64,000 bases of DNA, taken from assembly GCA_002633005.1 (NCBI GenBank), contig NMRA01000638.1:172693-236692 (forward strand), given 5' to 3'. Position numbers and translations under genes: made by a program. A model generated the notes under the pieces. It saw only the letters and a list, made by a program, of their open reading frames with translations. It searched no databases and was not told where the DNA came from. Origin of the DNA: Phoronis australis (lineage: Eukaryota; Animalia; Phoronida). Below are positions 1 to 64,000 of the stretch, piece after piece; the first letter of the stretch is position 1, and every line of letters starts with the position of its first letter.

Positions 1-400
1 TCTGTACGTAGAGGACCTTTGAAGATAAGAGGTAAACGCAAAAAATAAAATTGCCGCTAGGGGGCACACCGGTAGTCATGTCTGTCTGAAAGTCATTGTC
101 TGCGGTCAACTTAATGGCAATACACTTGCTAAACTTAATAAAGATCCTGTAGAGCGTTTAAGAGATACAGCCATGGGTGCAAAAACACACAAAACTGCCG
201 CTAGGAGGCGCCACAGTAGTCGAAGTTGTCAGAAAATCATTGTCAGCCACTTTCTTCATAGTAAAAACATGTATACTAATTTTCACAATCATCCCAAGAG
301 TGCTTTGGTTGATTCAGCGGAGAAAACAATAAAAGTAGCCACTACGTGGTACAAATTACCTCGAATCTAACCAAAAACAGGATAGCGTCACCTCACTATT
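1..400 (+). mobile_element. Partial Helentron/HINE-like modular repeat (same family as 10738-11583 and 60017-61260)
   Basis: Shared core units such as aaaattgccgctagggggcacac and ctaggaggcgccacagtagtc. Confidence 0.7.
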
Positions 401-656
401 TGGCAGTCTATGTCATGCCCTTGATAAAGAGCGTACTGCTTCAAATGTGGGAACAGTACTTTACCTGAACAATAGAGTGTTGGGAGCTTTAATTGGAGAC
501 CATACAAACATGACTTGCACCAAGGGATAATAATGATCAAGTGACTTGACTTAGCAGTATGTCAGGAACAGATGCCATTATAAACATCAAAAAACATGCA
601 TTGCACTTCTGGAGTTTTTACACAGAGTCTACCACCAGGTATTCCTGTGTCCTCAC

Positions 657-761
657 CTCTATCGTTCTTGAGGCCGGATGTCTCTCCATTACCAGAGCCT
701 CTCCCTGGTCCTGTACGGTGTTAAACTGCGTCTCTCGCGACTCCATGTCAGACATAAGGCT
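657..761 (-). CDS. shot: Duplicate of the HPASRTIE exon (SLMSDMES variant)
   Basis: Near-identical to 2858-2962 with intact splice sites. Confidence 0.8.
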
Positions 762-3700
762 CTGAAGTAAAGGGAGGACTTGATCAATACTAAACAGAAC
801 AGGTTAGGCCAAAACCATCATTTGAAAATCAAGTCAGACACACTGTATCACTGAATCAAGGAAAAATGATGTGTTTCTTACTCATCGCTTGGCAAACCAT
901 GGCATTTCAAACCTAGTTTACGTGCTTTTCTTCAGCTTTTCAAAATAAAAAGCACAAAATTGTAATAAAATTTTATGTGGGGAGGACGTATAGCACTCAA
1001 GCTGGATAGGGGTAAAGAACAGAACCAACTTTGGTTTTGGCTGGCCTTATCAGAAGCAATGATGAAGACTGCATACAGTAAAATCTCACCATATTCGGAC
1101 AAAAATAATTGCCAAAAATGCCTTTTCCATTTGTCAAGGGCTTCTAACCTTGTTGTGAATACCCACAAATTTTCAAAACTTTGTTTGGTGATAGTTCTGG
1201 TACAAAACCTGAACATGGAAAATCATTCAATTTGGTGTTACTGACATATTGTTCTTGAAAAAATTACGAAACAAAATTTCGCATCTCAGCCATATGAAGT
1301 CCTAAATTGGTGAGATTTTACTGTACACAAGCACAGAGACACTTACTAGAGGGTGTCCGAGATCCTGGAGAAAAATGGGAACAAAATCATAACAAAGAAA
1401 AGACAATTGCCTTACAGTATTCTCAAAAGATCTCAACTTGTAAAACAAGTTTATCAAAAATGCCTTTCAACAGACTACACACTTCAGGTAGTACACGTTA
1501 CATTAATGTAAAATATATATATAGGTAAATAAAACAACAATAATGGACCAATAGTTGATCCGTTATTGTTTTTTTATTTACCTACATGTACATATACTGT
1601 ATTATACATTTCGTCAAACAATAGTATCCTTTAGAGGATCTGGATTGCCTCTTTTAGTTTCAGATTTATTATGTTATAAATGTAAAGGTATACTAAAACA
1701 AACTTTTCAAAAAACAAGGCAGCACGGCTAGATCCAAGTATTATATGACGGGTATACATAGAAATGGTATTGTTATTGAAAAATCATATCCAAGTATACA
1801 GCAATATTGACTACATGAATGGGTACAACAGAAGTACAATGCAAACCTTAGCATTAGGCCTGCCTTCCTGAAAACACAAGACACAACAGGCAACTGAGCC
1901 AGAGAAAACCTGAACTAAAAGCAAGTTATCACTTACGAGCAATAACTTAATAGTTAACTACAAAGGTGTGGATTGATTAGGTTGTTAGACAGGTGCAAAT
2001 TGCTAATAACATGACACCGGATGAGTATTTTAAGGGTTATGTCAACATCGTTGCCATTTAACAGTCTATTTACACCTAACCTTTCTTAAATGTTTATTAC
2101 GGAAAATACTATGAACAATAATCTATGTAAATATACCAATACATTTTAGAAATTAATAACATTTTGTGATGTTACCTGACAGCTCACATGAACACAGTAT
2201 ATCAACTTCATCTATCAGTCCTAACTCAAAAACTGAAAAAGTTAAAATGACAAAAAGAGAAAATTTGCAAAAACAAGGTTCAGGAACTTGATTCATATCA
2301 ACTAGAATCTGTATAAGAACAGGTCTGAACGTAAACACTTATACAAGGACTCTCCATAAACACCAACCTGGTAATATCGTTCAATGTCTGTTATCTGTAA
2401 GTTTCTTGAACTCCAATCCCTAGAGATTTCTGCTTCTTCCCGCTCATTAAGCCACATGAGCTCTGTGTTGGCTCCTTCCAAGAATTTAACCAACGAGTCG
2501 CAGGACTTCAGCCTCCGATTGGCTGTATTCTGTGCAAATTGAAATAGAGAAGTCCACATATAACATACATAGCAACAAAAAACATTAATGAATCCATCCT
2601 CNATGTCATGCCCTTGATAAAGAGTGTACTGCTTCAAATGTGGGAACAGTACTTTACCTCAAGTTTTAAACAATAGAGTGTTGGGAGCTTTAATTGGAGA
2701 TCATACAAACATGACTTGCACCAAGGGATAATAATGATCAAGTGACTTGACTTAGCAGTATGTCAGGAACAGATGCCATTATAAACATCAAAAAACATGC
2801 ATTGCACTTTTGGAGTTTTTACACAGAGTCTACCACCAGGTATTCCTGTGTCCTCACCTCTATCGTTCTTGAGGCCGGATGTCTCTCCATTACCAGAGCC
2901 TCTCCCTGGTCCTGTACGGTGTTAAACTGTGTCTCTCGCGACTCCATGTCACACATAAGGCTCTGAAGTAAAGGGAGGACTTGATCGATACTAAACAGAA
3001 CAGGTTAGGCCAAAACCATCATTTGAAAATCAAGTCAGACACACTGTATCACTGAGACAAGGAAAAATGATGCGTTACTTTCTTACTCATCGCTTGGCAA
3101 ACCATGGCATTTCAAACCTAGTTTACGTGCTTTTCTTCAGCTTTTCAAAATAAAAAGCACAAAATTGTAACTGAATTTTATGTGGGGAGGACATGTTTTA
3201 GTCAGTGATTATAGCACTCAAGCTGGATAGGGGTAAAGAACAGAACCAACTTTGGTTTTTGGCTGGCCTTATCAGAAGCAATAATGAAGACTGCATACAG
3301 TGAAATCTCACCATATTCGGACAAAAATAATTTGCCAAAAATGCCTTTTCCATTTTTCAAGGGCTTCTAACCTTGTTGTGAATACCCACAAACTTTCAAA
3401 ACTTTGTTTGGTGGTAGTTCTGGTACAAAATCTGAACATGGAAAATCATTCAATTTGGTGTTACTGACATATTTTTCTTGAAAAAATTACAAAACAAAAT
3501 TTCGCATCTCAGCCATATGAAGTCCTAAATTGGTGAGATTTTACTTACTAGAGGGTGTCCGAGATCCTGGAGAAAAATGGGAACAAAATCATAACAAAGA
3601 AAAGACAATTGCCTTACAGTATTCTCAAAAGATCTCAACTTGTAAAACAAGTTTATCAAAAATGCCTTTCAACAGACTACACACTTCAAGTAGTACACAT

Positions 3701-6700
3701 GTTACATTAATGTAAAATATATATAGCTAAATAAAACAACAATAATGGACCAATAGTTGATCCGTTATTGTTTTTTTATTTACCTACATGTACATATACT
3801 GTATTATAAATTTCGTCAAACAATAGTATCCTTTAGAGGATGTGGATTGCCTCTTTTAGTTTCAGATTTATTATCTATGTTATAAATGTAAAGGTATACT
3901 AAAACAAACTTTTCAAAAAACAAGGCAGCACGGCTAGATCCAAGTATTGTATGACGGGTATACATAGAAATGGTATTGTTATTGAAAAATCATAACCAAG
4001 TATACAGCAATATTGACTACATGAATGGGTACAACAGAAGTACAATGCAAACCTTAGCATTAGGCCTGCCTTCCTGAAAACACGAGACACAACAGGCAAC
4101 TGAGCCAGAGAAAACCTGAACTAAAAACAAGTTATCACATACAAGCAAGAACTTAATAGTTAACTACAAAGGTGTGGATTGATTAGGTGCAAATTGCTAA
4201 TAACATGACACCGGATGAGTATTTTAAGGGTTATGTCAACATCGTTGCCATTTAACAGTCTATTTACACTTAACCTTTCTTAAATGTTTATTACGGAATA
4301 TACTATGAACAATAATCTATGTAAATATACCAATAGATTTTAGAAATTAATAACATTTTGTGATGTTGCCTGACAGCTCACATGAACACAGTATATCAAC
4401 TTCATCTATCAGTCCTAACTCACAAACTGAAAAAGTTAAAATGACAAAAAGAGAAAATTTGCAAAAACAAGGTTCAGGAACTTGATTCATATCAACTAGT
4501 ATCTGTATAAGAACAAGTCTGAACGTAAACACTTATACAAGGACTCTCCATAAACACCAACCTGGTAATATCGTTCAATGTCTGTTATCTGTAAGTTTCT
4601 TGAACTCCAATCCCTAGAGATTTCTGCTTCTTCCCGCTCATTAAGCCACATGAGCTCTGTGTTGGCTTCTTCCAAGAATTTAACCAACGAGTCGCAGGAC
4701 TTCAGCCTCCGATTGGCTGTATTCTGTGCAAATTGAAATAGAGAAGTCCACATATAACATACATAGCAACAAAAAACATTAATGAATCCATCCTCCCATC
4801 AGGGAAAGATGAGACACCACCCACAAGAGGTGCGATGGAATCTACCAATCTAAGTGTGGTGAGAGTACTGATAACTATATCGGTGACTGGTCACCTAACC
4901 AGGGTTAAGGACCATCGCAACCCCAACCTCAGACCCACTGCTGTTATTCAAGAACATGCAAGGGATCTACATCACCAGGTCTCTAATGAGGATTTCAGTA
5001 TATTAAGTTTACTTCCACAGAAGTGGAAGCGTATGGTACGGGAGGCTAGTGAGATTCACGTCCACAGACCAAGTCTGAACAGAGATCCTGGACTTGCTTC
5101 CCTAATATAAGGGGAATGTCCCACGTTTGTTTTTATTGTTTTATTACACAACAAAAGAGGACGCACCTGGTGGTGAATCAAATCCGTGAGATATGAACGA
5201 AACGACTGTATACTGACAACCTCAAGGCATGGCTTTTCGGTTCCAAAAGGGATCTTTATTTAATACTATCATCATTTAAATGGAACCCAGAAATATACAT
5301 AGTCTAATTAATGAATCACCTTTCTGTAAAAACATCATATATCTGTCACAGTGCCACATCTCCACAAATGCCTCCAAATACTAACACCTAACCTATGTTG
5401 CAAGGGTTCAAACATGTCACAAAACTTGGCAAACTCCACACCGGTGCATAGACTTACAGTCAAGAGTGAGTAGGCCATTTCCAGCTTGTACAGCCATTGA
5501 GAGTAGAGCTTTTGTTCATCTGGGTTGGACAGAGCGCTGTGAGCAGATTTGCACCGCTCTACAACAGGTTTGTAGTTCATTATCTCAGAGTGATCGCGTC
5601 GGTGTTGATCACACACTGCCTGTGCCGAGTGGAGATCACTGCCATATTCAGCGACTTCCAGGGAATTCTGGGTAAAAAAGTGACAGTCAACAGCATATGC
5701 ACAAGAATAGATTGCCAATGAAACCAATTCAGAGATAACACACTAAATAACCATTATGAATACTGAAGCCTACAAAAAATCAAACATTTGTTAACAGATT
5801 AAGCATCCTCAAAAGTAAACTGACAAAATCAACACAAATCATATTAAAACATTCAAAATTCAACCAGAATGAATGCAATTTCCTATTTTTTTAAATTGGT
5901 CAAATTCCCAACCAAACACCATTTACCATGCATGCTTAATCATATGAAGCAGTAAAGTGAGGAAGAACCAGTGACCAAACATGAGCGCTGAAATCCAGTG
6001 GACCCATTAGAAGAGGTCATAAACTAAAAACACCAGCACTCAAATATTATGTGCCCAAGGTCTCCAAAAGACTGAAAAATATGCATGCAACTATCAACTG
6101 CGGGTCGTCATCAGTTGAGAAAAGAGAAATAATGATTTCAAAGTATGACTGAGTTTATAAATGAAAACAACTTACAATAAGTAGTAGCTAGAAGATAAAT
6201 GTTTGTGATACTGGTAAAACACAGAGAGCATTGAGAAGTGCTTTTTGTGTGCATCTGCTGTGAAATTTGCATTCATCACAAGACAATTACACCACTGATA
6301 CACAAACACATTCACTGAACAGAACTGTATAGCCTACGTCACCACACTCACCTGTTTCATCTCAATCCAAGTGAGACAATCTTGTAACTGTTTGAAGGCG
6401 TCGCTAGTCTCAACTAGTCTCCGCTCAGTCTGAACCTCGGTCCGCCTCTCTACGGAGACGCCTTCTTGCACAAACTTTTGCGAGGTCAGTTTTGGAATGA
6501 GCTGGTTCTGTAGGCAGTTGTGCAGACTGGTCCACTTCTGGTACAATGTGTTGACTCTGGAAGAAACACAAGAGGATGTTGTTAGGCACAGTCAACACTA
6601 AGCTGGCAGTTAGCACCCCTTTTCACTGAAAATATTCATCTTCCTGACCTTCATCACCGAAACGTCATCCTACAATAAGATTTCTCGAACTTTTATCCTA

Positions 6701-9700
6701 CCACAGGTTGTGACAAAAATATCAAAACTTAGAGTTCTTTGGCCAAAGAAGGATTCCAGCTATAGATGTCACTGTTTCCCAGGTGAAGACCTCCCAAGCT
6801 TCGCCACTTCAGCCTGGTTGTTTAGGCCAGAATAATCCAACGGCATCCCATATACCCACAGAATAAAACCAGTTCCCCATCACCACCTACCTCTTGTGGA
6901 GCAGCTCCGACTGCGCGTACCGCCCATCCCTAAGTGTCTGTACATCACTGAACAGATTACGCAAGCTTTCTTCCAGCTTACGCAATGAGTATTCAATGGC
7001 ATCACAACCATTCTTGGACTCCATTGGGTGAACGCTGCCCACACGGGCGTCTTCTTCATCCAACCGACGTCCCATGTCCTCAAGGTTTTCTTCTGTGTAC
7101 TTCATGTCATGGTGAACCTTCTCAGCCAATCGCTGCAGCCGTTCTAGCCTGCACAAGATCAAAATGTAGAAATTCTTCAGTTATCTTGCAAAAAACTAGT
7201 GCACAACTCAATATAGACAGAGAACAGAAAGCAATTCATCAGCATGGGGGCAATTATGGGAAAAAGATGCCAGGAGACTGCCTGAATGTAAGTATTTCTA
7301 CCAATATGCTCCTTGTTTCAATAGCACCACCAGAAACTTTAATTTCTTATTTCTAAGACTGTAATTTTTCTGTTTTTCAAATGTTGCCTACAGTGCAACA
7401 AAAAGTTTATTGAATGTTATTCTTGGCAACTGTACAGTGTGAACAAAGACAAAAATGAATTAGAATAATTTTTTTATAATTATTCAGATTCATTAAGAAA
7501 TTTGACAGAATAGAATCCTAATTTTTGGCAATGTTGTATGTTAAATAGCTGAAGTGTTACTACATGACTTTTTGTCTGCCAAAATGCCTACCAGCAATCA
7601 AATATCATTCAAGAACTGAATGAAAATCAGATTTCAATCACGACACTTGGGACCAAGACTACCAAACTTCAGTCGACATTGTACTTGCAAATTAACTAAT
7701 TGTGTAGCAATCTTTGAGTCCACTTTAAACTTCACGCAACGTAATTGGTGCAATTTGGAGTAAATTTTGATGGTCTGAGCCCTGGTTCCTACAACATACC
7801 TACTGATCTCTACCTGTATGGGCCTTGGTTCCTACAACATACCTACTGATCTCCAACTGTCTGGGCCCTGGTTCCTACAATATACCTACTGATGTCCACC
7901 TGTCTGGGTCCTGGTTCCTACAACATACCTAGTGATCTCCGCCTGTATGGCCATATCCCTCTCCTTCTGCGCCACCATGAACTTGTCCCAGAACCGCACA
8001 ATGTTCTCCGCACGCAGCTGCTCGTCCACTTGAAACTGGCCAGCTGATGCCTGACACATGCGATCCAGCTCGTCAAACAGAAGCGAGAGGCGCTTGCGGT
8101 CCTGGAGGCGTGGAGGAATCTCTTTGATGCGGAAATGGTTGAACTCTGCCAACAGCGTCTAGAAATATCACCATGAGAAAGGAAGGTGAAAAAGTTTCTT
8201 AGTCTTATTTAGCAGTTTGTAAACCTTCTACTGTGATCTTGAAAAATTCACACCGATATAATGATGTCATGAGACATTACTGGCAATATCCCCCATTTTA
8301 GATCCGTTTTTTGCATTTCATTTGTCACAGAATTTCATGGGGATCTTAGTTCGAGTTTGAAAACAGGATTTGAGGCAGTATCTGCACAAAGTAACATGTA
8401 GTACTGTCAGTTCTTCCAAAACTGGATATCACTTCCAACATTAATTAGGAACACTTTGACATGCATTTCATAAATGTAAGTGGTCGAATTAAAATTAATG
8501 ATGAAGTTTTCAATATCAGAAATCTCTGAAATGAGTTTTACTTTCCATGAATTTCACCTTTTTCCTTTCCTATGCAAGGAAACTACTTTTGTTATCCCAC
8601 ATGAGTGCAAATCATGCATAAGTGAAAACTTGTGACCAGAACACACATACGACTTCAAACATATACCTTCATCTCAATGAGAGTGTTTGGAAAGTTGGAG
8701 TCTAGCATCATGCTGGTAGAGTCTCTGATCCAGCGTAGCAAAGACGCGGCCAGGTCACGATACTCCTCCCACTTGACCCTTCTCTCCTGTTAAAACAACA
8801 CACAACTGTCAACGTCCAGAATGTAACAATGACTAACACCTTTTGACCAATTTGATCAACCTTAAAATGTGCAGAATCTCTATGATTTGCAGGTCAAATG
8901 TGACTAACATGTTCCGACAGTTCGCGATAATACACTGATAATTTGAACGTACTCAAGTTTACATAACCCCAGTCTCCTCAAAAACTGTCCGACAGCAAAA
9001 AATATCACCAATTTAGGATCAGGGCTTGGAATGACCAATGACAAAAAACGCGGAAACTATAATCATGTGCGCTACCCAGCCTTGAAATGGTCGATGTGAA
9101 CCTTTCCCCGACAAAAATCGGGAGGACTAAAAAAAAAATAAAAAAAAAACGTTACCACCATCACTAGCATGCGTCTGCGTCCTTTTAGCTCGTCCTTCCA
9201 CTCCCAACCCACACATTATTGGCTGCAGAGCCGTAGCATTTGTCGCCGCGGTTTACAATAACATGAGACGCCATTGAAAATCCCACCACGCTTACCCAGA
9301 TTCCCCGGCAATGTTGACAATTTACGTTCCTCCGAAACATAAAGAGCAACTTCCGCTTTTCGAGGTCAACGTCGTCTGCAACGCCGCGGTAAGAAAGGAA
9401 TTTGCCGCGGAAATTTTATATCAAATCCGATTTTTTTTTTACGCGGAAATATAATAAAATGCGCGGACAGAACATTTGAAAAAAGCGGAAATCCACGTTT
9501 CCGCGGAAAATTCCAAGCCCTGTAGGATACAATGAAGAGAAAAAAAGGATTTTTTATCACAAAACACAAGTTACATCGAAACAGTGCTTTATGGTTTTTA
9601 AGTTCTCTCCAACAGCTACCATCATATAATATTTTGAAATACTTCGGCAATCACAACAATGTTAAACCCTTGAAAATTGAAAAGGGGGCCAACTTTCACA

Positions 9701-12700
9701 TTTTTGTCAAAAATTGGTATATTGTACCACCCAAATTTCAGCAGTGTACTACAGGTTAACTTACGTTGTCAGCGACAGACTGTTGGGCCGATGGTATCTC
9801 GGGAAAGACATCGTAAAGTGAAGACACGTAGGTTAATATAGACTTCTCATCAGGCATAGGCACATCGATATCTGGGAAAACAGGGTACACAATGGTTAAG
9901 CATTTAATGTCAAGACTGAGCAATGGATCCAGGTTGAGGTTTTGTAGATTTTTATGAGCCAGAACTAAACAGAAATTGTATCAAGAATGGAGCATTTTCA
10001 GCATTAAAGCATTTCCTTAATTTATGGCATTGTTAGTCCACAATTATTAATGACTACACTCTCAAGGCAACCAACACACTTGGCACTATCTGTAACCTTA
10101 TAAGAAATCTTTTCTTCTGGACAGCTAATACTTGATTACCAGCAGAAATAAAACAACAGCAATTGTACGCAAGAAAAACTCATAATTTTGATTTATCATT
10201 TATATTCTCACATGAATGTCCATGATTCTAATCTGTAACCTTCATGCTAAAAATAAGAATTTTGTAGTGAAAACTTGTATGATTTCCATTTTTCTGAAAG
10301 AATAAATGAAAGCGCTCCGAGGAGTGACACTTGGCGAAATTAACAGAAAAGACGGCGATAGAGATGATGACGAAGATGACGAAAATAACAACAATGGTGG
10401 CGATGATGAACAATACAAGTAATGATAACATTCACAAGACGAACGTAGAGGCCAGAAAGTAAGTATAGACTACAGTCTTGAGCGACACTTGGCGAAATTA
10501 ACTGAAAAGACGACGACGGAGATGATGACGAAGATGACGAATATGATGACGATGGTGATGATGCTGAACAACATCATAACATTCATATGACGCACGTAGA
10601 TGTCATAAATCAGCAAGAAATAGGCTACAGTCTTGTTCAATAGAAGTTAAACCAACATCAATGCAGCAAGAGCGCTCAACAAAGGAACAGCACTATCAGA
10701 AAATATCGAATAATTCGAAAAGTAGACGTCATAGTGAACAAGAGCAACGCAGAGCGTTGAAATGCGCCAACAAATGCATCGCAAATGGTGTGCTTTTAGG
10801 GTTATTTATTTGTATCACAAAAATGGCCACTAGATGGCGCAAAAACGTACAATCCATCCAAAAATGGGAACATGTCATATTTCATAAAAATCTGTCAAGG
10901 AACTTCAGAGAAACAAAGGAAAACAGAACAAAATGAAATTGCCACTTGTGGGCACAGCGTTCCATCCACCTGAAAGTAGTCGTCTGTTATCTTCATATAA
11001 GTTCACTTACTAAATTTAATAAAGATCATGCAGTGGGTTTTGGAGATACAGCTAAGGGCACAAAACAAAACAAAATTGCCACTAGGAGGCGCCACAGTAG
11101 TCAAAATCGTCAGAAAATCATCGTCAGCCGTCAACTTCACAGTAAGAACATACGTGCCAATTTTCACAATCATCCTTTGAGCGGTTTGCGTGAGAGAGGG
11201 GTGCACGCGAAAAAACAGACTCGAAAACAGTAAAAATGGCCACTAGGCAGCGCAAACTACGTTGAATCCATCCGAAAACAGCAAGGACAGCATCATCTCA
11301 CTAATAGGTGTATAGATACCAAATTTTATGAAAATCCGTTCAGGACTTTTGAAGATACAGAGATAAACGTAAAAAAACTAAAATTGCCACTAGGGGGCAC
11401 ACGGGTAGTCGGATCCGTCCGAAAGTTCCCTCATGCTATCCCATCCACGAAGAAACATGGGTGCAAAATTTCATGAACATACGACAAGGCATTTTGGAGA
11501 TAGAGCAGCAGACGCTGGACGGACGGTCGAACGGACGGAGATGACGGCATAATGCGTCCACATATAAATATGTGGGCGCATAAAAAATGAAAAAAATCTT
11601 CTGAAAGCCCGTTCAAAACTCTATCTAAATTGATGGTATTGCCTAGTTCCGAAAATTTTTCAAAACAATTGAAATTTTGGTTTTTTTTTTGAAATTCAAA
11701 GTCAAATAACTCGAAAACGGGAAGTCTGAGAAAAAATTGTTGCAGGTCATTTGAACGCGTATACCTCAGAGAATCCACATGCAAAAAATCATGTCTTTTT
11801 CTCTTCCCGTTTAAAATGGCACTCCAGCACAACTGAAAATGGGTCAACATGCGCCAGATCCGCCATCTTGAAAACAACTTCCGTTTTTTTAATTCTGAAT
11901 AATAGCATGTCATAAGAAAATAATACCTGAAAAATGTCGAAACAATTGGTCCTATAATGCGCCCTCTACATAATAAAACGTTTTTACCTGAAATCGAGGT
12001 GCGCATGCACAAGTGCCGACATTTCTTTAACCAGAAATTAACAATTTCCAGTATACATGCAGCACACGTCTAGTCCAATAATTGTGCCGATTTTCAGTCT
12101 AGTACGGCAAAAATTGTAGCCTCCAGAAGCATTTGAATCTTACAATGAAAACAAAATGGCCACCACAGCCGCCATCTTGGATCCGATTATGACGAAAAAC
12201 TATAGGCTTCCAGTACTTGCGAAAGTACGTGTTATGTGTAAATTTCCTGATTGGACAAAAATCGCGACCTGTATCGTGCGAACGAACAAAAAAACGGGAG
12301 CGCTTTGAGGAGTGACACTTGGCAAAATTAATCGAAAAGACGATGATGCGGAGGACGACGACAATCATGACGATGAAGATGGCAATTATGAACAACATGA
12401 TAACATTCATGTGAGTAGCGAAGCAGTAAGGCTGCAGTCTTGTTTACGCGCCCGGTTTCTCGGACGGCAGACGACAGAGGTTGATAGCAAATGACAGTCA
12501 CCGGTTTGCATCAAAAGTAGGGAAAAAACTTGGCTTTTCTCATTCAAAAACACAAGTTAATCAGTTTCCTGGCATCTGTTTTCAACAAATTCCTCAAACA
12601 ACGAGCCAAAGCTGACATACGCCTTGTAGATGAGTTGTAGGCACTAGAAAATACCCGGACAGACCTAACAGAAAGAAGTGACAACTTGAGACAGCAATAG

Positions 12701-15003
12701 TCAAGCTGTGTTGTTTAATGACTATAAATATACAGCATACCAAAGCACAATCAATTACACTGAGCATTATTTACACTTCACTTACCTTCAGCATCTAACA
12801 GCTTGGTCACACCAAACTCTTTTTCTGCTGTGTCAAATGCTAGCTCCAAGTTCTGTCTGGCTGTGTTGCTGCGCACTAGCCTGTAGTCTATGGCATCAGG
12901 TCTGCAATAAAAAGCAATAAACATTTGCTACACAAACCAATAAAAACATTTCATAGTGTAACAAAACATAAGGTATAGCACCAAACTAATTCTTACTATG
13001 TTTTGACGTTATATGCCATTTCACGAAATTCTGAAAACTGGTGGGGATTTACATCGATGTCAGAAGACCTTGAGAAAAGGGCAAATTGCAATTATTTTTA
13101 ACCGAAATTGTAGACATTTTACCGTTCCTGTGTTTTGATGGCTCAATTTTGCATTAATCAGAAAAAAATATTTCCAATTCTGAGGTAAGACGAAAGAACA
13201 GTTTTTGTTTTCCACTGGCAACTATGTCAGGGACAGGGTGGCATACTAATAGCAAGCTAAGCCATCTGAGACTTGTTCGGTCTTAATTTGAAGTAGCAGG
13301 TTTTTGAGCTTCCAACTTGATGCTCAATATTTAACCATTACAACAACAGCAATGGCAAGAAAAACTACAAAAACCACAGTAATTTGAAGGAACTGTTTAG
13401 TTGAAATCGAGAAGAGAATTCCTTAACACATCTCAAATTATTAGCGGATGCTTTAATATCAAATACATAATTTTATTTTAGGCAGTACATTACTACTTGT
13501 CTATTCAAAGTGTGATGCCCTGCTTCCACAAAACTAATGGTGACTTAACATTTTGAATTCCTGAAGTTACTAACATATGAAGTTGTCTTGCATAACCTAA
13601 AACTTATCTCCACTTACAATGTTATTAAATCAAAAGGTGTGTCTAATGATTACAAGATTTCGAAATTAAAAATGTACAGGTATAAATTAGGTCATGAAAT
13701 AATCACACAACATAACCACCTAAGTGTATGCCCGAAGTCAACAAAAACTAGATTTACATGGTTTGGCGCCACAAGCCTCTTATCTATCAATAACTATAAT
13801 TTTGTATAAATAATACCACATGAACCAGACAGAAGCATGTACCAAGACAGAACTTGACTGTTAATATACACTTCACCTGCATGTGGCCCACACTTGCTAA
13901 CTAGTCTCATCATTCATACAAACAGAATAAGATTGTTTGTTAATTTAACAGAATTTTTTTTTTTAAGTAACCATACAAAAGTGGCTTCAACCAACCACAG
14001 AACATCTTGCATTTGTATCACATTTTGTGGTCAACATTAGCCATTTCTCTCATTTATTCAACAATCCAGATTCCATCAATGTTTGGCAAATATTTGTTGA
14101 GGGTGTGCACATCAAAACTAAGTGCTGATAATAGTTCTCACGACAGTGACACAAATGACCAAGAATGCCTTGTCACCAAACTTATCAGAAAACCCCAAGT
14201 TATGCATTAAAGTCTTGGAAGATAAGCCACAAATTAAGCCCACAAAATATGGTGGTGGTTTGAACCAGTTATTAATGGAAACCAACCAACCGTCACTGGG
14301 AGATCTTCGACTCCGCGAAGAAGGGGGGGGGTTAACCACAATTTGGGGAAGAAAATGGCCAGTACCAAACCTAAAAGCAAATGCTGGAGGCACATATTTT
14401 GTTGAATCTGTGGGAGAAAACAACCAGACCCCAAAAATCCTCCTTGTAAAGAAAACACACGTTAGAACAGGATAAACACAATGACCAAGCCTGGCAGACC
14501 AAATAACCAGATATGAAAATGCCAAAACTCAAACTTTGGCTGATGACTAATAACAGACTACAGTGTAAAGTCATAGTCCCAATTCACACTGTTTTTCATG
14601 TTCCATAAGTTCTTTTCCCACTAAAAGTCCACCTCATTTTGCCTAGTGTAATTGAATACATAGCTCACAATATGTCTCCCTAAACGAAGGACCTCTACAA
14701 AATTTTCCATGAGTTCATTTTCCATGAGTTTTATTTGCAGGAGCTCGACAAATAGCTTGTGTATTGTGGAAGACCAAAAACGAGATTACGGTATGCCTAC
14801 AAACCAACACGCGCAGTACGATATCGAGCTGCTTACCTGTTTTTGTGCAATATTGAGCAGAAGGCCTTGCCATCTCGCCAACTCGTTGAAAAGTCGTTGA
14901 TCTTGACATCAGGGTAGCCATCGCACATCTGTCGACTCCACAACAATAACGCCTCCTTGGCCGTAAGCTCTTCTGTCTGGCCTGCCACAACCACATCGGA
15001 GAT
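657..15003 (-). CDS. shot: Spectraplakin (Short stop/dystonin/MACF1/plectin-like), partial multi-exon gene: CH2 domain plus N-terminal plakin domain; continues beyond the left edge
   Basis: Exons 14837-15003, 12786-12901, 9765-9871, 8667-8786, 7929-8158, 6891-7148, 6352-6556, 5458-5667, 4562-4723 and 2858-2962 all have AG/GT boundaries and matching phases. Family motifs recognised: TAKEALLLW, FSTSWRDGKAF, DVPMPDEKSILTYVSSLYD, RLERLQRLA, EYGSDL, ELMWLNEREEAEISRDWS, HPASRTIE. The symbol is a family-level assignment. Confidence 0.93.
2368..2529 (-). CDS. shot: Duplicate of the NTANRR exon (probably the other allele; LEGAN instead of LEEAN)
   Basis: Near-identical to 4562-4723 with intact splice sites; lies in the N-joined duplication. 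Confidence 0.6.
2858..2962 (-). CDS. shot: Spectraplakin exon (SLMCDMESRETQFNTVQDQGEALVMERHPASRTIE), copy 1
   Basis: CTTCAG|AGC ... GAG|GTGAGG, 105 nt, phase 0 to 0. Confidence 0.88.
4562..4723 (-). CDS. shot: Spectraplakin exon (NTANRRLKS...ELMWLNEREEAEISRDWS...ERYYQ), copy 1
   Basis: GCACAG|AAT ... CAG|GTTGGT, 162 nt, phase 0 to 0. Confidence 0.92.
4865..5110 (+). mobile_element. Penelope-like retroelement remnant (GIY-YIG endonuclease C-terminus)
   Basis: Frameshifted NYIG followed by RVKDH...AVIQEH...H...FSIL...WKRMVREASEI...PSLNRDPG, the typical end of a Penelope ORF. Confidence 0.8.
5458..5667 (-). CDS. shot: Spectraplakin exon (NSLEVAEYGSDLHSAQ...KLEMAYSLLT)
   Basis: ACCCAG|AAT ... 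ACT|GTAAGT, 210 nt, phase 0 to 0. Confidence 0.92.
6352..6556 (-). CDS. shot: Spectraplakin exon (VNTLYQKW...FKQLQDCLTWIEMKQ)
   Basis: CTTCCAG|A ... CAG|GTGAGT, 205 nt, phase 2 to 0. Confidence 0.92.
6891..7148 (-). CDS. shot: Spectraplakin exon (LERLQRLAEKVHHD...DGRYAQSELLHKR)
   Basis: GTGCAG|G ... AG|GTAGGT, 258 nt, phase 2 to 2. Confidence 0.93.
7781..7952. repeat. 4 x 43-bp tandem repeat straddling an exon/intron junction
   Basis: Unit cctggttcctacaacatacctactgatctc... starts at 7781, 7824, 7867 and 7910. Confidence 0.92.
7929..8158 (-). CDS. shot: Spectraplakin exon (TLLAEFNHFRIKEIPP...ERDMAIQAEITR)
   Basis: TTCTAG|ACG ... AG|GTATGT, 230 nt, phase 0 to 2. Confidence 0.92.
8667..8786 (-). 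CDS. shot: Spectraplakin exon (ERRVKWEEYRDLAASLLRWIRDSTSMMLDSNFPNTLIEMK)
   Basis: TAACAG|GAG ... AAG|GTATAT, 120 nt, phase 0 to 0. Resembles the first plakin spectrin repeat. Confidence 0.92.
9020..9522. mobile_element. hAT-like MITE, ~500 bp, 6-bp TSD
   Basis: TIR CAGGGCTTGGAAT...ATTCCAAGCCCTG, flanked by taggat on both sides; subterminal cgcggaa repeats. Confidence 0.85.
9765..9871 (-). CDS. shot: Spectraplakin exon, end of CH2 (DIDVPMPDEKSILTYVSSLYDVFPEIPSAQQSVADN)
   Basis: TTCCCAG|AT ... AAC|GTAAGT, 107 nt, phase 1 to 0. Contains the PDEKS..TYVS signature. Confidence 0.95.
10310..10636 (+). repeat. Two tandem units with a (GAT/GAC)n tract; third copy at ~12297-12445
   Basis: gacacttggcgaaattaac.gaaaagacgacg...gatgatgacgaagatgac...aacattca...ctacagtcttg recurs three times. 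Confidence 0.8.
10738..11583 (+). mobile_element. Helentron-associated (HINE/DINE-1/pearl-like) non-autonomous element
   Basis: 5' acaagag plus hairpin caacgc/gcgttg and subTIR atgcgcc; diverged tandem core units; (GGAC)n microsatellite; 3' stem-loop tgcgtccacatataaatatgtgggcgca; A-rich flank. Confidence 0.75.
12786..12901 (-). CDS. shot: Spectraplakin exon, CH2 (PDAIDYRLVRSNTARQNLELAFDTAEKEFGVTKLLDAE)
   Basis: TTGCAG|A ... G|GTAAGT, 116 nt, phase 2 to 1. Not in the ORF track; translated by hand. Confidence 0.95.
14837..15003 (-). CDS. shot: Spectraplakin exon, first CH2 exon (ISDVVVAGQTEELTAKEALLLWSRQMCDGYPDVKINDFSTSWRDGKAFCSILHKNR)
   Basis: Acceptor TCTTCAG|ATC (phase 0), donor AG|GTAAGC (phase 2), 167 nt. 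ISD is the conserved start of the CH1-CH2 linker in plakins. Confidence 0.95.
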
Positions 15004-15022
15004 CTGAAGATACAAGATACTG

Positions 15023-15195
15023 GTCAGTGGTATATTGGTGATAGGGATCATAATACGAAACAGTAGTGCAATTGTGATATGGGTTACAATAAGTAACAGT
15101 AATATAATTGTGACATGGGTTATTAATTGAAATAGTAGTGTTATGGTGATATGGATTATAGGTTGAAACAGTAGTATAATAGTATGTGGATTAAA
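15023..15195. repeat. Degenerate 36-bp tandem repeat (~5 units) just upstream of the CH2 acceptor
   Basis: Units like aacagtagtgcaattgtgatatgggtta with 36-nt period. Confidence 0.75.
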
Positions 15196-15394
15196 ATAAG
15201 AAACAATAGTATTTGAGATCAGAGAACAAAAGGTGCTGTACACATTGAGGATCTGATAATATGATATCTGTTAAACTTAAGAAATGGTAGTGTGCACATC
15301 AAAAAGGCATTTCCCACTGGCTCCAAAGCCCAGGTGTTGCCAAGGTGGATTTGACAGCTAAGCATTGACGTTTTGTCACAATCTGAATACTTAA

Positions 15395-16406
15395 AGGAGA
15401 ATGCCACCATAAAAGAACATAATTTGTATCAATTTACATCCAGTAGTTCCACTCGATATCAGCAAGGTCAGTTCTTTTACCTGACACCAGACGGCTAACG
15501 AAGGTGCTGAAATCAACCAATGATATCACAGGTTCTAACACAGTCTGCTCAGCAGTTCAGAAGATGCTTACTGGTGTCAGCTTATCGCTTGAATTCATCA
15601 CTATACACCAATAAATCATCAAAATTCTGTGCAAAACCTTTACAAATACATTGAGTGTTTAAACAAATGAGTCCTTTTGTTCCGCTAATAAGGATTTAAA
15701 GAAATTTTGAACGTACCGTAACCTACAACGTGTGGTATGCCAACTTACTGAGGTCGGTCGTGGGAAGTTTGGAGTCTGCTCGGTGATAACTTAGAATTTT
15801 TTCCTCCAAGAAATACAGGCAGGAGAGCATAGCCGTATGTTGTAATTTTAGACTTGTGAATTTTTTGTTCTAAACACAAAACGTTCGTTATAATCCAGAG
15901 GCTTGTAACCAGATCCCGCCCGTCGCGGCCGGACTGGAGACATTACGAACATAAACCAGCTGGGTTAAGTCGGCTGCGAAAGTTGAAAATTAAACTTCCA
16001 GTCACGAAAAGACTAGACTAGTGAACCAGAGAAATGATGTGAATATTTTGGTGAGTTCGCAACGAAATTGCAAATCTCATACTTGGTATTAACGGCGTAC
16101 TTTTCATTCTTTACTGCCGGGAACCACTTCCACAGCATTTCGGGTTCTCGAGGAAATCAAGAAAAAAAAACAATATACCCGCTTTCCTCACAGCTTCATG
16201 GTTCGCACAAGCAGGAATGATATGCTACACCATAGCGGCACACACTCAGCTGAAGAACCACTGACATCGCTGCTTCATGTACTCACTTTCCTCACAAGTT
16301 CACACAACACCTTTCGGTGAGGTGAGATCAAATGTATACTAGGTGACATAGATATGAACCGATTAAGAGGGTAACAAAAACAAATTAAATCTGGTGGCAT
16401 TCTCCT
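15395..16406. mobile_element. Kolobok-like non-autonomous DNA transposon, ~1.0 kb
   Basis: Perfect 15-bp TIR AGGAGAATGCCACCA, TTAA on both sides, purine-purine termini. Confidence 0.85.
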
Positions 16407-16779
16407 TTAACTTTGATGCTATCGAGTTATCAGCAGGGGTCAATGCCTGCATTTGCAAACAGCGAGTGGTGACTGGTTATTATTTGTTAATATTTTGTTC
16501 TAATCATAATTATTTTGGCGGTATAAGCATTCTGTTTCAAATTATTATTCGATGGATACTTTATATTAAGCTGAAGCTGATGGGAACACTAACGCTTAAC
16601 TTTGAGATTAAGTAGCGAAGTTAACTGCATGGGAAAAGGCCTAAAGATCTATGTACAATGGAATCCGAAGACAGTAGAAAAATTATAGGAACTACAATGG
16701 AAACCAGACGATAGCAGTATGGAGCAGTGCTCATTACTCAAAATTACCATCAATGAGCTAGAGTTAGAAAAGTGACATA

Positions 16780-18243
16780 CCGTATTCGCCCTAATAACCG
16801 TCCAGGGCGCTTAGAAAAATTTGTTTCAGGGGCGCTTATTGTAACCCAAGACAGTTGAAACACGGTCTTCGAAACGGGTGAAATCAGAAGCTAAGATTCA
16901 TTATATTTACGCTCTGTGACGTATCTGCAACCTATGACAGACTTTCCACAAAATTATGGTGCATTGCTATCAAACTTTTCTGTTAAGTTACGATTATTTT
17001 ACAGTAATGTGTGGTGAAATCCCAGTGAGTGACTGCCTCACAATCGTCCACATGGCAACTTGAATGCTTGAATAAAAATACAGTTTTGACTCAAGCAAAT
17101 TACATGAAATCCTCCTTAAGGTTTCCAACTAGCGTCCCTAAGATTTTTAAGTTACCGTGGAGTCGGGATTAACGCCAGGTTAAATTATCTGTGCTACATC
17201 ATGCCATCTAAGATCGGCAACATGAGAAAAGTCTCTGGACAAACACACATGTTGTTGTCATATGAGTAAGCGAGTGCGTGCATGTCACCAGAGTTCATTT
17301 GCCAGAGTAAACACAATCTAACAAGCAAGATGTGCATTGTATCCAAAGAAATTAGCACAAACAGTAGGCCTAAAGCACGTGTTTCATTCAGCACTTGCCA
17401 GTCTCGTGCCAATAACGTTCCACATTATTTGTTTCGGTAAGNGCCCATATTAGTCACCATGTGGCTGGATGCCTACGTGACTATCTTGACAGTTATTTTT
17501 CGGTGTAAGGGTGAGTAAGCATTCTCTGTCAGTTGTCATTTTATCAGATATTTGGCTTTAAAAACACGAGTTATGATTAATCAAACAATCCTCTTAAAAA
17601 TAACGCAAACATTTTTATAGTAACAGAAACTGTCGGAAATTAGTGCCAATACTCATTTCTTGCAGATGCTATGCTACCAGTTACATGAATGGTTAGTTCC
17701 TGGCTAAGGTCTTTCTTTGATGACAGGTACATGTATGTAGCCCATGCTTCCTGGCCATGTGCTATTACCAGAAATATCTAAAATACAATCCCGTTGACAA
17801 GTATGCTACATCTGTTCTGAAAGGCAAGACCATAGTAGGACACATTCCAGTAAGATCAGCAAAACTTAAGTGTGCTTTTCTCTCAAGAAACTTGCTCTAC
17901 TGAAGGCATGTCTATCTGGAAGAATATCTTAGTTCCAAGACAAGACGAGCAGCAACCGAGGTACATAAAAACCATCGGGATCATGACGTCACCGTATCGT
18001 GTGCGCTATTCCACTTCAGCCCGTTGAAGTCCCTTACTTCAATCCACCGACTCATATTTTAACTGACGTGCTTGAAGTCCGACATCAGTGTAGCTCCGTG
18101 AGGATAAAATCGGTCCTTTCTGCAGTAAGCAGCCACTCCTGACTTTTCAAAAATTTAACTGCCCGTGCTCGGCTTACCGCTCACCCCCTATTTTTATAGA
18201 TTCCCAATTTAAGCGCCCTGGGTGGTAACCCGGACGAGTACGG
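16780..18243. mobile_element. Tc2/pogo-like non-autonomous element (CCGTA termini, TA TSD)
   Basis: ta|CCGTATTCGCCCTAATAACCGTCCAGGGCGCTTA ... TAAGCGCCCTGGGTGGTAACCCGGACGAGTACGG|ta. Internal sequence is shared with 28650-29435 and 51383-52944. Confidence 0.85.
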
Positions 18244-21200
18244 TACTCTGTACTAGACACTGAGAGATGGTTCATCCGTCAAGAATTGTTTATAAGATAT
18301 TTTTGGTGAGCTTTCGCATTCTACGCCTCTTGAAATTTGTGTTTTTTGGTGGAGCCTAGCATTTTTTTGATATGGTGAGTAAGCCTTTCTTAAACAATTA
18401 ACACAAACCAAATAGAGTTCATAGATCTACTCAACTGGAAAATTCATAGCGGCTAACTTTCCAGTTTGAAGTTTGCAATCGTAGCTTGACTTACTAGCGC
18501 AGCTACAAAAGACCTTAAGTGCTTATTGTTCTTTTGATTAAAACATTAACTATCCAATAACCTTCTTGGGAAAACCCAGAAAGGTCTCAGGAACTAAAGA
18601 CAAATTGGTACCCTCAAAAGAGCAGGGTGATGTGTAAAATGGACTAAACATATGGCATCATTCATCTTGCTAGAGCTATGCTAGAGGTTCTAATTAACAC
18701 CTGCTAATCACATATCAGAGAGGGCAGCCTTATCTTTTACAATATACATAGACAGGCTTTGGTCCTTCTGTAATGGGCCCAGTAACAGGTCACCAACTGT
18801 ATGATAAGACAGATAGCATAGAGTAACAAGAGCAACACAGATCCTTGAAATACACCCATCACAGCAATGCAAACAGTGTGGTTCTAAGAGTTATTTATTA
18901 GTGTCAAAAATAGTGGCATTGAATAATAGGCCATAGTCCATTCGACTCTAGGAAGCCTAGAAAATCACTTCCATGGCCACTTTTTGGGGGCAAGATAATT
19001 TTGGTGTTTTTAAGGTCATTAAGTACTACTAAGTCGATTTGCCGAAGCTGAGAAAAAGCCGATTAAACTGGGACGAATGAAAAACTCTTCGCTTAATTAT
19101 TCTGTATTTCGTTCAATATAACCTATACATGCCTAAACCATGATAGCTATTTCAACATTCACTCACAATGTCAATTGAATTTGAAGTGCATAATTAACTA
19201 AATTATCATTAAAACATACCGTCCCCAGCCACGAGCACGGATCAACTCTTGTTGATGTTTGACCTACTTAAAAGTAGGCCACAGTTCATTGTTATATACC
19301 GTACACAGTCTGTACACAGTCTGTACACGTCAAGTGCCGGGAGAATGACACGAAACCAAGTAAGAAATGGATAACAAAAATCGAGTCGGTGCTTAAAGCA
19401 TGTCGTTAGCATGAAATCGAAACAGTGAAATGTCAACTTACTTCTTGAATTAAGGATTATGGGTGAGGATTTAACTCTTTTCACAATTAACTTGCTGTAT
19501 TCATGACCACAGCGGCGAGAGGTGACTCCTAGCATTCATTCTCAACAGTTGTATACATGGAGACGCAAACTCACTCAGGATCAAAACTACGTTTTGTATT
19601 TGTTTTCCGCGGCACCGTTCTATCATAAGTACACCTGGTTGACTCAGTGTCATGGCGACTTGGTGAATGAAAGCACTGAGGGTACATACAAAGCTGCTCT
19701 GTACCTGGCAGGATATTCGATTTGAGTGACAGCCCTGTAACGTTTGACTTCCGATAAGTTGTAAACAAATATTCACCCATTATATATTTCGTATTTGAAG
19801 TTCGCCAAGAAGGAAGATAAGGTATTTTGCTAGACACATGCAATATTGTAAAAACGGACAATTTTTGTGAATAAGGTTTGAGATAACCTAACTTCGGTTG
19901 TTACTCTGCAAGTGAAACTTCGTTTAAAATAGTAGCAAAGTTTCGGTACTCACCAGTCAAAGCGAAGCTTTGTCAAAGTTATTGGTAAAGGCCGCGAAAC
20001 TAATATACGACGATGCGAGACTCGCAAAATGTGTTCTTTGTTATTGTAGCGTAGCCGACGTGCTCTCAATAGGCACACGTAAATAAATAAAAGAAAGCAT
20101 ATCTGATGAAGAATAACTCTGATCATTTTCATAAACACTCGTAAATGGCAGGAAAACAATTTGCAGTTAATCTCGAACCCACTACTCAATATTCGTCTGA
20201 TAGTACGAATGAACAGCGTCATATGATATCTTGGTGATAACTTCGATATCGCTCCTTAAGTGAGAAAGGTAAGTGAAATTTCGTGAAGCTTCGGTAAACT
20301 GAAGTTCCCCTAATAGGAAAGTACTTTTATATGACAGTGTTTATACCAATTCATATCTCAATGTGTGCATATGCATGGAAACTAGAGCAGTGGGACTACC
20401 TCAGGTCTAACCAGAAAGGGCAGTACCAGTAAAGTTAATGAACACATGTCTAAATATACAGTAACTATAATACAGTCTACAACTGCCAAAAGAATTTGAC
20501 TACCTGGCTTTGCATCTCTTGATCACAGACCTCGAAGTTTCTAGTCCATTTGTTAAACTGAATTGTCAGTTGAATTTTAGTTTTCCTGTGTGCAGACATC
20601 AATCATGTCCAATTCACCCTAATCAAATTGTAAACCCAGCCAGGTCACCAAGCCAATTCAACAAGTTCTATGAATGGAAGTAAATTCTTTCAGCCTACTA
20701 TAATGGATATGCTCTAGCTGTCACAAGTATTTGGATGATCACACAGCTACACATTGAAGAGTAACATCAATATCATTACTTGTCATCACACAGTAGATCC
20801 ATTCATCCAGGTAGATATATCAGTGTGAGCCATCATTTTCACCTGCCTGAACATCTACAGGTGTGTTTATACATGCAAGACATTGCTGCAGTTAGTTGAC
20901 TGATCACAGTGTGTCCGCACACGGCCAAGAAATAATTGAGCATCAGTTATCAAACAGTCAGATTTACGCAACAAAGGAGTTCATGAGCTGAAGTTGATCT
21001 GCAAACTAACTGTAATCCAAGTCATTGCTCCACCACACCTGAGCCTGCTGAGAGATCACTGGGCCAAAATGACAACTGAGAATCCTTCAACAAGTTGATC
21101 TCATTCTTCCAAGAGTTCAGTTAAGGCTGAGTAACTCAGGTGTCTAATAAATGTCACTGATGACATACTCGAGCATGTTAACAATGAGATTTTTAAGGCC

Positions 21201-24144
21201 TTCAAGAGGATGCCAAAGCAGGTCTAATCTAGACAGCAAAGCACTTCAAACTTAACTTAATAAATTGCAGCAGTCCCACCATGTTCAACCAGGACATTTA
21301 TCATCTAACATTAGCATAAGTAAAACCTGCTTCAATAATATTATGCAACTCAAAAGCAATAAGTTTCATCAATTTAGGGTCACTTGATCACCAGCTATTT
21401 TTAAAATGTTTGAAATCAAATCCCTTGAGCAAACAAAACACTAACTCTTGAGTTAAAAGGTTACAAATCCAGGACACAATCCTTTTAGTAAACATGCATG
21501 GGAGAGATTGCAATATGGTGGCTCCACTGCAGGAAGAATGGCTACAACTTCACCTTAAGTTTGTAAAGATAAAATCGGCAAATAAAAATGGCAAACACAG
21601 ATTTTAGTTCAATGACCGATTAGAATTCCAAGTATTGCTTGTCGAATAGAGATTAAAGTGAAAAAAGAAACTGTTGCACCTAAGCTAAAAATAAATCAAA
21701 GCTTGCTAATTGGAATCTGAAAATGATTGCAAGAAATTGTGGTGTGGAGATAACCTGTGGCAGAAAAGCCATAAAGGCAACAATTCGGGAGGGGGGACTT
21801 CATCTACAGCACAGGTGACATTTTTTTACTTAAGCATTTTTCATAAACTCAGCAGTTATACCATTTCCAAGTTCTATGCCATAGCTACCAATAGGCAATG
21901 TTTTGAGGAACTATGGGAAACTTTTTAAAACAATGTTAGAAACCTTTGAAAAATGAAAATAGGTCAATTTTGCTTAATAAATCACCTACGATAAAATCTT
22001 TCAATGTTCTGAGCTAAGTCGAACCTAAACAATGCCACCATCTCCTCTGGCCCCAGTAGAGACGGTGAAACTCCTGTAGCATCCGGAAGCTTTTCTATGA
22101 ATTACGTCTCACACTGATTAAAACATCAAAGTCCTATTTTTACACTGTACGCGCAAGGAGTGTGCGCAGTGTAAAAATGACCAGTTGCCGATTTGGACAA
22201 CTGAATAAAGGACTGCTTGAAAAAAGTTGGAATACGGGAGAATTTGTTTGAGTTGGAAGGAATTAAAGACATCGACAGCCTCCTAAGGCGTCCCTCTGTG
22301 TACAAAAAGCACTTATAGTTTCACAGTCTCTACTAAGGCCAGTCAAGATGGTGGCACTGTCTAAGTACAATCCAGGAGTAAAGGACAGTTTTAAAATTTT
22401 GTTCTTGGGCAGTCATTTTATTCCTTGGAAGCCTTTACCATACTCAAACATACTTGGTGTGAGGAAGACCCAAAGCAACATCACATTTATGGTCCACCAA
22501 CTGACAGCTCAATAATAATCTATGTAGATAATGTCCCAACATTACATCATGAACAAACACTGAACAAGCTGAGCTGCTCAATAGGTTTAATTACAACAAG
22601 TGTGTTCTCAGGATATCCACAGGTAGAGGTGATAGCCATTGGTCAGAGTGCACAATGACCACTACATGGTAAATCAATCAGTGATAAAGCTGTCACTTCA
22701 TTATGAAAGCACCACTACTGGGAAGTTCTCAAGCACCTGCCAGGGTGTTCCATCGAAATTGGAATCCCGGTGTAAAACAGATATCCCATAGTTGAAAACA
22801 GACTCCTGCACCTTCAAAACAGCTAACCAGCCCAAAAAACACCAACCCCGACAATCGGGGACAGAAACACCCCTCCTGCACTTTCTGTCAAACATTGTTT
22901 ATCTCAAGAAAATAGTACCTTTAAAGTGCTTCGTGTACAAACAACATGTATAAATTTCGCATTTTAATATAAAAAAACAAATCTTACTTTAAATAGTTGT
23001 TGTGATATGCTGTTTTATTATACGAGAATTTTATACAACTTATGACCAATCTCTAACGAAAAAGTGTTGATTCTTAAGAACCCGGTTTAATCACAGACAT
23101 GTACAGTGTTCCAGACAGAGTGAACAATAAGAAATCGCATGTGCTGGTTTGGTGGACGATTTGCCAGATTGAATTTGATATCTTTCAGTTGTCTTTAAAG
23201 TATTCTGTATGGGTTTTCTTTATAAATGTTGTAGGATTGGAATTTCCCGTTTTTCAAAGTAAGCGCTAACAATGCTTGAAAGTTGGTACATTTGTTTGGC
23301 GTTTTGGGCCCAATTCCCCAGTTGAAAGTCTGATCAATTTCGACTTGTTTTGGATCTGGGTGGGCATACATGTTCATAGTCACAGTCACTAACCAAAGGC
23401 GAAGGCAAAGGCTACAAAATCACACCACAACGGTCACAGAATCCAGTGAAATGATCCATCAAAAAGAGTGTAGATGCTTTGAGTTTAGAAATTCTGATTC
23501 CAAATTCCATTTAAAAGATCGATGAGGAGTTGAGATACACTTTTTGAGGGCAAGAACGGCGAAATCGGTGATGGAGCAGGTCCTTTGAGTGAACAATTCT
23601 AGTGGTCCATTTCAAAATCTGGAAATTGATTGTGACGGAAATAATGTACTCTCAACAATTAAATCGACTAACCCTAAAATGCGGCCAATTGCAAAGATAT
23701 TTAAAGGAATTAATCAACATTTTTGTTTCTGATTTTTGAAAATATTTTTGGAGAAACTATTGAATAATCTAAAATTTGCTAACTATTCACCGAGACCACG
23801 TGTTGAGAGTATAGATTATGTTGAAATTCGCCCACAGACAAGTTGCACGAGTACTGATAATCAAATAACAAAGTTAATGTAAATTACGTTCGATTATCCA
23901 CAATTTTTAACAAACAAATGCAACAAACATCTGGAAAGTACTTCAAGATGCTTTAAATCAAAGTTTGAAACTACTGACATCATCTCAGAAAATTTTAAAA
24001 ACTGTCCAGGTTTCCAGTCCAATCCCCAGAGGGTTCCCGTTTTAAAGGTTGAGGTTTGTGTTTTAAAGTGGAACTTGTATGCTATTTCCTTATCTCTATG
24101 CTTTCTTGGTCAAATTAGTTAGAAACACAAGATACAGCGACAAT

Positions 24145-25097
24145 TAGGGCTTTATCCAGGATTTCGAAAATAGGGTGTCCAAAATGGCGTTCCCAATATT
24201 CCACAGCATCCATGATTCCAACGTTGCATTACCCCTACATTTCACCAGTAATCCTCCCCGCTCATACAGTGAGGTTTTTACAAAAACGTGTAAACCAAGG
24301 CTTTCAGAAAAAGAGCTCCCCTATAGTGAGCTTTTTAGTAAAAACAGTGGGTGGACCAAAACTCCTACGTCTAAATTTATGAAAACAGTCAAGTAGCTTA
24401 CCAAACAAACATTTCAGATATTGGTTGAACAATGAGTGCACTGTGTTTTAGGTGATCTCAAATCAAATTGCTGTTATAAAGTTTATCATATCATTTTAGC
24501 TAGCTTTTATATTTTGTACAATAAGTCATCAGAGCTACAGTTATCAACACAAGAAAAAAGCACAGATGATTGTATTTTGGAAACAGGTGTCTCTGCTCCT
24601 CCGGTAAAACATTAAAACGCACTTTGAAAAGCATGAAAGGGGTGCAAACTGAAAAATTTTAAATAAGCATATTCTTGTGGCACAATATAATATTAAACTA
24701 ATGACATTTATTTCGCTTTGGTGTTTTTAAAAAAGATGTAAAACATGAAGCAGCTCTGAAATACCAGTTTGGAGTTAACCAAGGTCCATGCACTTATATT
24801 AAGTACAGAAATACTGTTTGAGACAAGACTACTGAAAGCAGAGTCTTCAGTGGAAGGCACTTTAGCAAACAAACATCTACTAATGATTGACAGGTCTGCT
24901 CAATAGTTTGAACATTATAACATTTTATATACTGTATTGTTCAAAGGGCCAACACTTCTCTCTTCAACTATCTGGGAGTCCTAGTGATCCTAAAATGTGG
25001 GTATCCAAACTGGAGAAATTCTGATGACAGTGGGCTGCCAAATGATACATAGGGTGTCTTGGCCAGGGCGTCCTGATTAGTGCTGGATGAAGACCTG
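24145..25097. mobile_element. hAT-like non-autonomous element, ~950 bp, 8-bp TSD
   Basis: TAGGGCTTTATCCAG ... CTGGATGAAGACCTG, flanked by gcgacaat and gcgacaac. Confidence 0.75.
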
Positions 25098-25993
25098 GCG
25101 ACAACGTGAATATGAAGTAGGTGGTAAATTGCAAAATGTTTTAAGAACTAGTTTTGCTTAGAAAATGGTCAACAGTGTGTCTAGCAAGTATCGGGATGAA
25201 GTGTTGGGAAATAATACTGCATGGTGTGGGCTATGTGAGCCCCCAAGGTACATCATTAGTGCAAAGGTCATCTATCAGAGAATTTTTTGTTTTCACATTT
25301 GCAAGTTGTCAATGAATACAACTGCACTTTGTTTAGCATATATGATGTTCAAATAGGGTTGTTGTTTAGTTCCTGCTGTACATTAGCATAGTTAGGAGCA
25401 TGCAAATACATCTTTAGAGGTCAAGGTTTGTGTTTTTTGGGCTGGTTAACTGTTATGCAAGTGCGGGAGTCTGTTTTCGACTCCAGGATATCCGTTTTAC
25501 ACTGGAGTTCCAATTTTGACGGAACACCTTGATATCAGTAAAAGGCAGCACAAGAACCCATGTCTTGAAAACAGAGTGCAATAATTTGACAGACTAATAG
25601 GCACATTATAGTAATAACTGGTCACTTAATATTTGCTACGACATATAACCAAAGCAAAGTTGTTAACGACCTTGAATTTTAACCCTTTAACTGTAATGTC
25701 ACAAATAATACTGCAATGACATTTCAGACAAATGGGGACAAACTGTTGTCAAATCAGCGCTGCTTCACTGAAGGAACAAAAATCAGAACCACAATAAACT
25801 TGATCGACATTTTTAACCAAAAATAAAAACTAATCTAATTTGAATTTCAACAAACCACTTCCATTTAAAAGCATTACTTTAGAATGGGGGCTTAACAGAA
25901 ATTCGTTTCAGTTATAATGAACAACGAGGACTGAACAAATTTCTATCACACGGCTTACACGACCAGGTGGTTAGAAGAACGTCTACTGCTTAC

Positions 25994-26167
25994 CTCCCAT
26001 GTCATTACCCCATTACCATCTGAGGCTGTCGTTTGTGTTAATTTCAACTTTTTAGCCTTTCTTTCATTAGTGACAAGCTTCTCCTCCGCTGGCAGAGGTG
26101 TACTAGGGAGATTCTTCACATCTTTCTTCTTTTTCTTCTTTGACCGACAGGACATACATCCCCACAT
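25994..26167 (-). CDS. Probable alternative first coding exon (58 aa, MWGCMSCRSKKKKKKD...VMTWE)
   Basis: ATA ATG context, upstream in-frame TGA, donor GAG|GTAAGC at phase 0. N-terminal Cys pair plus Lys run encoded by mixed AAG/AAA codons. Confidence 0.7.
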
Positions 26168-28649
26168 TATGCTAGTCTCTCATTCCCCACTCCAAGTCCG
26201 TTACTCTCTGCTGTTGTGCCTGGCTTTCCTGTCTGTCAGTTAGACTGTAATTCCAGGTCTACCACATTCTACCAGATGTTTACAGCTGACTGAAGTTAGA
26301 CACCGCAAATGTCGGACAAGCCTTAACCTTAGCCAACTGGGTAACATTAACAGAATGAGAAACAAACTCAGCTCAACAGGAAGCCCAAATCAGCACTTGC
26401 CCAACTGCTGAGTTATCAAAGCTGTCTATTGCTTAATGGATTAATTGAACGTTCACATTCACTGTTTAACAGTGGCTCTATTTCAAAACATGCCAGTCAC
26501 ACAACATCCACTGTTCAACATCAAGCCTCACTAAACCAAAGGAGAAAAAACAACTGGGATGACCTCTGTATCCACCAGCCCAAAACAGATGATTGAAGTG
26601 TTCTCAGTCAGAACAACAAATCAAAATGTTGCAAGCACTGGGTACCCCTCAGGATCACATAACAAGCAGACTTTGACCTCCACAAGGCAGTAATAATCAA
26701 AAATGAAATACAACCAGCACTGATGTATGACCAAAACTCCTGTCACAGATGGGATAGCTGCTAATACCTGTTCTGTCAGAATGTCAGTGCGCAAACACTG
26801 ACCATGTATTGTCCTCAGACCACAGCATTCACTCACAGAAGATACTGAATCCAATGTCAGTTGCCAAACAATTTTGCATAGTTGACCTGTTATTGTATGC
26901 ACAGGTCTCAATTCATAAATAATCTGGAGGGGCTTTGTATGAGTGGAAGTCTTCAAATAGATAGATGAAGGTTAGGTGACACAACCCTAGGTTATCAATA
27001 TTATTCTTCAAGAATGCCATCAAATGCTCACTTGGTCACCTCCAATGCAACATTCAACCTTGAGCTCCTATAGTGATTGGGCATTACAAGTCCATCATAC
27101 ACAATTAAACGGGTTAATCCTGAACTTGATGCTTGAGAAACCAAAAACATTTGACTTAGGTGTCACTCAAGTGCCGAGGTGTCATTACAATAAACTGTTA
27201 CAACTACCAACTTCAGTAACAAAGGTAACTGTACAACACCTCTGACTAGATATGTTATCTGTTTGTAGTTGACTGATTCATACACAGAGGTCACCACAGT
27301 CCTCGACAATGATCAGCATCACTTGTAGATAGTAAGGAAATAGTTCTGGAGTAAAATGCACACTGGTGTCACCTGAACTCGAACAGGTCATAGGTCAAGA
27401 AGCCTAACTGTTTTTCCAACATAACCTGATGAGTGCCTGGACTGTCAATCAACAGTTGAGCTTTCACCAGGCACCTTTTTCCCTTTTCTTGTTACCTTCA
27501 GAAACCACCAACAACAACAGAATAACATTGACTGTCACAGTTTATCATTGTAGAGTATAATCTCTCATTCTATAGATGTTTGATCACAAGACAGATAAGG
27601 TAGAGTTGAAATTCCTTGTCAGATGTCAACAGCAAGCTGACACAAGCTGGTTGCACAGCCCTTGTGATGCTGGGAGTAATACACTAAGTCATTGTCAAAC
27701 AGCTCCCACTGACTCCTTTCACATGTAAGCTTTACCATTGACCAGGGGATAATTCAACCAGGCTATTCTATGGGCAGTATTATTTACTGTCAACCAAAGG
27801 TAAATGCTACCATTGTTCCAGATATTCAATACATCCATAGGTAGTAGGCTAGTGTTTTCACAATCTGAACCAACTCAATAATAATTCCATTATTCTAATC
27901 CACCAACCAAAAGTGTCAAAAGGTAATGGTAGCAAAAATTAAGGTCATATTTCATAGTTCTAACCAAATTATACATGGTGCACAGGCATGTGTCTTGCCC
28001 AAGCAGTGTTTGCAGACCCATGGCACATACAGTGAATTTGAGCATCAACAAAACCAGAAAAAGCTTTTGAACCAGTATTCAATTATGAAAGTGTATACTC
28101 ATCAATGAAGGTGGCATTCACTAACAGGGGTCCCCAGATCATGAGAACCACCTTGGTGCACCTCATTCAGAGAAGAAAAATGGTTTTCACTGAAATGAAA
28201 GAACCCTTTAAAGTGACTGCCAGTTAATCAAATAAAGACATCAGTGCAATCAGTCATCCTGCACGAAAAATGAAGGAGTTCATGAGCAAAGGCAAGGCGT
28301 ACTATCATACAAGTGGTCGGACTTCCATCTAATACCAGGTTTACACTAGGAGTGACCACAATACTAGCACTTCCTCAGGGGTGAAAACCTTCAGTCAGAC
28401 CACATAGGGCTAATTTTCACTAGAAGTGCTGGCGAAAACATAAGCATGAGTACACCCAAATCACCAATAAAAGTGACACTTTAAAACCATTCATATTATT
28501 GGCATTTTGGCAAGAGGTATAGGGTGAGTGATAATGCTAGTATTTTAGCTGGTTTGTAAACAGGTGTAAAAATCCTTCAATTTAGAATAGTCTTTGAACT
28601 TGGGGTATTGTAATGCCCACCCCAAATCATGCTTTCAGTTCTCTTAAGC

Positions 28650-29435
28650 ACAAATCTGTGTTACGTCGTACCGTCTATGATCGACAACACCAAAAAGTCT
28701 CTGGACGAACACACATGTTGTTGTTACATGACGTTTTTTGAACTTCGTCTGTGTTTGAGTAAGCGAGCGTGTGCATGTCACCAGAGTTCATTTGCCAGAG
28801 CACAAAACGTCTTTGGCCCGAGTAAACGCCATCTAATGAGCTAGATGTGCATTGTATCCAAAGAAATAAGCACAATCAGTAGGCCTAAAGCAGAATATGT
28901 TTCATTCAGCACTTGCCGGTCTTGTGCTAAAAACGTTCGACATTTGTGTCGGTGAGGTCCATATTAGTTGCCGTGTGGCTGGATGCCTACGTGACTATCT
29001 GACAGTTATTTTTTGGTGTAAGGGTGTTTAAACATTTACTGTCAGTGGTCATTTTATCGGAAATTTGGCTTAAAAACACCAATTATGACTAATCAAACGA
29101 TCCCTCTCACAAATAATGCAAACATTTCGATAGTGTTAGAAACTGTCGGAAATTAGTGCCAATATTTATTTCTTGCCGATGCTATGCTACCTGTTTCATG
29201 AATGGATAGTTCCCGACTAATGTCTTTGATGACAGGTATGTAGCGCGCGCTTCCTGGCCACGTGCTTTTAACAGGACTGTCGGATATTATTGATAAATTG
29301 AAGATATAGAATTTTAGGACTGTAGGTAAGGTATTTTTCGCACATGCACATTCATGGGCTGGGTGCTTATTTTAGCAGTCTGAAAACACGTGGGGGTGCT
29401 TATAGGGGCATAGATGGTTATTAGGGCAAATACGG
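28650..29435. mobile_element. Truncated copy of the Tc2/pogo-like family
   Basis: Aligns by eye with ~17190-17760; ends in ttagggcaaatacgg|ta. Confidence 0.8.
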
Positions 29436-30161
29436 TAAATAATTTTGTGTCGTGGTTACCATATGCCTCCGAACTGGTGACATTACATCCTGTAAGCAGC
29501 TTCAGTAGTTGTCTTGTCTAAAATCACACCAAAACCAATCATGTACTTTCATTACATGTCATAACAGTGTCATTTTAAAAAGAATCTGTGTTTCAGTCGT
29601 GGCTTCATTTTCTCTTTTCCAAAGTTACAGATGGAATGGCAGGCTCATATTATAGTGTGCCAATGAGATATATTTCATTAAAATAGGACATTCATATTTT
29701 ATCATGCGTCATAGCCATTACATATATGGCAAAAATGTAGATCGGTTTACCATGCCGGAAAACAATGCTGACATTATGCTTGACTAACGATGCTACTAAT
29801 CAGGCAATCAGATGAGTTAGTTCATGCCCGGGGTTCAAAATGATGCAAAAGAGAAATTTGGCAATGACTCAACTTAAGCTGAATACAGCTGTATTTTTTC
29901 TGAACAAAATGTATAGCATTCTGTGCGGTTGGTTGGCAGCTGTCTGTCTCGAGAGCCATCATTGGTTGGATTGCAGCATTGGCCGTGACTAAAATGCCCA
30001 ATTCTGGAATGGCAGGTTCTGTTGCAGCGGTCACAGGAGTATATTTGGTCCAGCTGAGCAGGAGCAGAGGCTGCCCCCCCTCCGATGATTATGTTCTTTA
30101 AGTGGTGTCTGTTTTGTTTCTCTACCTCACTGGTTTAAATGCACAACTTGACAGTTGACCT

Positions 30162-30530
30162 CTACCTGGTACGATCAGAGGCCACAGCTTCCCAATCTGC
30201 GACGTTGATGTCTCCCATCTTCAGATCACGCTTGCACATGTCTTCATCACAAAGCATACCGTTGGGCCTTCCAGTAGGTCTGGATCCAGTGGCAAGCTTT
30301 CCATAAAGTGTGTCCTTTCTGTAGGTCTGGATCCAGTGGCACGTTCTCCATAAAGTGTGTCCTTCCTGTAGGTCTGGATCCAGTGGCAAGCTCTCCATAA
30401 AGTGTGTCCTTTGGCATTCTGCCCATCTTCCATGCACCTTACATGGCCAAACTAACAAAGGTGCCTATGGGTAAGCATTTTGTACATACTAGGCAGTTCC
30501 GTCTGAGTTAGAGCCTCATTGTTGGGGGAC
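30162..30530 (-). mobile_element. RTE-clade LINE 3' remnant with an internal 3 x 47-bp tandem amplification
   Basis: Frame-hopping GHVR.MEDGRMPKDTLYGELATGSRPTGRP...DMCKRDLK...WEAVASDR, a typical RTE C-terminus. Units start at 30274, 30321 and 30368. Confidence 0.85.
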
Positions 30531-30534
30531 ATGG

Positions 30535-30768
30535 GGCTCCTTCCAAGAAAGCTGACTTAGCTAAGGCAAATCTTAATTTTGTGTCAATCTATAGATAAAC
30601 TTCAATTTGTTTTTAGTCGATTCCAAGAAAATGATCTTATGTTGACCTAAGTTTTTGACATAAGTTTTGTCTCAAGTCTGACTTAACTTACCGGATATGG
30701 AAGTTTAAAAACTTGGAAGTTTAGAATTAAGTCAAAAATGAACTTAAGTCCATTTCTTGGAATGGGCA
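30535..30768. mobile_element. Palindromic MITE-like element, ~230 bp
   Basis: ggctccttccaagaaagctgacttag ... taagtccatttcttggaatgggc, with internal gacttaa/ttaagtc repeats. Confidence 0.6.
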
Positions 30769-32328
30769 GCACAAATGGAGTTGAGCTTGTCAGGCTCTTG
30801 ACGGGAATAAGGGGACCATGATTCAGTGCTGCACAGGAGAATGCTGAGGACGCAAGCCTGGTAGACCATATTGGCATTGAAGTTCAGAATACAATTTTCT
30901 GTTAGACAAGCCATGACTGAGGCCGCTTTGCCAAGGGCTTACAACCGTTTTTGTATGAGTAGCTATGGTACATAACTTAAATATGCAAAATGTCACCATT
31001 CAAACACACTATGTCCATACCATAATACTAGTTAGGAGTACTATACTAAGTATTTGTGTGGGACACTAATACAGTTGCTGAAATAGTTTCCAAGAAATGG
31101 TTCATAGGCAATTGCGCTTTCATAATGCATCCCAAATGCTGGACACTGCATTTACGTACATAATTGTCAAAGCATACCTGCAAACTGAAACATTTGAAGA
31201 TCTGACAAAAATACCACTTAGAAGATTGGTTGAAAATATTTTTAAAGAATTTTCTAATTTAGGGCAAATTTTGAACTTAAAAAATATTGAATGCTTTGGT
31301 CCCAAACAAAGAATATTTATCATGGACACTCAAGATTGCAAGAAGACAGAAAGCAAAGACCAGAGACACTTGATACACACAATCCACACAAATTTTGTAA
31401 GCAATTTGCAACCACCCAATTACATTTAACAAATAACCATTTATTTACACCACTTTTCTTGACCCAAAATTTATCAAGACTAATCTGTCAAGAATTCAGT
31501 AGCATCACACAAGTTCAACCAAAGTTGTAAACATCACTGAAGTGTAAAGAAAATAATGTATATTACTAGTGCCCAACTAGCAAAAAGCATCAAAGAGTAA
31601 TTCACCATACAATACTACTGAGGTGTAAAGTGATACTTTGTAGCAAATAATATCATAACAATGTATAACACTATAACAGTTGAAAAAACAGCTTTAACAC
31701 TGGGTGGGTACAAAACATGCAGCTTTAAACTAGGAATTTCATGATTAAGCAGTTGACAACACTTAGGTGTCAGTGATGTCCAAGTTGCTAGTAAAAAGAT
31801 TTTGAATTCCCACCAGTCATTTGTTAAATCTCACATTAATTTCACCAAATTTTCAACACGTTTGATGTGTGATGGGGAAATTTGCCACATGATCTCCTCT
31901 GCCTGACAAGAAGCTAACAATGAGTCAGTTGTAGTGGCTGACTGTTGCACTGCAATTCTTTGATAGCAGATCAGCCAAAATATCTTATTCCTCTAAATGT
32001 TGAATGGCTGCTCTTCACAGATAACTAAATTGCTTCATCCACATACTCCACCTATTGATCCAAAATGTCTGCGCTCATGGTCCGTTGGACATGTTGGCTA
32101 GAAACGCTGAGTGAATCACGGAAAAACAAGAGAGATAACACTCATTTCATTTCAGTGTGTTGGAGGCGTTCACACTGTGCAGGCAAAATACTTCTCAAAA
32201 ACCTAATCGATTAGTCTATATAATGATCGAAGCGAAAATGGTGACCAAGTGAACACTAATAGACAAAGTAGATGTGAATCTCACAACTTAACTAAACAAG
32301 AATAAATAGGTTACAACAAAAGAACTTA

Positions 32329-32885
32329 CCCTAAACTCGCGGGTTAACAACTCTGCCCAGGTAATCGCCCACGCCCCACTTTTTCTAAATTTCGATGTAA
32401 GCGCCCACTCTTCGGGTAATCGCCCATCTCCCACTTACTGCAAAATTTCAGCTTCTCAGGTAAACGCCCATCCCCAACTTATCGCTAACAGAACTTGAGC
32501 TTCAACTTGTGCTTTTGTTCGCAGCTTTGCCTCGGCCTCGGACTTCCGTGTTTGCGAGAAACACAGCATGCTTATGGAAGTGCATTTTTAGCCAGCAACT
32601 ACCTTCTCTTAAAATTATTACCTAGTATTTTGTTAAATTAATATAGGCCAACTTCGAAGATTTTTATAGAACCTGTGCTTTTCTACTATGAGATTAGTCA
32701 ACATTCAGTAACGACTTCGATTGGACTGTGAAGTTATTTGTGCATACAAGTTCCACGCACGGAGCACGTGACTTTGCTAGATCTTCCGGGTCGACCCAGA
32801 TTTGAAGTGAGCAATTAATCACACCCCCTCTCGTTGCAATTAAACAGTTTTGGTCGACATGCGAAGCAAACGCGTCTCAGTATCT
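32329..32885. mobile_element. Second Tc2/pogo-like family, partial copy
   Basis: Subterminal ggtaatcgccca/ggtaaacgccca repeats; homologous to 55831-56708. Confidence 0.75.
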
Positions 32886-34280
32886 CAATAAATTTTTATA
32901 CTCGCAACATTTAGTGAGCTGACAAGGCATGTCATGTGACATATCTCGATTGAAAAACAGACCACAAAGTCATTCTTCTAGGCGTTATGCGGGGCTTTTA
33001 CTCCTTGAAAGGAGAAACCATCAAATGTCAAGCCTTAAACAACTCGCGTGCATATTTGGCAAGGCAAATGATGCATGTTTGAGACAGCTCAGCTCAAGTC
33101 AGTAGTCTAATCCCGTTGGACCGGCCCACACCACACCACGTTGCAACACAGGTCGAATACTATCCAATCACTTCTGGGCACGATTTTCAGTCAAATGCGT
33201 AGGACGATATTAGCAAGGCTGTAGGTCTTCACGCCCGCCCATTCTGGGTGAGGTCTTGTATGCTCCTCAGTGAGGAGATATCACTGAATAAGTGGTGATG
33301 AAGGGTGTGATTATCTTAAACAGGTGTAGCAGTGAACAATAGGGATCTGAGCCTTCTGTGTGGTATTAGAATCACTGGTTATGATAAATGCCTGATCTTA
33401 CATAGAGGTGGCTTTGTTAAGAAAAATAGATACCAATTTTAGTTCATAAAAGTGATTTCTAAGCTCCAGATGAACTATACCAATAAAAATATTGTAAGTA
33501 TTGTAAATACCTAGTCTAAGACTGATTTCACATATTTCTAGTTTCTATTCCTCTCTGTTATAGATATAGCAGTTTCTGATAGTTCTAGGGGTTTAATACC
33601 AGATGGCACAATTGCCTCACACTTTCCATTGAATACCTGTGATGCATGCCTCTAGAGACAACTCCCAGCGGAGTGGAGTTATCCTTTCCCACTGCAGGGG
33701 AATTGTGCAACTCTGCAGTTTAATCCACCTGCCAGTGATAGTTGCGATGACTGTTAAGACTGGGAATTCCGTTTTAACACTGGCTGAAACTCCACGAACA
33801 GCACACTTACGGAGTAAATGCCGGGAACATAATAGACAAAGGCCTTTCATTACTGGATAGAGCACAGCACAGCCAAAATTTGAAATTAACTTAACACCAC
33901 ATTACAACTGCAATCCTGTTGCATAACTGTGCATGTTACAGTCATACCTATATGACTTTGGCTTAGGCACCTGTAAAAAATTAGTTCATTGCCAGAGGGC
34001 CAAATAGAAAGGCGAGCTGCAGATGCTGAAAGCGTAAATCTTAAGATGCAGACCTGTTTTATTTGAAAAATGAGTAATGTAATGTGTTCAAATATATTGA
34101 AGTCAATAAACATTACACAAAATACCACACTTTTGCTAAACCTTAAATCAAAATGAGAAGTGATTATTTTCGTTTCTCTGTTATTGCAATGGCAAAAAAA
34201 TTCACAATATCAATGGACCTGCTTTAGTGCTTGTGACTGATCTTTATATATAAAACCATCAAGAACAACCATAAACCTAC

Positions 34281-34376
34281 CTTGGATCTCTTTGAAGACT
34301 GACCCCCCTGAAAGTTTCCAAGATTTGATTGAATGAACAAGCGATTTTGTTCCCGTACAAACTTATACATGGCCAT
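34281..34376 (-). CDS. Possible alternative first coding exon (32 aa, MAMYKFVREQNRLFIQSNLGNFQGGQSSKRSK)
   Basis: GCAATGGCCATG start and donor AAG|GTAGGT at phase 0. Below the ORF-track cutoff; translated by hand. Confidence 0.5.
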
Positions 34377-36828
34377 TGCTCAGTTCTTGCTGGACACGAA
34401 CATCAAATCAGTCAGTACTTAAACATCATTTTCACAAGCTCTTTTCGGTTTGCCTAGCTGCTGCTAGGAACTTGGCAGCCCAAGTGGACTCCCCACAGAA
34501 CTGGAAACTGCCCTAACTCTCACACACTCAGGTTATCGTAAACAGTAGTAGGCATCCATTGATATGCACCAGTAGCAGTATTGTACACAAGTTTTGTTGT
34601 CTAAGGCAATAGGAAAGCCCACCAACTGGTCCAAAGTAAATACAGTGCTTCGATAACCTCTGTCCTCTCCTGCATTCACAAGATTCTCGTAAATCTCATT
34701 AAATTCACAGAAATTGACCAAGTCTGTTGCAAGCACAAGTTACCAAATGTCTACAGACTACGCTGAAACAGGTGCCATCCTCTTGCAACCATCACAAAGT
34801 TGACAGGATCTTAGTAACTCTCAAACAACACTTGGTTTCTCCTGACAGACTGTGTTCCTGAATGACTGTCCCTTTTCAAAGGTGGGCCAACAGGATTGGA
34901 GCTCTAAAATTTGGTACGTCGATCCAAACCCACAGTCACCTGTGAGGCTAATTAGCCAGCAGTCATCATAAAAATACTTGTCCACCATCAACCTATGCAC
35001 CAACAATTGTTCAGGACTACAAATGACCCACTTGTCAAAAAATAATCAACATTTTACCAACAGGTGGTTTCCCTATCCTTTCGCAAGTCACCTCTTGCCT
35101 TTGTCAACTTACACCTCAGAGCAAACCAAACTTGCTAGATTATATTAATACCTCCACCAATCACACTGAGGATGAATGGAGAAGGTAGTGTGTTAAAGAT
35201 TATGCAACGACCATTCACTCTGATCTGGACATGTTATTTGATCTAAGTCAAAGAGGGAACAAGCTATCAAAGAGAAAAGATGCAGTCCTAATAAAATTCA
35301 CTATTTTTTGTTATTTCAAAGCAAAGGAAATAAATCTTTGACCCAGGAGACCTGTTGATCTTGTCTTTACATCCACTTTACGGTTGATGGAGCACCCACA
35401 AAAGAGGCACAATATATTCCCTAAGTCCATCTTTTCAGGCTATGTCATTTAAATTCTAAGCTTAAGTTCCCTTGTTGACAGACAATACAATGGGGTCTGA
35501 TTAATTGATCTAGAATTGTGAACAGCAGCAATGATGGGGGATCAACCAGGACCCTACCATGAACAGGCCAAGGTGAACAAAAGCCTCGGCCACACCTCTC
35601 TGTTGTCACATGTTTTACACTTGTGTGACATGACAAACACTTGCAGAGAAAGCCAGAATAAAAGTATGGTGTTTCAATTGATAGAGACAAATCTGACAAC
35701 AGGAAATATTAGAGATGAAAGTCAAGTGTTCAAATTATTACAGATAAAGACTAATGATAACAATGAGAGCAACAGGACCTCCAGACAGTGGTTTGGAAAT
35801 GTGAATTATATTACAAGTAACAAATTATTGTACACCCCCCACCCCAGTGATGGATTTTATTTCAAACTATACTTGAACACTTTGTCATTTTATTTTCTTC
35901 CCAATTGTTCGCAAACTTCAAGAACTCCGCTGGCTTCAGTACCACAGCTTTTAATGACGCTGTCTGCTGCACTGAGATTCCAACTGCAGTTCATTGGACA
36001 AAAACATGTGTTTGAAAAAATCAGACGAGAGAAATGTGACAATGGTTTTGCGAACCCTCGCAATTCGATTTTGGTGGAAAGCTCTTGGAGTTTGAAGAAT
36101 TCCCAAAACTCACAGAAAGGTGTCAAATTCTCCTAATTTTGATGAAATTACCCTGCTTTTGAACTAATTCTCACAGTTTTCTTGAAATGTAATTGTTGAG
36201 TTATCGAGGATGTGTGGCGGCGGAAGGGTCAGTAGGCTTCACACGGTTAATTTCCTGCCTCTCGATTTCAGTACTCAAAGGTTCCAATATGTTATTGGAT
36301 GTTTGCGTAATAAAAAATGCAAGTAAAATTTTGTTTATCGCTTATTGCATCTCAGTCAAACTGGCGTTAGTAGAATTCACCAATGTCGCTAGCAGTTCAT
36401 TGCCAAAAAAACACCCGCACCGCTTAAACATACAATGTCAAGCCAGTATACTCTTTTAGTTAAGACTGTCGCTGTGGTGCGGGTGCATAAGTTCCCACAC
36501 CTGAATCGCTGGAGTGCACGCTATATTGGTAGCAACATATGTGAGCGACAGGTGACTCATACATACATGGGTGCTCAACCCCAGAAAGAAGGGCTTGAGA
36601 ATTTGATGTCTTTTGCTATAAAAAAAAACGAGTGCAGGCCATTACGTGATGGCCATTTCCAAGTCACGATCGTCTGCCAAGACATTATTGTTATGTATGT
36701 GATAACGCAGTAAATTGGTATAACACATATATTGTTTGTTGAAGAGATGATAACTACATACAATACCGAAATACTAGTAAATAGGTCAATACACTATGGA
36801 GTCCTTTGCCACTGACTGTAGAATCTAA

Positions 36829-37248
36829 AGTCCCGTTTATCAACTTTTGGCCCGGCGCAACTGACACGGAGCAAATTGACCCGTGCCAAGCGGCCGTTTA
36901 CACACACAACTCACTAACCATGGCAAGACGGAAATTAAAGGCTAGAGAGACTGGATCGCACATGCGCAGGTTTACAAATGATGAGAGTTGCAGAGACAAA
37001 GAACCCGTACGTAGGTCATTTGCACAAGCGCAATAAAGACGATCCTTTCCGCCTTACTCCAGTTTCGCGTTTAGACTTATAATTGACACGGCACAAGATG
37101 TTCGGGCGCAAATTACTCTATCTCACAAACAGATGGCAAAAATTTGTCACCGCGGTGTCAATTTGCGCCGTGTCAGTCCATTTACGCACTGGAACAACTT
37201 GTTCCGTGTCAGCTGATCCGTGTCAACTTTGTAAGTGTAAACGGCACT
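36829..37248. mobile_element. PIF/Harbinger-like MITE, ~420 bp
   Basis: taa|AGTCCCGTTTA ... TAAACGGCACT|tta; internal inverted tgacacgg/ccgtgtca repeats. Confidence 0.65.
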
Positions 37249-39498
37249 TTAGTGAGTTATCTCTGAGACTTGTGGCTTTAATGTTCGTGGTTGGCACACC
37301 TTCTAATGGTGTGTGCTCGGCACACCAATTATGCGCAAACAACAGGACCCACCAGTGCTGCAATGCGATATTGTAATAGGATAATCAGGATGTCTTACAA
37401 GAAAAGTAGCCGAGAACACTAGCCAACGAGATGCATCCAAGATCGGTTCTGAATTATCCCCTGTTCATGCGATATGTTTACAACAACGTTTACAAGGCTG
37501 TTCTCTTTGTTCAATTTGATTTGGCAACAACCAAATAACAGCCAGATTCACATGAGATGCTTTATGTTTGCCAAGTACTCGCCTACTTACCGCTAAAAAC
37601 TAGCCTTGCGTACATTGGAAATTCCAGGTCGCATGTTACAAGATGAACAAAGTCTCCGCTTGCATTTCAAAATTTTAGGTTGCAAATGCGACCTGCAGCT
37701 CATTATGTCGAGCGCCGATTCCCAGTTGATTACAACCAACACAGACTTTAGCATACTCGGTAAGGACACGTTGCTGGTTAGATCTCGTCACTAATTTAGT
37801 CGTATAGCAAATCTTTGGTCCCAATGACAAGAATAATTGGCACTTCGTCTACAAATTATTTTTACCGACGAAGATACGTGTATGAACTATTTTTTCCTCG
37901 TATTCCTATTGTACTGGTTCACTAGACTCATCTCCAGTCAGTCATTAGTATTTTTTTAAATAAAATGTAAAGCAAATGCTTTTTCTTACGTAACTTTTGA
38001 TTGACATCTGGTCTTCATTACACAGCACGTTTTAAGCAACAGCGAGTGGCATTTCCGCATTTGACGGCGTCAAAAATGACAGCCCGAAAAACGACTTTCC
38101 AAGCTCTATACTCGCATAGTATTAATCTACAGATTCCGATTACTCAAATAGTTGGCGCTTATTGATTTATGTTCATTTACAGGAATAGGAATTGCCATTT
38201 TACCTATTCAAAAGCGTGTAGGAATTGTTACAGATAGATGACACTGTTTCAAAGGAGGTGTACTGACTATAAGAGTGTACAAACTGTTAGACAAATCACC
38301 ATAGATTACAAACCACATATACCTTGGCCCCACCAGAGGGGGGTGCCCAATTTACAAGTTGTTATTATGTATAGAATTGAGAATGTCCAGTCACAACTAA
38401 AGGGATTTAAGGTAATAATGACATTCAAGTATTCAAGTTTGAGGACAAGGACTTCCGAAGAACAGTAATGGGTATTTGTTGTTTTGACCTTAAAATGGGT
38501 TCCAAAAGCAGATAAAAATATCCTTACAAAATATTTTCATCCAAAGCCGAACTGCTTTACTTCTAGTTTATGCATAGCAATCAAACTTAAAAGGTCAGAA
38601 TAAGAATATCTTCAAGCTCAGAAACAGTATACTACAACTTGGGTCCAGGCTGCTCCAGCCAGTCTATGTATGAGATCATTTACAACATAACACATCACCA
38701 CAAAAACCACAGCAAAGAAAAGGTTGAGATTAGTTTTACAGCAAAAGCTGGTGTTTCGAACAGAGATACCCACTGAGAATAAGTTTTCATGGATTCACGG
38801 CATTCTTCATTTTCTTAAAGACTGTGACACATTAACAAAATTGGTCAAAAAGTGACAGTTTTATGGACACAGATTAAGACTAAGAAGTCGTCAACATATG
38901 ACATGACTCACATCAGTGCAAGGTTCAGTAAATTTCTTTTCAGTTGTAGATCTGTTTTACTGGCAGTATAGCCACTCATAAACAGTTAAAATTGGCAGTT
39001 AAAATCCAACTGCGAATGCTTCAGCCAAAACGATAGCACAGTGAAGTAGATCGAAGCCACTTAGCCACAGATTTCTAGAGTCTAGCACCATATAGATCAA
39101 TTACGAAATGCATAAATAACTTGCAGACAAGGTCCATGCTGGCAATGACAGAGGGTGTCTGGGCCCAAAATGTTTGTTATGCATGACTAATTAATTATTT
39201 TACTCAGTCCAATACAACTACCTTGCATTCATTTCACAAATAACACACCGTAATTCATAGTATTAACTTTGCAAAAACTATCTACAACACTCAGGTGTGC
39301 ATGAAGACATCTAATAACCACAAAACCTTCCAAATGGATAAACATGGCAAAACCATTTCTAATACACCACACAAAAACTACCAATAGCTGGTATGTCAGC
39401 GCTGCTTCATTGATGTACAACAAACACTGAAAGTGTATCCTGCATCAGTAACCAAAGCAATAGCAAAACAAAGGTTGGACATTATCAAAATGCAATAC

Positions 39499-39591
39499 CT
39501 CTTTTCCATTGCGCACGATTCGGATATAATCTTCTCGCGGACTCTGTTTTGAATACATGCTATCCTTGTCTTTGCCTGAAGCATTTCCCAT
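39499..39591 (-). CDS. Probable alternative first coding exon (31 aa, MGNASGKDKDSMYSKQSPREDYIRIVRNGKE), N-myristoylation-like
   Basis: GCCATGG Kozak. G-N-A-S-G-K fits the N-myristoylation pattern. Donor GAG|GTATTG is weaker, at phase 0. Confidence 0.55.
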
Positions 39592-40807
39592 GGCTCTGTC
39601 TTTGCTAATACATGAGAGGCAGGGAATCACAATTGCAAGCACCAAGCAATGATGTAGCCAGACACAGTCCCATCAGAAGGTTAATAACAGGAGGGTCAGA
39701 CAAACACTCATTGTTTGCTGTTTGGTCATCTACTCAAGTACTGGTGAGAAATTTTGCAAATGCGTGTCTCAAACAAAAAAATTTCCCTCAAGCCCGAAAT
39801 CAGAGGTGCGTCTTCCGCCTTATGCCAAGCAAGCGACTAAAAAAATTAGCCATTCTAATGACAGCCTGCACGTATCTGCCTAATTTTCAGGCTCCAATGC
39901 CAGACAGGATGGCATTTTCACACATGTTTTGGTTACATGAATAGAGTCTGAGCAGTGGGGTGGAAGGTGGGATTGTTCTGAAAGAAATCGCATTTAGCAG
40001 GCCTGCAAAGCAGTGGGTTGAGTGCAGGTGAAATAAAAACAAGTTCCTATTCACTAAGCCAGCACAGATGCCTTGGGCTGTATTTGACAAACTCTTGTTT
40101 GAGCTGTGGCACAAAAGAGGAACACCACATATAACGTTTATGAAGATCAGCCAACTGAGTTTTCACACCAGCCAAGGTACATTTTGAGGGTATACATGCA
40201 CAGTCACACATCCAGGTACACCTAATAAGGACGACTAAAGTAAGACAGTCTGAGCATAAGGAATAAGGGACTGACAGCTTATTTGAACTAAGAACTACAC
40301 ACAATTGTCTCCTTAATTAAACAAGTCAAAACTCTGAAGCAAAACTAATGCATTTGATACATGGCTGGATGTTGGTGAACTGGAGGGAATACTGACACAC
40401 TACTAAAGTCCCGCCCATAAACAGCCAACCCTAGAACAATGTGTACTAGTGCAACTTTTACCCCACTTTTGAGTGGATTGTCCACACATACATATCCGAT
40501 AACTAGGGTAAGCTGGAAGTTGTCGTGTAACGATGAACACCTCATGCGAGAGCAGCGCGCAAAAGAAAACCCAACTGTATAATCGCAGCTGATTACTTCC
40601 GCCATGCCCCAGGTTTGTGACCACAAAGGAATTTGAAGTTACGCACGTTACCCTAGAACCAGTTACTCCACCTCGATAAGATGTAGTAAAATGTTACAAG
40701 TGAGACACCATGACTACATAGCCTCAATGGAATATCAAAGATTTACACTACCACTGACAACAAAGACACTGCGATGTTGTTATTAGTAACCAAAAGTAGT
40801 AAATTAC

Positions 40808-42072
40808 AGGCGAAGGCCACCTTTTTAATGTCATTTTTAGCAAAAATAAGGTTCGTTAATTATCCCAGACATATTTTTCACTTAATTGCAGCTTTTCGAA
40901 ATTTAATTAATTATTCGTTCTCTACTCCGGAAGTGACGTTTTGGGAGGCAAGAATTTCGCGCCAATTTCTTTTCATATAGTCTCACTGTGAGAGCTGTCG
41001 AGTCAATCATTGTTCTACCTCGGTTGGGATAAGTTCGGTTGTCGTTTGCTTTTGTTTATAAGTCAGTCAACATGCCACACTGTTGCTGTGTACTGGGATG
41101 TAATCATTATCGCCAAGAGCCTGTAAGCTGCCCTGCTGCGATGTTGAGTAGTGCGAGTGAATACAGGCCTAGCCTTTATGCAGCCTACATCCTGGGCGTC
41201 CAAATGGACACCCTAGCACTAATTTGGACACCCACTATCAATAGGAACCTTTCAAGTTTGGACACACACATTGTAATGACTACTAGAAAGCCTATGAAGA
41301 CTCACAGTGGTGACTCTTTTTTCAAAGAAATATACAATGTATGTACAAAGTCTCACACTTGGTTGTAAACTTAGATGTAAAAACCTTGGTCTATGTAAAA
41401 AAATCTGTGTTTGGGGGATTGGGGGGGTGAAGGGTTACGCGTCAGAATCATGGACACCCTGTAATATTGGAAACCCCATTTTGGACACCCTATTTTCGAA
41501 ATCCTGGATAAAGGCCTGATACTGGCTCAGTTCGACACCCAGTGAAGAGGACAGTTCCTCATTCAATGAACAAATCGGTGAGCTAAGCTTTGAGAAGTTT
41601 ATTGTGACTTGTCTAAAGTATTGGAGTTATTTAGAAGGTGCCAGGAGTGTGGCGAGGGAGTCACATGGCAGGATGTAAACAGTTTGTGTGCTCAGGTCAA
41701 TATCCAGTGGGAGTGTGTCGCGGGACACTCGGGCAAGTCGGACAGTTGTTCCTCTGTCCATGAGAAGATAATGAGTACATCTCGGTAAGCAGCAACAGTG
41801 TGGCATGTTGACCGACTCGTGAACAAAAAGCAAACAACGACCGAACTTATCACAACCGAGATAGTACAATCACTGACTCGGCAGCTCTCACAGTGAGACT
41901 ATATGAAAAGAACTTGGCGCGAAATTCTTGCTGCCCAAAACGTCATTTCCACAGTGGAAAAAAAGGTAATTGTTTAAATTACAAAAAGCTGTAATTAACT
42001 GAAAAATGTGTCTGAGATAATCAACGAACCTTGTTTTTGCTAAAAATGACATGAAAAAGGTTGTCTTCGTCT
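40808..42072. mobile_element. Kolobok-like foldback element with ~300-bp inverted arms
   Basis: 40808-~41110 is an inverted repeat of ~41767-42072. Flanks are ttac and ttaa; termini are AG..CT. Confidence 0.8.
41169..41518. mobile_element. hAT-like MITE nested in the foldback element; related to 24145-25097
   Basis: Right end ggacaccctattttcgaaatcctggataaaggcctg is the reverse complement of the left end of the 24145 element. 8-bp flanks atacaggc and atactggc. Confidence 0.7.
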
Positions 42073-42299
42073 TTAAAGCAGTTATAACCCCTCCTCACAC
42101 CTTCCATCACAAAAAACAACTTTTGATTTAGACTACTAAGAGTATGGCATTACTGTAGTTTCCAATTGTTTGTTAGTCCTAGTCAATTTAGAGTTGGTCA
42201 ATTTAGAGTTGAGTAGATTTCTGGGCTTTGAATATGTTGTCAATTCATTATTGCTGGAGAGCACAGTCTAAAAGTTGACAATTTAGAAGTGATAAATTA

Positions 42300-43117
42300 C
42301 ACGGGTGAGAAACAACATGACTGCCGGTCCTCTTAAATCGAACCGACTCACCCAAAACAGGACCACCGGGGATCAAATGGGAGCATCGCACCATAAAATG
42401 GGACTGACGCACCTAAAAACACGACCGCCCCACCAGAAAACAGGACCGCCGGGGATTGAAAACGTAATGATTAACAAGCTAAGATTTATTATTGGTAGGT
42501 CTACACAGATCACACAATGGAGCCATATAAGTATGCATATGCAGGTCTTGTGCTAATTAATCCAACGAAATCTTTTGAGCGCTACAGGACACTTCACTTT
42601 GTAACACGCGGCGCTTTTGAGTTTTAACCACAAACCAACCACATTGCACGCTTTTGAGCTAAATAATTATAGAGTGTTTTTCACTCAAGCGGCTACAACC
42701 TGCAAGGTGAGTGTTGATTGACTCCTAGATTTTGCATGCGCCTGCTCCGCTCGCTAGCTCTACATGTTGATTAAGTTTCACGTAACAAGGTGCCGAGCAA
42801 AACTATACCCGGGCTGTGGGAAATTTCGGGGATGTAACAGAGCTCAATAACGCAGTGCTACCAATTTTTTATTTTGGTGATTCTTTTCACAGATAGACGT
42901 CATAACCCGCAGTATCATACAAAGGCCTTGATAACTACATTTTGTCCGGCGGTCATGTTCAGTCCCCGGTGGTCCTGTTTTGTGGTGGGGCGGTCATGTT
43001 TTTAGGTGCGTCAGTCCCATTTTCTGGTGCGGCAGTCCCATTTGATCCCCGGAGGTCCCGTTTTCGGTGAGTCAGTCCAATTTATAGGACCTGTGGTCAT
43101 GTTGTTTCTCACATGTG
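42300..43117. mobile_element. Non-autonomous DNA transposon with CAC termini, ~160-bp TIRs and 5-bp TSD (Transib-like)
   Basis: aatta|CACGGGTGAGAAACAACATGAC ... GTCATGTTGTTTCTCACATGTG|aatta. Confidence 0.75.
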
Positions 43118-45410
43118 AATTACCTAATCTCTCTAGATTATAACCAAGGAAAAATAATCATCCTTTTCAACCCAATAACCATGTTTTCCTGAGTAAACCA
43201 CATGCCTTTATTTGGCCAGTAACATGCCATTTCACCCTAATACACATTAGCTGATGGAGTAAGATAAGAGTTGCCTAACCAAACAACACAAAAAGTCTGT
43301 TCTCACTTTTTCACTCTTTTGATGGAGTAAAAGAAGATTGATTTCGAAATCTTCATATAATTTTGACCTGTGTGCATGCTCTCCCCATAAATATCAGTGA
43401 AATTTTAGCTGAGGTTGCTTTGGTCAGATCAGCCGAGTTTAAAGTAACTTTTAGTATTACTAAGTGATAAAGCAGTTTCCTTTGTTTTGAATTTTATATC
43501 TGTTAAGAATTTAATTTACACTTATAGTTTCAAAGTAAATACACAGAAATTAGCATGGAATATCAATAAACCTGAGTTAAAATTCCTGAGATAGTATCAA
43601 ATTTCACAAATTTATGAATCCGAAAAAGGTCTAATTGCGTAGTGCCACAGTATTCTAAGTAATCCGTTCTCGTGAGCGACAGGTGACCATGTTCAAGTAT
43701 ATACTTTTTTTGTCATAAATGGAAAATCCCCATGAAAATCGGACAAAAAATGATGCTAATTTCAAGAGTTAACGATTTTTCTCCTAAGTCATGGTGAAAA
43801 TAAAGAAGGAAGTTGGATGCAAAGTGACACTAAAATTGTTGAAAATTTACTGCAAGTTTTTGCTTCAAAATTCCATTTATTTTTCACAATAATTATCGTG
43901 AACTTGACCACAACATTATGATCAATGCTGAACGGCCGTTCAACAGTGACATAGTTATTTGATGGTTGTACCACCCACAAAATGCATGTGTTACAAGTTC
44001 TGCATCCGTGTTCGTTAAAAATGAATTGTAGAAAGAGTAAATTGGAGCAATCGAACGTTATAAACAACGTTATAATGCAACTCGATTGTGCTTTTCCTGA
44101 ACCTTCCGAATTCTGTAGACATATATGCTTGTTAAGAAATGTCAGTTGAAAAGTTGAATACATGGACAATTACTGTTAATTACAGAAAGAGAAAGGGCTG
44201 CAACAATGATAAAACCAGACCACTTGTAAGTCACAGCAAAAAATGTTTTATGCATAAGTTGCTTCTACAGCAATTCAAAAAAGAAACAAAAATCAACTGA
44301 GGACAGATAGATGTGAAAAAGTCATATTTCACAAGTTCAAGTTACAAATTTAATAGACTGGAAACATTCTTCAGGGATACAGCAGGTGAAATGTTAAAGT
44401 AATAATAGCTGAATTTGAATCAAAATATCACATGAGACAGCCAGGTATTTAAAAAATGCAATGTATATCAGCTCAATATAGTCATGCTTTGCTGATTAAA
44501 GGTACTTTTAGATTTTAATACTTAATGAATAAAAATTGAATCGTTGATCAATAACTCTCCTGAACACGACAGGAAGCAAAAAGTAATAATGAGGAACCAA
44601 TAGGCATTTTCCGATAAGGGAGACCAGGGCTGGTTTGACCTCAGGACACGTTCGGAATTGGTCATATCCAGTACAAAAAAATACAAGGCTCTTTCTCATA
44701 CAGTTAACTCCGCTATCGAAGCTTCCAAGTTAGCTGTGGTTAATCGCGAAGTTAAGCGTTACTGTTCCCAGCAGCTTTGGAGTTTTTCAGAAAACTAATT
44801 CAACAAAGTTATCACAGGGCAGCGATAATATGACCTTCAGTTATAAGTCATATGCCTTGCTGTTTTTGTCCTTGTCACCACAAATGGCAAGGATATCTCT
44901 CTCTCCCCAAATGGAAACTAGAACATCAACTTCACAAGGCAGCTAACTATTGAAGATAATTAAAAAAAACTGACTTCTGAATATACTAACAGCTGATATC
45001 CGAATGAAAGTGGTGTGGCGTATGGCAGCAACTGGTTTTGCCTACACTATATGTTCAATGATTTCTTATAAAGCATACAGCAAATGCATGGATAAATTGA
45101 GACAGAATGCTTATACTGCCAAAATGATAAATATGAGAACAAAATATTAACAATTATTACGCAGTCACTCCCCGCTGTTGGCAAACGCAGTGATCCATGC
45201 CAATAACTCCGATGACATCGAAGTAATAAGTGCTTCAACTGTAGAGAAGCGTGGATGCTTTGCTAAAATCCACCTCTTTGACTGGAGTTAACTCGCGCTT
45301 TTAAATTCAATCAAAAGCCAAATCTTTAGAGCCAATAGGAAAGGTCTTACAGTGTTGGTACCACGAAAATGTAGTGATAATGATAATATGGTAGTTCGAA
45401 ATAGACTTAT

Positions 45411-46745
45411 GGAAATAAGAAAGAAAAACCTGTTGTGTATTTAGGGAGCACAAATAGCTTCAAAACGATACAATATTGATTCATACTTTGAACCCAACAA
45501 AAAGACTTGCATGATACTTCTTCCAACAGTGACATTTTTAGTGTCAGCATTTTTGCACTTACATGGACATACACTTCACTATGGAAATTAGTTATTTTTG
45601 GTGTTTCAAAGAACACACGCTTTTGTATTCAATTGGTGAAAGTTTTTTTAAGATTTCAATTTATTGTCCTAAGTTCATCCACTTGTACACGCATTCAACA
45701 TGAGTGCCCATTAACACACGTCTAGCCACATTTATTATTAGTTATGATTCTAAAAGTACTAGTTATGACATGTTATTGAAATAATTGAGCATGAAACTAA
45801 AAGTCAGTTATTGCATTTCAGTGTGTCAAAGAATTTATAAAAAATGCTGGAAATATCTCAAAGAATTAAATCCATATAAGAATGGAGAATGGTGTCTACC
45901 AAATACCTTATCGGCATCTAGCAAAGGTAATGGTCGGATAAAACGTGCCCGCATTTTGAGAACCAGTTTTCTCCACCCAATAATGGGTATCAAACTGGTT
46001 CTCAAAATAGGAGCATATAATATCCAACTATTGCCTCTAGCGACAATGCAAATTTCATCATGTTGCCACTNGGAAATAAGAAAGAAAAACCTGTTGTGTA
46101 TTTAGGGAGCACAAATAGCTTCAAAACGATACAATGTTGATTCATACTTTGAACCCAACAAAAAGACTTGCATGATACTTCTTCTAACAATGACATTTTT
46201 AGTGTCAGCATTTTTGCACTTACATGGACATACACTTCACTATGGAAATTAGTTATTTTTGGTGTTTCAAAGAACACACGCTTTTGTATTCAATTGGTGA
46301 AAGTTTTTTTAAGATTTCAATTTATTGTCCTAAGTTCATCGGAATGCAGGAACACACTTGTACACGCATTCAACATGAGTGCCCATTAACACACGTCTAG
46401 CCACATTTATTATTAGTTATGATTCTAAAAGTACTAGTTATGACATGTTATTGAAATAATTGAGCATGAAACTAAAAGTCAGTTATTGCATTTCAGTGTG
46501 TCAAAGAATTTATAAAAAATGCTGGAAATATCTCAAAGAATTAAATCCATATAAGAATGGAGAATGGTGTCTACCAAATACCTTATCGGCATCTAGCAAA
46601 GGTAATGGTCGGATAAAACGTGCCCGCATTTTGAGAACCAGTTTTCTCCACCCAATAATGGGTATCAAACTGGTTCGCAAAATAGGAGCATATAATATCC
46701 AACTATTGCCTCTAGCGACAATGCAAATTTCATCATGTTGCCACT
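45411..46745. repeat. ~0.67 kb direct duplication joined by a single N (46071)
   Basis: 45411-46070 matches 46072-46745 apart from a few SNPs and one ~14-bp indel. Confidence 0.95.
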
Positions 46746-48389
46746 TTATTGGAAGATGGCTCATTACCTCCTAGCTAATCAATTTCTTCAGTGTCAGCAA
46801 CCACTGTGACTGCCTTTCCGAAAAGGCCAAGAGGAAATTACGAAATCAGAAAATGATTCCTCAAGCATACTATTACAAAGGGTGTGTTACCTAAAAGGTC
46901 ACTTGACACCAGCTCACTTACATAATCTCAAAAACTAGTAAACTTTTCTGTTCCCTGCCTTCTGGTTGTATAGCAAAAGGACGCAGAAATGGGGCATTTG
47001 ACAACATGACCATATGCAATGGCAGATTAATTCAGTAGTTTTAACATATATGCATAAGAAAAGCATTTAGCATTTGTAAACAACTAGACCACATAAAAAA
47101 TAAATATCTTACTAGCCATTACCCGTGCATTCGCACAGGTAGCAGCTAGTGGGAAACACCGAGAGAAATAGCTACATCTAAGAGTGAACATTAGGGTTCA
47201 TTTCAAGAGACAGGAATACTTGCCTTTCTTGAAGAGACTGTGTTCAAAGCTTCAAGCAGAATTTTTGTCACTGCCAGATTTTAGAAGGCAAGGTTTATGG
47301 CTGCGGGATGCTTTCCCCAGGCAGTACAAATTTCTTTCCAGAACATTTGACCCTGCCGTAACACAACTTAATCAGATATTCTTTAAAGTGAAAACTAAGA
47401 GTGCATTTAAATATTGTATAGTACACAAAGTATATAGATATATTTACCCAAGTTGCATCATAAATGTACATACTGAGGTAGAAAGCCAGGTACCTGTATG
47501 AAGACTATCGTCAACATACAGCAACTGAGGTAACCGTGTGTAGAGCTCCATTAGACACACAACCCGGGTGCTCAGCCCGTCACCTCATCGTAAAACTTAC
47601 TAACAACCTGCAGGGGTGCATGTAGAATCTGGGAATGAACCGACATTCACCTTGCCCGTTACAGTCGTTTATAGAAGAAAAAAGACAATCTAATAAATGT
47701 CATTTTTCGTAATTCTCCGCCTTTTGTAACAAAGGAAATCTGTGGTCATTTTGAAAACAGTGCATACTTGTGTCACGCGCACGTACACGCCATTTCCTAA
47801 AATTTTGCGATATCTCTCGCGAGTTTGTTCTGAAATTGAGTTTTCTGGTATTGCAATAGTAAAAACTTGTAACGAAATGAAACCATTTCTAATTGTTATG
47901 ACATGTACGCAACCTCACAGTTGATTGAAGAACTTGGAAATTGGCTAATAGGTGACGCAATGGCGCCCAAAGAGCGTATCGCAATTTCAGCATCATAATA
48001 ACTGAAGAACGCCACTTTTCCAACACCTGGAAGAGCAAAAAATTTTTAATGAGGCATCATTAATTTTGGCGGCAACAGACCCGATGAATTATGTAAGCTA
48101 ACTGAAGCCGGAGGGAGTGAAATTAAGCCGACGGAGTGACGTCATCCAGGCCATTGAGCCGACGGACTGACTTCACCAAGGCCAGTACGGAACTGGCCAC
48201 CCTCCCTCCGCAAAAAAACGGCCCACGAGAAAAAAACAGAACACCTCTAATCCAAATAGGGGGCCGGTGCAATACCTGGGACTAAGGTGGCTCCGAAACG
48301 GGCACAACAAAGGTCTGTAGTGGAGTGGGGAAGACGGAGTTTGTGCAAACGATGCATTTTATATAATAGATTATAAGCAAAAATGTTAC

Positions 48390-49805
48390 CTGACTCAAAA
48401 CGGACAAATTACAGAGATCTGGTTCCGAGCCAGAGTCGCACGTTACTTTGCTAAAGCTCCACGTGGCAATGGGTGAACAGTACAGATCCCCACATAGACA
48501 ATCAAAGTAACCGCATTGCCAACAACTGTCGACCAAAGGTGGAGTACACCCAACAGAAGGTGTGGGACTCTGGGAGACAGGGCGAGAACAGAAAGACATG
48601 GAAGACTCTCGTCTGTCAGTATGCGTGTGATTTGAGCTCAAAGGACATCTGTTGTGCTTTCTAAGACATTTAGAACATCTCCCTTTGGGTGGTGGTCTCT
48701 CTGGAGAAAGGCGTTGGGCTCCTAAATGTTTCAAGTTTGTCTCTTCCTCTAAATTAAAATTTAAGTGTGAAATATCACTAAAGCTTGACATCAAGAAGTT
48801 TTCATCTGTTTGTCTAATCTTTGAAACTGGATTTCCATAAGCATCGATTTCCATCAGCTTCATTGAATTGTCACAAAACATTGCAATATCTGCCGCCAGT
48901 GACAAGATCTGACTAGATTGTTTTTGGCGTTCATTGTTTTTTGACTTCAATTCCAATTTGTTTTGAACAGCCCTGGCAAGAACTTTGTTGTTGAACACTT
49001 GACTTTTTCTCACGTGTTTACAACGCCAACAGTTCATCACGCTACATGTGATGGAAGACAAGTTTGATTCAGACGAAGCCCGCTGTCGTAGTAATGTTGC
49101 CATGGATAAAGGAGAATGATGTAAGGATTTGTGATATGGCGAAACAGGGGTTGACAACACATCAACACTGTCGGCTGTGAAGTCAGTATAACCTTCTGAG
49201 CTACTGGTTGAAATTTGACTTGAAACACTGGAAGTCATTATGTCTGCTAGTTCACTTGTAGTGCTCTCCATGGAACACTCCATGGGCTCTTCGCTGGCTA
49301 CAGTTGGCAGCCAAGAACTAAGACATGGTGGTGTTGATGAGCATCTAGGCACTGGTGACAACTGGGGTGACCATAAGGCACTTTCAGGAGCTGCAACACT
49401 CAGCGACAACACAGAGTGGGCACCCAAACTATGACACCGATGATGGGGAAAGAAAGTTTCATCCCACTGCCAACTGTTAGGAGTGTTGGGACGTGTCGAA
49501 CATGTGCTTTTAACACTCCCAAATTCTTCAAGGGACTTTGAAAGACTTTCTGTAGGTTCCAATGTGACCTCCTCCATCTTCGACTCGTCAGCGAGAAATA
49601 CTTCATGGATAGTGCCACAGAGCCAACACCTCTGTGAACTCCAAGTCAAAGTAGGCAGTTTGCAAGGACACCGTCTTCTGTTTCTGGAAAGAAGCCTCTG
49701 TGTGTACAAGGTACTGCTGTGCCGTCTTGGTGGGTTACTGGATCTAGATGAGTCTACCAACGAAACAAGCTTTTTGCTAGCCGTAAAGCTGATAGGCAGA
49801 GACAT
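48390..49805 (-). CDS. Probable large alternative first coding exon of the spectraplakin (472 aa, Ser/Cys-rich, probably disordered)
   Basis: Longest ORF in the window, same strand as the gene. AGT ATG context with an upstream in-frame TGA. Donor CAG|GTAACA after exactly 1416 nt (phase 0), after which the sequence turns AT-rich. No TE motifs recognised. Confidence 0.75.
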
Positions 49806-51112
49806 ACTGAACTGGCTACTTAAGAACCATCAATGTTCCATTGGAAACACTGTTAAATTGTTTGTAAACGTTCACTGCCACATTTAGCACTGCACTACTG
49901 CCAGGTTCCACAGTCCATTCATTAACAAACCTTTTCCCTTGAGTATTAGCAGATTAATTCTATTTGTCCACACAGCTTCACATAACTGAGAATCTCCAAG
50001 AACAGATCGGAGGGACAGATCAATTTCGCTGCATATTATTAATGCAGCAGACAACTCAAAATACCTCCACTATACAACAATTAGGTTAAAAACACCAGAT
50101 TAGATGCCAGTCCATATCAACAAAGATTACATCAGACATGTACAATTAAGTGGGTTTTCAAGTGGCTTGAACAGTGCTGCTGAGGATCTAAAATTCTGCA
50201 CTGGGAGTATGTGCATACAGACTGCAGTCATGATGAAGGTTGTTACAATCAAAATATCAATCAATCCAGTTGGCATGCCACACAGAATAATACTCCACAA
50301 TATGCAGACACCATGATCATGTTCAGAAGATGGACACAGTTACCAAAGATTAAATGACTCAAACAATTGCAATCCTACACTTGTCCAAACAACACTCTCC
50401 CTGGATATAATAGACCAATAAATACAAGCTGTCAATGACTGAAACATATTTCATGCAGCATGAACTACAGTGGGAAAAGTACATTTCTTGCAACATACAT
50501 CCACTAAGATATTCGAACAAAGGTCCAGAGGATGACACATTATGGCTTGCAAACTTATGGTAAATTCTGATTCAATACACAACACAGAAATTTTTCATCA
50601 CTGACTCTCCACTGAATAAGTGATTACAACACAAAAGTAATGGGTAGCCAAAATACAAGACTGCCAGGGAAATATAGACAGCAAACAGCGCATTCCAAAT
50701 GACAATCTTTTTACTTGACTAAGCATACAGGTATCGACATAGTCTACATTGATATGATGGTAAAGGTTCAGAATCAACAGTCATGCAATCTATATCCAGG
50801 TGACCAAGATGGCACACCTGGCAATAGTAGAGAATAAATGCTAATATGCAGCTTTGGCAATTGTCAAGAGAACCTGGATAACCAGAATCAAGTGAAATAA
50901 ATCAGACGAGACGACACTTCAAAATTACATAGTGTGCATTATCTTCCGTTTGTAAATGTACTAGAGCTTTGACAATCAATTCAGTCTGCATATCCTTAGA
51001 TAATTACAGTACCTATATTTAGAATAAACAATGCTCACAACCTTGTAAATTTCCTCAACTGATGCTAAACTATCAGCCAGCATAATTAATGTGTGCTTTA
51101 ATTACAAGTTAT

Positions 51113-53998
51113 AACAAGAGCAATGCTGAGGCATTGACACGCGCCCACAGTACATCATATATGATATGATTCTAAGGGCCACTAGGAGGTGCTGTATTAG
51201 TAGACTTAGCCCGATAATCAAATGGTGGCAGCATATTGTCATCACATACCATTGAGTAAAAGTTTCACTGAAATCTGTTTATCAGTTCTATTACATAATC
51301 CGGAAATGCTCTTCCACTAAACACTTGAAAAGTCTATCTCCAGAACAAAATGATGCCGGCATTTAGTCATCATATATAACTACCATATTTGCCCTAATAA
51401 GCGCCCAGAGCGCTTAGAAAAATTTGCTTCAGGAAGGGGGCACTTATAGCCCAAAAGTGGTTGAAACCCAGTCTCTGAAACAGGTGATATCATCAGCTAG
51501 AATTCATCAAATTTACGCTCTGTGACGCATCTGTAACCATTGGTATCAAACTTTGTTGTTAAATTACGAGCATTTTTCAGAAAACCCCAGTGAGAAAACT
51601 CGCCGACTGGTGCGTCGCTGCCTCGCCATCGCCATCGCCAATAAGCCAACTTGAATTCTTGAGTAAAAATATAGTTTCAACTCAACAAATTACCTGAAAT
51701 CCTCCTCAAGTTTTCAAAATAGCAATTTTTTAAGTTCCTGTAGAGTCGGGATTAACTGTATATTAAGTCTGCTCTAGATCACACTCCGCAACACGAGAAA
51801 ATAAATCTCAGGAGGAACACACATGTCGTTGTCACGTTTCTTTTGAAGTTTGTCTGCATATGGTGTGAGAGCGAGCAAGTGCATGTCATCAGAGTTCATT
51901 TGCCAGAGTAAACACAATGTAACGATCTAGGTGTGCATTTTAATCCACAATTGTCTCAGTAAGGCCAATGTCATTGAGTCGCTGGGTGACTGGATGCATG
52001 ACTGTTTAACAGTTATTTTCAGGGGGTGTAAGGGTGCAGAAGTGTTCACTATCAGTGGGTTATTTTGACTTTAAAAACATCAATTACTACTAATTTAATA
52101 ATTCCCCTTAAACATAACGCAAACGTTTTTTATGGTATTAAAAACTTTCGGAAATAAGTGCCAAGACTAATCTTCGATGACAGATTCTTGAATGTAGCGT
52201 GTGCTTCCTAGCCACATGCTTTTAAATGAACAAAGGTCAAGTCTTTTATTAGTCTTTGATTCACGGTTTTCACAATACAATCCCTTTGAGAAATACGCTG
52301 CATCTGTTCTGAAAGGCCAGACCATAATAGGACATGTCCCTCGCAAGATCAGCAAAACTTTTTGAAGCACGGCAGAAGTTTGAAGTGTATAGTCATGGCT
52401 AAATACCGACATAGCGGCGAGGCTCCTGCTCTACAAATTCCCCACACAATGATTTTTTCAGGACTGTCGGATATTATTGATAAATTGATGACGTTACTGT
52501 TGAATTTTAGGACTGTAGGTAAGGCATTTTTCGCACGTACACGTTCACGGACTGGGCGCTTATTTTAGCAGTTTGAAAACGCGTGGGGGGCGCTTATAGG
52601 GGCATGGGCGGTTATTACGGCGAATATGTTAACTAGGAACATTACATAGTACTACTGATTATAATTACCATTTTTACACAACTTTGCCTTTCTATTAAAG
52701 TACTAATAAATCAGTGCATAATCCTCGATCAGATCCCAGGAGTCCAACTTAAACCTGAATACATATCTGTGGATGGTAGAATGTATGTATTGATAAATTG
52801 AAGATGTTACTGTAGAATTTTAGAACTGTAGGTAAGGCATTTTTCGCATGTACACATTCATGGGCTGGGCGCTTATTTTAGCAAAGTCTGAAAACGTGTG
52901 ATGGGCACTTATAGGGGCATGGATGCTTATTCGGGCGAATACGGTGTTTTCACAATAATGTACCAACCTATTTATCTCGGTGCCTATTACTTGTTCGAAA
53001 TAGCCACCAAGATTTTCTTCTTCAAACAATTTTGTAGTGCCTAGACACAGAACTTCGTTTTGCTCTAAGTCCTTTTTTATTCAGGCCATTCAACGACTTA
53101 CCAAATAGTCTAAAGGAGGCTGATGTTTGTGATTACTTCAGACACAAACTCATCTGATGTTACCTGTGGATGTGGCCATCATAGCTGTCCCTCATTTCGT
53201 CACTTCATTGTATATACCATATAAAAGTTTCATTTAATTTATTTAAGTTATTCAATTTAGTTACTTATTTTTTAATTCAATTTGGAAATTCAATTTATAA
53301 AATATTCATTTTAAGTTGATTTTACTTAATTTAATCTATTTATCGTTCTTTATTTAATTTATTTTTTGCTGTGAGAGGACCACGCTGTATATTAGCCTTT
53401 GGCTAAAGCATGTTTTTAATATCTATTGTATTTTATCCTCACTAAATAAAGTTTAATATTATTATTATCATTATTAATATTATTATAAATGGCCACTAGG
53501 TGTTACAGTACTCAACTCCACTCAAAATTTTTAACATATCAGCGTATCGATATCACACCTTTGTGTCAAGTTTAAAAATCCGTCAATTCGTTCTCTAGAT
53601 ATCATTCAGAAACGCTCTCACACAAAATGGCCAATAGGAGGTACTGCAGTAGTCGAATCTGGCCGAAAATCAAATGATGCTGCTGTAATCCTATAATATA
53701 CCCCTGTATCAAATTTCAATGTATTTCGCCCATCAGTGTTCTAGACATCATCTGAAAACACTCTACTCCCGAAAACAACACTTGAAAAGTCCCTCGTAGA
53801 ACAAAATGGCCACTAGGTGCTACAGTGGTCGAATTCGCCCCAAAAATTAAATCATGCCAAAGCATCGACATCACACACCTTTGAGTCAAGTTTAATTGAA
53901 ATCCATCGATATGTTCTGTAGATATCATCCGGAAACACCCTTCCCCCAAAATACAGAAAAACCCATGCTCCCCTGACCTCAGGGGGCAGGGCAGAATA
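51113..53998 (+). mobile_element. HINE-like modules (~51113-51360 and ~53490-53998) flanking a Tc2-like insertion
   Basis: 5' aacaagagcaatgctgaggcattg hairpin; ggccactagg core units on both sides; terminal hairpin ccctgacctcagggggcagggc. Whether both parts are one element is uncertain. Confidence 0.5.
51383..52944. mobile_element. Tc2/pogo-like element (family of 16780-18243) with a duplicated right end
   Basis: ta|CCATATTTGCCCTAATAAGCGCCCA at the left end. The right end occurs twice (~52470-52630 and ~52790-52944). Confidence 0.8.
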
Positions 53999-54068
53999 CG
54001 CGCACACACACGCACACACACACACAAGCACGCACATGCACACACACACAAGCATGTACGCACACACA
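53999..54068. repeat. Imperfect (CA/CG)n microsatellite
   Basis: cgcacacacacgcacacacacacac... Confidence 0.9.
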
Positions 54069-55830
54069 TTACACAATTATTTTCCTTCTCAAGAGCAAGA
54101 TTTTTCTTTGTTTTTGAAAATGCCAATTCTAATCAAGGTAAAACAATTTTAAAGTCACCTATCTGGATAGCAAAATCATAGTCACTGACACTATTTTGTC
54201 ATGAAATTTTACCACAAGGAGTCACAGAAAGACAGGCACTCCAATGTATTAACTGCAGATGGTCCCACCAGGTGTCCTCACATTCCAAAATGATTCACTG
54301 ATTACCAGAAATGTTTGACAGATGAAGACACAGGGAGTCACTATGGGTGAAACAAGGAGAAACAGAAAGCAGCAAATAATTTGCTGAGCAATTGGTAAAA
54401 ATGCAGATTAAGAGTTTAATGGAGAACAGTGTTCCCCCCACATGTGGGAAAGTCCCGAGCCATGTTGGGAAATAAAAGTTTTGAGTTACCTTGGGTAAGC
54501 CTGGTTTGTTCTGCTTTAGAAAGAGGTAGAAATAATTTTGCTTAGAAATATTCGTTGTTGTAATAAAAAGCATTATAATATGCCCAGCAATTGAAAAAAC
54601 TGCCACAGTAGCTATTTAGGCCAATTAGCAGAAAGGGAGATTGGGATAAGAACATAACACATGCTTAGAATTTTTGGCCTCAGGAGAACCCTGAGCTGAG
54701 ACCATAAAAACATAGCCATGCAGGTTAGACAAGTTCATTACAATTAGTCCAAAAAGTGCCTCCACAGCCAAGTGGATGAAAGCCATATTGCTCACCCCTG
54801 ATTCAGAATACGGTACACAGCAGACCAATAGCATGAATAGCACAAATGGTCAAAAAGACTTTGTTTCTGTAGGAAAGCATGTGTCCCCAGTGTGCAACCA
54901 AATTTGGAAGTTAACGACTTTCATGTAAAAAATACATAACCAAAATAAGAAGATAACCTAGAAATCTGCAATACCATTTTTAAGACTTCATCTTTTTGGA
55001 AAATTTTAACAATAAAAGACATGGTCACATGACCCACTAACGCTAGGTTGACTTTGAATAAAAATGGAATTCTACTGGCTTCCTACTTTTAGAAAACATA
55101 TACATTGACTGTTAAATTACAGTTTCATAGACATTTGGTTAAATCCCTATAGACTTATTAACAATGTCCCATATAGCTTAAAAATGTGAGGTCATATATC
55201 ACAACAATTGAAAGTCATTGTGTATTGTTGTTAAGCATTAGTAATGTTGAAAGGTTTTTTATTATAAATCCTCTTGGTTGAAAAACTGACATTTGATTTA
55301 CATCACTTCCCATAACACCATGCATCCTAAATGGCAAACACATATGGTGTGCTTATTCTTTCCAACATTTCTAAACACCAGAGTGAACTTGAAATTCAGT
55401 CAGTGCTAATAAACAAAAATCGGCATATGCAGTTCTCCTTTAAATGTTTTTACAACATTAGCACATTAAAGAAGTTTCAGTAAGTCAAAAAGCAATCCTA
55501 GTAGATATCGTGATTGACACAAAACTGAAATTGTAACTAGGGGAACTGCTGCAGTTGGATCCCTCCAATAACCAAGGCAGTCATATTTCGCTTTACTACT
55601 AACATCGCAATTTCCATTTTAAGGAATTTCAATCAGTGGAAACTAAGCGTAAATCCCGAAAGTTTGCAAACATATCAAATAGTGAAAAAGCATGGTAATC
55701 TATTGAGACATGGAGAAATCCGAGGAAAGATGCATCATTGGTCATACAAAAAACAAATACAGATTGATTTCTTGGGCATAATAAGTCATATCGACCTGAC
55801 AGGAGATCAATTTTGCTCTCCCTCAATCTA

Positions 55831-56708
55831 TCGTATACTCCTGGGTAAACGCCCATGCCTGGGTAAACGTCCACCCCTGACTTTTGCCAAATTTCGATGC
55901 ACGAGTCCACTGTTCGGGTAATCTTCCATCCCCCACTTTGCACAAATTTCTGCTTCGTGAGTAATTGCCCATTCCTAATTTACCGCTAACAGAACTTGAG
56001 CTTGAATTCATGCTTTTATTTACAACTTTGCCTCTGGCTCAGACTTCCATGTTTGCAGGAAACATTGTGAATAGTCTTGAAAAGTGTGCTTTTTAGAGGG
56101 CATAACTGTGGAATATCTTAAGCACTGCAACTAGGTCTTTTGCTAATATAGGCCTACTCCGTAAATTTTCATTGAACTGGTGCTTTTTTACTACAGATTA
56201 GTCATAGTTCCGTAATAATCTTGATTGGATTGTGAAGTTATTCGTGCATATAAGTTGCATGGATGGAGAACGTGATTTTGTTACTTTTACCTCCCGGTTG
56301 ACCCAGATTTGAACTGACCAATTCATCACACCCCCTCTCTCCTTGCAATTGCACACACGGAGCATATGATTTTGGTAGATTTATCTCCTGGGTCGACACA
56401 CATTTGAATTGAGTTATGAGTCACACCCCCTCTCCTTGCAAATGCAAAGTTTGGGTCAGGCTGGCAACGAATCGTCTGTTCAGTAATCGAGGAAACAAAA
56501 TGTAGTCAAGTTCACTGATATAAATCGGTACTTGCTGATATGGTAAGGGGAGCTTGAATGAACACCCCCGCCCACTTACCCATTTTGGCCAAACTTTTTT
56601 ACCTAAGTGGACACCCCTGACTTTTGCCAATTTTTGATTTTTGCTTTAAGCACCCACCTTCCTGTTTTCCAATTAAAGCGCCCAGGCCGTTAACCGGCGA
56701 GTTTGCAG
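55831..56708. mobile_element. Tc2/pogo-like element, second family
   Basis: ta|tcgtatactcctgggtaaacgccca ... gttaaccggcgagtttgcag|ta; body homologous to 32329-32885. Confidence 0.75.
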
Positions 56709-57070
56709 TATATGTGATCTCCTAATTGGCGATACTGAATCGAAATGCTAACACTCTGCTTCTAAATCAACTGGTTAACTGCAATCATGACTTGGATCCA
56801 AGACCAAAGTTAACCATTCTTCCAGACCAACACCCCTCAAAACATCAACACATTGGTATGGCAGGCCTTTTAGAGACAAGGAGCTCAAAACCAATTGAGT
56901 ACTGGTAAATTTATAACAATCTTCTTGGTCCATGTGCCCATGACTGGGAAATATCTTGAAAAATAATCAAGGTTCAAACCAAATGACTCAACACACTAGC
57001 AAACCACAGTAACTTCCATGAAAAACCGATTTAGGAAAACATAAGGACTAAACACTGGAAAGCCACTTAC

Positions 57071-57196
57071 CTCATTCAAGTTAAGTCTCTTTGGAACAAT
57101 CATTCCGTAGTAAGGACGCCAGCTGTACAGTTCGTACACATAGTACAGCAGAGGCTGTTCGGCCTTGCGTTTTCTACTGTTGCCCGTCACAGCCAT
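57071..57196 (-). CDS. Probable alternative first coding exon (42 aa, MAVTGNSRKRKAEQPLLYYVYELYSWRPYYGMIVPKRLNLNE)
   Basis: ATCATGG start context and consensus donor GAG|GTAAGT at phase 0, in unique sequence. Confidence 0.6.
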
Positions 57197-60016
57197 GATC
57201 AGATACAGTACAAGTTCCAACACAACATAGATGAAAACTCAGAGGAAACGAGTTAAGAGAAAAACACAGTATGTAACTGGAAGAAACATCACTGCATTCA
57301 ACTGGAACTCTCCCACTTTTCCCATATTAATCCATAGCAAAGGTTTATCCACAGGGCCCTATGAATCTGCTGTCCTGAGACTAAAACTTCTTCTTTAATC
57401 CATCCCAAAAGTCTGTGTTGCTGGACAACAGTTAGTCTGTAATGTGGTAATCACAAGTTCTTACTGATTCCTTTATTTGATGAACTCTCCAGACATGGTT
57501 ATCAACCAACCATTGAATTCCCAGCAGGCCTCCAGAAATGCGGGCAACAAGACTGGACAGAGGAGCACTTGAAACACAGGTCAGCACCTTGCCATTGTTA
57601 GTAGTTTTGCAACAAACATAAATCCGATCAATCGTTTTTGAAAAATGTTAGCCAAATTCGGAATTTTCCTAGGGTCCTACATAAACATAACGTTAGTTCA
57701 ACAATAAATGACTGCAGGCTATTAGAGTTTGATTTAAATGGATGAAGTCTAAATTGCACATTGAAACTGGTTCACAACTGCATGTTAAAATAGGCATAAA
57801 ACTTCCAGCCACAGTTGACTGGCACATTATGACATACTGACCTAAATTGGGAAGCCCTGCCCCAAGTGGTAGAAACGATCCTCACTTTTATTTCAGAATT
57901 TTTAACATAAAAATTGTCATAATTAAAGGAAAAACTAAATGGACATAAATTTCAATCATCAAAACCAGAGACACTGCATAGACATGAGTCTCAAATTATG
58001 CCATACATCATAAATTCTTAATCATTTTAATCAAATACTTCCAGCTAATTTAAACTTAAAAGAAATCACGAACAACCAATTTGCAAGCAACTATACGTCA
58101 GCATACATACCAAGGCCAAACTGTTGCAACAACTGGACCCAGATTCCACACTGAATTTAATTTTCCGAATCATTTAAAAACTACACTTCTGAAACAACAT
58201 AACTGTACTGAGTTTTTTCTTCAGTCACAGACCTGCAGCCTACAAGGTTCCTACTCAAGAACACATGTGAACTATGATGTGCTGTAAATGAGGTGACATA
58301 ACTATATTACTCAATATTACATAATCTGGCCAAACAAGGGACTGGAGACTATTAAATATGAATGATTTAATGCTGAGCAAGCCACTACAATGTCTAATCC
58401 TTCACTAATCTATTCATTCATGTCCTTGAGGCTTTGATTATGATGTCACTCAGTACAATAGAGCAGCAACCATTACAGGCTGTTGTTGATCACACTTTTT
58501 GGTCAAGTTAGCCAGAAGATTGAGGGTGGCTTCAACCTAGCTGCTCCAATAACTTTCATTGTTCATTATAACCATAGTTTACTTTGCCACAGAATAATAA
58601 AAAATGTAGTCATATCAAAAGTGTTCAATATCAAATAACACCGCCACTTCTGTCCTCCAAATGGCTAAAAAGCTGTAAGGTAACTTCTCATATAGGTGCA
58701 GGAAATCGGAAACTATGCATCTATCGGATAGCTTTACCAAAGTTAACCTCAAGGTTGACTAACACCTTATAATGTTCTCTAGGCTTGCGCTAGCCACTTG
58801 CTATCAGCGAATTCTGAGCAGCACTGGCTATGGCAGAGCTAAGTTTGTTTGCCAACAGGCAAATGCTTTCCCAACTTGACAATGAAAATTAATTTCGGGA
58901 AACCTATTCGCGTGTCGAATCTCAGTCGCGCCAAAACGACTCTCTTACTTCGATTCTGAGTCCTAAAAATAACAAGCGAGTGTTCAATTTCATGTCCATC
59001 ACTCGCCCTGAAATCACTCTTTTACCGCAACAAAATGTTCAACTGTGTAAGGGGGCTAGGAGTCTTGGTAATGCCGATTTCTTGCTTCATCGATAGCGAG
59101 ACCTCGTATAGGTGCTGCCGCTGGTTGTCGGCAAGTGACAATGTCAACAACTACTAGAAGACTATTTTTGTAACAAACGTGACCCAGTCTCTCAATAATT
59201 TTTCAAACGCACAATGTGATGTGAGCCAGTTCGACAGCATTAAATTACGCAGCAGATAAAACCAGCCTGAGTTGAGCCGACTCAAACATGCAATTTGAAC
59301 TCAAGTTTCAAAATCATTATTTTTCAAATTACATGAATCTCTCCTAATTCACTACTAATTTTACCAATTTTCACCACATCATTTGTCGTGTCAAATATTG
59401 GTTGAGACTTGGCATTGACAGGTTTTCCTTTCAAGAAGTAAAAGGCGCAAATGCCGTCGGGAATAACAAGTGCGTTATCTATTTTTAAATCAAAATACGT
59501 CACGTCATACCTAGTCAGCTCGCTAAATATCGCTAGTGTAAGCGAAACTGGGACGTGTTTGAATTTTGGCGGTGGCCGAAAGAAAGCAAGGTATAAACTA
59601 AATGTCAGTTAGTTACTTAATGAGTTTTATATTATCTACTCTGCACAATTTAGCTTTATTTTGCTAGCCACAAGTTGTTTAACATTTATGGACAGAGTGT
59701 CTTGCTCATGAAAATGCCCACGTGGCTGGCGTACCACCGCCATAAGCCAGGGATTAGGGGAAATCCCTGCCCAAATTTTTTTGGTCAACATCAATGAAAT
59801 GCCCATGTGGCCTGCATACCCTCGCCGTAACCCGGGAATAGGGGGAACCTATGCCCAAACTTTTTAGGTCATAATAAAACCCATGTTGGCTGACATCCCC
59901 TCTAACATATTAGGTTGCTGTATGACCTTGAAATAATGATCATTTGTTTTTTTCTTAAGGCAAACGTCTTATCTTATAGTACATTATGAAAAGTACCTGA
60001 GCATAACATGAAAAAT

Positions 60017-61260
60017 AACGAGCAACGCAGAGCATTAAAATGCGCCCAATGTATCGCAAATGGTGTATTTTTAGGGTTATTTGTATCATAAAAATGGCTA
60101 TTAGATGGCGAAAAAACACACAATCTATCCAAAAACGGGAACATATCATATTTCATTAAAAATCTGTCAAGGAACTTCAGAGAAACAAAGGAAAACAGAA
60201 CAAAACAAAATTGCCACTAGTGGGCACAGCGTCCGTTCCATCCACCTGAAAGTCGTCGTCTGTTATCTTCATAAAAATTCACTTACTAAATTTAATAAAG
60301 ATCCTACAGTGGGTTTTGAAGATACAGCTACGGGAGCAACATAAAACAAAACTACCACTAGGAGGCGCCACAGTAGCCAATCACCATCATCAAACATCCT
60401 CTTCAGACTGAAAACATAGTACGCCAATTTTCAAAACCATCCCAAGAAATGATTTAGTTTATCGAGGGGTGGACGCTAAAAACAAAATTTGAAAACAGCA
60501 AAAATGGCTGACGCAAAATACCTCGATTCCATCTAAAAACAGGATGATAGCGTCATCTCACCAACAGATGCCTATATTCAAAATTTTATTGAGGGCCTTT
60601 GAAGACACAGACTGGTAAACATAAAAAACTAAAATTGCCACCAGGGTGCACATCAGAAGTCAGATCCCTCCGAAAGTCGTCCATTGTCAACATCATATAT
60701 ATACACTTGCTAAATTAAGTAAAGATCCTGCAAACGGTTTAAAAGATACAGCCACGAGCACAAAAAACAACAAAACTGCCACTAGGAGGTGCCACAGTAG
60801 CCGAACTCATCAAAAAATCGTCGTCAGTCGTCCACTTCATAATAAAAACATACATGCAAATGTTCACAATTATCCTGAAAGCCGCTTGGTTGATAGACGA
60901 GTGGACGCCAAAAAACAGACTCGAAAACAGTAAAAATGGCCACTAGGTGGCGCAAACTACGTCGAATCCATCTGAAAGGGAGGATAGCGTCATCTCCTTA
61001 ATAGGTGCCTATATACCAAATTTTATGAAAATCCGTTCAGGACTTTTGAAGATACACAGGTAAACGTAAAAAACTAAAATTGCCACTAGGGGGCACACCG
61101 GTAGTTGGATCCATCCGAAAGTTCGCTCATGTCGTCATACATTAAGGCATTTTGGAGATAGAGCAGCAGATGCCGGACGGACGGATGCTGGAAGGATGCC
61201 GGACAGACGGATGGAGATGACGGCATAATGCGTCCACATATAAATATGTGGGCGCATAAA
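60017..61260 (+). mobile_element. Helentron/HINE-like element, longer copy of 10738-11583 with extra core units
   Basis: Same 5' hairpin and subTIR, same cores, (GGAC/GGAT) tract and identical 3' stem-loop. Confidence 0.75.
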
Positions 61261-63162
61261 AAGTGCAACTGTACTTTATCGATTGTGGGTGTTGGGAAAA
61301 GAGAAAGTGTTTGGTGAATAATTTTTGAAAATGGCTAAAAAGTTTTCAGATGCCTTAACCATTTTGGATAATACCCTTAAAAGTCTAGCGCGAGCCCAGG
61401 TTGTCCTAGATGGAGCAACATCCTTTGGCCAATGTGGGAATGGATGTGGACAAATGGACATGGACTATCATCAGTGTAAGGGGTACTGTCAGAAACTATC
61501 AAACAATCAGATATTATCATCTTTGCACGGCCTGGGCCACGGTCTGGGACTGATGCTGCTGAACATAGATGATGGTATCCAATAGTTTGATAGCACACGT
61601 TGACTATCATGACTGTAAGGGGTGCTGTCAGAAACTATCCGATACTGTTGTCTATATAATACGAAATTTCCAAGAGGTTTTGCCCATGTCATAAACCGCA
61701 GGGGTGCGTGAGTACTGAATTGACCTAGACCAGCTGCACAGCCTCAACACAGGGTTGGTCTCCGTTTGAATGAACACGGATATAGAATGCCAAAGATGTG
61801 TCCATTTAAGAAGTAGTTTGTATGTCTTTCCGACTGGGAGTACAGTTGAGACACCCGATTTGTCAATCATAACCATATCATCTTCACAGAATTCCGGCAT
61901 TGTTTGGTTGGCGCATTTGGTTGTTGGTATTAGTGTTTTGCTGACGATAAAATGTAAGGCATATGGATTTCTACTATTTGCACTACTTTTTGATTCGCCC
62001 ATGTAATATCAAAAAAATTACATACTCCGTGTTATTAACCAGTAGTGTTGTAACACATTTCAGGTCATCATGTGAGAAAGTTATTTCAGCCAATGTGTTA
62101 TTTCCGTGAAGTTAAAGCTTGGGTGCAGTTCACAAAATATGATAGATGAATGCTTTTATATTGAAGACTGATGGCACTCACTGTTCTTGTACAAATTTGT
62201 TGATGAAGTATAAGGCGGTTGTCAAATTTTTAATGTGAACAATTCTAATTATTCAAAACACTGTCTGTACGATTGAATCCACGAAAAATTGCAAAGCTAA
62301 TTAAAACTGGTCAAATTTAGTGGAGTAAAAACGAGTAAATTGACAAATATACTGTATAACATCATTTTCAAAAATAAATCAATGCATGAAGTAATTTCAA
62401 AGTAGAAAAATAAATTTTTGTGATCATGTTCTCAGAATATTTCTTTTTGCCTGACTCTCTGATCATACAGTGACTCTTAAAACTGGACCTGAATAAAATC
62501 AAGCTTGACAAGATCACCTTTATGACAGAAAATCAGATTTGCCTTATCCATGAACTTAAAATTAATGTAAACAGGAGTAAGACTGAGTCCTAAACCAGCA
62601 GCTACTTACTTACTTGACTGCACCTCTATCACTAAGCCCTGAGCAAAAACACATTCATTAGAACTAGAGCATTAACTCACTGACAGTCAAGCAGCTTTAT
62701 AAAGTCTTGAATAAATGCTCTCGATTCACAACGTAGACCTCTCTATACATATAAAAAGCAACTCGAATAACATACGTATATCAAAGAATTTCACAGCAAG
62801 ACCTATAATTTGCCACATGGCCATCAAAGCCAACAAAAGGTACCAAACTTTGATCACTAGCTTGTGCACATCTACAGGCCAATGACACTGTGGTAGGTAA
62901 CACTGATGTCTGAAGCAAACTGAATAATTTTCAGTAAGAGCCGATGGGCCAACTAGCCCACTAATCTGAAATTACTAAATGAGAATGTTAATATTATCCA
63001 AGGAAAAATATCACCAATTTCGGACAAAAATGATAACCAAAATTGCTCGTTATGCAATTTCCAAGTGCTTTTCACATTGTTATGGTCACGTTTTTTTCAG
63101 AATGGTATCTGATGAAAGCTATGGTACAGAACTTGAACTGCATTCAGTTGTTGTGATATATC

Positions 63163-63233
63163 TTTCATGTGATATATGCTTCATGTGATGTATGTTTCAT
63201 GTGATATATGTTTCATGTGATATATGTTTCATG
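63163..63233. repeat. ~16-bp minisatellite, ~4.5 copies
   Basis: tttcatgtgatatatg repeated. Confidence 0.9.
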
Positions 63234-63332
63234 GAAAAAGGATCAAACAAAATTTCCCTTGCCATCCATATTGCATCCTAAAGTGGGGAGATTTACCTTA
63301 ACTAGAAAAAGATCCTAATGCTAAAACAACTA

Positions 63333-64000
63333 CCCTAAACGTTCAGGTTAACACCCTGGGTGGTTAAATTGGCAAATCCAAATAATCGGGGGTGGGCGGT
63401 TAACCAGACATAGGTGCTTAAACATGAAATTTCAAGAAAACCAGGGTGGGTGGTTAACTGAACATGGGCGCTTATTACGACAGACAACCGCCCTAGGCGG
63501 TTAATCTNGCGCTTAAACATGAAATTTCAAGAAAACCAGGGTGGGTGGTTAACTGAACATGAGCGCTTATTACAACAGGCAACCGCCCTAGGCGGTTAAT
63601 CTTACCTCCTAATCAGAGTACCACACGACACACATACTCGGAACGCGTAGACCATTTCAAAGAGCTTTATCGTCAAGTCGCCAAATGTCGCTAACAGTGT
63701 CATAACAGCGGACGATCCCAAGAAATGTTCTGTTGCCCACAGATTAGTCAATCACAATTAAATTTACAAAATTTGAGAGTAATAGCCCTGTGCCGTCCTG
63801 CGATCTTATTAGAGCTGTAGTGCAGACGGGTAACCGGCATCCACCGAGCTTCAACCAGCAACGGGTCGTTTCCGAGTCAGTGTTTTGCAACTGAGAACCC
63901 GCGCTCGGCATAACGGACTGCAGGTCGCATTGGCGACCTGAAATTAAGAAATGCGAGCCGAGTTTATAGACGTCTTGTTGTACCTGCCACCGTGTAATTC
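63333..64000. mobile_element. Left part of another Tc2/pogo-like element; includes a ~94-bp duplication joined by N (63508)
   Basis: ta|ccctaaacgttcaggttaacaccctggg resembles the ends at 32329 and 56708; gggtgggtggttaac subterminal repeats. Confidence 0.6.

What the first reader, a model, noticed from the sequence alone, without database searches (positions are those of the whole stretch)
14837..57196. Candidate array of alternative first exons splicing onto the spectraplakin CH2 exon (variable N-terminal targeting cassette)
Seen: the CH2 exon has a phase-0 acceptor at 15003, and I found no CH1 exon in the 49 kb upstream. In that interval five same-strand ATG ORFs (57071-57196, 48390-49805, 39499-39591, 34281-34376, 25994-26167) each have a purine at -3, end at an AG|GTA donor in phase 0, and lie 5-11 kb apart. 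Each has a TE-poor unique block on its 5' side. Known: plectin, dystonin/BPAG1, MACF1 and Drosophila shot use alternative first exons, and CH1-less isoforms (BPAG1a3, Shot-C type) start at CH2. Inference: this locus has an expanded variable-first-exon/constant-exon system, like clustered protocadherins or UGT1A. It would swap the CH1 actin-binding module for different targeting peptides. Caveat: a handful of short ATG-to-donor ORFs are expected by chance in 49 kb.
Basis: partly seen in the sequence, partly recalled or inferred. Interest (0 to 1): 0.85.

Follow-up and report, generated by a model that had tools for sequence, protein, structure and literature searches.

The report
Several actin-free starts, one spectraplakin
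A long intron of this invertebrate's cytoskeletal-linker gene holds five unrelated reading frames that likely act as alternative first exons and would replace the protein's actin-gripping front end with other tags, two of them predicted membrane anchors; one such start per gene is already known in flies and mammals, and no splice from these five has yet been seen.

Summary
All five ORFs and the CH2 exon are real, on the minus strand, in phase 0. No CH1 exon lies in the window. The 472-codon ORF cannot be chance. All five follow CpG-poor, repeat-free blocks. RNA confirms the CH2 exon. The only upstream partner listed is the CH1 exon outside the window (8 reads). The 26-kb exon and 266 bases of its leader are transcribed. 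The 34-kb exon had no reads. The other three were not tested with RNA. No homologues were found. The exons are unrelated to each other, so this is not a protocadherin/UGT1-type duplicated array. Best reading (0.65): several internal promoters make CH1-less isoforms of the Shot-C/dystonin-a3 kind, beside a dominant CH1 isoform. The kind is known; the number (5, perhaps 7) is the possible novelty, and it lacks junction reads.

The parts
14837..15003 (-). First CH2 exon; common phase-0 acceptor at 15003
   Evidence: Pfam CH, E=2.7e-9; best solved relative plectin ABD, E=1e-16; both ends confirmed by stranded reads, 16 in X1 and 15 in X2
25994..26167 (-). E26: candidate first coding exon, 58 aa, MWGCMSCRSKKKKKK... 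(Cys4/Cys7 plus polybasic; predicted palmitoyl/charge anchor)
   Evidence: strong donor; in-frame stop 5 codons before ATG; sense reads in X1 and X2 and X4 contigs over 26026-26433; the 6 listed differences are 4 synonymous and 2 non-synonymous, one of them C7Y in the X4 contig. No junction listed.
26168..26433 (-). Transcribed 5' leader of E26 (at least 266 bases)
   Evidence: X4 contigs 26026-26262 (depth 37) and 26229-26433 (depth 18), X2 reads at 26263-26314
34281..34376 (-). E34: candidate first coding exon, 32 aa, basic C-terminal end
   Evidence: strong donor; in-frame stop 2 codons upstream, no phase-0 acceptor. Zero depth in 4 of 4 runs.
39499..39591 (-). E39: candidate first coding exon, 31 aa, MGNASGK... 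(matches a recalled N-myristoylation pattern)
   Evidence: motif and absence of phase-0 acceptor; weakest donor of the five, 4.3. Not tested with RNA.
48390..49805 (-). E48: large candidate first coding exon, 472 aa, 18% Ser, four CxxC motifs (residues 60, 259, 377, 428), likely largely disordered
   Evidence: 515-codon open frame, chance expectation 4e-10; no Pfam family, no relatives; single-sequence model pLDDT 33, uninformative. A weak phase-0 AG at 49811 leaves a cassette-exon reading open. Not tested with RNA.
57071..57196 (-). E57: candidate first coding exon, 42 aa, with RKRK basic stretch
   Evidence: strongest donor in the 49 kb, 11.8; no phase-0 acceptor. Not tested with RNA.
20504..20599 (-).
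   Evidence: CpG o/e 0.14 upstream, 0.98 downstream of the donor; sense-only reads at 20494-21825 in X1 and X2
54490..54573 (-). Extra candidate: 28-codon phase-0 ORF, AAG|GTAACT donor, CpG-poor block upstream
   Evidence: no RNA test
12786..12901 (-). Second CH2 exon (constant region)
   Evidence: tblastn; its start is the loose end of reads leaving 14837
4526..9872 (-). Constant region: end of CH2 and plakin-domain exons (about 9872-9765, 8786-8667, 8155-7928, 7150-6890, 6579-6343, 5670-5458, 4738-4526)
   Evidence: Colinear tblastn matches to Tegillarca P0028, 39-69% identity; Pfam Spectrin_4 E=3e-9

Best explanation
This is the intron between the CH1 and CH2 exons of an invertebrate spectraplakin gene, in which CH1-to-CH2 splicing is seen in reads, and which likely also holds several internal promoters whose unrelated first exons would splice in frame onto CH2 to give CH1-less isoforms with different N-terminal tags. 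Shown: the gene's identity, the CH2 acceptor, the CH1 junction, the five phase-0 ORFs, transcription of E26 with a leader, and a non-chance frame at E48. Inferred: a promoter in each CpG-poor block; splicing of each donor to 15003 (the next acceptor, in the matching phase); skipping of these exons in CH1 transcripts because four of five have no usable in-frame acceptor. From known biology: CH2 alone binds F-actin little or not at all (10.1101/122010, 10.1101/2021.11.21.469398). Predicted: E39 is myristoylated, E26 is palmitoylated and polybasic, so these would tie the linker to membranes instead of actin; E48 would be a long disordered lead; the roles of E34 and E57 are open. My odds per exon of being a true first exon on CH2: E26 0.85, E48 0.8, E57 0.7, E39 0.7, E34 0.6; at least three real 0.65; all five 0.4.
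For: 7 of 37 donor sites with a phase-0 ORF against 1.4 expected. 515-codon frame whose ATG lies 9 codons after a stop and whose phase-0 donor lies 35 codons before the next stop. All five in the lowest 26% of upstream CpG o/e; the two extra mechanical hits are not. In-frame stops 2-28 codons before each ATG and no phase-0 AG for E34, E39, E57, so these three cannot be in-frame cassettes. E26 and 266 bases of leader are covered by X4 contigs while the neighbouring unique bins are empty. Sense-only raw reads in X1+X2 lie in 5 repeat-free bins below 27.8 kb (about 2,480 bases, some 16 reads) and in none of 4 repeat-free bins above (bins chosen by me afterwards), which fits an internal start better than CH1 pre-mRNA. 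The same phase-0 intron position precedes CH2 in 33 of the 34 loci printed (L040 is offset by my coordinate), and none of the spectraplakin-like genomic loci among L001-L040 shows CH1 within up to 9.9 kb upstream. One CH2-only start per gene, with a lipidation motif in dystonin, is published.
Against: No junction from any candidate was listed in either lay; 8 of 8 identified acceptor-side reads are CH1. E34 has zero depth in 4 of 4 runs. E39, E48, E57 have no RNA test. Raw-read support for E26 is about 1 fragment in X1 and 2 in X2, similar to the 20.5-21.8 kb block. X4 holds E26 but showed no CH2 contig and 0.00 of the plakin-exon words, which is unexplained if E26 joins CH2. The enrichment depends on a post-hoc filter. 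No homologue of E48, and none of the candidates matched the 80 fetched loci (best E 0.04, output cut at 5000 characters). One of E26's two cysteines differs in the X4 contig.
Confidence: 0.65

Rival explanations
1. Ordinary spectraplakin layout: only one or two internal first exons are real (E48 as the long C-type lead, perhaps E26); E34, E39 and E57 are chance ORFs in old intron DNA.
For: Reviews describe one CH2-only start per gene. E34 has no reads. An earlier unreviewed scan note reports a chance membrane-anchor reading in a similar intron.
Against: An excess of about five under the strict filter; E34 and E57 carry two of the seven strongest donors in 49 kb; all follow CpG-poor blocks; E39 begins with a myristoylation pattern like the known type-3 start.
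Confidence: 0.25
2. The expressed or maintained ORFs belong to something else: E48 is an internal cassette exon between CH1 and CH2 or a nested single-exon gene, and E26 is a separate short transcript.
For: A phase-0 AG lies at 49811, 2 codons before E48's ATG, and E48's frame runs on 35 codons to its own stop. X4 has E26 without CH2 or plakin exons. Octopus isoforms carry an optional 15-aa insert between CH1 and CH2, so cassettes at this place exist.
Against: The AG at 49811 has no pyrimidine tract and two other AGs just before it. E26's frame ends at a strong phase-0 donor. The tool warns that filters drop contigs by chance.
Confidence: 0.08
3. None of the five is an exon; only CH1 ever joins 15003.
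For: All 8 identified acceptor-side reads are CH1; no homologues.
Against: E48's open frame has a chance expectation of 4e-10; E26 is transcribed.
Confidence: 0.02

Closest known systems
Type-3 / C-type spectraplakin isoforms: dystonin BPAG1a3/b3, MACF1a3, Drosophila Shot-PC and -PH
   Same: An alternative start that skips CH1 and enters at CH2; BPAG1a3 carries a myristoylation motif (PMC3352950 passages; 10.1101/122010 passages), as E39 appears to. Shot-PC has negligible actin binding (10.1101/2021.11.21.469398 passages).
   Different: These reviews describe one CH2-only N-terminus per gene (four promoters in all for shot). Here five, perhaps seven, unrelated candidates share the one intron. 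No sequence similarity to the known leads could be tested; they were not among the sequences fetched.
Plectin (PLEC) multiple variable first exons
   Same: Named among genes with multiple variable first exons on common constant exons (PMC1885805 passage). Short, mutually unrelated N-termini that direct localisation (recalled, no call).
   Different: Plectin's first exons lie upstream of CH1 and keep the whole actin-binding domain (recalled); here each would delete CH1.
Clustered protocadherins, UGT1, GCNT2
   Same: Tandem variable first exons with common downstream constant exons (PMC1885805 passages).
   Different: There the variable exons are duplicated paralogues that evolve by birth and death. 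Here no pair shows similarity and lengths run from 31 to 472 codons.

Membership tests
Spectraplakin/plakin gene | Tandem CH1-CH2 actin-binding domain | tested here: met
   CH2 in window; reads join it to a sequence translating GLIWMIILHF, matching the Octopus CH1 end GLIWTIILHF
Spectraplakin/plakin gene | Plakin domain after the CH domains | tested here: met
   Pfam Spectrin_4 E=3e-9; colinear exons against P0028
Spectraplakin/plakin gene | Spectrin rod, EF hands and GAR domain at the C-terminus | not testable with these tools
   Outside the window; no genome held
Type-3 / C-type (CH1-less) isoform | First exon located between CH1 and CH2, in frame with CH2 | tested here: met
   Five phase-0 ORFs upstream of 15003; CH1 absent from the window yet spliced to 15003
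Type-3 / C-type (CH1-less) isoform | Splices directly to CH2 | tested here: inconclusive
   No junction listed (threshold 3 reads); 2 partly laid reads in X1 and 2 in X2 fell in no listed group
Type-3 / C-type (CH1-less) isoform | Own transcription start | tested here: inconclusive
   E26 leader transcribed to at least 26433; no cap data
Type-3 / C-type (CH1-less) isoform | N-terminal lipidation motif (dystonin a3) | tested here: inconclusive
   E39 matches a recalled PROSITE-type myristoylation pattern, E26 has Cys4/Cys7 plus lysines; motif match only
Type-3 / C-type (CH1-less) isoform | Weak or no F-actin binding | not testable with these tools
   Follows from the literature on CH2-only isoforms
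Protocadherin/UGT1-type variable exon cluster | Variable exons are paralogues made by tandem duplication | tested here: not met
   blastn (E<=0.5) and tblastx (E<=0.05) among 7 candidates with 800 bases upstream: no hit in 21 pairs
Protocadherin/UGT1-type variable exon cluster | Each variable exon has its own promoter and splices to shared constant exons | tested here: inconclusive
   as above

The most novel reading that the evidence does not exclude
One spectraplakin gene carries five to seven unrelated first exons inside the CH1-CH2 intron and uses them as a promoter-selected menu of actin-free heads: a myristoyl anchor, a palmitoyl-plus-polybasic anchor, basic (possibly nuclear) tags and a 472-residue disordered head with four CxxC motifs. 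Fly and mammal genes are described with one such start.
Probability: 0.3. Interest if true: 0.6.

Novelty: new variant of a known kind. Interest (0 to 1): 0.4.

Why it matters
The function of spectraplakin lead sequences is open: none was reported for Shot, and the dystonin ones are debated (10.1101/122010). A gene with several natural leads on the same CH2-only body would let one compare, in one background, where a microtubule linker goes when it is anchored by lipid or charge instead of actin. It would also extend the CH1-less, lipid-tagged start from vertebrates and flies to a mollusc-like lineage. Two searches for spectraplakin with mollusc or lophotrochozoan terms listed no paper on such isoforms (listings only). 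The principle itself is known, which limits the surprise.

Tried and rejected
No whole genome is held, so CH1 could not be located. The run search listed no RNA holder for 5335-8160; the four runs came by species label. The first lay (20 kb, likeness 92) was crowded by repeat-derived reads: 686 loose-end rows and 5 joints were not shown, so absence of a 25994-15003 joint there is weak. E48: no relatives among 7979 scored candidates of 827-2360 aa, in 1.84 billion representatives, or in metagenome contigs; the protein atlas gave no answer; the single-sequence model (pLDDT 33) was too poor for a fold search, which I did not run. CH2 searches returned 3 and 9 proteins: CH1-containing forms or what look like genomic read-through translations, no CH1-less transcript. 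The Octopus 15-aa insert has no match in the window. Among upstream regions of fetched loci no conserved peptide with ATG and donor emerged. Rejected: protocadherin-type duplication; candidates 60149-59997 (repeat, CpG-rich) and 46764-46582 (duplication around an N); the idea that CH1 hides in an assembly gap upstream of some candidates is unlikely, as the Ns at 46071 and 63508 join overlapping duplicates and a repeat aligns across 17442. PMC314283 (Zhang, Haws, Wu 2004) is not held; I saw only its citation. Earlier-finding look-ups were empty.
Full report
Observation. The gene runs on the minus strand. All five ORFs are at the stated coordinates, begin with ATG and a purine at -3, and end at AG|GTA in phase 0; the exon at 15003-14837 opens in phase 0. 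That exon is a calponin-homology fragment (Pfam CH, E=2.7e-9) whose best solved relatives are plectin actin-binding domains. It is 73% identical to Octopus bimaculoides 'plectin' isoforms. Downstream exons match the rest of CH2 and the plakin domain of a Tegillarca protein in order. The organism is therefore probably a mollusc or another lophotrochozoan (inference). Octopus and Tegillarca CH1 sequences find nothing in the window.

Chance. Put differently, 7 of 37 [ACG]AG|GTA sites carry such an ORF, against 1.4 expected (P=5e-4); wrong phases give 3 and 2, the other strand 0, 3 and 0. The filter is post hoc. A general donor matrix (recalled) shows no phase-0 excess: 9, 3 and 11 for phases 0, 1, 2. 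Still, E57, E26 and E34 own three of the seven strongest donors in the interval. E48 lies in a 515-codon open frame with a chance expectation of 4e-10; the next longest frames are 138 (sense) and 204 (antisense) codons.

First exon or cassette. Each ATG has an in-frame stop 2 to 28 codons upstream. E34, E39 and E57 have no phase-0 AG between stop and ATG. E26 and E48 have one each, without a pyrimidine tract. If these are exons, they are most simply first coding exons. The seven candidates compared share no DNA or protein similarity.

RNA. Three raw-read runs and one contig set share the species label; 18-19% of each raw run was read. On the CH2 exon 16, 15, 0 and 0 records were laid, all on the sense orientation, with sharp ends at 14837 and 15003. 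The only listed upstream partner translates GLIWMIILHF, the end of CH1 as in Octopus: 5 reads in X1, 3 in X2. So CH1 exists beyond the window and is the main partner in these two samples. Two partly laid reads in each run fell below the listing threshold. By arithmetic on the tables, at least one in X2 leaves on the acceptor side with 20 or more unlisted letters; its origin is unknown. On 14500-34450, X4 contigs cover 26026-26433 at depth 37 and 18, that is most of E26 and 266 bases of leader across the in-frame stop, with empty unique bins on both sides. X1 has about one and X2 two sense fragments there. Differences listed in the E26 frame are 4 synonymous and 2 non-synonymous, one changing Cys7. 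The E34 bin is empty in 4 of 4 runs. Sense-only reads of X1 and X2 fall in 5 repeat-free bins below 27.8 kb and in none of 4 above; the counts are small and I chose the bins afterwards. Against: X4 shows no CH2 contig and next to none of the plakin words; the tool says filters can cause this, but I cannot exclude that E26 is transcribed on its own.

Relatives. E48 has no detectable relative and no informative model. CH2 searches returned no CH1-less transcript. A metagenome scan gave 80 loci. In 33 of 34 printed the CH2 exon begins behind an AG at the same codon, and none of the spectraplakin-like genomic loci among L001-L040 shows CH1 in up to 9.9 kb upstream, so the long intron at this place is old. 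In one group of related loci a non-coding block with an initiator-like TCAGT core (label recalled) is conserved 0.6-1.8 kb before CH2 (9 of 22 loci scanned). It hints at an internal promoter there, but no conserved peptide follows it and nothing matches the window's candidates.

Mechanism. Most likely each CpG-poor block holds a tissue- or stage-specific promoter (inferred). Its transcript's first donor splices to the next acceptor, 15003, in frame (inferred). The product lacks CH1 and so binds F-actin poorly, as shown for Shot-PC (10.1101/2021.11.21.469398, passages). The lead then decides placement: myristoylation for E39, palmitoylation plus lysines for E26 (predicted from motifs), unknown for E34, E57 and E48. 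Confidence that at least three of five are real: 0.65. The main rival (0.25) is the ordinary layout with one or two internal starts.

Comparison. Reviews state that all spectraplakins have CH1+CH2 and CH2-only starts, four promoters in shot, and a myristoylation motif in BPAG1a3 (10.1101/122010, passages; PMC3352950, passages and section 10). The locus works like these. Membership of each candidate in the type-3 class is inconclusive until a junction is seen. It is not a protocadherin/UGT1-type cluster, whose variable exons arise by duplication (PMC1885805, passages). The first review notes that databases annotate more isoforms than the literature; its figures S1 and S2 were not visible and may show several type-3 starts elsewhere. 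Seven paper searches (listings) showed no report of several CH2-only starts in one gene or of molluscan isoforms; subscription journals are mostly not covered.

Verdict. Observation confirmed, interpretation partly supported. A probable expansion of a known isoform type: new variant of a known kind, interest 0.4.

Noticed in passing
window 407-4795, 45411-46745, 63416-63602: Three tandem duplications (95-97% identical) each flank a single N (2602, 46071, 63508); likely overlapping haplotype contigs joined in assembly. The first duplicates two plakin exons, probably an artefact.
   Followed up: partly
window 20504-21825 (-): Possible sixth first exon: 32-codon phase-0 ORF at the sharp edge of a CpG-poor block, with sense-only reads upstream in X1 and X2.
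   Followed up: partly
window 54490-54573 (-): Possible seventh first exon, 28 codons, good donor, CpG-poor block upstream.
   Followed up: partly
window 27496-27528 (-): 11-codon phase-0 ORF MLFCCCWWFLK at an AAG|GTAACA donor inside a CpG-free block; cysteine cluster suggests palmitoylation, but T at -3 and short enough to be chance.
   Followed up: partly
window 15038-15210: Degenerate 36-base tandem repeat just upstream of the CH2 acceptor; the CH2 frame stays open through it to 15270 and contains a Met. Next to no read depth past 15006.
   Followed up: partly
window 14837-15003; L003-L037: The CH2 exon has an internal Met (RQMCD); one group of fetched loci has Met at the same column (RMVD). 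It could serve as start for a non-coding first exon.
   Followed up: no
L005:5770-5960, L008, L018, L019, L021, L030, L032, L034, L037: Conserved non-coding block with a CTG run and TTATCAGTCG 0.6-1.8 kb before CH2, and a second block with TGACGTAAACA in L005, L008, L018; candidate internal promoter and enhancer.
   Followed up: partly
P0001-P0011: Octopus isoforms show two alternative leads before CH1, optional short inserts in CH1, and an optional 15-aa insert between CH1 and CH2; no match to the last in this window.
   Followed up: partly
window 26026-26433 versus 14837-15003: Run X4 holds E26 at depth 37 but showed no CH2 or plakin sequence; unexplained (filter, 5'-biased library, or independent transcript).
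   Followed up: partly
window 14989, 14991: All 15 covering reads differ from the window at both places (one synonymous, one Val to Ile); most likely allelic.
   Followed up: yes
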